From an uncultured virus (IMG/VR IMGVR_UViG_3300025030_000084) (lineage: Duplodnaviria; Heunggongvirae; Uroviricota; Caudoviricetes), in IMG/VR virus record IMGVR_UViG_3300025030_000084: DNA of 64,000 nucleotides. The stretch is one strand, 5' to 3'. A program made the translations under genes and the position numbers. The notes under the pieces are model-generated. The model ran no database searches. It was not told the origin of the DNA and was given only the letters and a program-made list of their open reading frames with translations. Shown here piece after piece: positions 1 through 64,000 of the stretch (positions within the stretch are counted from its first letter, which is position 1; each line of letters starts with the position of its first letter).

Positions 1-1677
1 GCGCCCACCAGCACGGGCGGGGTTTACCGGTCCAGGTTCAGCAATGTATGGGCCAGTTCGAGCAGCGGCGACGGGGTGTTGCTTGATGCTACTGCTGGGA
101 CAATTAACGGTATTCACTTTACATCCCCGCACGCGCTACTGAATGGAGCCAACGGTGTAAAGCTTGTAGGGAACGTGAGCGGTGATGTTTCTGTACTTGG
201 TGGGGAGATTGCTAGCAATACAACAGCAGGCGTGTCTATCGGTGCGGATATTGACAACATAAACATAGTCGGAGCAACAATAGGTACTGGTGCCGGTGGA
301 CTTAATGGTAACGGAACTTACGGAGTCACTATTGCATCAGGGGTTTCCAACAACATCAATATCACCAATAACCTGATGGTCGGAAATACATCTGGAACAA
401 TCCAAGACGCTAGCACCGGGACCAAGAATTTCCGGGATAACGCCGGGAGAACAACAGAGACTGTTTTAGGTGGGAACCAGATTACGGACGGCATATACAG
501 TAAATCGTGGACAGACATTTTAACAGCCGATTCTGGCGGCGGCGGTTCTGTTACCAGCGTCACCTCGGCTAATACAGACATATCTGTTGCGGATACATCT
601 ACAACTCCGGTGCTAACCCTCAACAGTGGTACAGGCGCAAACCAAATAGTGAAACTGGACGGCGACGGCAAGCTTCCTGCTATTGATGGGAGCCAGTTGA
701 CCGGGGTGGCCACTGGACCAGCAGGGACGGTTACGGGTGCGGTGCAGGGGCGCGACTCCGCAGGTACTGGGTTTGTGGCCGACAGCGCCATAGTTATAGA
801 CACTACTAATCATCGGATGGGTGTTGGCACGGGGACGCCTAGCGCGACACTAACTGTGAATGCCAATGCAACTGCGGCAGTCGCGCCGGGGTCGGGCACC
901 GTCACCCACATAATAGGCGCTGATTCCACAGGGCCACGTTTGACAATTGATGCCTATAACGGAGTGCCAAACGTAACAATGAGGGCCGCATACGGTACGG
1001 CGGCATCGCCAACAGCGACCCCTATTAATAATGCACTAGGGGGGTTTTCGTTCGGTGGGTATAACGGGACAGCTTTTGCGAATAAAGCAACAATAAACGC
1101 TTACGCCGGAGAGCAATGGTCAGCTACGGCCAACGGAACATATATAACGTTTGGTACAACAGCTAATACAACCACAACTCTTACTGAACGCATGAGGGTC
1201 CACCCCAGCGGTGGCGTCTCCATCGGCAGCACCACCGACCCCGGCGCAGGCAACCTCAGCGTGAGCGGAGCAATTTCATCTGGCTCCATCCCCTCCCCCG
1301 GTGCTATCGGCGGCACCACTCCTGCGGCGATTACTGGAACGACGATTACGGGGCAGCAGTTCAAAGACACCACCTACGCCCCCGCCGCTGGCAGCGCATT
1401 CACGGTGGATTTGGCGAACGGCATGGACCAGGAACTGACGACCAACGCCAACGTGACTATTACCCTCCCCACTCCGGTGGCTGGTAAGTCGTACACCGTC
1501 ACCGTCAAATACGGCGGTGCGCACACTATCTCCTGGGCCGGTGGCGGGACGATCAAATGGAGCGGCGGCACGGCTCCGGTGGCGACCAGCGTCAACGGCA
1601 AATACGACATCTACGTTTTCAAAAGCGACGCAACCAGCACCTACACCATGGGGGCCGACGGTGGGCGCAATTACTAG
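1..1677 (+). CDS. Tail fibre/tailspike-like protein, 5' partial
   Basis: Frame 1 is open from base 1 to TAG at 1677. G/T/S/N-rich beta-helix-like repeats at the N-end, the fibre-type motif ERMRVHPSGGVSIG, and a C-terminal beta-sandwich-like domain. Lies just upstream of the lysis genes. Confidence 0.75.
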   Translation, partial: APTSTGGVYRSRFSNVWASSSSGDGVLLDATAGTINGIHFTSPHALLNGANGVKLVGNVSGDVSVLGGEIASNTTAGVSIGADIDNINIVGATIGTGAGGLNGNGTYGVTIASGVSNNINITNNLMVGNTSGTIQDASTGTKNFRDNAGRTTETVLGGNQITDGIYSKSWTDILTADSGGGGSVTSVTSANTDISVADTSTTPVLTLNSGTGANQIVKLDGDGKLPAIDGSQLTGVATGPAGTVTGAVQGRDSAGTGFVADSAIVIDTTNHRMGVGTGTPSATLTVNANATAAVAPGSGTVTHIIGADSTGPRLTIDAYNGVPNVTMRAAYGTAASPTATPINNALGGFSFGGYNGTAFANKATINAYAGEQWSATANGTYITFGTTANTTTTLTERMRVHPSGGVSIGSTTDPGAGNLSVSGAISSGSIPSPGAIGGTTPAAITGTTITGQQFKDTTYAPAAGSAFTVDLANGMDQELTTNANVTITLPTPVAGKSYTVTVKYGGAHTISWAGGGTIKWSGGTAPVATSVNGKYDIYVFKSDATSTYTMGADGGRNY

Positions 1678-2161
1678 GTTTTTAATCATCCTTCTGCTCA
1701 TCCCCTCACTCTGCTATGCGGGGCCGGGGGCGCGGCGGTTTCAGGCGGCGGCGAGCGGCCTCCATATTGACTTCAGCGGGGCCGAAATCAATGGACCTAC
1801 CGGAGTTAGCAACGGGTGGGTGCTGACATCGGGAATACAATGGATACGTTCGACAGAAAATCCACATAGTGGTGAGTACTCATTTATGGGTACTGGGTTC
1901 ACACCTACCTATCCCTCTAGTAGGCTGGCCAAAACTATCACGACACGAGCCGGACAAGTAACGTTTTGGGGATCGTCGTCGGGCGGGTCGGGGAGTTGTA
2001 TCTTCTACAAAAACGGTGTTCCTACATCCTTTTCGGGCAGTTACGCTCAGTACACTATAGAAGTTGGCGCTGGGACTACTACATTTGAGTTGCTGGTGGA
2101 CGCGACTACGAGCACCCCCATATACTGCTATGTAGATGACATCAGCATCCCTGTCCCATAA
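1661..2161 (+). CDS. Putative secreted protein with beta-sandwich/carbohydrate-binding-like domain
   Basis: GTG at 1661 overlaps the fibre stop. Signal-peptide-like N-terminus (RFLIILLLIPSLCYA) and a C-terminal YVDDISI motif typical of jelly-roll domains. Confidence 0.55.
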   Translation: MGAITRFLIILLLIPSLCYAGPGARRFQAAASGLHIDFSGAEINGPTGVSNGWVLTSGIQWIRSTENPHSGEYSFMGTGFTPTYPSSRLAKTITTRAGQVTFWGSSSGGSGSCIFYKNGVPTSFSGSYAQYTIEVGAGTTTFELLVDATTSTPIYCYVDDISIPVP

Positions 2162-2171
2162 GGAGCCCAAC

Positions 2172-2348
2172 ATGACCAGACTGCTAGCCATCCTCGCCCT
2201 GCTGCTCACCCTCCCCGCCTGCGGCCAACACCTCGCCGGAACCACCTACCGGGCCTCAGTTGGTCGCCAGGTCACGGAGTTTATGCAGCGGGACGCGGCT
2301 ACAACGTGGAACGTGGGGGCTGAGATGAGGTTTGACACAAAACAATAA
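2172..2348 (+). CDS. Small lipoprotein (possible spanin-like)
   Basis: AAGGAG RBS, hydrophobic leader ending in lipobox LPAC. Confidence 0.55.
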   Translation: MTRLLAILALLLTLPACGQHLAGTTYRASVGRQVTEFMQRDAATTWNVGAEMRFDTKQ

Positions 2349-2370
2349 CCTTTAGAAAGGAGGTGACGTA

Positions 2371-2688
2371 ATGGCTGTACCCGAAGTTGTAGCGGCTACA
2401 AGTAGTATCAATTGGGGTGACGTTTCAGTTGTAGGGCTTCTAGTTACCTTCATAGCTTACCAATGGAAACAGAACGCCAAGCTTAAAGCAGAGAAAGAAT
2501 CGGAGATGGTTTCGCGTATAGAGGCGTCAATCAACAACCTCAGCGCAACTATCAAAGAGTCTACCGAGAAGTTTGACAGTACGGTGGAAAGCATGTGGTC
2601 GCACATCGGGAAGATGGACAAACGGCTAAGTAATCTAATCGGACATCATGAAGTCAACCACAAGATGAAGTTTGATAAGGAGGAATAA
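2371..2688 (+). CDS. Holin-like membrane protein
   Basis: AAGGAGGT RBS, one N-terminal TM helix plus coiled coil, upstream of the endolysin. Confidence 0.5.
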   Translation: MAVPEVVAATSSINWGDVSVVGLLVTFIAYQWKQNAKLKAEKESEMVSRIEASINNLSATIKESTEKFDSTVESMWSHIGKMDKRLSNLIGHHEVNHKMKFDKEE

Positions 2689-2694
2689 CCCAAC

Positions 2695-3006
2695 ATGAAA
2701 AGAATCATTCTCGCTATCATTCTGTGCGCCCTTTCCAGTTGCGCAGCTTACGCAGACTTCGCACCCAACGGTAACAAGACGCAGAGCCTCACGGTGAATT
2801 CCACAACCATCAACATGACAACGGACACGGCGTACAGCATTCTCGCCACTACCGGCTGTAAAGCCCGCCTCATGCCTACTTCGGCTAAAGGCACTATCAA
2901 ACAGTTCACCCCCACTGTCGGAGTCTGGAACACAGCCGACAGAAACAAGCTAACCCCCTTTCTGAATCTTTCGGGTTGTACCAACGGGGAACTCAGGCGG
3001 CAGTAG
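2695..3006 (+). CDS. Hypothetical secreted protein
   Basis: AGGAGG RBS, signal peptide MKRIILAIILCALSSCAAYA. Confidence 0.6.
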   Translation: MKRIILAIILCALSSCAAYADFAPNGNKTQSLTVNSTTINMTTDTAYSILATTGCKARLMPTSAKGTIKQFTPTVGVWNTADRNKLTPFLNLSGCTNGELRRQ

Positions 3007-3018
3007 CCGGAGGATAAC

Positions 3019-3174
3019 ATGACGCCGTACTGTAACTACATACTCGGTGACTGTGACAAGATGAGCAACGCAACGGACTGTGCCAAAGTATCGGCACAGT
3101 CTTGCCGTAAGAAGAGGGAAGAAAACTTGAAGAAACAGGAGGAAGACAATGGCGAAGTTTCAACCGGCCTATGA
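3019..3174 (+). CDS. Small Cys-containing hypothetical protein (51 aa, not in ORF track)
   Basis: GGAGG RBS before ATG 3019; MTPYCNYILGDCDKM...STGL*; fills the gap before the endolysin. Confidence 0.5.
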   Translation: MTPYCNYILGDCDKMSNATDCAKVSAQSCRKKREENLKKQEEDNGEVSTGL

Positions 3175-3832
3175 TATCACAAATGGAAATGAAGGGGGTT
3201 ATCAAAATAATCCGCACGACTTGGGCAATACCCCCAATTTGGGAACTTACCGGGGAATCGCCGTTAACTTTCATCCTGCTTGGGCGGGGTGGCGGTATGT
3301 GCGAAATACGTTAGCAGGATTAGCCAAACAACCGCCTTACGGCACTAAGGCATACTCGGCATGGGTCAAGACGGTAAACACCCGCCTACAGGCAATACCG
3401 GCGCTTCAAGAGTTGGTCATGCTGTTCTACAAGGCTGCTTTTTGGGACAACTGCCGGCTGGGGGAAATCAACAGTCAGGACGCCGCTAACTGGATCTACG
3501 ATCACGTAGTAAATGCCGGGGGCCGTGGCGTCAAGTGGGCGCAGATTGCCGCTAACGTTACACCGGACGGCGGACTCGGACCCAAGACTCTTGCAGCTAT
3601 CAACAAGATGAAACCGGCAGCGTTCTTAGCCAGAGCACAAGACGTTGCCGCTGCGTACCGTCTTGATAAGGCTGAAAGCGACTCAACACAGATTCAGTTC
3701 TTACGTAGTTGGCTTACAAGAGACGGGCAACCCGCCAATATCATAGCAATGGTTATGGCGGCAGTAAGGGACGGCAGGCTTGACGAAATGGAGGTTGCGG
3801 GTTTAAAAACGGCTATGGAGGCTACAGCATGA
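3149..3832 (+). CDS. Endolysin, glycoside hydrolase family 108
   Basis: EGGYQNNPHDLG...TYRGI catalytic motif and DGGLGPKTLAA peptidoglycan-binding-type motif. Confidence 0.85.
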   Translation: MAKFQPAYDITNGNEGGYQNNPHDLGNTPNLGTYRGIAVNFHPAWAGWRYVRNTLAGLAKQPPYGTKAYSAWVKTVNTRLQAIPALQELVMLFYKAAFWDNCRLGEINSQDAANWIYDHVVNAGGRGVKWAQIAANVTPDGGLGPKTLAAINKMKPAAFLARAQDVAAAYRLDKAESDSTQIQFLRSWLTRDGQPANIIAMVMAAVRDGRLDEMEVAGLKTAMEATA

Positions 3833-4233
3833 GCAATAAAGGCGTGTTCTTAACGGTACTGGATACCACTTTGGTTGACCATGATAACCATAGGCTGAAT
3901 GCTGAATTCGCTTATGTGACCAGTGACGGTCAGATTATCTCGGTTCCCAAAGGGTTCGTGACTGACTTCGCTTCTGTTCCCCGTTTCCTTCCTATCATGT
4001 ATGCGTTGTGCGGTAACAAGGTGCATGAGGCGGCAGTTATCCATGATTACCTGTATCGCATGACCGATACCGACAGGAGCCGCTGTGATTGGATCTTCAG
4101 GGACGCCATGGAAGCTGAGAAGCAACCGGCATGGCGTAGGTGGATCATGTGGGCGGGGGTAAGGGTAGGCGGCTGGTGGGCGAGGGAGAAGGTGGACGGG
4201 GTTGTTGATGGCAAGCCTGTTACAGCAGAGTAG
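3829..4233 (+). CDS. DUF1353 family protein
   Basis: VPKGFVTDFASVPR...AAVIHDYLY...WAGVRVGGW signature. Confidence 0.8.
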   Translation: MSNKGVFLTVLDTTLVDHDNHRLNAEFAYVTSDGQIISVPKGFVTDFASVPRFLPIMYALCGNKVHEAAVIHDYLYRMTDTDRSRCDWIFRDAMEAEKQPAWRRWIMWAGVRVGGWWAREKVDGVVDGKPVTAE

Positions 4234-4240
4234 GACACGG

Positions 4241-4275
4241 AAAAGCCCCGGCAAACAATCACCGGGGCTTTTCTC
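4241..4275. terminator. Bidirectional intrinsic terminator
   Basis: AAAAGCCCCGG / CCGGGGCTTTT inverted repeat at the convergence of the + and - gene blocks. Confidence 0.8.
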
Positions 4276-4348
4276 TTGCTACAGCCTCTCTCAACCTCAA
4301 CCACACAGGAAGCCCGACAATACTACAGAGCGGGAAGCCTGTCAACAG

Positions 4349-4657
4349 CTATTTGCAAATGTCCCGTAAGAACTTGATTGCCATAGCCGCAACCTGCACA
4401 GCTTCCTTCCGCATGTCCTTGGGACGCCTCAGTTCCGGGTGTCTCAGGCACTCCCTTTCAAGTTCCAGCAATTCACATTTGATAGTGGTAAGCCCCACGA
4501 TCGGCTCAACCATTCTGTCATCGGTATACTTGGCATCTGCCCTGTCAAGTTCCATTAGAACGTCGCCAATGATACCAATAACCTTTGTCGGCACTTCGCA
4601 CCCTTCCAAGACTGCTTTTAACTCAATCTTCATTTTTAAATCCATGCTACACGACAT
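4349..4657 (-). CDS. Hypothetical protein, MazG-like helical fold possible
   Basis: C-terminal RKEAVQVAAMAIKF resembles small phage NTP-pyrophosphohydrolase-like proteins. Confidence 0.45.
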   Translation of the reverse strand: MSCSMDLKMKIELKAVLEGCEVPTKVIGIIGDVLMELDRADAKYTDDRMVEPIVGLTTIKCELLELERECLRHPELRRPKDMRKEAVQVAAMAIKFLRDICK

Positions 4658-5291
4658 AACTAACACCCTCCTTGATTGCAATTTTGTTTAGTGACGCGCA
4701 TGTTCCGTGAAGTTTTAATGCCGCTTGATTGTACGCAATTGCGGCGTCTTCAGCATGTGCAAATATACCAAGATGCACAATTTCTCCATTTTTACGAATC
4801 CTAGCTCTCCACTTATTTCTATGGGGATGTACTCCCTTGTAACCAGAAGTGTTGTTTTTATATATTCCAGAATTGCATTTGTTATCCGAGGCTGTTACAA
4901 CCCTAAGGTTAGCTTTAGTGCAGTCCAAAGTATTTCTATTAATGTGGTCAACGGGTGTTTTGCGCGAAGTTTTCTTGTCGAGCACGTAATTGTGTAATCT
5001 GAGCATAGGTCTTGTGCAACACACATACCCGCCGGAAGAGATGTGCCATATATGCAATTTACATTTTTCCATGTCTTCTATATCGATAATGGCAAAACCA
5101 ACACTATTACCGTCAATGTCAAAACATTTTATAAAGCATCTAGATCCTCTGATGTAGTAAAGATTACCTTCAAATCTGGTATGTTTGAGAATTTCACCAT
5201 GTCTTTGCATTTGCCTATAGTGTCTTTTACACAAACCTTTTGCATAATTGTGTGTTTCGCAATTATCTACAGAACAAGAGCTATTCAACAT
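4647..5291 (-). CDS. HNH homing endonuclease with AP2 domain
   Basis: CSVDNC..LCKRHY Zn finger, VDHINRNTLDC..NLR HNH motif, NTSGYKGV..KWRARI..AAIAYNQAA AP2 domain. Confidence 0.9.
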   Translation of the reverse strand: MLNSSCSVDNCETHNYAKGLCKRHYRQMQRHGEILKHTRFEGNLYYIRGSRCFIKCFDIDGNSVGFAIIDIEDMEKCKLHIWHISSGGYVCCTRPMLRLHNYVLDKKTSRKTPVDHINRNTLDCTKANLRVVTASDNKCNSGIYKNNTSGYKGVHPHRNKWRARIRKNGEIVHLGIFAHAEDAAIAYNQAALKLHGTCASLNKIAIKEGVSYVV

Positions 5292-5907
5292 AAGAAACTC
5301 CCTTTTTGATTGATACACGTATTATGTTATCTGCACCCTTTTCGATGTCTTCTAAACTTACACGTTCGTCTGAAACCATAAGAACTTGAAGGTTTAACTT
5401 ATCCGCTACGGTTTTAACCATTTGGATAGCCTTCATATTAGCATCTCTTCCCTTTAAACGGCTAAACGGTTCATCAAGAATGAGTATAGGTCGAGTCTTG
5501 GGGGATTTCAGGCTCCAAAGAGCAACCCTCAAGCCAAAGCCCGCCACGTCACACGCACCCCCGCCAGCCCCGTTCAACGGATCTTCAACCTTAGCCCCAT
5601 TCCTTACCAGAGAGATATCAGCCTCCGTTTGGTTTCTCTTCTGCACAAACTCTATCTGGCAGGTATAAGGATCGTCAAATACAGCAGCTTGTGCGAGTGA
5701 CACAATGTTGCTGATATGAAACTCAAGCTGCTGCTGTGTCTGTTGCGCAGTTTCCATGATAATAACCTGTGCCTGTTCTATTTCCTCCTGTTCCCCCTGT
5801 AATCTGGCAAGGTTCTTTTGGGTTGTGGCGATCATGGAATCGCACTGTTCCAGTTGCCCCTTACGTCTTTCGAGAATTTGGCGATAGTTGGTTGTTGTCA
5901 TATTCAT
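5281..5907 (-). CDS. sbcC: SbcC/Rad50-like ATPase, C-terminal half
   Basis: Coiled coil, then ABC-signature-like GAGGG and Walker B ILILDEPF; no Walker A. Confidence 0.8.
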   Translation of the reverse strand: MNMTTTNYRQILERRKGQLEQCDSMIATTQKNLARLQGEQEEIEQAQVIIMETAQQTQQQLEFHISNIVSLAQAAVFDDPYTCQIEFVQKRNQTEADISLVRNGAKVEDPLNGAGGGACDVAGFGLRVALWSLKSPKTRPILILDEPFSRLKGRDANMKAIQMVKTVADKLNLQVLMVSDERVSLEDIEKGADNIIRVSIKKGVSYVE

Positions 5908-6125
5908 TCCGTGTAAAAGTCTGTTGCTGCTATTTTCATGAGTTGTTCAGGAGTAGAGTCGGGGTATTTCTTTGCGTATTTCAAAATGTTGCGCCTGTAC
6001 CACTTCCAGAACTTAGGAGGTAGTTCCATTTCGGTTGTGGTGTTGTCAAAAGAAGCGGTAGCAGCTTCAGTTTGTTCGTGGAACATAGAACGGGTGTCCG
6101 TGGGTTGCGGCGGATATTGTGTCAT
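5904..6125 (-). CDS. Hypothetical protein
   Basis: AGGAGGT RBS, coupled to the downstream gene. Confidence 0.6.
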   Translation of the reverse strand: MTQYPPQPTDTRSMFHEQTEAATASFDNTTTEMELPPKFWKWYRRNILKYAKKYPDSTPEQLMKIAATDFYTE

Positions 6126-6143
6126 TTGTGTGACCTCCTGTTA

Positions 6144-6383
6144 TTACCAAACGTAGGATTTTTCCAGTGAAGTAACGGCGTCCTCTATCTCTTCGTCAAG
6201 CTTCGCTTTCTTTTCCTTCAGGCTGTTGAGTTTGCTTTTCCCTCTCTCAAGAGAGCCGCATTGAAACTCTGTCTTCAGGCGTTCCATGTTCTGTTTGATA
6301 GCGCCATCAATCTCCGCCCTGTCGATTTTTGCCGCCTCCAGTTCGTCCTTCATCTTCGTGAGTCTTTCGATTACCGTTGCCAT
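6144..6383 (-). CDS. Coiled-coil hypothetical protein
   Basis: GGAGG RBS, heptad pattern. Confidence 0.65.
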   Translation of the reverse strand: MATVIERLTKMKDELEAAKIDRAEIDGAIKQNMERLKTEFQCGSLERGKSKLNSLKEKKAKLDEEIEDAVTSLEKSYVW

Positions 6384-6409
6384 GTTTTAAACCTCCGTAT
6401 TGGTATAGG

Positions 6410-6880
6410 TCAGAAAGGGATGTTATCGTATCCTTCTTGAATCGTTACTTCTTTGGTGTCTGCTCTACTCCATCCTTTAGCCATCAAAGCTTTCTTGGCT
6501 TCCAGAGTTGTGAATTCAACAGCGGGTCCGATTTCTTCAAGGTCTACGCCATCGACTTTGGCGCGTATGTCAACGAACACGCAATCGGATTCGGCATGAT
6601 AGACCCAAACTAAACCAGCAATCCCGTTTTGTGCAGGTTTCACTTCTACCGGGGTTGCGTTCTTACGGGAGCCAAACACCATGATAGTAACATCACGTTC
6701 ATTCAGAACCGTCCCTGTAATCTTGCGCCACGCTATGGCAAGTTCCCGCATGTCCGGTGCAGTAAGGATTACTTCAATCCCGCCCTCCATGACATACAGG
6801 ACGCTTGGACCCTCACACCAGTATTTTGTGAAAGCCTTGTCTTCCATCTTGATATTGAACTTGCTTTCAGCCCTTCCCAT
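6410..6880 (-). CDS. Hypothetical protein with SSB-like acidic C-tail
   Basis: GGAGG RBS before ATG 6880; ends YDNIPF. Confidence 0.6.
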   Translation of the reverse strand: MGRAESKFNIKMEDKAFTKYWCEGPSVLYVMEGGIEVILTAPDMRELAIAWRKITGTVLNERDVTIMVFGSRKNATPVEVKPAQNGIAGLVWVYHAESDCVFVDIRAKVDGVDLEEIGPAVEFTTLEAKKALMAKGWSRADTKEVTIQEGYDNIPF

Positions 6881-7043
6881 TCGGATTGACCTCCCTGTAT
6901 TTGCCGTCAAACAAAACGTAGACCTTGCCGCCAAAGGTGATTTCAGGGTATCCCCAACTCAACCCAATCTGCATTGCTTCGTCAAGGTCTTTTGCAAATG
7001 CGTACCCCATGACCCCTTTGGCAGTAACCTTTTTCTCTTCCAT
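6867..7043 (-). CDS. Small hypothetical protein (58 aa, not in ORF track)
   Basis: GGGAG RBS; MEEKKVTAKG...NGKG*; fills the gap in the operon. Confidence 0.55.
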   Translation of the reverse strand: MEEKKVTAKGVMGYAFAKDLDEAMQIGLSWGYPEITFGGKVYVLFDGKYREVNPNGKG

Positions 7044-7047
7044 GCTG

Positions 7048-7947
7048 TTATCTCCCCATTGCGTTATAGATTAGCTTCTGAACCGGCTTGCTTACGTTGT
7101 CTGCTGCAATCCTCTTAGAAATGTTATCACCGAACGAAAGCCCAACATCCACGTCTTTCTTGAGATTGGAAACGAAACATTCTATCCTATCGTCTCGTTG
7201 CTTCTTGACTTCAATGTGTTCCCGGCTGACTACACCCTGCTCAATCGGCAAGAAAACCTGTTCGACTTCGTTTGTATCAGCGCACCAAAGAAACACACAG
7301 GGCTTGTGGTCTGCTTGAGCGGCAGTAGTCCTAAGAAGACTCCCAGCGTTAACCAAAACTTGAGAACCCACGCGTTCAACAAAGGTTTGATGATTATCGC
7401 CAACACATATCGCGCCAAATCCATGCAGTTTTTCTATAATGGACTTTGCTGTACCTCCTGAAACAGAAGCGCCCGGAAACGGTTCTTTGCCTTTGAAAAC
7501 TAAATGATGCACCACGGCAACAAAAGGTGTGCGGCTTCTTTTAACACCACACATCTCAGTACCCCAAGGAAAACCAACGGCAGAAAACTTCCCAAGAGAA
7601 TACGCATCATCAGAATGAAGCAGTTTTATTTTTCCCGCGTCTGCCAATACGTTAATACCGCTACGCTCTATATTTTCCATTGAATGTGCTGGCAAATCAT
7701 GATTTCCCGCAATGGCGTATATGTTATCGGGAAGATTGCGGAAACAATACCCCAGTAACCACGGACTCGGTTTCCAATGATCGAACAGATCGCCCCCGAG
7801 GATAATAGGACAATTGTGTTTCTTTTGCAAATCGGATATAAAATGTAACTTTCGTGTTTGCGCTTCAATAAAATTATCTGTTCTACAAATGGGGTTATTT
7901 TCTCGTAAGTGCCAATCGGAAGTAAATATAGCTGTTGGATTTTTCAT
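7048..7947 (-). CDS. sbcD: SbcD/Mre11-like metallophosphoesterase nuclease
   Basis: SDWH, GDLFD, GNHD and GDNH calcineurin-like motifs. Confidence 0.9.
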   Translation of the reverse strand: MKNPTAIFTSDWHLRENNPICRTDNFIEAQTRKLHFISDLQKKHNCPIILGGDLFDHWKPSPWLLGYCFRNLPDNIYAIAGNHDLPAHSMENIERSGINVLADAGKIKLLHSDDAYSLGKFSAVGFPWGTEMCGVKRSRTPFVAVVHHLVFKGKEPFPGASVSGGTAKSIIEKLHGFGAICVGDNHQTFVERVGSQVLVNAGSLLRTTAAQADHKPCVFLWCADTNEVEQVFLPIEQGVVSREHIEVKKQRDDRIECFVSNLKKDVDVGLSFGDNISKRIAADNVSKPVQKLIYNAMGR

Positions 7948-8558
7948 TTACATACTCCTTTGCGTTTTGCCCATCTGAGTACACCGGCTGCTGCGATTTT
8001 TGCTTTATGTTCTTCTGTGAGTGTTGAGCCTCGTTTAGCTTCGGACATTTTACGTTTGCTTTCGTCTGTATGTTTCTTACCCGCCCAAATAGTATTACCT
8101 TTGAGAGTGTTTGAAATTTTAACCTTTGTTTCTAATGCAACAGTTTTACCTTTTTGAGATTTGGATATCTTTTCACATACACTCCTAGGTCTTGGTTTTC
8201 CTTTTAAATGAAAAGCTACGTGTTCTGCCTGTGTTGCAAATAGCTGTAAATTCTCAATGGTATCGTCATCCCTTATTTCATTAATGTGATGAACAACTTC
8301 TTTTCGTGTGAGTTTTCTACCCAAGTGCAACTCCATGACATAACGACATCTACGTACTCGTTTACCTTCGATATTGATAAGAATGTATCCACGCTCTCCT
8401 ATGGTTAAACCACCCTTCCATTTACCGTTACTACAACCTTTTCCATTATGATCTTTTATGTATTTATTCCATTTCTTACCTCTATAATGTCGTGTGACAA
8501 ATTCCCCACAACCACAAGTACATAGCGGTGGTTTTCGTTTTGGTCCTGTCGTTCTCAA
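7944..8558 (-). CDS. HNH endonuclease with NUMOD3 repeats
   Basis: CTCGCG, VVHHINEIRDDDTIENL, and HTDESKRKMSEAKRG NUMOD3 motifs. Confidence 0.85.
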   Translation of the reverse strand: MRTTGPKRKPPLCTCGCGEFVTRHYRGKKWNKYIKDHNGKGCSNGKWKGGLTIGERGYILINIEGKRVRRCRYVMELHLGRKLTRKEVVHHINEIRDDDTIENLQLFATQAEHVAFHLKGKPRPRSVCEKISKSQKGKTVALETKVKISNTLKGNTIWAGKKHTDESKRKMSEAKRGSTLTEEHKAKIAAAGVLRWAKRKGVCK

Positions 8559-9751
8559 GCTTCACCTCCACATAACGGACAAGTATCCGGCATGGCTTTA
8601 TTGAATTCAATTTCTTTATCTGTAATCTGTTTTTCCAGAGTCGTTTTCTGCTTCAGTTGTTTTTCAATCAGCATGATAAGATTCTGTAACCCCTGTCCCT
8701 CTTTCTGAACTTCGGCCCGTTGATCGATCAATTTCAGGGCTTCGGTTACGGCAGGCTCCGCTTGTAACAGGTCGGCAACCTGCGCTGAATCGTCTTCGTC
8801 ACTCTCAATAGCTATGAGTAGCTGATTAAGGCCCAAAATGGTAGCATTTAGCGGTTCTACCTCGGCAAGCAAGGAAAGGGCTTCCTTTAGTTCCGTTTCA
8901 GCCTTTAAGAGGGAATTTAGAGCCGCTATTTCTTCTTGGTCTTTGGCTATTGCGGAAATTGTACCCGTGATTTGAAAAATAGTCTGTGATACCTCTTTCT
9001 GTTCCTGAATCTGCGCGAAGACCTTGTTAATATCCGTCTCGGATTGCAGGAGGGCGGCAAGTTCTCTTTCTTCCTCTTTCTGTCTTCCGAGTGACAAGAG
9101 AAGAGTATCCAAAGATCGAATAGTATTATCAAGGCTAGAATTGCTTTCGACAAGAAGCTCATATCCATGGACGTCCTCCTCCATCTGTTTGAGGAAACCG
9201 AAAGAAGCTTTCTGTTCCTCCAACTCGGTTAACTGCGCGGTCGCTATGTTGATATCATCTTTGTTGCGTGAGGCTGTTCCTTTGATTGCTTTGATGGTTG
9301 TATCTATGATTTCCAGATTACAACATTTGTTCAGAGTCTTGGCTACCTGCCCCGCCGTTTCCCCAAGAAGGAACGGAAGGTCCATTTGACGGCTGATATT
9401 GATTTCGTCCATGTTAATGACTTCGGCAATGTCGGTAGGCATACCGTCCTTAACCACGTTCTCATAGACGTTATCAACATCGTCATTCAGCAGGTAGTAT
9501 TTGTTTTTCGGGTCGGCGGTTCTGCTTACCACGTTACCGTCCGCAAAAGTAATTTCAACGTCCGTCACCCCGCCCCAACGAGATTGATCGAGGCCGCTAT
9601 TCGTGAGCACAAGTCCGGTGGCCCTAAGTACGGCAGACTTCCCGGCGTCCGACAAACCCACGATAGCATTAACCCCCGGCTTCAGCTTTATGAGGGTGTC
9701 GCGGTGGCTTTGGAAGTTCTTTATCTGTATTTGCGTTATGTGTTCGTTCAT
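8555..9751 (-). CDS. sbcC: SbcC/Rad50-like ATPase, N-terminal half
   Basis: IKNFQSH, Walker A GLSDAGKS, long coiled coil, ends at the Zn-hook CPLC. Confidence 0.85.
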   Translation of the reverse strand: MNEHITQIQIKNFQSHRDTLIKLKPGVNAIVGLSDAGKSAVLRATGLVLTNSGLDQSRWGGVTDVEITFADGNVVSRTADPKNKYYLLNDDVDNVYENVVKDGMPTDIAEVINMDEINISRQMDLPFLLGETAGQVAKTLNKCCNLEIIDTTIKAIKGTASRNKDDINIATAQLTELEEQKASFGFLKQMEEDVHGYELLVESNSSLDNTIRSLDTLLLSLGRQKEEERELAALLQSETDINKVFAQIQEQKEVSQTIFQITGTISAIAKDQEEIAALNSLLKAETELKEALSLLAEVEPLNATILGLNQLLIAIESDEDDSAQVADLLQAEPAVTEALKLIDQRAEVQKEGQGLQNLIMLIEKQLKQKTTLEKQITDKEIEFNKAMPDTCPLCGGEA

Positions 9752-9760
9752 ATCGGTCCT

Positions 9761-10063
9761 TTATTCAAACAAGTCTTTTAAGGTAGTGGATTGAGGGGGG
9801 CGAGGGGGGTAAATGCGGGGGTCGGCCATCATGGAAGATCCACTATGACCGCCCCCCGGTATGTCGAGGTTATGCAATGCTGCAAAAGTTCCGTCCAGAC
9901 TCGGTTTAGCCAACCAGAAAGTTTCATTGCCGCAAACAGGACAGCGGTATTTCCTTTGACGGTACGCCTCATTTGAATAGGCATACTTATCAAATTCTCT
10001 TGTGGCAGTCATAGGAGTGCCGCAACCGTATTTATTGCAAAGTCTTTCTTGCAAGTTAGTCAT
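9761..10063 (-). CDS. Hypothetical Zn-ribbon protein
   Basis: CxxxxC and CPVC motifs. Confidence 0.55.
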   Translation of the reverse strand: MTNLQERLCNKYGCGTPMTATREFDKYAYSNEAYRQRKYRCPVCGNETFWLAKPSLDGTFAALHNLDIPGGGHSGSSMMADPRIYPPRPPQSTTLKDLFE

Positions 10064-10262
10064 CCCTCTTGCTTAAAGCTGCTTCGTTGTTTGCTGCCTG
10101 CACTACCGCCCCCAGCGCAGCAACGTTATTGGTTTCTACCGTGAGCATGAGCGTGGTCTTTGTCAGCCCCGGACCCTGTTTGAAAGTATATCCGGCTCCG
10201 GCCAAATGCCTCTTGAAAATAGGAAGCTTCCAATCATCTATTGCAATTGCTGCTTTCTTCAC
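10056..10262 (-). CDS. Hypothetical protein
   Basis: AGGGGGAG RBS, GTG start, in operon. Confidence 0.6.
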   Translation of the reverse strand: MKKAAIAIDDWKLPIFKRHLAGAGYTFKQGPGLTKTTLMLTVETNNVAALGAVVQAANNEAALSKRDD

Positions 10263-10272
10263 ATCTCCCCCT

Positions 10273-10914
10273 TTACATGTATTTTTCTTCCTTCTTCCTG
10301 CGCCTGTCTTCCTTGGCTTGCTTCAGGGTGCGTTTCTTCTCAAGCTTCTCTTCTTTTGACTCAGCTACCAATTTCACCGTTTTAACCTGTTCAAGGGTCC
10401 AACCTGACATAGACCCTTCAGAAACTAATTCATGAACCGCATGGGCCATTTTTGCCAGCCCGTATGCGTCTGCTACGTCATTGTTCGGGGCTTCAAACCC
10501 CCACGTCTTGTAAACGTACATTTGCATCTGATCTTTATCAGCGTCCCCCCTACCGCTAACAAAGCACTTCAAGGATTTGACTTGAACGATATAGAATGGA
10601 ATGTCGAGGGAATAGAGAAGCATTCTGATAACGCCCCCAAGTTCCCCCGCTGCTTCTCGCCCATACTTGGCATTGTGGGCATACCCTTCTATGCAAACAG
10701 CTACAGGTTTAAGCTTGATACAGCAACTCCGCACTGTCTCGTAAATCTCAAAGAGCCGTTCAGCGCCCTTTGATTTCACCTTGATAGGTTTGGCGTACTT
10801 GGCATTACCTTGATCGTCAATGAACGCCACGCCGGAAGAGGTGAGGGACAGGTCCAACCCCAAGTAGACCTGTCCCGTTATGCGTTCTGCTTTCTTACCG
10901 GTGGTTCTACTCAT
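10273..10914 (-). CDS. ruvC: RuvC-like Holliday junction resolvase
   Basis: LGLDLSLTSSG, VCIEGY and DVADAY catalytic motifs; ATG 10914 overlaps the recA stop. Confidence 0.85.
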   Translation of the reverse strand: MSRTTGKKAERITGQVYLGLDLSLTSSGVAFIDDQGNAKYAKPIKVKSKGAERLFEIYETVRSCCIKLKPVAVCIEGYAHNAKYGREAAGELGGVIRMLLYSLDIPFYIVQVKSLKCFVSGRGDADKDQMQMYVYKTWGFEAPNNDVADAYGLAKMAHAVHELVSEGSMSGWTLEQVKTVKLVAESKEEKLEKKRTLKQAKEDRRRKKEEKYM

Positions 10915-12055
10915 ACCGCTTTTTCCTATCCGGTTGTACTTCCTTCTCCCGCTCGTTCCACTCTTCAGCAACTATGTCTTTCATCTCTGCCAGTCTGTCC
11001 TCCTCAGTTTCCAGCAGATCGATCAACTTGGCGCGGGAGATAGCTTCCTTCAAGCCTAAATCCCCCTTGGTATCAATGTTGGATTTGCCGCCCCCGGTCC
11101 ACGCGTCCATGTCCAGCATGAAGTCAATCATGGAGCCGATATCATCCACGCCGTAACCGTCATAGACGTTGAAGGAAACTGTGCGGCGTTTGCCCGTGAC
11201 TTTGTTCTTAGTCACCTTCACGTCACACTCCGCACCAATCCGTAACTTGGTTTTGGGATGTGTTATCTGGCCGGTAAGGATTACCCAAACTTCATGGGTA
11301 GCGTAAAACTTCAACGCCCTACCCCCGCTGCGGGTTTTCTTCTCAAAAGAACCGGGGGTGAGGTTGTCGCGGGTCTGACTGACTATCAGCAAAGCGCCCT
11401 TGGTACGCTTCAGCTTGCCGCACTCTTCCCGCAACAACTGACTGGCAAGCTTGGGTTTCGCCATGCCGTAACTGCCCTTGCTGTCCTTCTTGCTTTCCCC
11501 CAAGCGTATCTTGCGTTCCGATTCGATATGCTCCGTATCAGCTTCGGACCCAATGGCGTCAAAGGAATCCAGCACGTAGATGAACGGAACGTTATCACGA
11601 ATGGTAAGGGCTAGGTTGTCGCTGAACTGTTCGATGTTATCACTCGGCGGGTCCAGTACTTCAACCCGTTTCTCAGTCTTCGGTCCAAAGACTTCCCCAA
11701 GGTCAAATTCTAACGCGTTCTCGGCGTCATCATATCTCAGGCGCATGTTGTTATAGACGGGGTTGTAGGAAGCTTCCGCAAAAGCGGTTAGCGCAAGCTG
11801 TGTTTTGCCTGCGCCTGAGTCACCGATGATGTTAGCCATCTTCCCCAACTGCCAACCGAAATTCGGGTGTCCGGTCAAAGCAAGGTTCAGCAGGGTAGAC
11901 CCGGAAGAAACGAAGTGATCAGAATCAAGCGGTGCTTTCTTTTCCCTTTCTTTTTCGGGGGTGGTAGCCGGTTTTCTGGATCGTGATATGATCTGTTCCT
12001 TGAGCGGGGGTTTCTGCGGTGCTGCCTTGGGCTTGCTCGGCGGTGTTCGTCCCAT
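10907..12055 (-). CDS. recA: RecA/UvsX-like recombinase
   Basis: GDSGAGKT Walker A, DAENAL, VLDS, SGGRALKFYAT, TKNKV. Confidence 0.92.
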   Translation of the reverse strand: MGRTPPSKPKAAPQKPPLKEQIISRSRKPATTPEKEREKKAPLDSDHFVSSGSTLLNLALTGHPNFGWQLGKMANIIGDSGAGKTQLALTAFAEASYNPVYNNMRLRYDDAENALEFDLGEVFGPKTEKRVEVLDPPSDNIEQFSDNLALTIRDNVPFIYVLDSFDAIGSEADTEHIESERKIRLGESKKDSKGSYGMAKPKLASQLLREECGKLKRTKGALLIVSQTRDNLTPGSFEKKTRSGGRALKFYATHEVWVILTGQITHPKTKLRIGAECDVKVTKNKVTGKRRTVSFNVYDGYGVDDIGSMIDFMLDMDAWTGGGKSNIDTKGDLGLKEAISRAKLIDLLETEEDRLAEMKDIVAEEWNEREKEVQPDRKKRYE

Positions 12056-12254
12056 TGAAAAGCCTCCTGAATTTCTCTTCTACTACATAGATTTTGCCGC
12101 CTACCCCTCCGGGTTGAAAGCAGCAATCGTGCAATTCTACCCACGCTATCATTCTCTTGTGCTTCACGACAACGCCGAATTCCTTTTCGGCTATTTCGAT
12201 TGCACGTTTGATTGATATAGTGGGGGGTGCTGGGTCTGTACGGGGTTCCTCCAT
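11925..12254 (-). CDS. Hypothetical protein, excisionase/MerR-like HTH possible
   Basis: GAGG RBS; short helix-turn-helix-wing pattern (ISIKRAIE...WV...GGKIYV). Confidence 0.45.
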   Translation of the reverse strand: MEEPRTDPAPPTISIKRAIEIAEKEFGVVVKHKRMIAWVELHDCCFQPGGVGGKIYVVEEKFRRLFNGTNTAEQAQGSTAETPAQGTDHITIQKTGYHPRKRKGKESTA

Positions 12255-12273
12255 GCTTACCTCTTGAATGTAA

Positions 12274-12310
12274 TAAGGCGGGTCAGGGAATGAACCACTA
12301 ACCCGCCTTA
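12274..12310 (-). other. Intergenic stem-loop (processing/stability element)
   Basis: TAAGGCGGGT/ACCCGCCTTA, extendable to 13 bp with a G-U pair on the minus-strand RNA; no U-tract. Confidence 0.5.
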
Positions 12311-12337
12311 GTGTGACGTTAGATGTTATTGGGGAGG

Positions 12338-13498
12338 TTACTTACCTTCGTGACAAGCTTTGCACTTCTCCCACGTTTCTTCAGGGCAGGTATCGATGCA
12401 GCAATCCTGCGTTTCGTGGTCTTCCCCGAATTTCAACCCGTGCGGGCAGGGGTTTTCTTCCTTGGCTGCGCCACGGGTACGCCTGCCGCTGGGGGCCGGA
12501 TCTTCCTTCTTCTCTTCTTCCTTGGCTGCGCCCCTACCCCTGCGGCCTGCCGGGGCTTCTTCCTTCTTCTCTTCCGGTTCAGCAGCGCCACGCCTGCGGC
12601 GTCCCTCTTCTTTGGGCGGGTCGGCTTCCTCTTTTTCAGCGCCACGTCCCCGCCTTCTGCCGGTGTTCTCTTCCTTGGTGGGTTCCGGGTCTTCTTCCTT
12701 GGCTTCGGCCCCCCTGCGGCGTCCTGCGGGCTTCTCTTCTTCCTTTTCCTTGCCGGAATCAGCGATAGCAAGGAAGATCGCCTCTAACTTCTCGTAGGGG
12801 TGGATTTCGATGATGCTATCGAGGTCGAGGGTTTCGTCCAGAATCTCCTCGCCGTAAGCGTCCCGGTCGTCCGCGTCGATGCGGTCGCACTCGAAAAACT
12901 TGTTCTTGCCCATCGACTTCTCTTGGAAGGAAGCGATGAGCGTCTGCCCGTCTTCCAGATCCGCGAAACCGGCGTGGACCGTCTTGCGGCGGCGGGTGCT
13001 GCCTGCGCCGTTCTCGGTCTTGTTGATTTCCAGCAGCAGCTTTTTGTTGAACAGATGGTGGCTGTACTCAAAAAGCTGGATGGTCCCGGAATCGTCTTTC
13101 AGGTCGATAACCTGGAAAATTACGCGGTCCTTCGGGACTAGCGCCTTGACTTCTTCGTCCGTGGCGCTCGGGTCTTTTGCCAGAACCTTGTGAGCCTCAC
13201 AGATCGGGCAGGGGAGGCCGATGGTGCGTGGGCAAATATAGGACTTCTCTTCCGCACCGATGTTATAGTGGACCTTGATATCCTTCTTGTACCAGAGGTC
13301 GCCGGGGTTCAACCCTTCCGGGTGGTTCTTGATGGTGACTTCGTAAGGGAGGCAATCCAGCTCGTATTCCTCGGCTTTCGGCTGGAAGAACTTAGCTTTC
13401 GCGCCGTCCGGTATCTTGATGTACGCTGCACCGCCGGAAGCCTGTTTTGCTGCCGCCTCTTTTACCCTTTCCCTCATGCTGGGTCGTTTGCTTGCCAT
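12338..13498 (-). CDS. Single-stranded DNA-binding protein, T4 gp32-like, with long repetitive tail
   Basis: VHY...CPRTIGLPCPICE Zn motif, acidic core, location in the recombination cluster, and codon bias typical of highly expressed genes. Confidence 0.7.
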   Translation of the reverse strand: MASKRPSMRERVKEAAAKQASGGAAYIKIPDGAKAKFFQPKAEEYELDCLPYEVTIKNHPEGLNPGDLWYKKDIKVHYNIGAEEKSYICPRTIGLPCPICEAHKVLAKDPSATDEEVKALVPKDRVIFQVIDLKDDSGTIQLFEYSHHLFNKKLLLEINKTENGAGSTRRRKTVHAGFADLEDGQTLIASFQEKSMGKNKFFECDRIDADDRDAYGEEILDETLDLDSIIEIHPYEKLEAIFLAIADSGKEKEEEKPAGRRRGAEAKEEDPEPTKEENTGRRRGRGAEKEEADPPKEEGRRRRGAAEPEEKKEEAPAGRRGRGAAKEEEKKEDPAPSGRRTRGAAKEENPCPHGLKFGEDHETQDCCIDTCPEETWEKCKACHEGK

Positions 13499-13532
13499 GT
13501 ATTCCAAATCTCCTTGTTTGATGTGGTGTTAA

Positions 13533-13817
13533 TTACGCCAGCGTTTCTTCGGGGTCCGCTTGCTTTGCCGCCTGCTGAAGCTGGTAGGGCATCCACTCAC
13601 AGAAATACCCGCTCGGTTTCGGTGCGTCCCCCTGAATGAGCGGAACGGAAGTGCGGCTAGCGGTTACTCCGTTAGCGTCAAAGATACCCAAATTGACGCA
13701 GGTATCGGACCACACGCAGGTAACGATTGCAGCAAGTGGGCTTGACCCGTCCCATGCGATATTTTCCCCGTATCCCGGCGTGTAATACACGACTCTTCCA
13801 ACAGTAGGCTTGATCAT
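13533..13817 (-). CDS. Conserved phage hypothetical protein
   Basis: KPTVGRVVYY...AAIVT.V...VNL pattern common in phages. Confidence 0.65.
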   Translation of the reverse strand: MIKPTVGRVVYYTPGYGENIAWDGSSPLAAIVTCVWSDTCVNLGIFDANGVTASRTSVPLIQGDAPKPSGYFCEWMPYQLQQAAKQADPEETLA

Positions 13818-13903
13818 TTTCGTTGTTCTCCCCTGTCTTTGATGTTGTGGCGGGGCTAGGGTGTCTACTGTGAGTTTAAGGCGCTCGGCCCCCCAGCTTG
13901 TTG

Positions 13904-14224
13904 TTAGCGGTTTCTGCGACCCTTGGCTGCCGGTTTCGGCGGGGTCATGTCCACGCCCTTTGCTGCCTTGATCTTGAAGACGTTTTTATCCGGCACATGT
14001 ACTGTTCCGCTAGTAGCGGGGTTACGGGCTTCGTGGGCTTCCACAAAGACGTTGCTGAAGGTAGCGAAACCTACCAGCTTGACGTCCTTGCCGCCCTTGC
14101 AGGTATCGGTGATCGCTTCGATGGTGGCGTCGATAGCCGCTTTTGCGTCCTTCTGACTCCAATCCATTTTTTCTGCAACGAGTGCCGCCAGTTCCTTGAT
14201 ACCAATGCTTTCGTTCTTAGGCAT
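13904..14224 (-). CDS. hup: HU/IHF family DNA-binding protein
   Basis: VKLVGFATF...ARNPATSGTVHVP signature. Confidence 0.92.
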   Translation of the reverse strand: MPKNESIGIKELAALVAEKMDWSQKDAKAAIDATIEAITDTCKGGKDVKLVGFATFSNVFVEAHEARNPATSGTVHVPDKNVFKIKAAKGVDMTPPKPAAKGRRNR

Positions 14225-14270
14225 GTGCTTTACTTCTCCTTTGTTAGTGGTGTGGTGCTGCGTGTAAAGG

Positions 14271-14924
14271 TTATCGTTGCCTACGGTTCAGGGACTCTTT
14301 GATGCTCTGCTGCGTGTTCTTGCTCTTGAGTTCTTCCAGCCGTTTAACTGCTTCGGGTAGATCCCTCGGCTCTTGCGGGTTCGCAAAGTAGTTCATGCCG
14401 AAAAGCTTGATCTCCCCTTCAATGGCGCATTTCCTAGCAGCAAACTGCGCCACGGCCCCCCTCATCAAATCCGCGTAGTAAACCGCGTCAATCCAAGACT
14501 GCTTGATCTTTTTGTATTCGGGGTGCATCCGGTAGTACGCTTCAACGTTGGGGGCGGTAGGTTTGATACCGTTACCCATCACTTCCGGGGTTTCGTTGGC
14601 AATCTTCACCAACTCGCTACGCTTGGTCTTAACCTTCTCTTCCGCTTCCATTGCTGCTTTGTTGGCCCGTGCCGCTTCCTTGTTGTAACGCATGGCGATA
14701 CGGGCATGATTCAGGAATTCGGCGTCAAGGAAGAAGGGGTTGATAGCTAAATCAGCATCGTAGTCAAACGTTTCCCCATCTTCTACCTGCGGTACTTCCC
14801 TTTCCTGTGCTACCGGTTCCTCCTGTGTTTGCGGGGTTCTGGTTCTGACCCTCCGGGGCGGGGCTTCTTCGGCGGGCGGGGGTTCCGGGGGTCCTCGCCG
14901 TCTGCGCCGTTCTTCTACGCTCAA
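14271..14924 (-). CDS. Helical protein, UvsY-like recombination mediator candidate
   Basis: DLAIN...LD.EF...coiled coil...YFANP pattern next to SSB and RecA; Arg/Pro-rich disordered N-terminus. Confidence 0.5.
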   Translation of the reverse strand: MSVEERRRRRGPPEPPPAEEAPPRRVRTRTPQTQEEPVAQEREVPQVEDGETFDYDADLAINPFFLDAEFLNHARIAMRYNKEAARANKAAMEAEEKVKTKRSELVKIANETPEVMGNGIKPTAPNVEAYYRMHPEYKKIKQSWIDAVYYADLMRGAVAQFAARKCAIEGEIKLFGMNYFANPQEPRDLPEAVKRLEELKSKNTQQSIKESLNRRQR

Positions 14925-15250
14925 GTTCTACGCCTCCTTGTAGTGGATTGTTGACTACCTGCTGTTTGCGGCTTGATCTCGTAATCGCTGGCAAGCTTCT
15001 CGGTGCAGCTTTTGATTACCTCCTTGAGTTCCCTGAAGTTGGATGCGTCCGATGCCCGTATCTGCATGTTCAGTGCTGCCGTGATAGCCCCGTCCAAAGC
15101 ACCAAACCACTTGAACGGGCAAAGGGTATCTTCTATTTCCTGAGACTTGGGATTCTTGATAGCGCGGTATTCACTGATTTCATAACTCTTGTCGCCGCTG
15201 GTAATATAGAGGGTTTTGTCTGCTACCTGAAAGGGAATCTGCAAAGGCAT
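14921..15250 (-). CDS. Hypothetical protein (DUF5405-like)
   Basis: AGGAG RBS; YITSGDKSY...I..SDA..F.ELK pattern. Confidence 0.55.
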   Translation of the reverse strand: MPLQIPFQVADKTLYITSGDKSYEISEYRAIKNPKSQEIEDTLCPFKWFGALDGAITAALNMQIRASDASNFRELKEVIKSCTEKLASDYEIKPQTAGSQQSTTRRRRT

Positions 15251-15289
15251 TACATGTTCTCCTATTGGTTGTGTTGCAATGCGGAATTC

Positions 15290-15318
15290 GTTATAGACTA
15301 AAGAAAATCACATTGCAA
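15290..15318 (-). promoter_or_regulatory. Sigma70-type promoter
   Basis: TTGCAA-17 bp-TATAAC on the minus strand upstream of the HU/SSB/RecA operon. Confidence 0.65.
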
Positions 15319-15356
15319 CAAGAAAATGACACAAAAGACATAAACGGGAAATTATT

Positions 15357-16271
15357 TTATAACACACACTCGTAACAAGCTTTGACTAAGCCCGCCTTGC
15401 CACTGTCATAAAAGTTATCAGAAAAGCAGTCAAGAATCATTGCCGCTTGTTTCATGTCCTTGCCGCTTAACAATATAGCCGTTACGTAGCCAAGAATAGC
15501 CCTACGAACGCTCTCAGGTTCTTCGGCTACACCTTGTATTAGTTTTGCTACTACAGGCCATTTATGACGGTTTATGAGCGCCGTAATCAGTTCTTTGACT
15601 TGCGCCTCATTTTCTTCGGTCTGTTCTGCCGCCGCTTTCATTTCCTTGGGGGGTAAATCAATAACCCTTTCAAGGATTTGCAGGGCAGCGCGGGGGTGTC
15701 CGTTGGAAGCTTTAACTATCTGCTTCAGTACATCGTCCGGTACGTCCTTGTCCTCGGTGGCTACCACTTCGTCAAGGAGGGTAAACATTTCCTTATCAGT
15801 GAGTGGCTTGACTTCAAACGTAACACAACGGTCCTTCAGGGTGGGCTTGAGCAGTTGCGGGTCCGTGGTAGCCAAGATGAAGTATGCGTAAGAGGGTGGT
15901 TCCTCTAACATCTTAAGGAAAGCTTCCTGCCCTTGCTTGCTTATGCGATGACACTCATCGATAAACCAGATTCGGACCTTACCTTCCATTGGCATGTGGC
16001 GAATTGTTCTTTTCAGATCTCTTACCGCCGCCACACCCCCGCTTTCATCAGAAGCATCGATTTCCGTAAATTCAAACTCGGAACACTCTAAATTATCAGC
16101 AACGATTCTCGCAAGGGTTGTTTTGCCGCAACCCTTCGGACCAGTAAAAAGATAGACATGTGGGCGCTTATTGGCGGGTTGCTTCAGTTTGGATTCCAGT
16201 GCGGCCTTGAGTGCTGCGTTACCTTCAAACTCCTGAAGGTTCCGGGGGCGATAGTCTTTAGCTAAGGGCAT
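15357..16271 (-). CDS. dnaX: Clamp loader subunit (DnaX gamma/tau-like AAA+)
   Basis: YRPRNL, GPKGCGKTT, IDECH, LKMLEEPP, ILATTD. Confidence 0.9.
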   Translation of the reverse strand: MPLAKDYRPRNLQEFEGNAALKAALESKLKQPANKRPHVYLFTGPKGCGKTTLARIVADNLECSEFEFTEIDASDESGGVAAVRDLKRTIRHMPMEGKVRIWFIDECHRISKQGQEAFLKMLEEPPSYAYFILATTDPQLLKPTLKDRCVTFEVKPLTDKEMFTLLDEVVATEDKDVPDDVLKQIVKASNGHPRAALQILERVIDLPPKEMKAAAEQTEENEAQVKELITALINRHKWPVVAKLIQGVAEEPESVRRAILGYVTAILLSGKDMKQAAMILDCFSDNFYDSGKAGLVKACYECVL

Positions 16272-16273
16272 GG

Positions 16274-16636
16274 TTACTTCTCTCCTTTATTGCGAGATTC
16301 TTCCATCTGAATGGCGCGTGTGATTGCGTCTCTTGCTTCCTTCAGGTCTTGCAGTGCGTCCCCTTTGCCCCGAATACCCGTACAGAGTAACTTTTTCAGG
16401 GCATGTTGTCTTGCGGGGCAGATTACATTGAATGCGTCCAGTACGGCGTAAACGTCTATCTTGCCGTCAATCACGCAAGGAACTTCACGCAGGTACTTGG
16501 AGCCGCTCTCGTTAAACCGCATCACGGGTCGTTGTGGCTTAATAAGCGCCTCCGCCGTTTCCTGCACACAAAAAGGACATACTTCTTTTATTATGCTACC
16601 CGCTCTTTGCTTCCAGCCATGCTTATCACACTCCAT
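16274..16636 (-). CDS. DUF3310-like hypothetical protein
   Basis: IDVYAVL...QHALKKLLC.G.RGKGD..QDLKEA. Confidence 0.6.
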   Translation of the reverse strand: MECDKHGWKQRAGSIIKEVCPFCVQETAEALIKPQRPVMRFNESGSKYLREVPCVIDGKIDVYAVLDAFNVICPARQHALKKLLCTGIRGKGDALQDLKEARDAITRAIQMEESRNKGEK

Positions 16637-16877
16637 TTCTTACCTCCCTGTACCTTTGACTTTCGTTGATTTGATGCGGTGTTCTACCACACGGTAATGT
16701 CGCCCTGTATTTGTGCTGGGGTAGGTCAGGATGCACCACAAGCCCCATTTCCTTTGCTATGTCAACAAGCCGCATTTTTGTATAGTCGGAACGTTTAGCC
16801 AATGCTGCAAGGTCTATGAAAGCAAGTTCCCCAGCAACTACCCGTTGCATTTCCGCTCTAACGTCAATATCTATCAT
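16626..16877 (-). CDS. Hypothetical protein
   Basis: ORF coupled to its neighbours. Confidence 0.5.
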   Translation of the reverse strand: MIDIDVRAEMQRVVAGELAFIDLAALAKRSDYTKMRLVDIAKEMGLVVHPDLPQHKYRATLPCGRTPHQINESQRYREVRNGV

Positions 16878-17103
16878 GATAACACCTATCAAGATGCTCT
16901 TGCTGTTTAATGGTAAGCGGTAGGTCGGCATTCATACGGGCTTCCACGCTACGAATGAATTCTTGATCGTAGGGGTTATCAATCTTGTCGTTTTCCAACA
17001 GTTCCATAAGATAGGCCAACATCTTACGGTTCGCCCCTTCTTTCTGTTTGTGATCGCTTTGAAGCTTCCGTAATGTGTCGCCGCATGATTTTCTGAAAGC
17101 CAT
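16864..17103 (-). CDS. Hypothetical protein
   Basis: AGGAGG RBS before ATG 17103. Confidence 0.6.
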   Translation of the reverse strand: MAFRKSCGDTLRKLQSDHKQKEGANRKMLAYLMELLENDKIDNPYDQEFIRSVEARMNADLPLTIKQQEHLDRCYHDRY

Positions 17104-17120
17104 TATAACCTCCTGTGTAG

Positions 17121-18524
17121 TTAAGCCGCATCCAACCATTGATAATCGGCGTGACCCTCTTCCTTCTTCTTGTGAATGTCTTTCTTGTGATACCACGATT
17201 GGTTGACTTCGGTTGTCTCAACTTCAATAACCAGCGGGGTATTGATCCATGTAAAAATCTTGGGAACTTCCACGGTAACGATATGTTGGATTGTTTCTAT
17301 TACTTCCCGTTCTTCAGCAGGGTCCACACTCATAACCATTTCGTCATGGATCTGCCCAATCAACCGGGATTTCCAACCCCTCCGGTCCTGTTCCCGGTCA
17401 AGCAGTATGAACGTCAATAGAAGCATGTGGAAACTAGAGCCTTGAATGGGGTAATTGACGGCTTGTTTATTGTCCATGACCCCACGACAGGTAAAACCGG
17501 AAAGGGTCGTAAAATAGCCTTTCTTGAGGTAATCAGCATACCAATCTTCTTTCCACTTCTTGTAGACCTTAAACCGCTTGTTCCAGAAGATATCTTCAAC
17601 CTTCTTTACTTGGTCTTCAAAGCTTTGATAGGTCTTTATGCCCTTGTCGTACAGGTGATCGAGAAGAATAATACCGCTTTTAAGCTTGTGGGTATCTTCG
17701 TTCTGCATTTCCTTCCACATGTTTTCTGCACACGACTTGTACCAATCGCCGTAGAACTGCGCAAAGGTGAAGAAGGATTTAGCAGTATTACGAACAGGCT
17801 TGATGATCTGGTCCGGCGTGGTAAGGAAACAATCAACCGCAACGTCCCGGTGCATGTCCGTGGTAGGGTCGATGAGATACTTGATAAGTTGCGGGTCTTT
17901 GTTATAAGCAGCCGCCCCGGAAACCTCGCACCCCTTGAAGTCAGCGCATAGGATCTTCTGTCCTTTGTGGGGCAAGATTGCTTCCCGGCAAAGCTTCTTT
18001 AACAACGGGTCGCGGTTCGGCTGATTCTGGAAGTTGATGCGGTCTGAACTGGAACGGTAAGAAACAACCGTGTGCAGGTTGAAAAAGGGGCGCATAATCC
18101 CTTCAACATTCTCCCGCAAGTACCCGCCGATGTAGGTATCACGAACTTTGGTAAGGTGCCGTACCTTCAAGATCAGGTCAACCTCTTCCAAGCCTAGCAT
18201 TTTCAACGCCTCTTCGTCCACGGAAGGATTACCCTTCTCGGTGAACTTCTTAGGCTCTATCTTCATGTGCTCAAAAACAACCTTAGCAAGCTGGGGGTCC
18301 GAATTGAAATTGACTTCGCTTCGATAGACCTTCTTCCATTGTGCTGCAAGGTCGGAAGCCTCAAACTTCTTATTGGCGTAATTGATTTCCCTGTCAAGGC
18401 GCTTAGTAGTACGGATGCAGTAATCAACGTCAACGCGGATTCCTACAGCTTCGGCCCGCGCCAATGCTAATATACCTTCGTGAATCAGCTTGAATGCGGA
18501 ATATGTTTCAGCGGAAGTAATCAC
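17121..18524 (-). CDS. polA: Family A DNA polymerase, polymerase domain
   Basis: RSSSDRINFQNQP, motif A ADFKGCEV, motif B RNTAKSFFTFAQFYG, motif C QIHDEMV. Confidence 0.92.
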   Translation of the reverse strand: MITSAETYSAFKLIHEGILALARAEAVGIRVDVDYCIRTTKRLDREINYANKKFEASDLAAQWKKVYRSEVNFNSDPQLAKVVFEHMKIEPKKFTEKGNPSVDEEALKMLGLEEVDLILKVRHLTKVRDTYIGGYLRENVEGIMRPFFNLHTVVSYRSSSDRINFQNQPNRDPLLKKLCREAILPHKGQKILCADFKGCEVSGAAAYNKDPQLIKYLIDPTTDMHRDVAVDCFLTTPDQIIKPVRNTAKSFFTFAQFYGDWYKSCAENMWKEMQNEDTHKLKSGIILLDHLYDKGIKTYQSFEDQVKKVEDIFWNKRFKVYKKWKEDWYADYLKKGYFTTLSGFTCRGVMDNKQAVNYPIQGSSFHMLLLTFILLDREQDRRGWKSRLIGQIHDEMVMSVDPAEEREVIETIQHIVTVEVPKIFTWINTPLVIEVETTEVNQSWYHKKDIHKKKEEGHADYQWLDAA

Positions 18525-19738
18525 AGCCCTAGAATCTCCTTTTGAATAAGGTACAACCGAAATTCTAACAAGCTATCAAACCCGTTATACAGTAACAGGG
18601 GTTTGCGGGGAGCCTGAAGGATTCGGTTGAAGCCATTGGATTCCTTTTCGTCTTCCCCCACAAGATACTCAGAAACTTTGCTATCATAATCTACGATACC
18701 GAATTCAACGTATGCTTGGAACTTCAGGCCGGTGACTGATTTACGGTTATCAAGAATATGCGCCGTAAGCATGGTGTCATGAATCCAGTTTTCAACAACG
18801 GTCTGCAAAATGAACCTGCTCCACGCGTCTTCAAACTTCATGTTAGCCGCTACCTTGGCAATCGCCCTTTCCTTTAGAATCTGCTTCCAGATATGCAGGT
18901 TCTCCCCTTCCTTGGGCATGTTGAAGGCGTAACAGGAAGTAGCAGACTCAGCAACCGCGCAGGTTACTATCTGATGTCCTTTTGCGTGGGGTTTCAGGCC
19001 GGTGGTTTCGTAATCGAACGCTATGATATCGGCATAGTCATAGGTATGAGTTAACAGGTCTTTTAAACGCCGCTCGTCCGTTACTATCTCGATACACTCT
19101 TTTTCGTCTTTGTGTTGGGGGAATGGTACATCGATGTGCCTAACTGCATAAGCAATGTCATCTGTGAAGATTGTTTCAACAGCGGGGTTGCGTTCCCTTT
19201 CGCTCAAGACATAGGCGGGGTGGAACGCAAAGGAAACCCAGCACTTGGTATCACGATCAGGTGCAACAAACCCCCGCCACTTGGTAACGCCGTCAAGCTT
19301 CTTCTTCCAGCGATGCCCCAAAATGCTTTCAATTGCTGCATTGCCTAGAACAATAATCAATTCAGGCTTAAATTCCTTAATTACGCGCCATACCCTCGGG
19401 CGGCAATACTCGACCTGTTTCTCCGTGGGATCGTCCCCGGAATAGCACGAAATAGCGTTCATTTTGAGGCAATCGCGCTCAAGGTCTATGCCCTCTTTGT
19501 CAAGTACCTTGCGAAGCAGTTGGGCGGGCGCACCTATCATTGCTTCGTTACGAGCGTCTTCCTGCTTGCTGATTCCTTCCCCTATGATGAGAATACCCAA
19601 CTCGCCCTTGCCGGAGGGTTCCATCTTGGGGGAATTACATTTCTTGTGAAGACCGCAAGCACCGCAGCTAGTGTGACTGGAAACCCTAGCTGCTTTCTTT
19701 GTGCTTACCTCTTCTTTGCTGAAAAACCCTTCCGACAT
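18521..19738 (-). CDS. UDG-like domain fused to 3'-5' exonuclease (N-terminal part of the split polymerase)
   Basis: CGACGLHKKC, IIGEG and FHPAY (family-4 UDG-like); ExoI AFDYETTG, HDTML, and YNGFDS ExoIII. Confidence 0.85.
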   Translation of the reverse strand: MSEGFFSKEEVSTKKAARVSSHTSCGACGLHKKCNSPKMEPSGKGELGILIIGEGISKQEDARNEAMIGAPAQLLRKVLDKEGIDLERDCLKMNAISCYSGDDPTEKQVEYCRPRVWRVIKEFKPELIIVLGNAAIESILGHRWKKKLDGVTKWRGFVAPDRDTKCWVSFAFHPAYVLSERERNPAVETIFTDDIAYAVRHIDVPFPQHKDEKECIEIVTDERRLKDLLTHTYDYADIIAFDYETTGLKPHAKGHQIVTCAVAESATSCYAFNMPKEGENLHIWKQILKERAIAKVAANMKFEDAWSRFILQTVVENWIHDTMLTAHILDNRKSVTGLKFQAYVEFGIVDYDSKVSEYLVGEDEKESNGFNRILQAPRKPLLLYNGFDSLLEFRLYLIQKEILGL

Positions 19739-19739
19739 A

Positions 19740-19895
19740 TTAGATAGCCCCCAACCATACAAGATCCAAATACAATCTTTCAACAAACGTCAGTTTGTCA
19801 GAATGATATATCAGAAAGTGTTTCGCCATGATTGTGTTTGTGGTGTTAAACCATTCTCCGCAAAAAGGGCATTTGCGCACTGTGCGTTCTTCCAT
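19740..19895 (-). CDS. Small Zn-finger protein
   Basis: AGGAGG RBS; CPFC...HFLIYH C2H2-like pattern. Confidence 0.5.
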   Translation of the reverse strand: MEERTVRKCPFCGEWFNTTNTIMAKHFLIYHSDKLTFVERLYLDLVWLGAI

Positions 19896-19899
19896 TGGA

Positions 19900-20898
19900 T
19901 TAATCCTCCTTCGGCGCATAGGTTTTGACGATGTGGATAAAATCGTCCGTCTGGAACAACAACCGCCCTTCGGCAATGACGATAGTGGTTCCTATCTTGA
20001 GCATGGAAACCAGAAAGTCCGGGTGTATATCGAAATCAACAGGCTTACCCGCATACTTCACCCTTGCGATTTCCTCATACCAACCCGCGTTGCCATCGGT
20101 GGAAACGGTTAGCTTGCTGCCGTTCAGGGCCACGTTGACCCTTTCGCCGTCTGACATGGTATCGGCACGGTCCAGCATCTCCCCCATTTCTTCGGGGAAT
20201 TCCCCTTTCTCGCCCTTGCACTCAAGGAAACGATCAAGGTTCGGGTAGCTCTCTTCAGTGGTACGGCAAGAAAAGGTTACGTCCTGCGCGTTGCGGAAGT
20301 GCAACCATCCGTCCGTCTCGGCGTACTCATTGCAGTTGTAGTTGATAAGGTGACGGGCAGCGGAAGCGGGGATCATAAGTTCCCGCATGGCAACGTCTTC
20401 GCTGGTGAAGTAGCGGGTTGCTCTATCGTTATCGCAGGATTCAACACAGTCCTCTAAAACGTGGATATGTGTTAGTGCCGCCTTGTTAGCGTCCCTACCT
20501 GCCGAAAAGAGGCAGAATTTGACCGCAGGGGCGAAGTTCGCGGGGAGGGGTTCCCATTCCTCGGGCATTCCTAAATCTTCCAGTGGTAGGCATATTTCAG
20601 CCTCTAAACGCAGCCCTGCTTTTGCCTTGCTGCCGACAACCCGCAACTCCCCTTCGCTCAGGGTCAGTTCGATTTCAGCAGGCTTGAGTTTCCCGATCAG
20701 GTCTAAGAAGTTCTTAGCCGGAACAACCCCGGTGAAGTTCACGGTAACGGGATGGGACACTGCAATGTCATCGTTGAACGCAAAAACTTTACCGTTCTGG
20801 AAAACAAACGATGCGCTTTGTTGCAAAGCTTCTTTTTTAGCGATTCCTGGCATTACTGCTGCTAAGGCTTCTTCGAGTTTTAGGCGATTTACTTTCAC
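19900..20898 (-). CDS. dnaN: Sliding clamp (beta-clamp-like)
   Basis: AAGGAG RBS and GTG at 20898; ~330 aa; ESCDNDRA, YPNLDRFL and DIHPDFL match the three-domain DnaN pattern. Confidence 0.75.
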   Translation of the reverse strand: MKVNRLKLEEALAAVMPGIAKKEALQQSASFVFQNGKVFAFNDDIAVSHPVTVNFTGVVPAKNFLDLIGKLKPAEIELTLSEGELRVVGSKAKAGLRLEAEICLPLEDLGMPEEWEPLPANFAPAVKFCLFSAGRDANKAALTHIHVLEDCVESCDNDRATRYFTSEDVAMRELMIPASAARHLINYNCNEYAETDGWLHFRNAQDVTFSCRTTEESYPNLDRFLECKGEKGEFPEEMGEMLDRADTMSDGERVNVALNGSKLTVSTDGNAGWYEEIARVKYAGKPVDFDIHPDFLVSMLKIGTTIVIAEGRLLFQTDDFIHIVKTYAPKED

Positions 20899-21364
20899 GA
20901 TTTCTCCTTTTCTTAGTTTCTGAGATTTTCTTTCTGGTTTCTTCGCTAACGCCGTGACCCATTCTGGCCTTTGATATTTTAGCTCCTGTTCCTGCTGGCT
21001 TCGCAACCCCCTTATGATGCAGAGAAGCGTGTTCGGCTCTAGTGAGTATTTCCAGATTATCTATAGCGTCATTTGTTGAATCTTCGTCCTTGTGGTGTAC
21101 TATCTCACTGGATAACAGCTTTCGTCCCAAATGCTGCTCCATAACTAATCTAGCTCGTTTAATAGCTGGACCTTTGCCAACACTTACCGCATATCGATTG
21201 AGTGCTTTTTGTAAATGAACGCCGCCCTTCCAATTGGGGTTGTGTTCTTGTCTTACGTTGTGAGTATAGATAAAACGATTCCATTTCCCCCGTTTTTTAG
21301 TTACGGGAGCACCACAACCGCAAGCGCACAATGGAGGATTCCGTTTCGGCCCTGTCGTTCTCAT
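20837..21364 (-). CDS. HNH endonuclease with NUMOD3, paralogue of 7944-8558
   Basis: CACGCG, PNWKGG, IVHHKDEDSTNDAIDNLE, SEETRKKISE. Confidence 0.85.
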   Translation of the reverse strand: MRTTGPKRNPPLCACGCGAPVTKKRGKWNRFIYTHNVRQEHNPNWKGGVHLQKALNRYAVSVGKGPAIKRARLVMEQHLGRKLLSSEIVHHKDEDSTNDAIDNLEILTRAEHASLHHKGVAKPAGTGAKISKARMGHGVSEETRKKISETKKRRNRESKSPKTRRSLSSSNARNR

Positions 21365-21383
21365 TTCTGTTTTCCTTCAGTTA

Positions 21384-22049
21384 TTAGTAAAGTAAACCCT
21401 TCGGTTGTTTGATGGTATGTTTGCCAGAGCAGGCAAAGGACTCTTCTACGAATTTGCACATCTTATCAAACTGTTCGGGGCTTTTCTCGATCAAGATGCT
21501 GGGGCGGTTCTTCAGGGCAGCGCAAGCCCCCATCCAACCGCTACCGGCAAACGGGTCAAGGATAACACCCTCGGTCTTAATCTGGTCAATGCACCATAAA
21601 CCGAGTTTGATAGGCTTTTGTGTAGGGTGATTACGTTCCCAACCGTTACAGGGGTGATTAAACATTTGGGTAGGTTTTTCAAGATTGGTCCACGCCATTT
21701 CAGCAGCGGCCATAGTGGGCGGGGTGTTCTTCTTCCAGAGCAACCAGCATTGGGAAGGGGGCGCAAGGTAGTAGTGACCGCCCCAAACAACGGAAGGGAC
21801 GCCGGTTTCAATGATAGCGTCCATCCATTCTTGGTTAGCTTCTTCGTCCCAAGAGAGATCGGAAGCCTTGTTCAGAACGGTATTGCAAGTGTGTTTGTTC
21901 GTTTTGTCGGAGAACCAACCGCCCCCGGACCACTTGTCCCCAAGGCCGTAAGGTAAATCAGTTATTATGCAATCGAAATCAAGGTGAGGGATGAGGTCTA
22001 AACAGTCTGCATTATAAAGGGTGCAGTTACCTATTACTTCGGGGGTCAT
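21384..22049 (-). CDS. DNA methyltransferase (N6A/N4C, beta class)
   Basis: LYNADC, motif IV variant TDLPY, HPTQKP, motif I ILDPFAGSG. Confidence 0.85.
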   Translation of the reverse strand: MTPEVIGNCTLYNADCLDLIPHLDFDCIITDLPYGLGDKWSGGGWFSDKTNKHTCNTVLNKASDLSWDEEANQEWMDAIIETGVPSVVWGGHYYLAPPSQCWLLWKKNTPPTMAAAEMAWTNLEKPTQMFNHPCNGWERNHPTQKPIKLGLWCIDQIKTEGVILDPFAGSGWMGACAALKNRPSILIEKSPEQFDKMCKFVEESFACSGKHTIKQPKGLLY

Positions 22050-22335
22050 GAGAAATCCTTTTAGGGGTGCTGCTTGCTTGAACTAAGAAAGATACGCAGG
22101 GGAAGGAGTCGGTTTGGTGGCCTGCCTGTTCGTGCTCTCCGCTGCGTACCCTTCAACATTCAAACTCTTGGGGCGGTGCCGGGGCGAATCCGATGAATGT
22201 CGCCGCTGTGCCTCTTGCCCCTTGCCCGATTAGGGCTTTCATGTAGTTTCGGTGATAGCTCAAATGAGTTAGCGGGGTAGACAACCTAAATCCACTGGAT
22301 GGGTGGCTGGTTCCCTAAAGCCTACCCCGCCATAG

Positions 22336-22653
22336 TCAGCCGTAACCACTTGCCGGTTGCTTCGGCCTGTCGTGTACGCCGCCGCTCGGGGCGAAATTGT
22401 CAAAGTAGAAGAGGGAAGCACAGGCGCGCTCCCTAATGAACTGATAACCCCATCCGGTTATCAGTATCTCTTGTTCAAGCACGTCCTCGGGAAGACACGG
22501 GAGGTGCAATACCGCCCGCGATGCGACTATCTGCGCTCGGCTGTTGTTGCCGAGCGCCAGTTCCCGCGCCTCGCCGCAAGCTTCGTTAGAAGCCGCCGCC
22601 ATGAGCGCCACGGAAAGGGCGATTGCAAGATGTCGTGAGGAGTTACGCGTCAT
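22336..22653 (-). CDS. Hypothetical protein (signal-peptide-like N-terminus), possibly overlapping a structured RNA
   Basis: AAAGGA RBS, but the ORF contains two perfect 9-bp hairpins. Confidence 0.35.
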   Translation of the reverse strand: MTRNSSRHLAIALSVALMAAASNEACGEARELALGNNSRAQIVASRAVLHLPCLPEDVLEQEILITGWGYQFIRERACASLFYFDNFAPSGGVHDRPKQPASGYG

Positions 22654-22764
22654 GAACAAGAGAATCCTTTTGATAGTTTCTGCTTGTGTTAAGCTTTTGC
22701 TTGAGCGGTAAAGTCAAGGGGTTATACTCGATAACCCCTATCCTTTAAGTCTCACGCCGGGATA

Positions 22765-23523
22765 CTACTCGACCAGCTTGAACTGGTTGCCGTTCTTTTC
22801 CACGATGCCCAGCGCGATCAGAGCCGGAACGGTGTAGCGGAACATGACCTCCGCAACGAATGCGCCGGATTTGCCGCCCTGCTCCACGTACAGTTCGTCC
22901 GACAGGTCGCAGATTTCCTGTTTGGTGGCGGGGCCGTTGGCGAGGGTGTCTTTCAGGGCGTCCACCAGCGCGATGGAGCGGGTGTAGTTGTTCGCCGGTG
23001 CCGGGGCGCTCTTGCCGGGGGCTTTCCCTGCCGGTTTCTTCTCTTCCTTCTTGGGGGCTTCCTTGGCAGCGGGTTTCTTCTCTTCTTTCGCCGCAGGAGC
23101 CGCTTTAGCGCCCTTTTTCGGTTCTTCCTTGGCCGGTGCCTTGCTTTCTTCTTTCTTGCCGTTCTTGGCCGGTTTTGCGGCTTCCTTGACGGGTTCCGGC
23201 TCCGGTGCGTCCTCTTCCCCTGCGTCTTCCGGTTCCACGATCTCGATGCCCAGCGCCTTGATGGTTTCCTCGGCATCCTCGGAGAAGATCACCTTGTTCG
23301 GGTTCTCTTCGTCTTCTTCCATGTCGGTCGTGTAGATGGTGGAGTTACCTTCCTCGTCAACCGCTTCCTTCTTGATCAGTTCGATCAGTTCGGCGTCCGT
23401 GGTTTTCTTGGAAACCTTCTTGAACGGCGCGTCCGGCTGGAAAACTTCTTCCATTTCCTTGTAAAGCTGTTCCAGTGCTTCGCGGGTCGGCATTACTGCC
23501 TCTTCTTTCTTCGCTCTTGCCAT
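22765..23523 (-). CDS. Acidic N-domain, Lys/Ala/Pro-rich linker, C-terminal winged-helix-like domain
   Basis: H1-like linker (KPAAKEAPKKEEKKPAGK); C-domain NYTRS...EVMFRY shared with 39807-40376. Confidence 0.75.
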   Translation of the reverse strand: MARAKKEEAVMPTREALEQLYKEMEEVFQPDAPFKKVSKKTTDAELIELIKKEAVDEEGNSTIYTTDMEEDEENPNKVIFSEDAEETIKALGIEIVEPEDAGEEDAPEPEPVKEAAKPAKNGKKEESKAPAKEEPKKGAKAAPAAKEEKKPAAKEAPKKEEKKPAGKAPGKSAPAPANNYTRSIALVDALKDTLANGPATKQEICDLSDELYVEQGGKSGAFVAEVMFRYTVPALIALGIVEKNGNQFKLVE

Positions 23524-23580
23524 GTTGTTTAAATCCCCTTTGTTTGTAGTGGTTTCTTGCTGCAAATTAAAAGTGTGCTT

Positions 23581-23609
23581 GTTTTAGCTTAGTCATGAAA
23601 AATAGTCAA
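23581..23609 (-). promoter_or_regulatory. Sigma70-type promoter
   Basis: TTGACT-17 bp-TAAAAC on the minus strand. Confidence 0.6.
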
Positions 23610-23671
23610 CAGGAAATTTTGATACCGATTACAAATATAGATTATAATTCTTTAACCGGCTCTATGACAGT

Positions 23672-24001
23672 TCACAGCAAGGTCCGGTACTCAATGGGAA
23701 TGTTGGAGTTCGTCGCTAATTCAATACCTTGCTTCATTCCTTCAGTGATCCCCAAATCTGTATAGACAACCACGGCGTCCGCGTAAATGTTCCACGCAAA
23801 CCCCGCCGCCAAACCTTTAGCGCGTTCTTCGGGCTTGCTATCATCCAGAATTCCGGGTTGCGTGTATAATAAATGGGAAGCTATCGGGGCTTCATTTCGG
23901 TTCAACGCGTCTCTCATACACAAGCGGGCATAATCGACATTGCCTTGTATCTCTGCTTCTGTCTTACCTGAATAGGGTGATTCTATCACAACCTTCTGCA
24001 T
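23672..24001 (-). CDS. Nucleoside deoxyribosyltransferase-like fold protein (DUF4406-like)
   Basis: VVIESPYSG...PIASHLLY...VVYTDLGITEGM..GI. Confidence 0.6.
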   Translation of the reverse strand: MQKVVIESPYSGKTEAEIQGNVDYARLCMRDALNRNEAPIASHLLYTQPGILDDSKPEERAKGLAAGFAWNIYADAVVVYTDLGITEGMKQGIELATNSNIPIEYRTLL

Positions 24002-24012
24002 CTTAACCCCCT

Positions 24013-25539
24013 TTAGTAGCTGAACAAGTACGGTTTGCCTATCTGTAAACACTGCCCTACGTGAACTTGATAATGTTCGTCAAACTCTCCCTCACGCACT
24101 AGAATGGTCCCCACTCGCATTATCCCTTCTTTCTTTTCTTCCGGGGTCTGGTTGAAGCTAAAGGCGGCAGTGACATGATCCCACTTGCGGCGGTCAACGG
24201 TGAAGTTCTTGCGGGTGATACTCTTCTCCCCCATAGCCAAGGAGTCGGCCTGAGTACAACTGATAAAGCAAACGTGTTTGTTTTGTGACAGCTTGCGGCC
24301 CGTCTTCCACTTCTTGTTTTCTTGGAAGCGTTCATCACCTTGGCCGGATTCCGGGGCGGTAATGTCCATGTAGTCAGATATGATAACGTCCGGTACAAAC
24401 CCGTCCTCACGTTCCCACTTGTCAAGCTGCCTGCGCATATCGCTTATACTGCAACTGTCATTTTCGTAAGTCTTCAGTCGGAAACCCTTGGCGCGGATCT
24501 TCTTCTTGTACGCCTTGCCTTGTTCCAGCGCCTCCCGCCATGTGAGGGGGCTACATGCAGGGCGAATTTTGTACCATACGGCCCCCTTGAACGGGCTTTT
24601 AGGTTCATACTGGCATTCGGTACACGGAACGTACCCTGCGGCATCCTCGTAGGTCAGTTTCTCGCCATCTTCATAGCAGCCGACAGTCCCTAACCGCTTC
24701 CGGTGAAGTTCGCATGTATCCTTCTGGTTCAACTCGCAATCGAGAATGGGGGTCTTGATTTCCCCGCAATACTTCTTCTTATCAGAACGTTGCGCAAGGG
24801 TTATGTGGGTTCGTCTGACATAAGCCGCCTCAGACATATCGCCTAACTGGAACACGGCGACGTTACACCTTGCCCGTTGTGCCTGTTCAGCCAACCATTT
24901 TAGAAACCAAGTTTTACCCACCTTCGCCACGCCTATGAAAGTGATAAAGGAATCCCTTACCAGATGTTCGTTTATGATTTCCCCTATCTTGCCGGGGAGG
25001 GTAAAGAGCGGCGTAGCCTGCTCGTCAAAGGCGCTTCTGATTGCTTCTTCGTCATCAAACGGGTCAATCCAATCGGACGTTTCAACCTCTATGCTGCTGT
25101 ACTCGTCCATTACCGCTTTAGCTTCGGCAAGGTCGCCCTTGTTAGTGCAGTATTTGATATCTTCTGCAAGGTTCTCCAACTTGCGGAGGTTGAAGTGTTC
25201 GGTTGTCTTATCGACAAGGTATTGAACGTTAAACTTCTCGGCGTGTTCGTATTCGTCTGAGAGTGTGGCTAGAAAATCTTCTACAAAGCGAAGTTGCTCC
25301 GGGTCGGGCTTAGTCTTGGCCCAAGTGTTAAAGAGGTCTTGAATGTGCTGTTTCGGGGCTTCTTCATACTTGTCAAAGTATTCCAAACACCATCCGGCGA
25401 CAATTGGGGCAAACCCTATTTCCAACAGGTCCGGGGAATATAGGGGGGCCACAATCCTAAGATAGTGGTCTGATACCACTAACCCCGTTAGAATCTGTTT
25501 CTCTGTTGATACGTCTATCTTTTTTCTAGTTACAGCCAC
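24013..25539 (-). CDS. dnaB: Replicative DNA helicase, DnaB-like
   Basis: GVAKVGKT, PDVIISDYMD, SCTQ; internal Cys-rich insertion. Confidence 0.85.
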   Translation of the reverse strand: MAVTRKKIDVSTEKQILTGLVVSDHYLRIVAPLYSPDLLEIGFAPIVAGWCLEYFDKYEEAPKQHIQDLFNTWAKTKPDPEQLRFVEDFLATLSDEYEHAEKFNVQYLVDKTTEHFNLRKLENLAEDIKYCTNKGDLAEAKAVMDEYSSIEVETSDWIDPFDDEEAIRSAFDEQATPLFTLPGKIGEIINEHLVRDSFITFIGVAKVGKTWFLKWLAEQAQRARCNVAVFQLGDMSEAAYVRRTHITLAQRSDKKKYCGEIKTPILDCELNQKDTCELHRKRLGTVGCYEDGEKLTYEDAAGYVPCTECQYEPKSPFKGAVWYKIRPACSPLTWREALEQGKAYKKKIRAKGFRLKTYENDSCSISDMRRQLDKWEREDGFVPDVIISDYMDITAPESGQGDERFQENKKWKTGRKLSQNKHVCFISCTQADSLAMGEKSITRKNFTVDRRKWDHVTAAFSFNQTPEEKKEGIMRVGTILVREGEFDEHYQVHVGQCLQIGKPYLFSY

Positions 25540-26066
25540 TAGACAACCTCCCGCAATACAAATTCTTCATGCCCTGCCCCGGTCTTTCGACCTGAAGCGA
25601 CAATGCTTCTATTCTTGATTAGCGCGACAGCCTTGCTTTTGATAACATTGCTACGCATACCGTTGGGCATCTGCAAGTACCAATTGAAATCGGGGTATTC
25701 CCTGAACAGCTTGCCCCCTTCCTGCAAAGACTTGATAAGGTCTTTCTGAGCATCAGTAAGCGGCTTTACGCCCGCCTCTTTTCTTGTAGAAATATCTCCA
25801 TACTCGATATCAGTATTCTTGGATTCAAAACTACCCACGGCAACCCCTTTCTGTTTCGATTTTGATAACACGTATTTAGCATGAAACGTACGCTTACAGC
25901 CGCAGGAGGAAGTACCTTTGATTAACTCAGTACCTTTGACGGTTGTATGCTTTCCACAAGCGCACAGACAACGCCAATAGGAATACCCGTTTCTATTACC
26001 TGCGTCTTCCTTCACAACAAGCCAACCAAACCGCTTATCTAAAAGATTATGCCGTGGGAACGCCAT
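25539..26066 (-). CDS. Hypothetical protein with homing-endonuclease-associated Zn motif
   Basis: KRFGWLVV...WRCLCACG...SSCGC; no HNH catalytic motif seen. Confidence 0.6.
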   Translation of the reverse strand: MAFPRHNLLDKRFGWLVVKEDAGNRNGYSYWRCLCACGKHTTVKGTELIKGTSSCGCKRTFHAKYVLSKSKQKGVAVGSFESKNTDIEYGDISTRKEAGVKPLTDAQKDLIKSLQEGGKLFREYPDFNWYLQMPNGMRSNVIKSKAVALIKNRSIVASGRKTGAGHEEFVLREVV

Positions 26067-26072
26067 GACAAC

Positions 26073-26687
26073 CTACCCTTGCCGTAAATCCTTCCCGGCC
26101 ATTTTGATAGTGGTACAAAGACCACCTATTCTGGAAGCTATGCGGTCCCCCAACCTGTCGGCAACGCCGTCAAGCCCAAGGTTAGAAGTGATGATAGTAT
26201 GCATTCCGTGGGACCAGCGGTAGTCTATTATCTGATAAACAACCATGAGGGTCCAGTCAGAAACCTTCTCCACGCCGATATCATCGATAACAAGCGTGTC
26301 GATTTCGGAATACTTCTTGATAACCTGCGCTTCCGTTTGATGCGAAGCGTTGTTGAAGGTATCTTTGATCTCACTAAGCAAGCGCACCATGCTTACAAAA
26401 GCGCACTCATGATTACCCATCATTAGTTCGTGAACCAGCAAAGCAACCGCAAGGTGCGTCTTACCTGTTCCTACGTCCCCCATGATAAAAAGCGGCTTGT
26501 CGGTAGGAAACTTGGTGCCAAAGTCCTTGAGGTTCGCTGTGTGATAAATCGGGGGTACGTTCCGCTTGGTCAGGGCTTCGGGCATTTTAGCCAACCGGAA
26601 ACAGGTACGGCAAACAGGTTTGCCTTGGTGAACGAAATGGCCCAACGAGCCGCAAGCGCAACGGGGTGATTGATCTACAGTGCTCAT
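26073..26687 (-). CDS. dnaC: DnaC/IstB-like helicase loader ATPase
   Basis: GDVGTGKTHLA, LVIDDIG, IITSN, DRIASR. Confidence 0.9.
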   Translation of the reverse strand: MSTVDQSPRCACGSLGHFVHQGKPVCRTCFRLAKMPEALTKRNVPPIYHTANLKDFGTKFPTDKPLFIMGDVGTGKTHLAVALLVHELMMGNHECAFVSMVRLLSEIKDTFNNASHQTEAQVIKKYSEIDTLVIDDIGVEKVSDWTLMVVYQIIDYRWSHGMHTIITSNLGLDGVADRLGDRIASRIGGLCTTIKMAGKDLRQG

Positions 26688-26688
26688 G

Positions 26689-27687
26689 TTATCTCCTTTT
26701 GGGTAAATTTGCGTGTTCGTTGCTGGTTTCGATAGCTGGTTTATTGGCATACTTGGTAGATTTCGTTTCGGCTTTAGCTGGGTGAAGACTAGCGTTGTTG
26801 GTTTTGTCATCAAACGGCATTCTTTTCATAGCCCTTCTGAGACTTTCAAACTTTTCACGGAAAGAAGAGCCGCAGTATATTTCAGGTACACCCGCCCTAC
26901 CTATATTTTTTGCATACCATTCTAAAGATTCTTTAATAAACGGTACAGCAACACCGTCTTCGGTGCGGAGCAATCTAAAGTCATTGGCCCAATTTTCCAC
27001 ATGTGTTCTTTTTATCTTTTTTACTTGCTTCGCCGCTATTATTTTTTCCAACCTTTCGGCAAATGGAAGATAACGTATATTGGAGGAGTTGATCTTTTTA
27101 GATTTTTTAGACTCCCTAACACCTAAACTTTCTGTCGGGGCGGTAGCCTCCGACAAAGAGGGTTTTGACTTTAAATCTTTAACTTCTTCTTTAACATCTT
27201 TGGTAGTGCTTTTTCGCATACCCCCTAGTGCTTTTTCGCTAGGGGGGGTGGTTCCGTTTGTCGCAACTTCATCGTGACAAAACATGCTAGGGGGTATGCG
27301 AAAAATCTCTTGGGGGTACGCTTCACCGTGCAGTAATTTATTATATGCTTCCACTAAAGGTCTGTAGCGCATTTTGTATGTATTATCAATAAACAACCTG
27401 CGTTCCATTTCACGAGCAACGCTTCCTGGTTTTATGACCGTTTGTACAATAATAAAACCAGCCTTGGATAAAGCAGAAACTCCTTTCGATATTGCGCGTG
27501 GTTCTACTTGTAGAACGATTCCCAACCAACGATTGGTGGCCCAACAACCTCTTGCGGATTGTGAAAGGTTGCGGATTACACCAAATAACAATTTCTCCAA
27601 TAGAGTCAATTCCGAATGCGCTAAAACTTCAACAGGGGTGCCGATTCCAGTAAAACCCACTTGCGCTTGTTTGTTATCATCTAACAT
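26689..27687 (-). CDS. Replication initiator (N-terminal HTH, lambda O-like organisation)
   Basis: LTLLEKLLFGVI...GCWATNRWL HTH; central repeat-rich linker; directly upstream of the DnaC-like gene. Confidence 0.75.
   Translation of the reverse strand: MLDDNKQAQVGFTGIGTPVEVLAHSELTLLEKLLFGVIRNLSQSARGCWATNRWLGIVLQVEPRAISKGVSALSKAGFIIVQTVIKPGSVAREMERRLFIDNTYKMRYRPLVEAYNKLLHGEAYPQEIFRIPPSMFCHDEVATNGTTPPSEKALGGMRKSTTKDVKEEVKDLKSKPSLSEATAPTESLGVRESKKSKKINSSNIRYLPFAERLEKIIAAKQVKKIKRTHVENWANDFRLLRTEDGVAVPFIKESLEWYAKNIGRAGVPEIYCGSSFREKFESLRRAMKRMPFDDKTNNASLHPAKAETKSTKYANKPAIETSNEHANLPKRR
27204..27305. repeat. Intragenic iteron/inverted repeats, candidate origin
   Basis: TAGTGCTTTTTCGC twice (27204, 27226); perfect 19-bp inverted repeat 27210-27228 / 27287-27305. 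Confidence 0.7.
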
Positions 27688-27952
27688 TATGAGCCCCTTT
27701 GAAAATTTCATGCACAACGAAGTAATATCTGCCGTCCTCCAATCGCAAAAAACCTTCACTCACAAGATTTTTAAAATGCCGCTCTATGGTTCTGATCGTC
27801 AATCTTAAAGCTTTGGCAAGATTATGTTTATCAAGAGTACAATAATTGTGTTCGCCTGCTTCGTTAATCAGAATTGCCAATAAAAGCTTTTCTGATAAAT
27901 TTAAACCTTTGTGACACATCAATGAATACGGTATATATATTTCTTCACTCAT
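27677..27952 (-). CDS. Small HTH protein
   Basis: IPYSL...LNLSEKLLLAIL...LAKALRLTIRTIERHFKNL. Confidence 0.7.
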   Translation of the reverse strand: MSEEIYIPYSLMCHKGLNLSEKLLLAILINEAGEHNYCTLDKHNLAKALRLTIRTIERHFKNLVSEGFLRLEDGRYYFVVHEIFKGAHNVR

Positions 27953-27955
27953 AAC

Positions 27956-28150
27956 CTAAACCTCCCCGAATAAATCCAACTGCCCTTTAACAACCCGTCT
28001 CTTCTTGTTGCCGAAGTCAGGGCAACGACTAGAAGTAATCTCAAACAGCGTTATAGCGTCTGATATCACCGGCAGCTTTAGAAAAGCACTCAAGGCTACT
28101 TCCCGCACATGGGTACACTTCTGGACCCTCTTGCACCTGAGACAAGACAT
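27956..28150 (-). CDS. Hypothetical Cys-containing protein
   Basis: CxxC..C..C; ends QLDLF (clamp-binding-motif-like). Confidence 0.55.
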   Translation of the reverse strand: MSCLRCKRVQKCTHVREVALSAFLKLPVISDAITLFEITSSRCPDFGNKKRRVVKGQLDLFGEV

Positions 28151-28159
28151 AGCTGCCCC

Positions 28160-28468
28160 CTAGTTCCAAAGGTTCAGAGATTTGAGTATCACCTGTGCTT
28201 TCTGTATGCTCTTGGGGGTGCAGCCTGAACGTTCAACAAAGTAATCCAGTGTAGGCTCCCGTTCTTTATCATACAGGCGGTTGTGTTCTTTCAGCGCCCA
28301 TATTGAAACGGCAAGTGTGCGTGTGCTTTGGGGCAGCTTAGTTTTGAATATGCTGTGAAGCACATAGGAGGGAATACATACGGACGATGCTAAATGGAGG
28401 GGCTTTACTGCGGGGAGTTCTTCGGGGGTATTTCTTTTAGGGGAACGAGAAACCATATAGTGTATCAA
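28160..28468 (-). CDS. Hypothetical HTH-like protein
   Basis: GGAGG RBS; C-terminal HTH-like pattern. Confidence 0.5.
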   Translation of the reverse strand: MIHYMVSRSPKRNTPEELPAVKPLHLASSVCIPSYVLHSIFKTKLPQSTRTLAVSIWALKEHNRLYDKEREPTLDYFVERSGCTPKSIQKAQVILKSLNLWN

Positions 28469-28555
28469 CCTCCCAAATTAAATAGAATTGTATTAGCGGG
28501 ACGCACTATAATAAAATCAGCACGTCCCGTAAAGAAGAACTGTATTATTTTGTTC

Positions 28556-29512
28556 TCATGCTGCTTCTTTGTAGTTGGAATAACCTTCCAGTAATAACTC
28601 GTTCATCAATGCGTCCGCCTCTTCCTGTTGCATTTCGCCGGGGTCACCTTGATCTAGTGTCAATAACTCCACTTCAACACCCCTTCCAGCTAGCAGGAGT
28701 GCCATTTTACGGGCTTGTTTCTGTGCTTCCTCTTCCCCACCATCGAATAGTATATGTACGGTTCTAAAGCGTTCTGCTAAAAGGTTACACTGACTGATAG
28801 TAAACGCTATTCCAAAGCAGCATACAGCCCCCGGACCCAACCGCCATACGTCCGCTATCCCCTCGACAAGCAAACAGGTATCACCCTTTGCCAAGTCTAA
28901 TCCATAGACAACCGTTTGATGGTCTATCAGTTCGTCTTCTTTTCGACAGGCTTTGTACTTGAGTTCTGACTTGCCTGTGTAGTCTCGCCCTTGATATGAC
29001 ACAACACGTCCATTAACAGTAATAGGAGCAATGATGCGAAACTTATAGCGCCCAAGATGATCAGTTCCTCGTAAGCCCCACACAGATTCAAGTCTGTAGG
29101 AATCATAACCCCTCCCTTCCAAGTAAGCCCTGTGACGTGCCATTGCAGGGGCACTTAGTGGTAAACTGCCGCTAGGGTATTCGCAAACCTTTTTGCTGCG
29201 CTCAAGGGCGGTTTTCGGCGCTTGTTCGTTGTCTCTTGTTCTGCGTCCCGCCCCATATTCCTTTTCAATCTCTTTTGCCCGTTCCCATGAGCAACCCAAC
29301 ATTGCCTTGATTACTGATAGCTGGGAATGCGTCCCGCACCGCCAACACTTCACAGCGCCCGTTCTGACATGCACCCCTAGATGCTCGTTACCGCCACAAA
29401 AAGGACATCCGGTGTTCACCCAGCCGGGAGTTACGTGCTTCCCACTGTCAACTATCTTAACATGGAAGTCTTGATAGAAGCGCACCACATTAAAACTCAA
29501 AGCGGCCCCCAT
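28556..29512 (-). CDS. DNA primase (Zn finger + TOPRIM)
   Basis: CPFC..H..CWRC Zn domain; SYQGR; LVEGIADV; FDGG; DPGE. Start at 29512 or 29500. Confidence 0.85.
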   Translation of the reverse strand: MGAALSFNVVRFYQDFHVKIVDSGKHVTPGWVNTGCPFCGGNEHLGVHVRTGAVKCWRCGTHSQLSVIKAMLGCSWERAKEIEKEYGAGRRTRDNEQAPKTALERSKKVCEYPSGSLPLSAPAMARHRAYLEGRGYDSYRLESVWGLRGTDHLGRYKFRIIAPITVNGRVVSYQGRDYTGKSELKYKACRKEDELIDHQTVVYGLDLAKGDTCLLVEGIADVWRLGPGAVCCFGIAFTISQCNLLAERFRTVHILFDGGEEEAQKQARKMALLLAGRGVEVELLTLDQGDPGEMQQEEADALMNELLLEGYSNYKEAA

Positions 29513-29691
29513 ACTTCTAAAACTCTGTAGTTGCAATCCTGAATGTGAATGCCTGTTATCCTGCTTGCGATTGACCCGCAACGGTAGGCAAGGAACGGGC
29601 CTGCTTCGTGCCAAGGTTCAGCGTGACAGAAGGGGCAGGTCGCATTAACCCTTCTTTCCGTTTCCTGTTCCTTTTCCCTCGGTGCTTGCAT
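29497..29691 (-). CDS. Small Cys-containing hypothetical protein
   Basis: GAGG RBS; CPFC...CGS. Confidence 0.4.
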   Translation of the reverse strand: MQAPREKEQETERRVNATCPFCHAEPWHEAGPFLAYRCGSIASRITGIHIQDCNYRVLEVWGPL

Positions 29692-30007
29692 TCTTTTCAG
29701 CCTCCTCGATAGCTTTAAAAATGGCATTACGGATGTTGAGTATGCAGTCCTGCGGTACGCCGTTTTGCAGAGTTTGCAGGGGTATGTTGCGGTCTATCCC
29801 GTACACCTTGCCCAGCGTGTTATTGAAGATCCTAACCATGACGTTAAGTCCCTCAAGGTTGATCGTGGTTTCGATCCGCGTAACGTGTCCGGTTCTGATC
29901 TGAATGTCTTTGATGACTTCGTAGATTACCAGCAGTGCGTTTTTACCCACGGGAGCCATCGGTGTAGTTGCGCAGTTAATTTGTTGGCTGATTTGGTTTT
30001 GCGACAT
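29645..30007 (-). CDS. Hypothetical protein
   Basis: AAGGAG RBS before ATG 30007. Confidence 0.6.
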   Translation of the reverse strand: MSQNQISQQINCATTPMAPVGKNALLVIYEVIKDIQIRTGHVTRIETTINLEGLNVMVRIFNNTLGKVYGIDRNIPLQTLQNGVPQDCILNIRNAIFKAIEEAEKNASTEGKGTGNGKKG

Positions 30008-30239
30008 TTTGATAAATCTCCTTTGCTGTGAAATAGTTGATTGCGTCAATTTCTGCGAATGTGCAATTGCGGATTTTAGCGGGGTCTGCGCTAATCCCCA
30101 AGCTGTCGTCCTTCAGGTTTACCAGCATCGGCCATCCTCGGTGGTCAGGGTTCCCGGCGTACCTCCAACACCCCCCTAGATACCACACATAGCTAGTGTG
30201 TTCGCCCTTCTTGGCGTAGTTATCAATCATGCTGGACAT
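29976..30239 (-). CDS. Hypothetical protein
   Basis: TAATG coupling, GGGGAG RBS. Confidence 0.55.
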   Translation of the reverse strand: MSSMIDNYAKKGEHTSYVWYLGGCWRYAGNPDHRGWPMLVNLKDDSLGISADPAKIRNCTFAEIDAINYFTAKEIYQNVAKPNQPTN

Positions 30240-30625
30240 TACTCCCCCGTTTTGAGTTTTGATATCCTATCTCTACTACCTGCCATGAGTTCCCTGAAAG
30301 TGGCGCAGGTAGTGTTATCGGCGCATGTTCCGTGGCAGATTATGTTGTCAACCCAATACGGCGTCTCCCCGTCAAACTTGCAGCGGTATTTGCAGTTTTC
30401 CGGGGGGTTCATGCTGTACCCGCCATGACCCTTGCCTTTATACTCCGACAGCCTAGAATCGACCTTTGCGCGGCCTGTAGCTATGTCTTCCACCGTCTCA
30501 TGTTCCCCTTCCGGTGAATACAACCAGAATTCGCCATTAGTCATGCGGCAAATCCGATACCCCTTATAGTCAAGGGTGCGTTGAATAGTGGGTTGCGGTT
30601 TCTTAGGGGTTGTTGTTCTTGCCAT
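30239..30625 (-). CDS. Hypothetical protein (starts MARTT)
   Basis: GGAGG RBS before ATG 30625; Cys-rich C-terminal half. Confidence 0.65.
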   Translation of the reverse strand: MARTTTPKKPQPTIQRTLDYKGYRICRMTNGEFWLYSPEGEHETVEDIATGRAKVDSRLSEYKGKGHGGYSMNPPENCKYRCKFDGETPYWVDNIICHGTCADNTTCATFRELMAGSRDRISKLKTGE

Positions 30626-30794
30626 GTTTAGCTTTCCTCCGCTGCTTTCAGAAGTCGTTGTGTAGCGTAAAAACCGGGTTTGCAATTGGTATGCATCAAC
30701 GTGAATTCTGTTAGACCTTCTGTGTTTTTATAGGATACCCTAGAAATCGCCTGTTTATTCATTTTTAACTTCTTTCTACAAAAGTGACACACTA

Positions 30795-31007
30795 TCATCT
30801 GAAGCTCTCCCCGTCCGCTTTCAACCCCGTAATCCGCATAGTAACCTTGACAACTTGGGCGCAGTCTTCGTGTACCCTGAAGTCCCGGCTAAGGCTGTTT
30901 CCTATGTCGAGATTAAAGAACTTGGCGGCGTCTCCCTTGGTTATGTTGATTGTACGGTATTGATACTTTTGAAGTTCCTTGCCACAAAAGAAACAGCAGA
31001 TAGCCAT
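30795..31007 (-). CDS. Hypothetical Zn-binding protein
   Basis: CFFC...HEDC. Confidence 0.5.
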   Translation of the reverse strand: MAICCFFCGKELQKYQYRTINITKGDAAKFFNLDIGNSLSRDFRVHEDCAQVVKVTMRITGLKADGESFR

Positions 31008-31008
31008 A

Positions 31009-31320
31009 TCATATCGCCCTCAGTATACGCTTGGTGACGAAATGGGAGATCGTCTTTTCATGGGTAATACCGGCGTCATTCAGCAGCTTCAATACCCAAT
31101 CTGCTTCAGCGGTATTGTAGCGTCCGATAAACTTTTTACCCGCCCTGGTAAATTCGTGCAATTCTCTAAGTCCGCCACCGTTGTACCTGAATCGGGCATA
31201 TCCAATATAGGGGGTGTCGATGACGCCAAATTTCCTACCTGCGAAAGAAAGAGATTGGCGTTGTCCGTTTATCCACCTTGTAACCATAGTATCTAATTGC
31301 ATTTGAAATCCGTTGTTCAT
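31009..31320 (-). CDS. Hypothetical protein
   Basis: ATGA coupling; C-terminal HFVTKRI similar to the upstream gene. Confidence 0.55.
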   Translation of the reverse strand: MNNGFQMQLDTMVTRWINGQRQSLSFAGRKFGVIDTPYIGYARFRYNGGGLRELHEFTRAGKKFIGRYNTAEADWVLKLLNDAGITHEKTISHFVTKRILRAI

Positions 31321-31589
31321 GGCGTCCTCGTTATCCTTTCGGTGACAAAGTGGGCGGTCAGTTCTTCATTGGTAAGGTTTGCGTCCTTCATGAACTGCAC
31401 TCCCCAACCATGTGCGGTTGTGACGTAATCTCCAATGTGCAATAAGTCTCCATCACAGTCATTTTCCAACACCCTATGTTTATTAGAGTATCCAACTGCA
31501 ACCAGAGTAAACACACGCCCTTCTAAAAACAGGAATGGGGCTTGACCCCTTGACCACAAATTGAATCTGTCACCAATCGGTATTGCCAT
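31317..31589 (-). CDS. Hypothetical protein
   Basis: AGGGG RBS; C-terminal HFVTERI. Confidence 0.55.
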   Translation of the reverse strand: MAIPIGDRFNLWSRGQAPFLFLEGRVFTLVAVGYSNKHRVLENDCDGDLLHIGDYVTTAHGWGVQFMKDANLTNEELTAHFVTERITRTP

Positions 31590-31590
31590 G

Positions 31591-33390
31591 TTATCCCCTT
31601 TCCTGCATACGATATAGTAAAGCCGTCAATAGATTGGTGCTTACAACCTCTTCACCGTCAAGAATGGTTGTGGCTTCGATTGCCTTTTCATCCAGCATAT
31701 AGGCCAAATCTTCTTCAATCGTTCCCTGCGCCATCAGGTAGTAGTTGTTACAACACTCCTTTTGTCCTATCCGATGTATCCTATCATCTGCCTGTGTATG
31801 TGCTGCCGGGTTCCAACCTAGCTCCATGGTTGCCGTGGCGCTTGCAGCCGTGAGGGTAAGCCCCACCCCTGCTGCTTTCAATTGCCCCACAAAGAGAGTC
31901 ACTTTCGGGTTGTTCTGGAATGCTTCTACAGCCTCATTCCTTTTGGTCCCTGTAACGCTGCCGTCAACCTTTACGGCACATTTACCAAACTCTTTCATGA
32001 TTGCTGCTATAACCGCTTTGTGTTCGGCAAATACAACAAGCTTCTTGCCGCTGTCGAGGTATGAGGCAATCCACCCTATACAAGCGTCAATTTTGCCTTT
32101 TACGGCGATTTCCTTGAGGGTGTTGATCTTGGCAAGGCCCGTAATCAAAGCAGCCTTATTTGCGGCAATTTCGCCCTTATTGCCCTTAATCCACCCCATG
32201 ACGTTAGATTCTGCCTGTATGTATTCCCTTTCGTTACAAATGGTAAGGGGTACAACTGATTTGATCTTGGGGGGTAAGTCTTTTAAAACGTCTTGTTTCT
32301 TGCGCCTGATACATGCAAGCTGTAACAGCTTATGCAATCCCTTAGCTGCGTCCTTGGTTCTGGTTTCCTTGCTGTATCTCTGCTGAAACTTCCAGAATGA
32401 AGAAAAGAGATCCGGCCTAACAAGGTGCAACGCGTTGAAACATTCCTCAACCTTGTTTTCTATCAGAGTACCTGTTAACGGTAACTTCTTGGGTATCTGT
32501 TTACCTAAGTCCATACAGGCCATAGTCTGCAATGCCTTGGGGTTCTTCATTGCCTGCGCTTCGTCATAAATGATTATCGCAGGTTCCATTTCTGCTAGTT
32601 CGTCAAACCAATCAATCAGAATGGAATAGTTGATAATAAAGATTCCGTAGTCCGGCATTTTACAGGGGGTAAGCTTCAACCGCCCTTTCTTCAGTGTGAC
32701 GTGTTCGCATATCTGTTTAGTCTGTCCTGAAAGCATGTATACTTGGTTGTCTTCGTTATCAGGCAACCACATAAAAACCTCTTTAGCCCAATTGAGTTTA
32801 AGAGAGGCGGGGCACACGATAACAGCGGGGCGGTCTTCAGGGTGTAATGCGAGGTAAGCTAGGGATTGCGCAGTTTTGCCTAATCCGGGTTCGTCCCCCA
32901 CTATGCAAGAACCGTTGTTTGCTTCTATAAAGGCAACACCTTCATGCTGATAATGGAATAAGTCCTTTTTCAGTTCGGGTATGCTAAAGTCAAGATTGAG
33001 TTTTTTAGGCTGTGTTGCCCGATGTTCTTTTTCCTGTAGTTCCTTCGTTATTCTAAAGCTGCCTTTGCGCAGGTAATACATTCCTTCAAGGGTAAAGGGT
33101 GCGGACCAGAGACTAAAGCCCCTGCGCTCCCCCTCGTATTTACGGTTCGTGATTTTCTTTACGGCGTCAACTATGGTCTTGGCTTTTCTGAAGCGAATAA
33201 GCACCCGTCCGTCCTCAGTGAGAGAGGCAAGGCGGTCAATGCTAGGGGGGAGGTTAGTCCCCCCTTTAATCGGGGTTTTTGGCGCTTTGTTACAGTATAG
33301 CTCTTTGATTCTTGCCAGCTTGTCCAACCTAAACCCCCTTGATAACGTGTATGAACCATGTCCCCGCCTCATGACTGACAACGGGGACAA
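31591..33390 (-). CDS. SNF2-family helicase (HARP/SMARCAL1-like)
   Basis: DEPGLGKT, VCPASLK.NW, DEAQ, LTGT, GVGLTLTAA, QADDRIHRIGQ. Start uncertain. Confidence 0.88.
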   Translation of the reverse strand: MSPLSVMRRGHGSYTLSRGFRLDKLARIKELYCNKAPKTPIKGGTNLPPSIDRLASLTEDGRVLIRFRKAKTIVDAVKKITNRKYEGERRGFSLWSAPFTLEGMYYLRKGSFRITKELQEKEHRATQPKKLNLDFSIPELKKDLFHYQHEGVAFIEANNGSCIVGDEPGLGKTAQSLAYLALHPEDRPAVIVCPASLKLNWAKEVFMWLPDNEDNQVYMLSGQTKQICEHVTLKKGRLKLTPCKMPDYGIFIINYSILIDWFDELAEMEPAIIIYDEAQAMKNPKALQTMACMDLGKQIPKKLPLTGTLIENKVEECFNALHLVRPDLFSSFWKFQQRYSKETRTKDAAKGLHKLLQLACIRRKKQDVLKDLPPKIKSVVPLTICNEREYIQAESNVMGWIKGNKGEIAANKAALITGLAKINTLKEIAVKGKIDACIGWIASYLDSGKKLVVFAEHKAVIAAIMKEFGKCAVKVDGSVTGTKRNEAVEAFQNNPKVTLFVGQLKAAGVGLTLTAASATATMELGWNPAAHTQADDRIHRIGQKECCNNYYLMAQGTIEEDLAYMLDEKAIEATTILDGEEVVSTNLLTALLYRMQERG

Positions 33391-33423
33391 CGATCATTAG
33401 GGTGACGGTGCCGATGATGTACT

Positions 33424-33612
33424 TTAGCATGACCGGACCCATGAACCGGCTTTCCACTTGGGAAACTTTTCGTGTATCTTTTCGATTACTGCGCGGGAAA
33501 ACAGGCAGTGCTCGGCGTGGAGGGGGATTATCATTTCAACCACGCGCTTGCGGGTAATGCCGAAAAGGGTCCGTGTGATTTCAATGGTAATTTTGGTTTT
33601 TTGCGGTTCCAT
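33424..33612 (-). CDS. Hypothetical protein
   Basis: AAGGAGG RBS. Confidence 0.55.
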   Translation of the reverse strand: MEPQKTKITIEITRTLFGITRKRVVEMIIPLHAEHCLFSRAVIEKIHEKFPKWKAGSWVRSC

Positions 33613-33635
33613 TGTGTTGCCTCCTTGTGATTGAA

Positions 33636-34253
33636 TTAAAGTTTGGGACATTCCCCGATGCGGTGAAAGTTGCTGTTGACAAACGTTTTCATTTCTTCGG
33701 GGATAACTACAGAATCACCTACAAGGCAAAGAGCGTGATAAAGCAGTTGTGCTTTTAACCTATCGTCCAAAATTGCTTTGGTTGAGGAACACTGCAAAGG
33801 CCACGCGGAATAATCCAAGTTTGCGCCCTGCAAGTTTGCGCCCTGCAAGTGTGCGCCCTGCAAGTTTGCGTCCTGCAAGTTTGCGCCCTGCAAGTTTGCG
33901 CCCTGCAAGTGTGCGCCCTGCAAGTTTGCGTCCCGCAAGTTTGCGTCCCGCAAGTTTGCGTCCTGCAAGTGTGCGCCCTGCAAGTTTGCGTCCTGCAAGT
34001 TTGCGTCCCGCAAGTTTGCGCCCTGCAAGTGTGCGCCCTGCAAGTTTGCGTCCTGCAAGTTTGCGTCCTGCAAGTTTGCGTCCTGCAAGTTTGCGTCCCG
34101 CAAGTTTGCGTCCTGCAAGTTTGCGTCCTGCAAGTTTGCGTCCTGCAAGTTTGCGTCCCGCCACAATGTAGTCAATAAAGCCTTGATGCTTTCAGCTTCA
34201 CCTTTTACGATAACAGCACCATTCCAGCGGTTTACAATAACGATCTCACTCAT
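33636..34253 (-). CDS. Pentapeptide-repeat protein
   Basis: About 22 tandem A(N/H)L(Q/R)(D/G) units, encoded by 15-bp repeats at ~33817-34160. Confidence 0.9.
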   Translation of the reverse strand: MSEIVIVNRWNGAVIVKGEAESIKALLTTLWRDANLQDANLQDANLQDANLRDANLQDANLQDANLQDANLQGAHLQGANLRDANLQDANLQGAHLQDANLRDANLRDANLQGAHLQGANLQGANLQDANLQGAHLQGANLQGANLDYSAWPLQCSSTKAILDDRLKAQLLYHALCLVGDSVVIPEEMKTFVNSNFHRIGECPKL

Positions 34254-34292
34254 GATGATTCTCCTTTATGTTGTTTTGGGTTTACATCCTAT

Positions 34293-34553
34293 TTACAGCA
34301 AGTGACTATAGGGGGATTGCATTGCTTTGATTTCGGGGGGGAGGCGTCCCTGCAACTCAATAAGCGCAAAGGCAATACGGTCGGGAATAACGTAGTTTTG
34401 CCAAAGGTACTGGATATGCAGCCATACGTTTTTCAGTCGGGGGTTGTTCCTTGCATGGTACGCATTGCAGGCGCATATCAGGTAGATGCAGGGGCGCTCT
34501 TTTATGGGGGTTGCTGATGGGGATTTACGGCGTGTAGGGATAGTAGTACGCAA
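34293..34553 (-). CDS. Hypothetical protein (starts MRTT)
   Basis: AAGGAGG RBS, TTG start. Confidence 0.55.
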   Translation of the reverse strand: MRTTIPTRRKSPSATPIKERPCIYLICACNAYHARNNPRLKNVWLHIQYLWQNYVIPDRIAFALIELQGRLPPEIKAMQSPYSHLL

Positions 34554-34665
34554 CGGTGTATCCTCCTTTTTCGCATGGCGGTCAGAGAATCATTGAAGGG
34601 TTACTTTCTATTGTTTGTCAGTATGAAAATGAACAGAATAAGCCAAAGCACGAAAAAGCACCCCC

Positions 34666-34695
34666 TTTATAGTTGAAAGCAGTTTAATCTGTCAA
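34666..34695 (-). promoter_or_regulatory. Sigma70-type promoter
   Basis: TTGACA-18 bp-TATAAA. Confidence 0.6.
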
Positions 34696-34716
34696 CCCGA
34701 GTTGTATTATTTTCTT

Positions 34717-34902
34717 CTAACATTGTTTCGTGGTTCTGAGCCATGCCCAAACATCCCCGGCTGTACCAGTCATGACCACGGCTCCATCCTTGAGTATGTC
34801 CTTGCGGTACAACCCGTCCGCTCTTCTTGTTGTGTAGCCTAAATCCGATAATATTTGATTTAGGCTTCTGTCGTCCGTTGCGTCTAGCTTAAACTTCCCC
34901 AT
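34717..34902 (-). CDS. Hypothetical protein
   Basis: AAGGAGG RBS. Confidence 0.6.
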   Translation of the reverse strand: MGKFKLDATDDRSLNQILSDLGYTTRRADGLYRKDILKDGAVVMTGTAGDVWAWLRTTKQC

Positions 34903-34917
34903 GACCAACCTCCTTGT

Positions 34918-35259
34918 TTAAATGATGTACCGCGCAATCATGCGGTTGAAGAAGTAGCGTTGTATGTAATTGGGGTGCGCGTCCTTGAGATTCTGCCTTA
35001 CAACCATCCGGCTGTAAGTCCCGTCCTCTACATCGTCCCCGTGCATTACATGTGCAAGGTTCCCGGCACGGTTCAGGAATACAACCCACTTGCCAGCACA
35101 AAGGGGATTCGCCTTAATGGTATCTGCCTTGTCTGCAATCCCCCGCAAATCAAATTGCGTGTAAACCATAAGGCGCTGAACCTTGGCTGTTACTTCAGGC
35201 GCTTCATTCTCCGGCGTCTTCATCTGTTCAGCTACCTGTTCTAGAGTAGTCAGTTTCAT
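34918..35259 (-). CDS. Hypothetical protein
   Basis: AAGGAG RBS before ATG 35259. Confidence 0.6.
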   Translation of the reverse strand: MKLTTLEQVAEQMKTPENEAPEVTAKVQRLMVYTQFDLRGIADKADTIKANPLCAGKWVVFLNRAGNLAHVMHGDDVEDGTYSRMVVRQNLKDAHPNYIQRYFFNRMIARYII

Positions 35260-35272
35260 TGTAGTATTCTCC

Positions 35273-35455
35273 TTAGTTGTGTATCGCAATGTTGTGTTTA
35301 GACAGCCAGTCCAGAAAATCAACAAGGTTATCAAATACCGGTGATTCCGCGTCATACTCTCCCCGCTTAAAATTCCATCGGGGTTTGTCAGGGTCGATTA
35401 GAAAAGTACCTATCTTGCCGGTTTTGCGGTCCCTGCACTGTATGACATAGTTCAT
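35273..35455 (-). CDS. Hypothetical protein
   Basis: AAGGAGG RBS. Confidence 0.55.
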   Translation of the reverse strand: MNYVIQCRDRKTGKIGTFLIDPDKPRWNFKRGEYDAESPVFDNLVDFLDWLSKHNIAIHN

Positions 35456-35469
35456 TTTGTACTTCCTCC

Positions 35470-35763
35470 TTATGTTGTTTGCGGTTTGGGCATATTGACC
35501 GGGGGGAGGGGGTTTTGCTTCAAGGCAAGGCTGGTCCGTATCATTAGCTCATCGTTAACAGCCTGCCGTGCTGCTTTTTTGGTCTTGAAACTAGCAGCGA
35601 CTAAAACCCCTGTAGCGAATTCGTAAACGTTGTACTTGCTGGGGTAAATGGGAGACTTTGCGATTATAAAGGCAATGCCTGCCATGCTTATGATGTCAAC
35701 TTTAGACTTGGGGGGCAATTCGTAATAACCAATAACCCCTTTTGTGTAGTATGCGATTTGCAT
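35470..35763 (-). CDS. Hypothetical protein
   Basis: AAGGAG RBS. Confidence 0.55.
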   Translation of the reverse strand: MQIAYYTKGVIGYYELPPKSKVDIISMAGIAFIIAKSPIYPSKYNVYEFATGVLVAASFKTKKAARQAVNDELMIRTSLALKQNPLPPVNMPKPQTT

Positions 35764-35774
35764 TTCAGGCTCCT

Positions 35775-36062
35775 TTATACTTCGATTTGTATTGTCACAG
35801 TGGCGAGAAAATTGCTTGTGTTAACCGTTATCCCTTCAGGCAATTCGTCAAGGTATTGCCAAGTCCGCTTTTGTTGCGCCTGAATAACGGCATGTTTCAG
35901 CATACCGTTAAATAAATCACAATTGTAATAATAGTGTTGATGCGGTCTAAGGTTACAATCGTGCTTTGTGACATTCACCTTGTAATCAATGTAAGGCTTG
36001 CCGTCCATTTTACGGACTTTTGTCTTATAGGTGATTAGCGCCTTTACCGTCTGCCGTGCCAT
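35775..36062 (-). CDS. Hypothetical protein
   Basis: AAGGGGG RBS. Confidence 0.6.
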   Translation of the reverse strand: MARQTVKALITYKTKVRKMDGKPYIDYKVNVTKHDCNLRPHQHYYYNCDLFNGMLKHAVIQAQQKRTWQYLDELPEGITVNTSNFLATVTIQIEV

Positions 36063-36176
36063 AAATAAACCCCCTTGTAAGCTTCTGTATTTGCCCCTCT
36101 AAAGGCTTTTAGCGCCTTACCCTATACACGGGGCTGGGGTAAGGCTAAAAAGGCTTTAAAACGGGTTCTCAGTTGA

Positions 36177-36443
36177 TTAAACTCCCTCCTTTATGTTACA
36201 TGCTGCAATCCACAAAATACGCCGCTGGTTTGCTTCATTGTCCATCAGTTCTATTACGGACCATGCGCCGTAGTCGGCAAGTTCTTTGCGTATCGATTCC
36301 GTGGCAATCTTTTTAAACTGCCTCTTGATTTTCGGATGCTGCAATAAAGCTTCAACGTCCGCGTCACAGTCTCCTTGATGTGAACAGCTTAAAGCTTGTT
36401 GACGGGTCATTTCTATTTCCACATAGTTCATCGATGCCCACAT
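36177..36443 (-). CDS. Conserved phage early hypothetical protein
   Basis: CSHQGDCDADV...EL.DYGAW...N..RILWIAAC. Confidence 0.6.
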   Translation of the reverse strand: MWASMNYVEIEMTRQQALSCSHQGDCDADVEALLQHPKIKRQFKKIATESIRKELADYGAWSVIELMDNEANQRRILWIAACNIKEGV

Positions 36444-36493
36444 GATTAAACCCCCTGCCCCGGATTAACCGCCGGGGCGCGGTCCATGTAACG

Positions 36494-37636
36494 TTACATG
36501 TTCATTTTGATAACTTCGCCGAAAGGTACTTTGTGTTTACGGCCAGCAGTGGCAACCCAAAGGACCGGATAGTCCGGGGCAGGGCCAAAATCGTCCGCGT
36601 CAAGGTCCGTGAGATAGACAACACAAGTAACCGGCTCATCCATTGCATTGACGTGTTCAAACAGGGGACTAAACCGCGTCCCTCCCCTACCCTTTGCGTT
36701 AAGCTTGACGGGCCGGTTGTCCTGTGTGAAGACTTCAACCCCGTTGACTGCCGTGTCAACGTAAACGGCGTGAATAATGGTATGGTAATGAGTGAGTATA
36801 TCATCGATCTCACTTGCGAATTGCTCAAGGTCTTCTTTGCTAACGGAGCCAGAAGTGTCTATTGCAACTATGATGGGGGGCAGTTCTTCAGAGTGCAAGC
36901 TTGGCAGGATTACCCCGCGCCCCGTAAACCTGTTATTCGGTTTACGGAATGAGTAATCATTTTTGGCCTGCTGTTCAACAAACCTTTGCAGCGCCTCTCT
37001 CCAGTTCACTTTCGGCTCGTTAAGCTTCTCTATCAGTTCTTCTATGCCTCCCGGCAGCTTGCCACAACCTTTAGCCTGTTGTGCCGCTTGGGTTGCTGCA
37101 ATCTGCCAGTCCTGCGCCTGTAAATCCTTTTGCGCCTGCGTTGCTTGTTGATCGGGGGAATTGCCCGGAAAATCTCTAACCTCCCCGCATTGACCGGGGT
37201 CCGCTTTACCCTGCCCCCCGCCATCTTGCTTCTCTTGCCTGCGCTTGTCATAAATCGTTTCCGCGTTCATGTTGTGGTATTTGGCGTCAATCAAACCGCC
37301 TTTAGGGAGTACCATGCCCGCGTCAACCACAATCTGATTAATGGCATAATCCCCCGCTTCATTCCACTGCTGCCCGTCCCGTCCTTCGCGCCTGCAATGA
37401 TGCGCAACGGCAAGGTGCATTACTTCATGACAGATTAGCCCTTTCAGGCCATCCATATTCAGCGCCTCGATAAACTTGGGATTGTACCCGAGTGTTACCC
37501 CGTCAACCCATGCGGTTTCACATTTGGTATCTTCTTGCAGCATGAGACGCAAAGCGAGGGAGCCAAAAAACGGGGAGTCCAGTATTAAAGCAGCCCTTGC
37601 CTTTACCATCAAATCGTGTACTTTCTGATTTTCCAT
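36494..37636 (-). CDS. Metallopeptidase-like + vWA domain protein (DUF2201 family)
   Basis: HEVMH (HExxH), WNEAGDYAIN, MIDAS DTSGS, GGT.F, LTD. Confidence 0.85.
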   Translation of the reverse strand: MENQKVHDLMVKARAALILDSPFFGSLALRLMLQEDTKCETAWVDGVTLGYNPKFIEALNMDGLKGLICHEVMHLAVAHHCRREGRDGQQWNEAGDYAINQIVVDAGMVLPKGGLIDAKYHNMNAETIYDKRRQEKQDGGGQGKADPGQCGEVRDFPGNSPDQQATQAQKDLQAQDWQIAATQAAQQAKGCGKLPGGIEELIEKLNEPKVNWREALQRFVEQQAKNDYSFRKPNNRFTGRGVILPSLHSEELPPIIVAIDTSGSVSKEDLEQFASEIDDILTHYHTIIHAVYVDTAVNGVEVFTQDNRPVKLNAKGRGGTRFSPLFEHVNAMDEPVTCVVYLTDLDADDFGPAPDYPVLWVATAGRKHKVPFGEVIKMNM

Positions 37637-37724
37637 TGTGTTACCTCCTGTTTTGTGGTCATGTGTTAAGTAAATAATGGGCGATTCTAGCGCCGTAAAT
37701 TACCCTAGAATCGCCTTTAAATGC

Positions 37725-38579
37725 TTAACCGCCACAATATCCCGCCATAAGGTCAAGGATGGCCTTAGCGTCTTTTGCTGCGTCCTTACGTTCAATCGGG
37801 TTGCTGCGCAGGCTAGCAGGGTCGAGGGTTGCTATCTTGTCTTCTATGAGTGCAACCGTCCGGGTTAACTTACGGTCCCCGGTAATGTTCAGGCGGGGGA
37901 TGAGATCCGTTAATTCAGCAACGTTGCCGATGAGAGAATCGTGAAAGGTCTTTTCACTGTCAGACAACCGCTCCTCAACCTTGCCAAGTACATCTTTGAG
38001 GCGGTCCCAAAGGTCCGTCATAGCAGTTTGTTGTGCCGCTTCAACCCTTGCCTTGATTTGCGCCTGTATTGCCTGTACCTCATCAGATTGCAGCGTAACA
38101 CGGAAGTCGCCCGCATCCGGCAACGGGTCAACGAAAAAATCAAAATCGAACTTTCGGCTAATCTGTGAAGCGGAGGGGTAATCGGTTTCATTGTAGAGTG
38201 AACCAAGCAACCCTTTTGCCTCCTGAACCAATGCGGGGTAATTGTCAAGCAACGCGTTAACGGCATTCTGAAATGCGCCTTTCAGCTTGCGCATTTCTTC
38301 AGTGTAGGGCAGGAAGTTTGCCGCAGGAAGGATGCGCGCCCCGTTGTCATTCCACGGCAACGTGTTTGTGTAGTGGAACGTTCTAGCAGCGCCGATGGTA
38401 GCTTGTACCGTTTTCAGCGCCTCTTTTGCTATCAAGGTCTTGTTGTAGCGTCCCGTTCCCTCTTTGCTGCCGGATTGTTGTTGCACCGTTGCCGTTGCGC
38501 TTTTGTCCTGTTTCCTTGCCTGCCATGACGAAATGTTAAGGGAAACGAGCATTGCTTTTTGTGCCAATGAAGTAGTCAT
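37725..38579 (-). CDS. DUF3150-like helical protein
   Basis: TLPWND.GARILP...DYPS pattern; sits between the AAA ATPase and vWA genes. Confidence 0.55.
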   Translation of the reverse strand: MTTSLAQKAMLVSLNISSWQARKQDKSATATVQQQSGSKEGTGRYNKTLIAKEALKTVQATIGAARTFHYTNTLPWNDNGARILPAANFLPYTEEMRKLKGAFQNAVNALLDNYPALVQEAKGLLGSLYNETDYPSASQISRKFDFDFFVDPLPDAGDFRVTLQSDEVQAIQAQIKARVEAAQQTAMTDLWDRLKDVLGKVEERLSDSEKTFHDSLIGNVAELTDLIPRLNITGDRKLTRTVALIEDKIATLDPASLRSNPIERKDAAKDAKAILDLMAGYCGG

Positions 38580-38688
38580 GATTATGTCTCCTTTGTGTGG
38601 TTGCTGTTGTGGTTGCCGTTTTGATGGGTGTTTGAAGTGATTTAACGCGGGGTTTATTGCCTCCTGAATAAACCCCGCTAAAATCGCT

Positions 38689-39687
38689 TTAAATCAAAAC
38701 ACTGCTGTTCTTAGTAGCCCATGCCACATAGGAGCGCGTATTACATACCTGCCGGTCCCGTTTAACCGCGTCCCGTACCAGTAAAACCTGAAATTCGGGG
38801 GGCATCCTGTCGGCAAACTTCAGTATCCTGTCAATCGTGGTTTCACTTGCTTTGCGCGCCAGTCCCCCCGCAAGGGCAAAAAGGATGGAGGGGTTTTTCG
38901 GCATGGGGACCGCATCCGGATCCAACAGTATTTCGTCAACCGATGGGAGTTCCCGGTAGATTTTCAGAAAGGCAAGGAATTCAGCAGAGAATGCCTCTCC
39001 CACTATGCCGGTGTAAACCTCATGCTCCAGATGGGCCGGTATGCCAAGCTTGAGAGCTTCGCCCACCGCCGCAACCGTCCGCGGGCAGGGGGAATTGACA
39101 AGGTCCGCCGATGGTTTGAAGTCATGCAACAGCGCGGGCCGGAACTTTATGAAAGCGATTAACTCGATGGGCAGGTCCGCATTAAGCGCCCATTTAATCC
39201 AGTCTTCAGTGTCAACGTCAAGGGTATGAATGCCTCCGGTGAAACGGGATTTGACCGGCTCCAGCATACCGGCAACCCCTGCGCGGTCTTCTCTTCTGTT
39301 GGTTGCTGCCATGAATGCAACGTGATCGGAAATTTTAATGCCGTTTATTTCCCTTGCAAGCAACAGCTGCATGAGTGCCGATTGTACGGACGGTGCAGCC
39401 TGCCCCACATCGTCAAGGAAACAGATGGTCAGCTTTTCGGCGTACATCAGTTTGCGTAATTCGCCATAAGGCAAGAATTCGGCCTGCCCCTCCACGATTC
39501 CGGGGAGCCCTTTGTAGTCTGTCGGGTCCGATACTACCGGATGCATGATTATGAGGTCCGCGTTAAGTTCAGCGGCAACCTGCGCCATAATGTCAGACTT
39601 GCCGATGCCCGGAGCGCCCTTGATTAACACGGGACGTTTTCCCATTGCCATGCATACCAGAACGGATTTCAAATCTGAACTTTTCAT
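38689..39687 (-). CDS. MoxR-like AAA+ ATPase
   Basis: GAPGIGKS, FLDDVGQA, AATN, V.SRF, SPCPRT. Confidence 0.85.
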   Translation of the reverse strand: MKSSDLKSVLVCMAMGKRPVLIKGAPGIGKSDIMAQVAAELNADLIIMHPVVSDPTDYKGLPGIVEGQAEFLPYGELRKLMYAEKLTICFLDDVGQAAPSVQSALMQLLLAREINGIKISDHVAFMAATNRREDRAGVAGMLEPVKSRFTGGIHTLDVDTEDWIKWALNADLPIELIAFIKFRPALLHDFKPSADLVNSPCPRTVAAVGEALKLGIPAHLEHEVYTGIVGEAFSAEFLAFLKIYRELPSVDEILLDPDAVPMPKNPSILFALAGGLARKASETTIDRILKFADRMPPEFQVLLVRDAVKRDRQVCNTRSYVAWATKNSSVLI

Positions 39688-39806
39688 TTGCTGCCTCCTT
39701 TGTGGTTGATGCTGTGTTGTGTGCTGTGTCTCAAGTAAATGATAGGTGATTCTAGCACCGTGAATGCCTCTAGAATCACCTGTAAATACTTCAGGCAGGG
39801 GTAATG

Positions 39807-40376
39807 CTAGGTTGCGTCATGTGCCAGCTTGTACGCGCCGTCCTTTTCAGCAACGAATCCCATCAACAGCAGGGAGGGCATGTTATACCTGAACATGACC
39901 TCCGAAACGAAAAACGCTTTCTTTGCGTTTTCCGGTTTTGCGTCGGGGTTCTTTTCCCTGTACAGCTTGTCCGCGTGCTCGACTATGTCCTTTTTCGTCC
40001 CCCCCGTCTTCAGCGCGTCCACGAAAGCATGGCTCCGGGTGTAGTTGTCCGCTTTAGCAACGCCGTTCTTCTTACCCTTGCCGGTGACTTTCTTGCCTGC
40101 CTCAACTACACGGCGTTTCGGGGCGGGCGGGGTAATACCGATCATGGTGAGGGTCTTGACGGCGCTGTCAGTAAACCTGAACTCCTCCGGGGTTTCCGGG
40201 GCGAAGTCCTTGCTGGTGAATTCGCTGCTGAAGTCCAGAACGGCGTCCGTGAGAGTCTTGACGGTTGCTTTGCTGGAAACGTCAACCCCTTCCCCCTTCT
40301 CCGGGTTGAAACCCATAACGCGGTTGACTTCGATGCCCAATGTTACCAGAACGTCCCGTTTAATTGCTGCGCTCAT
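39807..40376 (-). CDS. Paralogue of 22765-23523 with C-terminal winged-helix-like domain
   Basis: DNYTRSHAFVDALK...SEVMFRY; AGGAGG RBS. Confidence 0.7.
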   Translation of the reverse strand: MSAAIKRDVLVTLGIEVNRVMGFNPEKGEGVDVSSKATVKTLTDAVLDFSSEFTSKDFAPETPEEFRFTDSAVKTLTMIGITPPAPKRRVVEAGKKVTGKGKKNGVAKADNYTRSHAFVDALKTGGTKKDIVEHADKLYREKNPDAKPENAKKAFFVSEVMFRYNMPSLLLMGFVAEKDGAYKLAHDAT

Positions 40377-40545
40377 TGTGTGCCTCCTGTTGTGTGTTGT
40401 GTTGCGTGAATGTTTAGTGGTGAATGGTTGCCGTAGTTGCTACATGTGGTTGAAGTAAAGAACCTCCCCGCAAGCGCATTTCCCTTGTTTGCAAACGGAC
40501 CCGCAACGAGAATAAACCTTTTCTTTTCCATTTGCGTCCCCTTGT

Positions 40546-40635
40546 CTAGTTATTGAAAAAAGAAAACTGCGAAATGATGGTAACTATGACCAGTCCCCAA
40601 TAAACCGCTATTGCCATTCTCTTGATGGTATGCAT
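40546..40635 (-). CDS. Small membrane peptide (29 aa)
   Basis: AAGGAG RBS; single TM segment; first ORF after the long leader. Confidence 0.45.
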   Translation of the reverse strand: MHTIKRMAIAVYWGLVIVTIISQFSFFNN

Positions 40636-41051
40636 TTTGATCTCCTTTAATTTCCTGCCTGCACATTGGCGCAAATTACGATAAGTTGTTCTTTCGTTTT
40701 GCGTTGCAATTCTTTTACCGTGTATGCTGCCGTCATTTTGAGTATGCGATTGATCCATACTGTTTTGCTCATAATCAACCTCCGTTGAATTTGGAATAAC
40801 TAGCAGAAACGCGTTATTCAATTAACCTAGTCCGTAAGTCACTCCGTCAAGAGTAAACCTTAGTAGGCAACGGTTTAACGCGTTTCTAGTTGCTATTCTA
40901 AACAGTCTAAATGATGTGCTGTTGTAGCTTTGCGCCTAATGGGTTGCTATGCCATTTAGCACCGTGATTTAGCATGTCCAGCTTGCTTGTTGTCTCAGCT
41001 TCACAGCCGTGCAACGCACATACTCTCTTGCCGCGCTAAATCACTATGAGG

Positions 41052-41063
41052 TTGTCAAAGAAC
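41052..41063 (-). promoter_or_regulatory. BoxA-like antitermination element
   Basis: GTTCTTTGACAA on the minus strand, ~200 nt downstream of the early promoter. Confidence 0.45.
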
Positions 41064-41266
41064 TACATGTCCGCTTGCTGGGGCAAACTAGACTAGGTTG
41101 GCGCTTATGCCGTTTCGTTTCCTCATGTGGTCCTATTTCTGCTATGAGCCGTAACGTCGCGCTAATCGACAAACAGGGGACCGGAGGTAAACCGGGAAAA
41201 CGCCGAAAGTGGAAAGAACAGATTTGTTTCTGTGCTGCCGTCGCGTCTCAAAAACCGCTTGCGCTT

Positions 41267-41295
41267 TTTATACCATACAAAATAAGGGTTGTCTA
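41267..41295 (-). promoter_or_regulatory. Early sigma70-type promoter
   Basis: TAGACA-17 bp-TATAAA with extended -10 TG and an AT-rich upstream region. Confidence 0.6.
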
Positions 41296-42756
41296 GCTTT
41301 TGATAACGAATTTTTTAAAAAAAGTGAAAAAACTTTCAACCCCTTGAAAACCCCATGTTTCACGGCATTCCCAGCGATTCTAACAGGCAACCGCAAATAA
41401 CCCCACAACAGCCATTCCATACATGTCGATTTAACCGGCACAGGAAACAGACACGTACCAATTAACACCGATTGCCAGAACGTCCCTGTATGGCCTATTC
41501 ATGACGCCTAAAACACATAGCACGTAAGGCGTCACAGCTACACGGCGACACATGCCAGCTAAAGGCATGTAATGGGGCGTTGTCACATGCTCTAAGTAAT
41601 CGCGTTGCAACCGTAATGCCAATAGTATCAAAATGACGAAAATAACGTAAAATACAGCTAAATTTTAATCTAAAAACGCGTAAAACCGAAAAATCGAAAA
41701 TGCCTCTAGAACGAACGAGAATGCCCTTTAAATCGGTCGAGCCCTTTCTGAATACCACTATAGCCACGTTTTGAATTGATAACAGTGAACAGCCATAAAA
41801 CACATACTTACAATTGAATTTGATATGCAATCGAAAATTTTATGCCCCTTAAAACGAAAGCTAGCAACAAATCCAGTGAAACAAGGCATTGTAACCAAAA
41901 ACAACCAAATAAACCCACACAACAGGTAACAGGAACAACGTGACACATTCTTTACCATTCTGATGGTGATAACACTTCTTTAAACCCTCATAAACTCATT
42001 TGCCCAATACCATAATCAATCACACAACAGGCAGCTAAACAAATGAATGGAATGAAACCACAACGGACAATATGTAGAACGTACCACTATAGGCTATACG
42101 TCACAGTACCATTACCACGTCACAGTGTCATAACGTCACAGCTATACATGTTGAACGTGTCAGGTGTGTGTTGTGTGGTCATGGTATCAACGCAACACAA
42201 TTACCCCAAATATGGCAACCCCACACTGACACGTCGTCCATTGAAAATCTCACTGGATCAAAACACATGTAGAGCACGCCACACGTTCACAGCCATACAG
42301 AACAGCGCTGCATTGCCTCATGTAACCGCACTGGAACGGCAAGGCATACCAGAACAGCACAAGGGCACAACGTACCACTACAACGGCGCTACACGGCTCG
42401 TTTTACAACTCTCTGTTGCCGAAAGGGGGTTTATATGCCGTGCAACAAGGCGTTTCAATCACATTGATAATGATTATTACCTTGAAAGTTGTTATCACCC
42501 TCACCCGTGATTTTTCCGACAGGGCGCAGGGCAATAATATAGACGGGGTGTATGCGCGAACTCAAATTATAGAAGACGAAAATCTGATAACACCCCCACC
42601 CCCTATTCCGATAACAAAATAAATTCAGTTCAACACAGGTGGTATAGGGGGGGGGGGTAAAATTCATAGTTACGTTTTATAAAATTGACTTTTGGGGTTT
42701 TATATGGCAAAATCCCTTTGCAATTGAGCGTTGCAACTACAAATTCAGGGGGTGTT

Positions 42757-43458
42757 ATGAACAAAGAAACAACAGGCGCTAAAATCGTTAGGTATGTGGC
42801 TTATTATAGGGTTTCTACACAGAAGCAAGGACAGAGCGGTTTAGGTTTAGATGCACAACGCGCCATGATAGCAGATTTTATGAAATATAATACCGGGGAA
42901 TTGGTGGCGGAATACACTGAAATTGAATCTGGTAAACGTTCCGATAGACCTCAATTAGCCGCTGCAATGCGTCATGCCGATCTTATAGGTGGCAAGCTGT
43001 TAGTGGGGAAGCTGGACAGGTTATCAAGAGATTTGCATTTCATTACTTCTTTACAGAAATCAAAGGTGGAATTCGCTGTTTGTGATTTACCGGGGTGTGA
43101 CAGTTTCACCATTCACATATACGGTGCTTTGGCTCAGAGAGAACGGGAAATGATATCATCCAGAACTAAGGCGGGACTTCAGGCTGCTAAGGCTAGGGGT
43201 GTTATCCTCGGCACCAACAACCTGAAACCTGAGTTAGTGAAAGAGGCCAGTGACAAAGGTAACGCCGTTATCAAACGGAACGCAGAGGCGTTTGCGGATA
43301 AGGTTATCACTATCATACGGGCGTTACGGGATCAGGGTAAGAGCCTTCAGGTAATCGCCAATGAATTATGTCGGCTAGGGGTACAAACAGCTAGGGGTGG
43401 AGCTTGGACACCTACGGCGGTACGTAATGTAATGGTGAGGGTAGAGAATAGAGCGTAG
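42757..43458 (+). CDS. Serine recombinase (resolvase family)
   Basis: YYRVSTQKQ catalytic Ser, RPQL, KLDRLSR, EREMISSRTKAGL; ~233 aa. Confidence 0.92.
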   Translation: MNKETTGAKIVRYVAYYRVSTQKQGQSGLGLDAQRAMIADFMKYNTGELVAEYTEIESGKRSDRPQLAAAMRHADLIGGKLLVGKLDRLSRDLHFITSLQKSKVEFAVCDLPGCDSFTIHIYGALAQREREMISSRTKAGLQAAKARGVILGTNNLKPELVKEASDKGNAVIKRNAEAFADKVITIIRALRDQGKSLQVIANELCRLGVQTARGGAWTPTAVRNVMVRVENRA

Positions 43459-43479
43459 AGGCTTCCGTATTTACGTTTT

Positions 43480-43526
43480 AAAGGGGGTTCAGGGGGCGGG
43501 TAAGGCTAACCCCTACCCCCTTTTGT
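43480..43526. terminator. Probable terminator at convergent genes
   Basis: AAAGGGGGT...ACCCCCTTTT. Confidence 0.5.
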
Positions 43527-43537
43527 TGTGTCAGGGC

Positions 43538-43741
43538 TTATAGTGTCTTGCACAGTTCCAAAGCTTCGGTGGGCGTGAATCCTTCTGCTATCAGTGCTTC
43601 GTATTTACTACGGTGTAACTTGGCGGTGATCTGATAGTATTCCAGTTGATCTGATAATGTTTCTTTCAGATAACGCAAACCTTCCTTGAACTTGTCGGGC
43701 TTACCACTACCTGTTATCGCTGTTACGTTACCCTTTACCAT
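43538..43741 (-). CDS. Hypothetical protein
   Basis: AAGGAG RBS; KYEALIAEGFT..EALELC motif common in phages. Confidence 0.65.
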   Translation of the reverse strand: MVKGNVTAITGSGKPDKFKEGLRYLKETLSDQLEYYQITAKLHRSKYEALIAEGFTPTEALELCKTL

Positions 43742-43940
43742 CTGTTATCTCCTTTTGCGGCACCATGCGGGTCAAAAAGCACTCGATAAACCATTCATGG
43801 AAATTGGGTTGCAAGTTACCCTGAAAATCGGTGAAGTCTTTAAATGTTATCGAAGTTACTTCACGAATACCTCGACCGACCATCATACACCCCGGCTTTA
43901 TTTCTTCCTCTTCCCCCGTGTCGTCCCAAATTACGCGCAT
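43728..43940 (-). CDS. Hypothetical protein
   Basis: GGAGGAG RBS. Confidence 0.5.
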   Translation of the reverse strand: MRVIWDDTGEEEEIKPGCMMVGRGIREVTSITFKDFTDFQGNLQPNFHEWFIECFLTRMVPQKEITDGKG

Positions 43941-43941
43941 G

Positions 43942-44145
43942 TTATCTCCTCCTTCTTCGTGGTGTAGGTTCTTCCAAAGCGATAACTTCTGTTGTTTTTA
44001 TTTTACATGTGTCAGCGATACCAAAATATAATGTCGGACCATACACCCTAGTGATACCAGATTCAACCAACTCTTTATGGATCATGTCCAAGGCTTCAAA
44101 TATGGTGAGATTTCCAGATATGTGTATCTTTTCTGATTTACCCAT
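43942..44145 (-). CDS. Hypothetical protein
   Basis: TAATG coupling; ends PRRRRR. Confidence 0.5.
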   Translation of the reverse strand: MGKSEKIHISGNLTIFEALDMIHKELVESGITRVYGPTLYFGIADTCKIKTTEVIALEEPTPRRRRR

Positions 44146-45017
44146 TATTTGTACCTCTCCTGTACGATTTGCGTGTAATATTCCAGATTGGCAACAAATA
44201 GCGGGAATCTGAAATCATACCCCTGTTCGTGAAAGACTTGTTTTCTAAAATGCAGCCTGAAAAAATCCACCAAACAATCTTCATCTTCTAAATCATTATC
44301 GATTATATATTTCTTAATAGCTTCTAATCCGGCGGTAATTTGCTGATCTGATAATGGAGGATGAACTTCGTGGCGGTAATATTTAAAATCTTCAAAAAAG
44401 GCGGCGATAACATTTTCTTCTATAGTGGAAGGATTTGTGTTTATTTTGTTAAACAGCGTATAGGAGCGTTTAGTGGAGGAAGGGTTTGTTGTTCTTTTGG
44501 ACCTACCAAAAGATTCTCCTGAACAAACGTCGAGCGCGGGTTTTTCGCGCTCCGACGTCCTTTTTTTATTTTCTATAGTATTCTCTATAATAGTCTTGGT
44601 AGTAGTAGAGTAGTAGGGGGGTAGTATTTTACTACTACCCCCTCCCCCTTCGTTTTTGTTGCTCTTGCTGAGTTTTGCTATGGTTTCGGTTTGGAGCTTC
44701 GTCATGAGGTCGCACGGTACTTTTAGGTATCGCGTGGTGCCTCTAAATTCATCTACAGTGAACTGAGCTATCAAAAAGTTCAATTCAATTAGTTTTGAAA
44801 TTGACTTGCTCACGGATTGTTTACTAATTCTAGCCCTCACACCAATGAAGTTGTTGGATGCCCAGCACCCCACTTCGCTGTATGCTAAATTCTGCACAAT
44901 CCCAAAAATCAACTTGTCAGTTGATGTTAGTTCGTCTGACAAAATAACTTCGGCTGGAATCCATAGACCGGTGAAAGTCCACGCCGCTGTTTTGTCTGTG
45001 TGTGGACTTTCTAGCAT
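44145..45017 (-). CDS. Second replication-initiator-like HTH protein
   Basis: FTGLWIPAEVILSDELTSTDKLIFGIV...GCWASN, similar to 26689-27687. Confidence 0.7.
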   Translation of the reverse strand: MLESPHTDKTAAWTFTGLWIPAEVILSDELTSTDKLIFGIVQNLAYSEVGCWASNNFIGVRARISKQSVSKSISKLIELNFLIAQFTVDEFRGTTRYLKVPCDLMTKLQTETIAKLSKSNKNEGGGGSSKILPPYYSTTTKTIIENTIENKKRTSEREKPALDVCSGESFGRSKRTTNPSSTKRSYTLFNKINTNPSTIEENVIAAFFEDFKYYRHEVHPPLSDQQITAGLEAIKKYIIDNDLEDEDCLVDFFRLHFRKQVFHEQGYDFRFPLFVANLEYYTQIVQERYK

Positions 45018-45214
45018 TTCTTTTTCCCTCGCTCTCTTTCTTTGCTGATTCGTATCGATTTCTCTAAAATTCGTTCCACGTCATTCATGGTTAAAAATTG
45101 AATAGCCATGCAGAGATCTGAACTATTTAGAGTGGAGATTGCAGTTATTAGGCGATCTTCTATCACTTCAGCCGGTTCTTTGTACCAAGCACCTTGTGCG
45201 TAAAACATAAACAC
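45011..45214 (-). CDS. Hypothetical protein
   Basis: AGGGAG RBS, downstream of the twin-hairpin leader. Confidence 0.5.
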   Translation of the reverse strand: MFMFYAQGAWYKEPAEVIEDRLITAISTLNSSDLCMAIQFLTMNDVERILEKSIRISKERERGKKKC

Positions 45215-45231
45215 TCCCTTGAAAATAAGAA

Positions 45232-45325
45232 AACCCCTTAGATGATTGCAGCATCTAAGGGGTTCCGAGGTTCCGGTGATTGCAGCACCGGAAACCGTAT
45301 CGTTGTGTGTTCAGCCCTGCAATGA
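45232..45325 (-). ncRNA. Twin-hairpin leader RNA with identical loops
   Basis: Two stems both looping ATTGCAG (+ strand), plus a complementary CTGCAAT at 45317. Confidence 0.6.
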
Positions 45326-45351
45326 CTCAACACTATTCTTTTGTGAAACGC

Positions 45352-45380
45352 ACCTTACACCACTAGACAAAACAAAGCAA
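45352..45380 (-). promoter_or_regulatory. Sigma70-type promoter
   Basis: TTGCTT-17 bp-TAAGGT. Confidence 0.5.
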
Positions 45381-45492
45381 CAATTATTTTTGACACAAAA
45401 GACACAGGTGAAAAAAACGTGTACCGAGATATTAAGATGTGGTATGGCGTAACCATGCAAACTACTATTTATTATCTCTCAAGGGTGTAATC

Positions 45493-46242
45493 ATGGCAAG
45501 AACGACGATATTTCAAACGAAACGCGGGCCTAAGATAGTCACGGAAAAAGAGAAGGACGCCCCTGTCAGGCACCAAAGGGCTGTTGCGACATCTTCGCAC
45601 GGGCGTAGGGGACAACCCCCTGTATATGACGCCGAACGGTTCCCTTACATTGCCGGTGTACTGTGCAAGGAACGAGGCTTTACCAGTGAGGAATTGGCGC
45701 GGGTCTTCGGCGTGTCTAAAAAGACGGTCGATTATTGGATGATAACCCATGACGATTTCAAGAATGCCGTTAGGCAGGGGCGCTTTGCTTTCGACACTTC
45801 TAACGTAGAACAAGCCCTGTTGAAACGAGCCTTGGGTTACACCTACGAGGAACGCACCACTAAATCAATATACCTGCGCGAGAAGAACGACGCCGGGAAA
45901 GTAGTCAAGATCCCCGCCAAAGAGGTTTCCGTGGTAGTCAAGGAAATCCCGCCTGATGTTAAGGCGTGCACCTTCTGGCTCACCAATAGGCAACCGGACG
46001 ACTGGAAAATGACTATCAATGTGAAGGGTGAACATGTTATGACGAATAACAATAACAACCTTCAGATTGCCGTTACTGCCGATTTGGAGCACATGGACGA
46101 ACAGCAGTTGATGGCACTTCGGGAAATGGTAGCTCAGAACCAAGAACGGACAGGCAACGCGCCCAAGACCATCGAAATGACCCCGATCCACGATTTGCTG
46201 GAACGTGCAGATAAGATGTATATCCCGGACGGTATTGAATGA
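45493..46242 (+). CDS. terS: Terminase small subunit
   Basis: HTH (ELARVFGVSKKTV..W), ALLKRALGY.YEE, PPDVKACTFWLTNR; directly upstream of TerL. Confidence 0.8.
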   Translation: MARTTIFQTKRGPKIVTEKEKDAPVRHQRAVATSSHGRRGQPPVYDAERFPYIAGVLCKERGFTSEELARVFGVSKKTVDYWMITHDDFKNAVRQGRFAFDTSNVEQALLKRALGYTYEERTTKSIYLREKNDAGKVVKIPAKEVSVVVKEIPPDVKACTFWLTNRQPDDWKMTINVKGEHVMTNNNNNLQIAVTADLEHMDEQQLMALREMVAQNQERTGNAPKTIEMTPIHDLLERADKMYIPDGIE

Positions 46243-47828
46243 GAACAACAGGCTATAAGCAACAGCGAACCAATACACCGCCTGCCGTGGACATGGCGAT
46301 TGCCCGCAGGCTCTTAAATACGTCTCCAGAGACGATTGACAAGATGCTTGCGGAAAAGCGCCTTGTTCACTTTCTAAAGCAGGTATGGCCTAGTATTGAC
46401 CCCCATACATACACTCACGGCTGGCACATAGACTGCATTTGCGATCACCTTGAGGCGGTTATGTCAGGGGAGATCAAGCGCCTTTCCATTAACGTCCCTC
46501 CCCGCCATTGTAAGTCGATTTTGATAGCGGTTGCTTTTCCTGCGTGGGCGTGGCTAAAGAAACCTTCGCTTCAATTTCTCTTTTCCTCTTATGCGCACTC
46601 ACTCTCTATTCGTGACGGTGTTAAATGTCGCCGTGTTATCGAAAGCCCTTTGTATCAGTCTCGTTGGGGTAATTCGGTTAAGCTGACTTCCGACCAGAAC
46701 ACGAAAGTTCGTTTCGATAACGATAAAGGCGGCTACCGTATTTGTACCTCCGTTGACGGCATGACCACTGGCGAAGGTGGCGACATTATTGTTATCGATG
46801 ATGCCAACAACGTAAGGGAAGCCGAATCGGAAGCAACCAGAACAGCGACAAACAACTGGTATGACGAAGTTATGCAGTCTCGTTTCAACGATCCCAAGAC
46901 CGGGGCGCTGGTAACGATTCAGCAGAGAACGCACCATTTGGATCTTTCCGGTCATATAATTCGCAAATACGGTAATGAATATACATATCTAATTCTTCCG
47001 GCTGAATATGAGATTGATAGTAAACGTAAAATGAGTTTGAAAACTTTTCACGGTTGGACGGACCCCCGGAAAGAAGAGGGGGATCTACTTTGGCCGGAAC
47101 AGTTTGGACGTGCGGAACTAGACATTTTGAAGAATGCGTTAGGCGCGTATGCTTCGGCGGGTCAACTCCAGCAAAGACCATCTCCCCGCGAAGGTGGATT
47201 AATCCCCCTGAACATGTTTCAGCGGTACAAAACACCTCCCGCAAGAGAAACTTGGAAACGCATTTCATTGGTATTTGATACTGCCTCCAAAGAGAATGAA
47301 CTGAATGACTATTCAGTGTGTGAGGTATGGGTTGAAACAGCAAGGGGTTTCTTTCTCCTGTATCTTTGGCGTAAGCGGTGCGCTTTCCCCGAACTCAAAC
47401 GCGCAGCTAGATCGTTATGCGAAGAATGGCGTCCTCATGAGGTATTGATAGAAGATAAATCTTCCGGCATTGCCTTGATTGCCTGCCTCAAGGAAGAAAC
47501 GAAATTCAATGTTATTGGTATTGATCCGGGCGCATTCAGTAAGACAATTCGGATGGAAAATGAATCGGTAGCTATCGAATCTGGTTCTGTGTGGATTCCT
47601 GAACATGCCGGGGTGGAAGTCGAAATCAATCAGACCACTAAGAAAGCGTTGTGGTTGTCTGACTTCGAGGAAGAATGCATGTGTTTTCCTATGGGAGAAC
47701 ATGACGATACTATCGACCCCATGAGTATGTATTTGAAACGTGTCAGGGAAAGACGCCAGCGTGGGCCAACTGTCGTTGCTCCGCATTTTGGTGATATGAC
47801 TAAGACTAATCTATTTGGCAGCGTTTAA
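46239..47828 (+). CDS. terL: Terminase large subunit
   Basis: INVPPRHCKS, IIVIDD, LQQRP, DTASK...DYSV, IEDKSSG, HDDTID. Confidence 0.95.
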   Translation: MRTTGYKQQRTNTPPAVDMAIARRLLNTSPETIDKMLAEKRLVHFLKQVWPSIDPHTYTHGWHIDCICDHLEAVMSGEIKRLSINVPPRHCKSILIAVAFPAWAWLKKPSLQFLFSSYAHSLSIRDGVKCRRVIESPLYQSRWGNSVKLTSDQNTKVRFDNDKGGYRICTSVDGMTTGEGGDIIVIDDANNVREAESEATRTATNNWYDEVMQSRFNDPKTGALVTIQQRTHHLDLSGHIIRKYGNEYTYLILPAEYEIDSKRKMSLKTFHGWTDPRKEEGDLLWPEQFGRAELDILKNALGAYASAGQLQQRPSPREGGLIPLNMFQRYKTPPARETWKRISLVFDTASKENELNDYSVCEVWVETARGFFLLYLWRKRCAFPELKRAARSLCEEWRPHEVLIEDKSSGIALIACLKEETKFNVIGIDPGAFSKTIRMENESVAIESGSVWIPEHAGVEVEINQTTKKALWLSDFEEECMCFPMGEHDDTIDPMSMYLKRVRERRQRGPTVVAPHFGDMTKTNLFGSV

Positions 47829-47848
47829 ATAAAAGGAGTGATCAAACT

Positions 47849-49267
47849 ATGGCACGTACCACTAAACCGACATTGAGTAAAAGCACAAGCCTGTCTGAGA
47901 TAGGCACAACCGGATTACGTGCTTTTGGCGGGCAGATCAGCGAAGAGTTTTTGAAACAGCTTGCGGGCCTGAAAGGTATCAAGGTCTATGTCGAAATGCG
48001 AGACAACGATCCTACTATTGGGGCAATACTCTTTATCATCGAAAAGCTGTTGCGTAACGTCAAATGGAAGGTAGAAGAGGCAAGCAAAGACGCCGCAGCG
48101 CAGGACGCCGCCGATTTCCTGAAAGAGTGCATGGGGGACATGGAGCATTCGTGGGAAGATATGATATCAGAAATCACGTCCATGCTCACGTTTGGTTTTG
48201 CTCCGCTGGAAAAGGTTTACAAAGTCAGGGCGGGTCTGCAATCCAATAAGAGCTATCGTAGCAAGTTCACGGACGGTAGGGTAGGATGGCGCAAGCTTCC
48301 GTTACGCGCACAAGAAACCCTTTGGTCGTGGGAATTTGATGAATCCGGGGACGTGGTAAAGCTTATACAACTTCCTTCCTTGGGGCAGAGGCGCGAAATT
48401 CCCATGAGCAAAATCCTTCTGTTCCGTACACAGTCATATAAGAACAATCCACAAGGTAGATCCATTCTCAGAAATGCCTATCGTTCTTGGTTATTTAAAA
48501 AACGTATTGAGGAGATTGAAGGGATAGGCATTGAGCGGGACTTGGCCGGTTTGGTCGTGGTCAAGGTTCCCGCCAATCTTCTGTCAAAGGACGCATCTGA
48601 TGATGAAAAGGCAACCCTTGCTGCATTGAAGAACCTTGCACAGAACATACGCCGGGACGAGCAGGAGGGTGTTGTGTTCCCCCTTGTCTATGACACGGAT
48701 GGTAATGAAATGTATAAACTGGAACTGCTTTCCACTGGCGGGAGTAGGCAGTTCGATACATCACAAATTGTAGACCGTTATGATAAGCGCATCGCCATGA
48801 CGGTTGTTGCTGATTTCATTTTCTTGGGTCAAAGCAAGGTCGGGAGCTTTGCGTTATCGTCGGACAAAACCGATATGTTTTCTGCAAGCCTTGGCGCATG
48901 GCTTAATGGTATTGCTTCTGTGTTCAACATGGACGCTATACCGGAACTCATGACTGTTAACAATATCGCGCCTGAACATTGGCCCAAGCTTGTTGCCGGG
49001 GATCTTGAGAAACCGGACGTTGCCAAGTTTGTTGACGCTTTGTATAAGCTTGTTGGTGTTGGGGCGCTGTTGCCGGACGAATCGGTTGATACTAAGATAC
49101 GTGAACTTCTGGACATGCCGAAACTGATTTCCGATGGCAATGAGATAGTCCCTATGGATTTTATCGAACAGAAGCTAGAAAACGAGAAAGCCCCGGCGAA
49201 CGGCGATATAAAGAATCCGGCAAGTGGAAAGAAGAAAAACACAACTGGTATCGGTGCGGTGAAATAG
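47849..49267 (+). CDS. Portal protein (DUF935-like)
   Basis: EIGTTG, GFAPLE.VY, NP.GRSILR.AY, IERDLAG, GSFALS. Confidence 0.88.
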   Translation: MARTTKPTLSKSTSLSEIGTTGLRAFGGQISEEFLKQLAGLKGIKVYVEMRDNDPTIGAILFIIEKLLRNVKWKVEEASKDAAAQDAADFLKECMGDMEHSWEDMISEITSMLTFGFAPLEKVYKVRAGLQSNKSYRSKFTDGRVGWRKLPLRAQETLWSWEFDESGDVVKLIQLPSLGQRREIPMSKILLFRTQSYKNNPQGRSILRNAYRSWLFKKRIEEIEGIGIERDLAGLVVVKVPANLLSKDASDDEKATLAALKNLAQNIRRDEQEGVVFPLVYDTDGNEMYKLELLSTGGSRQFDTSQIVDRYDKRIAMTVVADFIFLGQSKVGSFALSSDKTDMFSASLGAWLNGIASVFNMDAIPELMTVNNIAPEHWPKLVAGDLEKPDVAKFVDALYKLVGVGALLPDESVDTKIRELLDMPKLISDGNEIVPMDFIEQKLENEKAPANGDIKNPASGKKKNTTGIGAVK

Positions 49268-50278
49268 ATGGCAGAGGATACTGAAGAAAAAGCACTGGCT
49301 ATTCTTGTAGCGGCTGATAGTCAAGTCTCCAAGATGAAAGCAGCCTTTGTGCAGGCGGTCAACGAACTCAGGTCCAATCTAGTCGATACTGAGTCGTTGG
49401 CCGCAGCACTGGCAAACGGGGATATTGATGGTGCTATCGCCGCAACTCACGTTGACGATCTAAAGGATCTTCTTTTCGGTATAGGGCTAGGCCCGAACCA
49501 CTACATACTGAATGATCTTTCTATAGCCGCCTTTGGTATCGGGGCGGCTGTTGCATTGAAAAATCTCCCGCTGGAATTACAGACTGCGCTTATTTTTGAT
49601 TCTCTGAATGATAGGGCTATACGGTTCATGAGAAGTGAGGGCGCAAAAATGGTGCAGGAAATCACAGATGCGACCAAGGCAGGGGTAAGGGCTACCATAG
49701 CCCGCTCCTTGGCCGACAATGTACCTCCTGCGCGGCAGATTTACGAAATACGTCAATTGGTAGGGCTTACCGGAACACAGGCGCAAGCGGTAATGAATTT
49801 CCGCAGGCAGTTAGAGACACGGCAGACGTTAGGACTCACGGCACCGGGGGACCGGCGCTTGAGTGCTGTTGAACAGGCTATGGTGAATCGTCACATGAAG
49901 ACGGGCTATCTGACAGACGCGCAGATTGACGCTCTTGTGGACCGTTACTATGTTTCCTTGGTGAACAAACGCGCACTTGATATTGCCAGAACTGAATCTC
50001 TGAACGCGGTGAACAACGGTCAGTTGGAAATGTGGATGCAGGCGCGAGACGCTGGTTATCTGGACGATGATGTTGATCGCATGTTCTGGCTTACCGCAGG
50101 GGACGCCAGAGTAAGGCCGACCCATACACCAATACCCGCACTAAATCCCAACGGCGTTAAGATAGGTGGTTATTTTGTTACTCCGCACGGTTTAGTTACG
50201 GGGCCGGGGACAAGAAACCCAGGATTCATACGATGCAGGTGTTGCTTAGTCTTATCAGACATAAACAATCCACTCTAA
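49268..50278 (+). CDS. Head morphogenesis protein (Mu gpF/SPP1 gp7-like)
   Basis: IARTES, WLTAGDARVRPTH, RCRC. Confidence 0.85.
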   Translation: MAEDTEEKALAILVAADSQVSKMKAAFVQAVNELRSNLVDTESLAAALANGDIDGAIAATHVDDLKDLLFGIGLGPNHYILNDLSIAAFGIGAAVALKNLPLELQTALIFDSLNDRAIRFMRSEGAKMVQEITDATKAGVRATIARSLADNVPPARQIYEIRQLVGLTGTQAQAVMNFRRQLETRQTLGLTAPGDRRLSAVEQAMVNRHMKTGYLTDAQIDALVDRYYVSLVNKRALDIARTESLNAVNNGQLEMWMQARDAGYLDDDVDRMFWLTAGDARVRPTHTPIPALNPNGVKIGGYFVTPHGLVTGPGTRNPGFIRCRCCLVLSDINNPL

Positions 50279-50375
50279 GTTTAAAATTATTACGGCTACT
50301 TTTAGCGGGGGAAAAGCTGGCACCTTACCAGTCTGCCGTAATATAACATAAGGACTATCTAAAGGAGATAGGGCA

Positions 50376-51119
50376 ATGATTGAGAAAACAGTTTCCATTT
50401 ACGCGTTAGTTGATCCGAGGGACGGTAGGGTTAGGTATGTAGGTAAAACTGAAAAAACAATAGAACATAGACTTAAACAGCATTTGAATAACAGAAAAGA
50501 TAAGACGCATAAGCAAAATTGGTTTGATTCGTTGTTTGCTTTGGGACTTAAACCCAGTATCGTTCTGATTGAAAAGGTATCAAAAAGAAATTGGGAAAGG
50601 AATGAACGTTATTGGATTAAATACTATAACGATAGGGGTTTCGCTTTAACCAATAGCACACCCGGAGGCGGAGATATACCAATCACAGATGAAATTCGTA
50701 AAAAGATGTCAGAATCAGCAAAGAAGAAAATTTTTACTGAAGAGCATCGGCGTAATATGGGTAATGCTCGTAGAGGTAGAACGCATACAGAAGAAGCAAA
50801 AAGGAAAATGCGGGAATCAAAACTCGGAGATAAGAACCCAAGACGGCAAAAAGTATTTACCGAGGAAGAATGTAAGAAGATGTCGGAAATGTCAAAGCGG
50901 CGGGTATTTACAGAAGAATATCGCCGCAACCTTTCCATTGCTGGTAAAGGGCGTGTAGTAAGTGAAGAGACTAAGCGGAAGTTATCAGAATCGAAGAAAG
51001 GTAAACCGTCGGGGACAAAAGGACGGGCTTTTTCTGAAGAGCATCGAAATAAAATAGCTGCCGCAGCAAAACTGCGCACACGACAGTGTGGACCGGACGG
51101 TAGATTCTTATCAAAATAG
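50376..51119 (+). CDS. GIY-YIG homing endonuclease with NUMOD3 repeats
   Basis: SIYAL.DPR...YVGKT..RL.QH, ERYWI, LTN; several TEEHRRNM-type repeats. Confidence 0.9.
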   Translation: MIEKTVSIYALVDPRDGRVRYVGKTEKTIEHRLKQHLNNRKDKTHKQNWFDSLFALGLKPSIVLIEKVSKRNWERNERYWIKYYNDRGFALTNSTPGGGDIPITDEIRKKMSESAKKKIFTEEHRRNMGNARRGRTHTEEAKRKMRESKLGDKNPRRQKVFTEEECKKMSEMSKRRVFTEEYRRNLSIAGKGRVVSEETKRKLSESKKGKPSGTKGRAFSEEHRNKIAAAAKLRTRQCGPDGRFLSK

Positions 51120-51232
51120 GTCAGGTTGGTGATGTGTTTCACTGAGTTGGCACAGAAGACAGAAACGAAAAACAGGTATACTTGTAATTTTGGATAGTGT
51201 AAGGGCTTAAACAACATTAAGGGGGATAGCAA

Positions 51233-51646
51233 ATGGCAGACGATTCGATAGTTTTTAAGGGGGAACTGAAGAAGGTTGACCCCGTACATAAGATTGCTTA
51301 CGGCTGGGCTTATGTATCAAAAAAAGGCGAATCCGTTGTTGAAGACCATTCGGGCGATATGTGGCCCATCGAAGAAGTGGAAAAAACGGCTCATGATTTC
51401 ATTTCCTGTAGGGTTGGGGGTGAAAGCCACGAAAGCACGGGCGGGGCCGAATTGGTTGCGTCAATCGTTTTCGACAAAGCCGTGCAGGACGCCCTCGGAA
51501 TAGATATCAAAAAGGACGGTGAATCGGTGGAGGGGTGGTTTGTGGGTTTCAGAATCACCGACCCTGAATTGCTTGAGAAAGTACAAAAGGGAGAGCTTTC
51601 AATGTTTTCTATCGGTGGGACTGGAACAAGGGAGGAAATCAAATAA
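51233..51646 (+). CDS. Prohead protease, XkdF-like
   Basis: YGWA, DHSGD, GESH, GWFVG, MFSIGG. Confidence 0.8.
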   Translation: MADDSIVFKGELKKVDPVHKIAYGWAYVSKKGESVVEDHSGDMWPIEEVEKTAHDFISCRVGGESHESTGGAELVASIVFDKAVQDALGIDIKKDGESVEGWFVGFRITDPELLEKVQKGELSMFSIGGTGTREEIK

Positions 51647-52675
51647 ATGGCACGGACAACCGGACCTACGCACAAGCTGAAAGACGTAAAGCTGAACGAA
51701 ATTTCCTTTGTGGGCAAGGGCGATAACCCCGAAGCCCACGTACTGCTCCTGAAGCGCAAGCCGAATACCAAGCAATCCATTACCAAGCTCGGCAAGGAAT
51801 ACACCGGCACGGGCGAACAGGTTGTTGCACTGGCAAAGTGGCTTGAGGGTGCAAAAGAAATCCTCAAAGACGCGGCGACCTTCCAGCAGTTGATTGACAA
51901 CAAGGATATCAAAGATAAGGTGTGGGGGATGGTCTACACCCTTGAGGATTCCATTTACTCCATCATGAATGACGGCGAGTGTACCGACAAAGCAGCAATG
52001 ATCCAACAGAGCGTGGACGAATTCAAAAACGTGATAACCACACTAACCAAGGAGGCAACAGACATGCCGGAAAAAGTAGTCAAGGAACTGGAAGCAAAGG
52101 TAACGGGTCTGGAAAAAGAGAAAGTAGATCTTCAGGCCGAAATCGCAACCCTCAAGACCGCACCGAAGACCGGGGATAAATGCCCCACTTGCGGCGTCAC
52201 CAAGGAAGCCCCGAAGGACGAGATCGACAAGTCGGCCCTGCCGGAAGCGGTACGGAAACGGCTGGAAGATCAGGATGCGGAGATCGAGAAGAACCGCAAG
52301 GAAACCGAAGTTCTGAAGGAAGCCGAACTTACCCGCGAGTACATCGGCAAGGCCGCAGAAATCGGCGCTGTCGGCAAGGTGGACGAAGTAGGCGACCTGC
52401 TGAAGTCCGTTGCCAAGGTAAGCAAAGAACTTGCCGGTAAGGTGTTCGATGTGCTGAAAGCCGCCGATGCTCGTATCAAGACCGGGGGGCTGTTCAAGGA
52501 AATCGGCACCGATGCAGGCGGGGACGCAACCGCATCCGCTTCCGAGAAGATCACGCAGAAAGCCGCCGAACTGCGCAAAACCTGCCCCGAACTGACCAAA
52601 GAGCAGGCGTGGACCAAGGTTTACGACACCGACGCGGACCTGCGCAAAGAGTACATCGCAGAGCGCAAACGCTAA
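51647..52675 (+). CDS. Scaffold protein with protease-like N-terminal segment
   Basis: LNEISFVGKGDNPEA, then coiled coil; internal RBS and ATG at 52064. Confidence 0.75.
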   Translation: MARTTGPTHKLKDVKLNEISFVGKGDNPEAHVLLLKRKPNTKQSITKLGKEYTGTGEQVVALAKWLEGAKEILKDAATFQQLIDNKDIKDKVWGMVYTLEDSIYSIMNDGECTDKAAMIQQSVDEFKNVITTLTKEATDMPEKVVKELEAKVTGLEKEKVDLQAEIATLKTAPKTGDKCPTCGVTKEAPKDEIDKSALPEAVRKRLEDQDAEIEKNRKETEVLKEAELTREYIGKAAEIGAVGKVDEVGDLLKSVAKVSKELAGKVFDVLKAADARIKTGGLFKEIGTDAGGDATASASEKITQKAAELRKTCPELTKEQAWTKVYDTDADLRKEYIAERKR

Positions 52676-52708
52676 TCCCATACCACTTTCAAGGAGGACA
52701 TACCACAA

Positions 52709-53092
52709 ATGGCTATCGAACAACCCTGTTTCGCAATCGGTTTCATGGAAGCAGCCGCCGACCTTTCGGCCAAACAGTTCCACTGCGTGAAGGTCACGGC
52801 AGATAAGAAGTTCAACATCGCCACCGCAGCGGGGGAGAAGATCCTCGGCGTTCTTCAGGACAAACCCAAGCAGGACGTTCCCGGTAACATCATGCTTTCC
52901 GGCGTTACCAAGATCCTTGTTGGGACCGGCGACCTCGCCGCAGGCGCAACGTGGGAAACCGCAGCGGACGGCACGGGCATTACCTGTACCGCAGCTAAGG
53001 CCGGTCTTGGCACCGTGCTTATCGGCGCTGCTGCCGGGGAACTCGCAACCGTAACCATCGGCTACGCAACCGGCGCAACCATCGCCGCATAA
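52709..53092 (+). CDS. Capsid decoration/cement protein
   Basis: AAADLS, LGVLQDKP, AAAGELATV; between scaffold and MCP. Confidence 0.7.
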   Translation: MAIEQPCFAIGFMEAAADLSAKQFHCVKVTADKKFNIATAAGEKILGVLQDKPKQDVPGNIMLSGVTKILVGTGDLAAGATWETAADGTGITCTAAKAGLGTVLIGAAAGELATVTIGYATGATIAA

Positions 53093-53124
53093 TTTTCCAA
53101 AAATAACGTAAGGAGGATTCAAAC

Positions 53125-54087
53125 ATGCCGCAACCCAGCGTATCCGATGTCCATATTGACGTAGCCCTCACTAACATCAGTGTGGCTTACGTTCAGGACG
53201 CAAGCAACTTCATTGCCGACAAGGTGTTCCCCATCGTGCCGGTAGGGAAGCAGAGCAACAAATACTGGAAGTACGAAAAGGGCGCATTCTTCCGCGACGA
53301 AGCCCGTAAACGTGCTCCCGGCACCGAGTCCGCAGGCTCCGGGTACAAGCTCGGCAACGACTCGTACTACTGCGACCCGTGGGCGTTCCACAAGGACGTG
53401 GACGATAACACCGTGGCAAACTCGGATGACGGCATCGACCCGTTCCGTGACGCCGCCGTGTTCTGCCAGAACAGCCTGCTTATCAGGCGCGAACGTCTCT
53501 TCATGGACACCTACATGAAGACCGGCGTTTGGGCTACCGATGTGGTAGGCAACACCAACTTCGCCTATTGGGACGATGAAGCCGCATCCGACCCCGCAAA
53601 TGACATCAAGGATGCCCGACTCAAGATCCTCCAGAGCACCGGCTACCGCCCTAATACCCTTGTCGTGGATATCTACACCCACGAAGCCCTGAAAAAGCAT
53701 CCGCTGGTTCTCGCCAAGTTTGCTTTCAGCGGCAAGATGTCCGTGACCCGCGAAATGCTGGCCGCGTACTTTGAGGTAGACCGCTATCTCGTTTCCGAGT
53801 CGGTGTATACCGCATCGGACGAAACGGTAGCAGCTCCCGTCATGAGCATGATCGCACCGAAAAGCGCCCTGCTGTGCTACTCGCACCCCTCGCCCTCCCT
53901 CATGCAGCCGACCGCCGGTTACATCTTCTCGTGGGCTGGCCTGACCGGCCTGAACAACGCAGGTATCCGCACCAAGCGTTTCCGCATGGAGCATCTGGAA
54001 TCGGAGCGCGTGGAAAACTCGATGGCTTTCGACATGAAGATGGTTGCCGCTGATATGGGCTACTACTTCAGCGGGACCGTCTCCTAA
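53125..54087 (+). CDS. Major capsid protein
   Basis: VHIDVALTNISVAY.Q...FIADKVFP.VPV; 320 aa; strong RBS and codon bias. Confidence 0.9.
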   Translation: MPQPSVSDVHIDVALTNISVAYVQDASNFIADKVFPIVPVGKQSNKYWKYEKGAFFRDEARKRAPGTESAGSGYKLGNDSYYCDPWAFHKDVDDNTVANSDDGIDPFRDAAVFCQNSLLIRRERLFMDTYMKTGVWATDVVGNTNFAYWDDEAASDPANDIKDARLKILQSTGYRPNTLVVDIYTHEALKKHPLVLAKFAFSGKMSVTREMLAAYFEVDRYLVSESVYTASDETVAAPVMSMIAPKSALLCYSHPSPSLMQPTAGYIFSWAGLTGLNNAGIRTKRFRMEHLESERVENSMAFDMKMVAADMGYYFSGTVS

Positions 54088-54112
54088 TCCAATAACGGGG
54101 AGGTAGCAACAC

Positions 54113-54421
54113 ATGGCTAGTTGTGGTGAATATGGTGGGCGTGTTTTGCGACCTTTTAAGGGCTTCGGGGTAGCGTTCATACAGGGCGCTACCCTTACCC
54201 CGGAGACGGTCAAAAACTGGCCCCTTGCGAACAAAAGGGCGCTTCACGAAAACGGTACTGTTGAATGGTACGGCCCCCCGAGTGAAGCGGAGGCAGAAGT
54301 AAGAGAGGCAGGGAAAGAAAACAAGGCGAAAGGCACATCACGCAGATCGGCCCCGGCAGAGAAACCGGCAGAAAAGACTTCGGCCCCGGCGAAAGCCGCA
54401 CCGAGAAGGAGGACAAGGTAA
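54113..54421 (+). CDS. Hypothetical protein
   Basis: GGAGG RBS; ends APRRRTR. Confidence 0.65.
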   Translation: MASCGEYGGRVLRPFKGFGVAFIQGATLTPETVKNWPLANKRALHENGTVEWYGPPSEAEAEVREAGKENKAKGTSRRSAPAEKPAEKTSAPAKAAPRRRTR

Positions 54422-54895
54422 ATGGCTCTCACCGCAAAGAAAACCGGATTCGTCAACAAACGTTCCAACGGTTGCCAAATCTTCGCTGATATCAACGTCA
54501 ACGGACGGAATGTTCCGTCTTCGCTGACTTTTGCTATCGCGCAGAATACAACCCAATACGGAACGGAGATTGAGGTTTCCGTTTGCAACAGCGCCGGTCA
54601 TGTGATCCCCGGCCCCCACGTTCTGGACGTGTGGCTTTCGGACGCAGCGGACGGCATCGGTGTAACCGGCACTGACCCCGCAGGTAACATCACCGCGAAA
54701 GCAAACTCCGGCGTAGTTCTCGGCATCATGGCAACTAAAAAGGCGTTCCGTGTGGTCACGGCAGCAACCGGCAAGTTCACTCTTCAGATCATTGACGATG
54801 TAACCCCGGTCCTGCTCTACATGGCGGCAAGCCTGCCTAGCTTCGGCTGTATGGCTGTTTCCCGCAAGACGGTAGCGGGCGATTACAAACCGTAA
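54422..54895 (+). CDS. Hypothetical virion protein
   Basis: Beta-rich, located in the head operon. Confidence 0.6.
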   Translation: MALTAKKTGFVNKRSNGCQIFADINVNGRNVPSSLTFAIAQNTTQYGTEIEVSVCNSAGHVIPGPHVLDVWLSDAADGIGVTGTDPAGNITAKANSGVVLGIMATKKAFRVVTAATGKFTLQIIDDVTPVLLYMAASLPSFGCMAVSRKTVAGDYKP

Positions 54896-54947
54896 CCAAG
54901 GACAGGGGCAGGGTGTTTAACCGCATCCTGCCCCAAAGGATTATCAA

Positions 54948-55328
54948 ATGGCATGGACGTATTCAGGTAATCCCGCAGCAAACAGCAAGGACGCCGTTCG
55001 TTTTCTCGTAGGTGATACTCAAGAAGACGAGCAATTGGTTCAGGACGCGGAAATATCCTGGGCCTTAGCTGAGAGTAACAACAACGTATATGCAGCAGCC
55101 GCAGCGATAGCTGACAGTATTGCCGCTTTCTTTGCCACTCAACCCGACACCGTGAAGATTGGTCCGATAACGGAACAAGCAAGTTACCGCGCCAAGAATT
55201 ATGCGGACCTTGCTATCAGGTTGAGTGCCAAAGCAAACCGCAAACAAACCATTATACCTATCGGTGGTTCAGAAACAGCCGCTACTTTCAGTAAAGGGAT
55301 GCACGATCATAACGGGGAGATTGCCTAA
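54948..55328 (+). CDS. Head-tail adaptor
   Basis: WTYSGNPA....DAVRFLVGDT....D.EI. Confidence 0.75.
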   Translation: MAWTYSGNPAANSKDAVRFLVGDTQEDEQLVQDAEISWALAESNNNVYAAAAAIADSIAAFFATQPDTVKIGPITEQASYRAKNYADLAIRLSAKANRKQTIIPIGGSETAATFSKGMHDHNGEIA

Positions 55329-55331
55329 GTC

Positions 55332-55694
55332 ATGGGTTTTTACGAAAGACAGGCAATAAAGGCGAATAAGCTGATTTCCCGGCGTGGCCTAGCCATGACC
55401 CTAAGAGTCATAACAAAGGGGGCGTATGACGCCTCTACGCGCCTGTTTGGGGCAGACATTGTAACCGATTACCCCTGCAACGGGGTGATTGAAGAATACA
55501 GCGAAAGAGACATTGACGGAACTGTTATCAAACAGGGCGACAAGAAAATCATTCTGGCAGCATACGGATTGCCCGTGCAACCGGAAGCCAAGAACTTGAT
55601 TATCATGGGGGAGGAGATTTGGCTGGTTCAGAAAAACAAGCCGCTAGCTCCCGGCGGTATCGCTGTCATTCACACGGTACAGGTTCGTAAATGA
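55332..55694 (+). CDS. Head closure/stopper protein
   Basis: IDGTVIKQGDKKI motif; gene order. Confidence 0.7.
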   Translation: MGFYERQAIKANKLISRRGLAMTLRVITKGAYDASTRLFGADIVTDYPCNGVIEEYSERDIDGTVIKQGDKKIILAAYGLPVQPEAKNLIIMGEEIWLVQKNKPLAPGGIAVIHTVQVRK

Positions 55695-56119
55695 TAGAAG
55701 ACCTGAAAAAGTTTCAACTGGATCTAACCCACTTTCATGAAATAGTGGTTCCTGAAACCCATGCGAAACTGTGCGGAAGAATCGCTTTCAGGCTGCACCA
55801 ATACGTTGTGGCAGGTTCCCCCGGTGGTCCCGGCACTCCGGTTGACACTGGATGGGCAAGAGCAAATTGGGCGGTTAAAGTAGGCTGGACTTGCCCCACT
55901 GAACCGATAGGAACTTATCCCGGTAAAGGCAACAAGACCGATCTACCTGTGTTCAACGCAGCGGGTGCGGTATTCACCTTACCGAAATACCCGTTCATTT
56001 GGGTATACAACAACGTGCCGTATATCGAAGCATTGGAAGACGGACACAGCGGCCAAGCACCTACGGGTGTGTTATCCGGGGCATTAAACTCAATCCAAAC
56101 ATTCGTGGACAGCTTGTGA
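55691..56119 (+). CDS. Neck/tail completion protein (HK97 gp10-like)
   Basis: TPVDTGWARANW, NNVPYIEALEDGHSGQAP. Confidence 0.8.
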   Translation: MIEDLKKFQLDLTHFHEIVVPETHAKLCGRIAFRLHQYVVAGSPGGPGTPVDTGWARANWAVKVGWTCPTEPIGTYPGKGNKTDLPVFNAAGAVFTLPKYPFIWVYNNVPYIEALEDGHSGQAPTGVLSGALNSIQTFVDSL

Positions 56120-56532
56120 GCATAATAACTGAACATCTTGAATTAGGCACAAGGTTTAATCTGGAATGGGATAGCCGCACTCCGATAGCCTGGCCTAACT
56201 TGGAATTTGAGCCGCCTGCGCTCGATCAGGGTAACGCGGAATGGGTCCGGTTCAACATTATCGACAATGATGATGGGCAGCAGATTACTATCGGTTCGGG
56301 CTTGAATGTGTGCCGGTTCACAGGCGTTATCATTATTCAGGTGTTCACGTCTCTGAACATAGGCAATCTTCCTGCACTCACCCGCGCCAATGAGATAGCG
56401 GCGATTTTCAATAAGTGGTGCGGGACCAACATAACGTGCAAGGTAGCTTCGGTTAAAGAGATCGGTGACGATAAAAACGGCAGGTATCAGGTTAATTGCT
56501 TGATACCTTTTCACAGGGACGAATTACTTTAA
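56116..56532 (+). CDS. Tail terminator protein
   Basis: IAWPN..FEPP, WVRF, G.IIIQVF; GTGA coupling. Confidence 0.7.
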   Translation: MSIITEHLELGTRFNLEWDSRTPIAWPNLEFEPPALDQGNAEWVRFNIIDNDDGQQITIGSGLNVCRFTGVIIIQVFTSLNIGNLPALTRANEIAAIFNKWCGTNITCKVASVKEIGDDKNGRYQVNCLIPFHRDELL

Positions 56533-56538
56533 AGGAGG

Positions 56539-56721
56539 TTGAATATGGTAAGGCTGTTGGAAGTGCAGATGGTTGACGGGAAGAAGGTGGAAGCGGGGGA
56601 GGTTATCTCAGCGGACACGGCAACCGAAACCGCGCTGGTAGCACACGGCAAAGCGGAATTCGTTGTTGTTGAGGAAAAAGAACTGCCGGGAATATACGTC
56701 GAAGAAAAGAAAGGGAAATAA
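56539..56721 (+). CDS. Small hypothetical protein
   Basis: AAGGAGG RBS; GEVI...LV.HGKAE. Confidence 0.55.
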   Translation: MNMVRLLEVQMVDGKKVEAGEVISADTATETALVAHGKAEFVVVEEKELPGIYVEEKKGK

Positions 56722-56753
56722 ACAACACACTATCAAGATAAGGAGAGTAAACA

Positions 56754-57944
56754 ATGCCCACAACTGGTTTTGCCGCTGGCGTAGCATCCAACGACGTACT
56801 GCTTTCGTATGCACCTGAAGCGACTTGGGGAACGAAACCGGCAGTTGCGTTCAATCAGATCCGTGTTCAGTCGGAGGGGTTCCAAGTTTCCAAAACCCGC
56901 GCACGTCCCGATGAGATCAACAGCGGGGGTCAGGTAAGTTCCGCTGTCACAACCAAAGTGGAGTGCAAGGGGGATGTGAAGTTTGCGCTTTCCACCGCAA
57001 CCCCGCTGGACCTTTTCACAGCTTCCATCATGGGCGTGGCTGATACCGCTATCAGCTTTGCAGCAAAAACAACCATCGCTGCTACCGCTTCGGGCTTTAC
57101 CGATTCCGGCAGCGGTTTTGTCACCGGGAACATTCACGCCGGAGACTGGATCAGGGTCAAGGGCTATCTTGCAGGTAATGCAGCTATCAACGGGTACTAT
57201 CAGGTGCTTACCGTTGTTGCCGGTACGATCACCACGCTTCCGGCACCCCCGCAGACAGCGGCAGCAGGGGATTCTGTTACTATCACCGGTAACAAGGTGC
57301 TTAACGGGACTACGGTAAACAGCTTTTATTTCCAGAAGCAGCTTGCCGCAGCACTCTTCCTCCAGTATCCGGGTTCGACTCCGATTTCTGGCAGCATCTC
57401 TGCTTCGTTAGGTTCCTTCTTTTCCGGGGATCTCGCATTTCTGAGCAAGAGCGAAGTCAAAGCAACTACCGATGGGTCTACCGGGGCGCAGGTTGCCGCA
57501 GGTACGGGAAGCGTGATTGATACCATTAACGGTTTCGGGACCATCTACCGTGGCACAACGGCCCTTTCGGCGCTTCTTAACAAGATTGACCTGAAATGGC
57601 AGCAGCAGAACGCAAGGGGACAGTACGGACTCGGTTCCACGGCTGCACAGGGCTTCGGCAAGGGGCAGTTGGAAGTGACCGGCAGCATGGAAGTTTATTT
57701 CAAGGACTTCGCGCTGTATGACGAATTCATTGCGGAAACCGCCGCTATGATATCCTTCCGTGCGGTTGACCTTACCGGCGCAGGTTACGTGTTCACCGTG
57801 GCGAACGCCACTATCATGAATCCGACCATTGTAGCAGGCGGACCCAATCAGGACGTTATGGCAACGTTCCAGATTGAGGGCAACCCCTCCGCAGCGGGCG
57901 GGATCTTCGCAGGAGCGACCCTCCAGATCGATAAAGTGACCTAG
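56754..57944 (+). CDS. Major tail tube protein
   Basis: YAPEATWGT.P, EVTGSMEVYF; upstream of the chaperones and TMP. Confidence 0.8.
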   Translation: MPTTGFAAGVASNDVLLSYAPEATWGTKPAVAFNQIRVQSEGFQVSKTRARPDEINSGGQVSSAVTTKVECKGDVKFALSTATPLDLFTASIMGVADTAISFAAKTTIAATASGFTDSGSGFVTGNIHAGDWIRVKGYLAGNAAINGYYQVLTVVAGTITTLPAPPQTAAAGDSVTITGNKVLNGTTVNSFYFQKQLAAALFLQYPGSTPISGSISASLGSFFSGDLAFLSKSEVKATTDGSTGAQVAAGTGSVIDTINGFGTIYRGTTALSALLNKIDLKWQQQNARGQYGLGSTAAQGFGKGQLEVTGSMEVYFKDFALYDEFIAETAAMISFRAVDLTGAGYVFTVANATIMNPTIVAGGPNQDVMATFQIEGNPSAAGGIFAGATLQIDKVT

Positions 57945-58101
57945 TTGATAGGTCATGAGATTTGGCGGCGCACGTTACCCCCTTCCGTGTGTTCCGAATT
58001 GCGGATTTACCGCCAATTATAATTTGGTTAAGGGGTAGGGCAGGGCAACAGCATAACCTCGGCTATATGAGGTAATTTTTGAAGTCAAAAGGGGGAACAC
58101 A

Positions 58102-58557
58102 ATGGCAAATCCTTACAACATGTTCAAAACCGATCCGCAGCTTGAGTCCGAAACCGGCATCATCCTCGATTACGGCGATTTCCGTTTCCGTGTCGGCAGG
58201 GCGGGGGGTGCAAACAAGAAGTACAGCAAGCTCATCGAAGCTCGCATGAAGCCGCATCAGCGGGCGCTGACTGCCGGGACGCTGGACGAAGCTGTAGCAA
58301 CCCGCATCCTCGTGGAAGTCTTCTCTTCCACTGTTATCTTCGACTGTGACGTTCTGGACAAGGAGAAAAGCACCGACGATAACCCGGTTTACATTCCCGG
58401 CATTATCAGCGAAACCGGCGAGGTTCTCCCGGACGAAGTTCAGAACCGCGTTTCGTGCTTGCTCAACCTGCCGGAACTGTTTCTGGATATCAGGAAGCAG
58501 GCGAACGACTTTACCCTGTTCCTTCTGTCGCAGCAGGAAGAAATCGCAAAAAACTGA
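58102..58557 (+). CDS. Tail assembly chaperone (gpG-like)
   Basis: FKTD..LE..G...RAGGANKKY...LPELF; ends at the slippery site. Confidence 0.8.
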   Translation: MANPYNMFKTDPQLESETGIILDYGDFRFRVGRAGGANKKYSKLIEARMKPHQRALTAGTLDEAVATRILVEVFSSTVIFDCDVLDKEKSTDDNPVYIPGIISETGEVLPDEVQNRVSCLLNLPELFLDIRKQANDFTLFLLSQQEEIAKN

Positions 58558-58886
58558 TAAGCTGCCTTGAATGGAACTCAACATGGGGTAATCGCTTACA
58601 AGCGTTGACAGAGATGGAGCAGAGTACAGGGGAAACACCCCATGCCCTGCTCCATCGCCCCACGCCAAACCCTGAAGACATACCCTATTGGAACGCTTTT
58701 CAGGATTTGACAGGTTCAAGGCAGTGGACTCAAGCTGGACCCGCATCAATACCCTTTCAAACGATTATTCTTTGGCTGGACGAGAATTTGGTGTATGACG
58801 TAGACGATAGGGCAGACTATATCAGAGTCATTCAGCAAATTGACGCAGGCTACTTAAATATACAATACGCCAAACTTAAAAAATAG
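58548..58886 (+). CDS. Tail chaperone gpGT extension via -1 frameshift
   Basis: A AAA AAC at 58548-58554; the -1 frame is open to 58886 with WNAFQDLTGSR...IPF. Confidence 0.75.
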   Translation, partial: KKLISCLEWNSTWGNRLQALTEMEQSTGETPHALLHRPTPNPEDIPYWNAFQDLTGSRQWTQAGPASIPFQTIILWLDENLVYDVDDRADYIRVIQQIDAGYLNIQYAKLKK

Positions 58887-58893
58887 GTGACGC

Positions 58894-61800
58894 ATGGGCC
58901 ACGAAACATTTTTGAGAGTCGGGATAGACGGCACAGGCGCACAGACGGGGGCGCGGGTCGTAACCCGTTCCCTTAGCGACATATCCAATCAAGCCGCACA
59001 GACGCACAATTCCATGCAGCACTTACGAAACATATTTCTTGGTTTCGGGGGTGCTGCTGTTGGCATTTACGGGGTAGCAACAGCTTTCCAGAAGTTGCGA
59101 GAAGCACTGATGGGCGTTTTGGAATACATGGGGCGGATCGAAACTGAAACACTAGGTATCGCCGCCTCTTTTACTACAGGGGGGCGTTTTGTTGAGACGC
59201 TGACCGGTAAGGTGCTTCAGGGACAGAATGCGCTGAATGCCGCTATGAACGTTTCAAGGTCCGTGATCGATCAGTTACGCGTGGCGAACTTCAACACCAT
59301 AGCAACCCTCGACCAATTGATATACGCCTATCAGGTGACGCTGCCCGTTGCAATGGGTAAGGGTTTCGACAAGGCTAAAGTTATGGACTTCACCGTTGCT
59401 ATGGTACAGGCAGCGGGTGCTATCGGTTTGCCGTTTGACCAGATAGCTGAAGAAACGAGGTCCATGCTGACCGGCAACATTACTCGTAACTCTCGTATTG
59501 CACAGGTGCTCGGTATCCGGCCCGAAGACGTACACGCAATTAAAAATGATAGTGAAGCCCTTTTCAGTTTCCTCATGGGTAGGCTGGAAGGGTTTAAGCA
59601 AGCTGGTATCGAGTCGCAAAAAACATGGGCCGGTTTGTGGTCTAACTTCAAAGACGTGGCGCAACAGGCGCTTTCTCTTTCGTTTGAGCCTATGTTCAAC
59701 GAAGTGAAGCGCGGTCTTAAAGGCATGATTGACTACATGGGTACGGTTGATAATGAAGCTAAAAAATTCAACTGGAATCCTGAAGTTCTTGAAAACCTCA
59801 AGGAACTGAAAGAAGGGTTGAAAGACGTGCTTGCTTTTATCAGCGGTACGGTTTCTTTCTTTAACAAATACGGTGACGCAATTCTCACTGTAGTAAAAGC
59901 TTACGTTGGCTATAAAGCGGCTATACTCGCAAACACGCTGCTTCAGAAAACAATGAACAGCGAACTTATGCAGACGATAGCACTTCAGATAAAGTTAGCG
60001 ACAACTGTAACAAGAACGCAAGTTAAAGACGGGTACGATTACAAGGGTCGAATGTTATCCCCATTTGGTCAGGTGGGGACTAACGGCGGTATGCACGGAG
60101 ATGGTTCTACTGTTATCAGCGGCGACGTGGCAGGTATGAACAAGTTTAAGCAAGCCGCCAATGCTAACGCCGCTGCCGCTGCCGCAAGCGCAATGGCTGC
60201 TGAAACCGCTGCTGTCAGGGAACTATCAGCCGCGAAGCTGGCAGAACAAAAGACAAGGCTTGCTGTTAATCTTGCGGAACAGGAAAGCATAAGAACTTCC
60301 ATGCAATCGCTATCCTCCACTCAGGCGGCAAACACCGCTACTTATGCCAAGATTGCGGCAAAGGAAAGAGAGGCTGCGTCTGAAGTAACCTCACTTACCA
60401 TGCTTCGCGCATCTATCGAAGCCGAAAGAGCGTTGATTGTTACCAAAATGCAGGCATTGGATGCTGATGCCGTAGCTTTGGCATTACAGGAACGGACGCT
60501 AATCGCCAAGCAAGCCAATAGAGCGGCTACCGTTGCAGAGACTCAGCAACTCTTGGTACAGAAACAGGCATTGATAGCTAAGTGGGAGTCTGAACTGTTC
60601 TTTGAGGGGCGCAGCTTAACCCAATCTTCCGGCCTTAATCTGCTCAAGCAACAGGAAATCAACTTACGCCGTTCTCTTTCCGCGCACACGCGTCAAGCTG
60701 CTGTTGAAGAAGCGACGTTGGTTACTATAAAACAAAAGGCCATTGCAACTGATGTGGCAAAAGCACAGGCAATCAATGCGCTGGTTCCCTTGGCGGTTCA
60801 GCAAAACGGAGTTGAGCGGCAACTATCGGCTGCTGTTGCAACCCATAGCGCCTTAGAATTACGCGCAGGTTCCGCGTTGACGGAAAGGGGTGTTGCCGCA
60901 AAACAGCTTGTAGCTACTGAAATAGCGCAAGTGGGTATCGAGAAAGAATTGACGGCAGCAACTACAGCCGCAACGATAGCAACGGCAAACGAGCAGAAAG
61001 CAACTAACGCCGCAACAGTCGCCAAAATAAGGGCGACAGAAGCAAACGCGGCTCTTACCCTTAGTTCTCGCCTTGCAGCGGGCGCAATGGGCATCCTGCG
61101 CGGTGCTTTGGCAGCTTTGGGCGGGCCTGTTGGGGCAATTATTACCGTGTTGGGCGTGGCAGCAATGGCTTGGTTCACTTTCGGTAACAAAGCGGAAGAG
61201 GCAAACAAGAAAGCGTTGACGGACGCCGACTCGGTACTGAAGAATCTGGACGATCAGATAGATAAGCTTAACGAAATCAACCGGCTCAAATCAGATACCA
61301 AGTACACCCCTTCCATTGACCTGAAAGATAGGTCTTTGGCTGATTCTTCTTTGGGGTTGAAGAATGACGAACTCAGGGCAATCGCCACTTATAAGGCTGA
61401 ACTGACCGCACTGGATAACAAGCTTTCCAAAATGCTTAATGACAATATTGGATTTGAGTTGTCGGAAGAAGACACTAAACGCTATAAGGAACTGGAAGGT
61501 AGTATACAGCGTATTATTGATAACAGGTTGAAGTTGAACTTTGTTGAGAAGGAGCAAGCCTCCCCGGAATATGTAGCTAACGATAAAGTAGAAACAGACG
61601 CTGCCAGCAAGTTAAGCGCCTTGAGGAAGTTTCAGGACGCCAAGTTTGCTTTGGAAAAGGCGAACTCTGAATTTTCGATAGCTGGTTATAGAGAAGACGC
61701 TGCAAGGAAGCTGTCGATTCTTGAAGACAGTTATGATCAGGCGCTAACCGCTTCCACTGAGTATTACAGGGAACGTGCGAATATCGAGAAGGAGAGCATA

Positions 61801-64000
61801 GAGCAGGAAATCAGCGCCAACAACAAGTTGATAGCAGAATTGAAGAAAGGGGGTGCTGAAAAGTTCTCGGTAAAAGAAGATCCTACCGGGATTAAAGCCG
61901 CAGCCGCACAACTGGAATGGGCTGCACGTCTTGTTGACGCTAAAACTAAAGGTATCGAACTGACAAAGCAACTCGGTAACGTAACGGTTGAGACGAATAT
62001 CGCCGTTGCGCGTTCCAATAGAGATTTGATCGATCAGCAGGAGGCGCTTACTATCAGCGTACTTCAAGGACAAGGGAAGACCAAGGAAGCAGCAGAGGCC
62101 CAACTTACAACTAGAAAAGCGCAGCTTGAGATAACTGCACTTGAGACTGAGAAAACCGCAGCCGCAATAGCAGGGGATTTTCAGCGTTACGCCTTGGTTG
62201 TGTCTTTGTTGAATCTGAAGAACAAGGATATTGAATTAACGCGTAAGCAAATAGAGTTAAACGAAAAGCGTAAACAGGCCGACCCTGTGATAGCTTTAAA
62301 AAATGCGACCGGAGATTCTGTAGGTGCGTTAGAATTGGCGCAGGCCATTGAAAGGGAAGCTGAAGCGGTATCAGGTCTATCTGAAAAGGCGACTTCTGCC
62401 GCTGAAGCTATGCGCAAACTGAACATGGAAAAGGCGAAGCTTTCGCAGGGTTCGGAACTGGCAGACTTGCAGATTGCCGGTATAGGCGACCCTAACGCAA
62501 GGGCGATAGCACAAGAGCAACGGCGGCATGACGTATTCATGAAGAATAAGCAGCTTGAGTTGAACGCCGTGGAGAAGGGTTCTAAGCGGGCGCTGGAAAT
62601 TCAGGCGCAAATGAATCAAGACACAGCAAACAAGGATGCAGCGGTAAATAAGCTGAAGCTTGACGGCGCGGCTCAGTACACAGGCATGGCGGGGCAACTC
62701 TTCTCTGCACTCGCAACCACTCAGGATGAAAGCAGCCGGAAGGGGTTTGAAGCAGCAAAGGCATTTAACATAGCGGCGGTTATCATGAACACGGCAACCG
62801 CAGTCATGGCACAGCTATCAATTCCCGGCCCCGTAGGTTGGGCGGGTGCTGCACTGGCCGGTGCAATGGGCGTTATCAATCTAGCCAAGGTTATGTCTAC
62901 CACTTTCGGAGGGGCTGGTTCCATTGCTTCTTCACCTAGCGGCGGGTTTGGTGCAGGTTCTTCCGTGGACGGTAATCGTGGTGTTGGGGGGAGTATCGGT
63001 TCAAGGATAACTTCTGCTTATGACCAGCAATCGCAGGAATCTTTGGGTAGGATAGCAGGAAGCATGGAAAACGCTTCTTTGGCAATTATGAAAGTTGCCG
63101 ATGGGCTTACCAAGATATCCGACCTGTTTAAAGAGGGCGGTTTCCTAGCAATGGCTTCGGGTGCGGCACCGGGGATTAACGGGGAAACGAACAGGGTAGA
63201 ATCTGCCGGATGGTTCAAGACAACCACGGGCCTTAACGGTTTCTCCAAGTACACCGACCCACTTGCGGTTTTTAAGAATATCGGCAGCGGTCTTTTCGGC
63301 ATGGGTAATAAGTTCCAGACAACCGGGGGCGGTTTTACCTTGGGTCTGGAAAACGGGGATATTTCCAGTCAGAACTATATCGAACAGAAGAAAGCGGGGG
63401 GCTGGTTCAAGAAGGGTAAGACTCGCACCCTTTATAACGAAGGGGATGCTGGTTTTGAAGACGCAATGCAAACGGCGCTTGACCAGATCAAAGCAACTGT
63501 TATCAGGGCAGCAGCAAGCACCGGCACCACTACAGCACTGAATGAAGCGAAGATCGATCAGATGAAGATAGCAACTGCTGGCCGGTCTTCCGAAGACATA
63601 CAGAAAGACCTTGAGGCATTTTTCACTCAGGCGTCAAACGAGCTTGCAAAAACAACCGTAGGGCTGAAGGAATTTGCGTTCTATGGGGAGGACGCCTTTA
63701 CCGCTTTGGTGCGCCTCTCGACCTCTTTACAGGGCGTAAACGAGCTATTTGAACTCACGAACCACACGCTCATAGCAGCCTCTCTTGAAGGGGCAGACGC
63801 CGCATACAGGCTTGCCGATGCTTTCGGTGGGCTTGAGGAAATGAGTGATAGCGTAAATGAATACTTTCAAGGAATGTTCACCGACTCGGAGCGGGCTGCT
63901 TTGGAAACCGCACAGGCAACAAGACAGGTTCAAGCGGCGTTTGCTGGCATACATCAAACCGTTCCTAAAACCCGTGAGGAATTCAGGACGCTTGTTGATT
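58894..64000 (+). CDS. Tape measure protein, 3' partial (>1700 aa)
   Basis: ATG 58894 (MGHETFLRVGIDGTGA); Ala-rich helical, LGGPVG-type motif; still in frame at the window end. Absent from the ORF track, consistent with no stop codon. Confidence 0.88.
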   Translation, partial: MGHETFLRVGIDGTGAQTGARVVTRSLSDISNQAAQTHNSMQHLRNIFLGFGGAAVGIYGVATAFQKLREALMGVLEYMGRIETETLGIAASFTTGGRFVETLTGKVLQGQNALNAAMNVSRSVIDQLRVANFNTIATLDQLIYAYQVTLPVAMGKGFDKAKVMDFTVAMVQAAGAIGLPFDQIAEETRSMLTGNITRNSRIAQVLGIRPEDVHAIKNDSEALFSFLMGRLEGFKQAGIESQKTWAGLWSNFKDVAQQALSLSFEPMFNEVKRGLKGMIDYMGTVDNEAKKFNWNPEVLENLKELKEGLKDVLAFISGTVSFFNKYGDAILTVVKAYVGYKAAILANTLLQKTMNSELMQTIALQIKLATTVTRTQVKDGYDYKGRMLSPFGQVGTNGGMHGDGSTVISGDVAGMNKFKQAANANAAAAAASAMAAETAAVRELSAAKLAEQKTRLAVNLAEQESIRTSMQSLSSTQAANTATYAKIAAKEREAASEVTSLTMLRASIEAERALIVTKMQALDADAVALALQERTLIAKQANRAATVAETQQLLVQKQALIAKWESELFFEGRSLTQSSGLNLLKQQEINLRRSLSAHTRQAAVEEATLVTIKQKAIATDVAKAQAINALVPLAVQQNGVERQLSAAVATHSALELRAGSALTERGVAAKQLVATEIAQVGIEKELTAATTAATIATANEQKATNAATVAKIRATEANAALTLSSRLAAGAMGILRGALAALGGPVGAIITVLGVAAMAWFTFGNKAEEANKKALTDADSVLKNLDDQIDKLNEINRLKSDTKYTPSIDLKDRSLADSSLGLKNDELRAIATYKAELTALDNKLSKMLNDNIGFELSEEDTKRYKELEGSIQRIIDNRLKLNFVEKEQASPEYVANDKVETDAASKLSALRKFQDAKFALEKANSEFSIAGYREDAARKLSILEDSYDQALTASTEYYRERANIEKESIEQEISANNKLIAELKKGGAEKFSVKEDPTGIKAAAAQLEWAARLVDAKTKGIELTKQLGNVTVETNIAVARSNRDLIDQQEALTISVLQGQGKTKEAAEAQLTTRKAQLEITALETEKTAAAIAGDFQRYALVVSLLNLKNKDIELTRKQIELNEKRKQADPVIALKNATGDSVGALELAQAIEREAEAVSGLSEKATSAAEAMRKLNMEKAKLSQGSELADLQIAGIGDPNARAIAQEQRRHDVFMKNKQLELNAVEKGSKRALEIQAQMNQDTANKDAAVNKLKLDGAAQYTGMAGQLFSALATTQDESSRKGFEAAKAFNIAAVIMNTATAVMAQLSIPGPVGWAGAALAGAMGVINLAKVMSTTFGGAGSIASSPSGGFGAGSSVDGNRGVGGSIGSRITSAYDQQSQESLGRIAGSMENASLAIMKVADGLTKISDLFKEGGFLAMASGAAPGINGETNRVESAGWFKTTTGLNGFSKYTDPLAVFKNIGSGLFGMGNKFQTTGGGFTLGLENGDISSQNYIEQKKAGGWFKKGKTRTLYNEGDAGFEDAMQTALDQIKATVIRAAASTGTTTALNEAKIDQMKIATAGRSSEDIQKDLEAFFTQASNELAKTTVGLKEFAFYGEDAFTALVRLSTSLQGVNELFELTNHTLIAASLEGADAAYRLADAFGGLEEMSDSVNEYFQGMFTDSERAALETAQATRQVQAAFAGIHQTVPKTREEFRTLVD

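What the first reader, a model, noticed from the sequence alone, without database searches (positions are those of the whole stretch)
7944..52675. Shared N-terminal M-(A/S)-R-T-T peptide on nine proteins from eight unrelated families: candidate phage-wide tagging/sorting system
Seen: TerS 45493 MARTTIF (AGA ACG ACG); TerL 46239 MRTTGY (AGA ACA ACA); portal 47849 MARTTKP (CGT ACC ACT); scaffold 51647 MARTTGP (CGG ACA ACC); RuvC 10914 MSRTTGK (AGA ACC ACC); HNH 8558 and HNH 21364 both MRTTGPK (AGA ACG ACA); hypothetical 30625 MARTTTP (AGA ACA ACA); hypothetical 34553 MRTTIP (CGT ACT ACT). RecA (MGRTPP) and 36062 (MARQT) are near matches. In the recognisable proteins the motif sits on a basic/Pro-rich extension ahead of the catalytic fold. 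Three Arg codons and all four Thr codons are used, so selection appears to act on the peptide rather than a DNA motif. Carriers span early, middle and late genes on both strands and are largely DNA-packaging and DNA-cutting proteins. Inference: an address tag for an assembly/replication compartment, a modification site (Thr phosphorylation or N-terminal modification; it superficially resembles the histone H3 ARTK tail), or a protease/AAA+ adaptor recognition signal. I know of no described phage system of this kind.
Basis: partly seen in the sequence, partly recalled or inferred. Interest (0 to 1): 0.9.

Follow-up and report, generated by a model that had tools for sequence, protein, structure and literature searches.

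The report
Shared N-terminal tag in a phage
Nine unrelated proteins of this uncultured phage, mostly DNA-packaging, head-assembly and DNA-cutting proteins, begin with the same few amino acids on a floppy arm, and relatives keep or jointly change this start, so it looks like a shared docking label whose reader is still unknown.

Summary
All nine N-termini M-(A/S)-R-T-T are in the sequence. A six-frame scan of 6365 start codons finds exactly these nine, all at real gene starts. That is 9 of 93 proteins, against a mean of 0.28 and a maximum of 4 in 20,000 column shuffles.

Four relatives (portal 63-92% identical) keep M-(A/G/S)-R-T-(T/K/S) on the orthologues. The codons change and the 10-60-residue linker behind the tag diverges, so selection acts on the peptide.

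Phages sharing only the head genes, and three cultured phages, lack the tag.

Across lineages, the TerL, portal and scaffold-like starts change together within a genome: RTT; MRTSVR on two proteins; (A/S)INR on three (P about 1.5e-4).

Best reading, about 45%: a short docking motif on a flexible arm, read by a co-evolving partner that I did not identify. Rivals are a basic nucleic-acid-binding arm and an optimum for translation or N-terminal processing. I found no description in print.

Earlier notes of this scan report other shared terminal tags in other phages, but not this one.

The parts
45493..46242 (+). Small terminase, starts MARTTIFQTKRGPK; tag codons 45496-45507
   Evidence: sequence. 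PHROG terminase small subunit from residue 60. MART kept in 5 of 5 genomes.
46239..47828 (+). Large terminase, starts MRTTGYKQQRT; start overlaps the TerS stop
   Evidence: Terminase_6C. Homologues in cultured phages mostly align from residue 9-42 onward. Tag in 4 of 5 genomes, G005 lacks it.
47849..49267 (+). Portal protein (Mu-type), starts MARTTKPTLSK; conserved core begins at about residue 14-17
   Evidence: Portal_Mu. Tag in 5 of 5 genomes. Of the 60 closest database homologues, 27 start M[ASGP]?RT, against 1 of the next 60.
51647..52675 (+). Scaffold-like all-helical protein, starts MARTTGPTHKL, then the conserved block LNEISFVGKGDNPEA
   Evidence: No Pfam family. AF2 model is helical and residues 1-25 have pLDDT <50. 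Tag in 5 of 5 genomes. 22 of 58 homologues start M[ASGP]?RT and 44 of 58 start M[ASGP]?R.
10273..10914 (-). RuvC-like Holliday-junction resolvase, starts MSRTTGKKAER
   Evidence: RuvC domain from residue 18. G002 has MSRTTGKK, G004 MSRRTP, G005 MPRKK.
7944..8558 (-). HNH/NUMOD3 homing-type endonuclease, TTG start, MRTTGPKRKPPLCTCGCG; lies between the Rad50 N-half and Mre11 genes
   Evidence: Paralogue of 20837-21364. Absent from the four relatives.
20837..21364 (-). HNH endonuclease, MRTTGPKRNPPLCACGCG
   Evidence: 48% identical to the other HNH overall, but 12 of the first 13 residues are identical. A Staphylococcus-phage homologue has no such start.
30239..30625 (-). Cys-rich hypothetical protein, MARTTTPKKPQ
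   Evidence: Orthologues in G003 (MARTTG), G004 and G005 (MARTKGI). No family. AF2 model unusable.
34293..34553 (-). Hypothetical 86-aa protein, TTG start, MRTTIPTRRKS
   Evidence: G003 orthologue starts MARTTPISPRP and aligns only from residue 18.
10907..12055 (-). RecA/UvsX-like recombinase with a degenerate tag, MGRTPPSKPK
   Evidence: Orthologues start MARTSN (G002), MARTTS (G005) and MARVK (G004).

Best explanation
The tag is a short linear docking motif. Its core is x-Arg-Thr-(Thr/Lys) at the very N-terminus, where x is the retained Met or the Ala/Ser/Gly left after Met removal. It sits at the tip of a flexible, basic, Pro/Thr/Ser-rich arm of 10-60 residues. One phage lineage has put this arm on its packaging proteins (TerS, TerL), head-assembly proteins (portal, scaffold-like) and DNA recombination or cutting proteins (RecA/UvsX, RuvC, HNH; in relatives also UvsY-like, Mre11-like and DUF3150).

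I infer that all carriers use it to reach one common partner whose binding site co-evolves with the tag, so that the proteins that process and package the replicated DNA are brought to one place. The partner is not identified. Candidates are the portal vertex, the phage SSB-DNA filament, or a host factor.

Shown: the motif, its enrichment, selection at peptide level, its restriction to one lineage, the variable linker, and the co-variation between proteins.

Inferred: docking, one reader, and the role in recruitment.
For: 1. Enrichment is far beyond chance: 9 of 93 proteins, against a shuffle maximum of 4 in 20,000. All 9 six-frame matches among 6365 start codons lie at real gene starts.

2. 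Orthologues in four relatives keep M[AGS]?RT. Portal, TerS and the scaffold-like protein keep it in 5 of 5 genomes, the 30625 family in 4 of 4, and TerL in 4 of 5. Arg and Thr codons change, and the residues behind the tag diverge in sequence and length with in-frame indels.

3. The layout is terminal motif, then disordered linker, then fold. Residues 1-25 of the scaffold-like model have pLDDT <50.

4. The tag is absent from highly expressed structural proteins: capsid MPQPSV, tube MPTTGF, decoration MAIEQP. It is also absent from G008, which shares only the head module, and from three cultured phages. The 76 other IMG/VR loci with portals of about 43-65% identity hold 20 loose matches in all.

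5. Concerted change within genomes:
- W, G002 and G003 use RTT almost throughout; G004 and G005 use mostly RTK.
- In locus L121, TerL is MINRK and portal is MALNRK, with different codons.
- Over 11 lineages, TerL-portal N-terminal similarity within a genome sums to 32, against a mean of 19.2 for shuffled pairings (P about 1.5e-4).
- In 19 portal/scaffold pairs, portal RT goes with scaffold RT in 12 of 13, counting the G003 portal by its re-read start.

6. A mobile HNH gene found only in this genome carries the tag in both copies.
Against: - No reader was found.
- Portal and scaffold on one side, and recombination enzymes on the other, are not known to share a partner.
- The motif is soft in the wider lineage: RI, RK, RQ, RR, RV and INR all occur. 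TerL of several lineages has no arm at all.
- AGA supplies 6 of the 9 Arg codons in the tag, against 17% genome-wide. So some selection on the mRNA (an A-rich 5' end) acts as well.
- The co-variation test pairs proteins by equal contig length, which is an inference. It uses start codons chosen by the sources' gene callers and 11 lineages that I picked. It does not correct for shared ancestry.
- True N-termini are not verified by any protein data.
Confidence: 0.45

Rival explanations
1. The tags are generic nucleic-acid-binding arms. A basic N-terminal tail (free amino group, Arg, hydroxyl residues, Lys/Pro) contacts DNA or RNA phosphate without any dedicated protein reader. This would work like the RKR residues 3-5 of the phi29 connector, or like the Lys-Arg-Lys-Ser-Thr (LAST) motif of T4 gp32.
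For: - Most carriers act on DNA.
- The arms are rich in K, R, P, T and S, and include S/T-P-K-K-like stretches.
- The phi29 connector binds pRNA through a disordered N-terminal RKR (PMC12084888, passages read).
- The gp32 LAST sequence occurs both in the N-domain and in the ssDNA trough (PMC12893549, abstract and passages).
Against: - Charge alone does not explain the near-invariant Thr after Arg, or the preference for Arg over Lys. 41 of the 60 closest portals have R at that position.
- It does not explain why different proteins of one genome change the tag together.
- The scaffold-like protein and DUF3150 are not known DNA binders.
Confidence: 0.2
2. The tag is a cis-acting optimum rather than a docking tag. 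Proteins whose N-terminus is free of fold constraints drift to the start sequence that best suits translation initiation or early elongation, Met removal, or N-terminal stability in this host.
For: - A-rich codons (AGA, ACA, AAA) are over-used in the tag: AGA in 6 of 9, against 17% genome-wide.
- MA- and MAR-type starts are common in the wider family: 44 of 58 scaffold-like homologues start M[ASGP]?R.
- A host-specific optimum could also change in concert.
Against: - The most highly expressed genes (capsid, tail tube, decoration) lack it, while low-copy enzymes and a selfish HNH carry it.
- Arg is kept through CGN codons in about a third of cases.
- Other disordered basic N-termini in the same genome lack it: SSB MASKRPSM and UvsY-like MSVEERRR.
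- Closely related phages use quite different 4-7-residue versions, such as MRTSVR and (A/S)INR.
Confidence: 0.2
3. The tag is a modification or processing site. For example, Thr is phosphorylated or glycosylated, the N-terminus is acetylated or methylated, or the arm is removed by a protease. The modification would switch the carriers on or off together.
For: - Invariant hydroxyl residues sit next to Arg at a free terminus.
- Portal (LSE-IG) and the scaffold-like protein (LNE-IS) have L-x-E exactly where the variable arm meets the conserved core. From memory, this resembles the cleavage site of the T4 prohead protease.
- The phage encodes an XkdF-type protease and a DUF2201 metallopeptidase-VWA protein with a MoxR ATPase.
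Against: - Pfam found no kinase, glycosyltransferase or acetyltransferase in the window.
- L-x-E at the junction is seen in only 2 of 9 carriers.
- Nothing here tests modification.
Confidence: 0.12
4. The pattern is chance, wrongly chosen start codons, or shared ancestry of the carriers.
For: - The two HNH genes are paralogues.
- Four of nine carriers have one in-frame start further upstream.
Against: - Shuffles never exceed 4.
- The eight families share no detectable similarity beyond the tag.
- The motif is conserved at the same place in five genomes with synonymous changes.
- Five of nine carriers have no possible upstream start.
Confidence: 0.02

Closest known systems
LAST motif (Lys-Arg-Lys-Ser-Thr, residues 3-7) of phage T4 gene 32 protein
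   Same: It is a very short motif of basic plus hydroxyl residues at the extreme N-terminus, on a flexible segment. It docks onto an acidic surface of a neighbouring protein, and the same sequence type also contacts ssDNA (PMC12893549, abstract and passages).
   Different: LAST is known on one protein, the SSB itself, for self-cooperativity. Here the motif has one Arg and sits on at least eight unrelated families. The phage's own gp32-like SSB starts MASKRPSM, without the tag.
N-terminal RKR (residues 3-5) of the phi29 connector
   Same: It is a disordered N-terminal tail of a portal protein with an essential basic triplet right after Met-Ala, and it recruits a packaging component (PMC12084888, passages).
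   Different: It is specific to one protein and binds pRNA. It is not shared with terminase, scaffold or recombination enzymes, and no Thr is involved.
Capsid targeting sequence of T4 internal proteins (recalled, not read here)
   Same: It is an N-terminal peptide shared by unrelated phage proteins that acts as an address. Portal and the scaffold-like protein here also have L-x-E at the end of the arm.
   Different: Most carriers here are enzymes that act outside the capsid. Cleavage has not been shown.
Terminal hub-binding tails: clamp-binding tails of T4 gp43/gp55/gp33 and SSB C-terminal tips (recalled)
   Same: These are one short terminal peptide on a flexible linker, shared by many DNA-transaction proteins to reach one hub.
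   Different: Those tails are hydrophobic or acidic and mostly C-terminal. This one is polar and basic and strictly N-terminal. The phage has its own clamp (19900-20898, PHROG processivity factor), but nothing links it to the tag.
Histone H3 N-terminus A-R-T-K (recalled)
   Same: Relatives G004 and G005 and many database homologues start MARTK. After Met removal this would be the same four residues.
   Different: This is a resemblance only. The genome is a tailed phage with Shine-Dalgarno sites, and no chromatin-type reader is known or was found.

Membership tests
T4-type capsid targeting sequence (CTS) | Shared peptide at the N-terminus of unrelated phage proteins | tested here: met
   9 of 93 proteins in the window, conserved in relatives.
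T4-type capsid targeting sequence (CTS) | Carriers are internal head proteins packed into the prohead (definition recalled) | tested here: not met
   Carriers include TerS, TerL, RuvC, RecA-like and HNH by Pfam/PHROG. Only portal and the scaffold-like protein are head-assembly proteins.
T4-type capsid targeting sequence (CTS) | Tag removed by the prohead protease at L/I-x-E (definition recalled) | tested here: inconclusive
   L-x-E at the arm/core junction in portal (LSE) and the scaffold-like protein (LNE) only, 2 of 9. Cleavage itself cannot be tested here.
gp32 LAST motif | (Lys/Arg)3(Ser/Thr)2 at residues 3-7 of the N-domain | tested here: inconclusive
   The tag has the same order (basic, then two hydroxyl residues) but one basic residue: R-T-T. 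Definition from PMC12893549.
gp32 LAST motif | Sits on the SSB and binds the core of the adjacent SSB | tested here: not met
   The gp32-like SSB (12338-13498) starts MASKRPSM. The tag is on other proteins. Binding was not tested.
Sliding-clamp-binding motif | Hydrophobic consensus of the QL[SD]LF type (recalled) | tested here: not met
   The tag is polar and basic, with no hydrophobic residues.
Bacterial N-degron (ClpS) signal | N-terminal Leu, Phe, Tyr or Trp (recalled) | tested here: not met
   Encoded N-termini are M-R, M-A-R, M-S-R and M-G-R. Processing that might expose another residue cannot be tested here.
Histone H3 tail mimic | A-R-T-K at a free N-terminus, read by chromatin-type domains of the host | not testable with these tools
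   ARTK-type starts occur in relatives. The host is unknown: no prophage or genome match above 54% portal identity.

The most novel reading that the evidence does not exclude
A mid-sized tailed phage lineage uses an N-terminal address code. A 3-6-residue tag on a flexible arm is read by one co-evolving receptor, most attractively the portal vertex. This would dock, in turn, the scaffold, the terminase subunits and the enzymes that repair or resolve DNA during packaging. Selfish homing endonucleases would have copied the tag to get the same access. Each sub-lineage has re-coded tag and receptor together (RTT, RTK, MRTSVR, (A/S)INR).
Probability: 0.2. Interest if true: 0.85.

Novelty: new variant of a known kind. 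Interest (0 to 1): 0.66.

Why it matters
Short terminal peptides that bring many proteins to one hub are known for replication clamps, SSB tails and T4 internal proteins. I know of none that joins head assembly, DNA packaging and recombination enzymes, and two literature searches found none.

If one reader exists, it would show how a phage couples resolution of branched DNA, packaging and head assembly in space. It would also give a portable tag for sending proteins to that site.

The joint re-coding of the tag on several proteins in sister lineages is a natural experiment.

Tried and rejected
- **Complex prediction.** One job tested TerS residues 1-32 against the SSB core, the clamp-like protein and the DUF2201 peptidase-VWA protein together. 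The verdict was 'no answer' (score 0.00). It counts neither for nor against binding.
- **ESM Atlas** for the two hypothetical carriers: no usable hit.
- **AF2 of the 30625 family** with four sequences: mean pLDDT 52, unusable, so no fold search was run.
- **DNA or RNA motif reading.** Rejected because orthologues and paralogous positions use different Arg and Thr codons and the flanks differ.
- **Rare-codon/tRNA idea.** The window encodes no tRNA, and Arg is not always AGA.
- **ParA-type ATPase partner.** The 'ATPase' at 5281-5907 is the C-terminal half of a Rad50-like protein, not a ParA.
- **Host identification.** The genome scan found only portals of 54% identity or less, in Bacillota prophages that lack the arm. 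The nearest cultured phages reach 52% (portal) and 42% (TerL) identity at most.
- **More relatives.** The metagenome scan added no new close relative beyond a 3-kb contig.
- **Subtractive gene content.** Not informative. The nearest tag-free complete genome, G008, shares only head genes.
- **Literature.** 'MARTT' matched only unrelated words. The combination 'N-terminal motif / unrelated proteins / bacteriophage / targeting' gave nothing relevant in its 15 listed rows.
- **Megablast** of the packaging region against phage records: no match.

Full report
**What the window is.** The 64-kb window is most of an uncultured siphovirus-type phage. I listed 94 genes. A 100%-identical database protein lies on a contig of 73,849 bases.

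Pfam and PHROGs name these modules:
- A late module on the + strand: TerS, TerL, Mu-type portal, MuF-like protein, GIY-YIG endonuclease, XkdF-type protease, the 51647 protein, a decoration or scaffold-like protein, major capsid protein, and tail genes.
- A long – strand block of replication and recombination genes: split family-A polymerase, clamp-like protein, clamp-loader subunit, DnaB-like helicase, primase, SNF2 helicase, gp32-like SSB, RecA/UvsX-like, UvsY-like, RuvC, and split Rad50-like plus Mre11-like.
- A MoxR / DUF3150 / DUF2201-VWA trio.

No phage record matches at DNA level. The nearest cultured phages reach 42% (TerL) and 52% (portal) identity.

**The observation.** All nine claimed N-termini are there, with the stated codons.
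- A scan of every ATG, GTG and TTG in six frames (6365 start codons) for start-[ASG]?-R-T-T finds exactly nine matches. All nine lie at the first (5 of 9) or second (4 of 9) start of a real gene.
- That is 9 of 93 proteins. Shuffling residues among proteins within each of positions 2-8 keeps the local richness in R and T. It gives a mean of 0.28 and a maximum of 4 in 20,000 shuffles. The commonest tripeptide of any kind in a shuffle averages 2.2 and never exceeds 5.
- Internal RTT is near expectation: 7 observed against 3.9 expected in 18,430 residues.
- Controls:
  - Roseobacter phage CRP-901 has 0 matches.
  - Rhizobium phage RHph_X3_2 has 3 matches, all in ORFs of 8-29 residues.
  - In 67 annotated proteins of Vibrio phage MAR10, no N-terminal tripeptide recurs more than twice.

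**Relatives.**
- IMG/VR holds a fragment of the same virus (G001).
- It also holds four relatives:

| Relative | Portal identity | Size | Status |
|---|---|---|---|
| G002 | 92% | 51.7 kb | incomplete |
| G003 | 70% | 65 kb | – |
| G004 | 70% | 75.4 kb | complete, terminal repeats |
| G005 | 63% | 68.4 kb | – |

- The orthologues keep M-(A/G/S)-R-T-(T/K/S/A/I):
  - portal, TerS and the 51647 protein in 5 of 5 genomes;
  - the 30625 family in 4 of 4;
  - TerL in 4 of 5 (G005 starts MLNKQ);
  - RecA-like as MGRTP, MARTS, MARTT and MARVK;
  - RuvC as MSRTT in two genomes, then MSRRT and MPRKK.
- Relatives add carriers: an Mre11-like and a UvsY-like protein in G005, and the DUF3150 protein, two paralogous 195-202-residue proteins and a 150-residue protein in G004.
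- The Arg and Thr codons differ among orthologues. For portal they are CGT ACC ACT, AGA ACT ACA, CGG ACA ACT and AGA ACA AAG.
- The residues after the tag differ in sequence and length, and the ORFs stay open. Similarity resumes only at the conserved core. So the arm is translated, and selection holds the peptide at its tip.
- AGA is over-used in the tag (6 of 9, against 17% genome-wide), so an A-rich 5' end is favoured as well.

**Limits of the distribution.**
- Of the 60 database portals closest to this one (about 54-91% identical), 41 start M[ASGP]?R and 27 start M[ASGP]?RT. Of the next 60, the counts are 4 and 1.
- Cultured-phage portals align only from residue 17.
- G008 (50.8 kb, 99% complete) shares only head genes and has no convincing carrier.
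- The 76 further IMG/VR loci, with portals of about 43-65% identity, hold 20 loose matches in all, scattered singly.
- The tag therefore belongs to one lineage defined by a large shared core, not to the portal family as such.

**Co-variation.**
- Within W, G002 and G003 the fifth residue is T almost throughout. In G004 and G005 it is mostly K.
Other lineages then show other versions shared by different proteins of one genome:
  - TerL MRTSVRQ with portal MRTSVRK;
  - TerL MRTA with portal MRTA;
  - TerL MSINR with portal MAINR and scaffold-like MATINR;
  - portal MGRQN with scaffold-like MSRQT;
  - portal MARK with scaffold-like MARR.
- In locus L121, TerL is MINRK and portal is MALNRK, encoded by different codons.
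- Over 11 lineages, TerL-portal similarity of the first seven residues sums to 32, against a mean of 19.2 for shuffled pairings (P about 1.5e-4).

**What it most likely is.** A terminal motif on a disordered, variable linker, shared by unrelated proteins and changing in concert, has the anatomy of a tethered docking peptide with one co-evolving reader.
- By the standard rule for Met removal (recalled), A, S or G at position 2 is exposed and Met before Arg is kept. All versions would then put Arg at mature position 2 and Thr at position 3, which suits a reader that also grips the free amino terminus.
- The carriers are the proteins that meet on replicated, branched DNA and at the portal vertex. 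From memory, T4 endonuclease VII binds the T4 portal and T4 terminase binds gp32, so the portal or the SSB filament are reasonable candidates. I could not test them properly: the one complex job gave no answer.
- The closest documented precedents are the gp32 LAST motif and the phi29 connector RKR. Each is known on a single protein.

**Rivals.**
- A generic nucleic-acid arm explains the charge and the kind of carriers. It does not explain the invariant Thr, the preference for Arg over Lys, or the concerted re-coding.
- A translation or processing optimum explains the A-rich codons and the common MAR start. It does not explain why capsid, tube and decoration proteins lack the tag while low-copy nucleases and a selfish HNH have it. 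Nor does it explain why close relatives use quite different 4-7-residue versions.
- A modification or cleavage site is a special case of a reader and stays open. Portal and the scaffold-like protein have L-x-E exactly at the arm/core junction.
- Chance or wrong starts are excluded for practical purposes.

**Novelty.** Two full-text searches found no description. Earlier notes of this scan list shared terminal tags in other, mostly giant, phages with other sequences. None is on this genome or with this motif. I file the finding as a new variant of a known kind, the shared terminal docking peptide.

Noticed in passing
window 5281-9751 (- strand): The Rad50/SbcC-like ATPase is split. The N-terminal half is at 8555-9751 (AAA_23/SMC_N) and the C-terminal half at 5281-5907 (matches Rad50 C-lobe chains in PDB, E 4e-5). 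The tagged HNH, the Mre11-like phosphoesterase (7048-7947) and three small ORFs lie between them.
   Followed up: partly
window 17121-19786 (- strand): The family-A DNA polymerase is in two abutting ORFs: a UDG-like domain plus 3'-5' exonuclease (18521-19786) and the polymerase domain (17121-18524).
   Followed up: no
window 12338-13498 (- strand): The gp32-like SSB carries a 120-200-residue tail of alternating acidic (E/K/P) and GRRRG or KKK blocks, ending in a Cys-rich motif. The tail is present but very different in sequence in G002, G004 and G005. It could act as a multivalent or condensate-forming hub.
   Followed up: partly
window 22765-23565 (- strand): A conserved 266-residue protein has an acidic N-part, a histone-H1-like K/A/P-rich middle and a small C-terminal domain. 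It has no family hit.
   Followed up: no
window 51647-51740 and portal 47849-47910: Right after the variable arm, the scaffold-like protein has the nearly invariant block L-N-E-I-S-F-V-G-K-G-D-N-P-E-A, and the portal has L-S-E-I-G. Both give L-x-E at the junction, which may be a protease site. The gene directly follows the XkdF-type protease gene (stop TAA, then ATG).
   Followed up: partly
L107:18274-18948 (G004) and L109:11476-11943 (G005): Orthologues of the 30625 protein contain a second, internal S-R-T-K-G-V stretch at the start of their Cys-rich C-terminal part. It looks as if a once separate tagged module had been fused on.
   Followed up: no
window 4647-5318, 25539-26066, 50376-51119, 20837-22049: The window holds several further homing-type endonuclease genes without the tag: AP2-HNH, an HNH fragment, and GIY-YIG/NUMOD3 between the MuF and protease genes. 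The tagged HNH at 20837-21364 sits next to a truncated N6/N4 DNA methylase. A cyanophage has a similar HNH region inside its methylase gene.
   Followed up: no
window 36494-39687 (- strand): A MoxR-type AAA+ ATPase, DUF3150 and DUF2201 (metallopeptidase + VWA) trio is conserved in G003, G004 and G005. In G004 the DUF3150 member itself starts MARTKGV.
   Followed up: partly
window 40377-43458: About 2.3 kb has little coding signal between the divergent early and late blocks. It is followed by a serine recombinase gene (42685-43458), which is unexpected in an apparently lytic genome.
   Followed up: no
database proteins P0012, P0021; locus L121: Some portal homologues of the sister lineage are 823-824 residues long and carry a homing-endonuclease (intein-type, PF05204) insert.
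   Followed up: no
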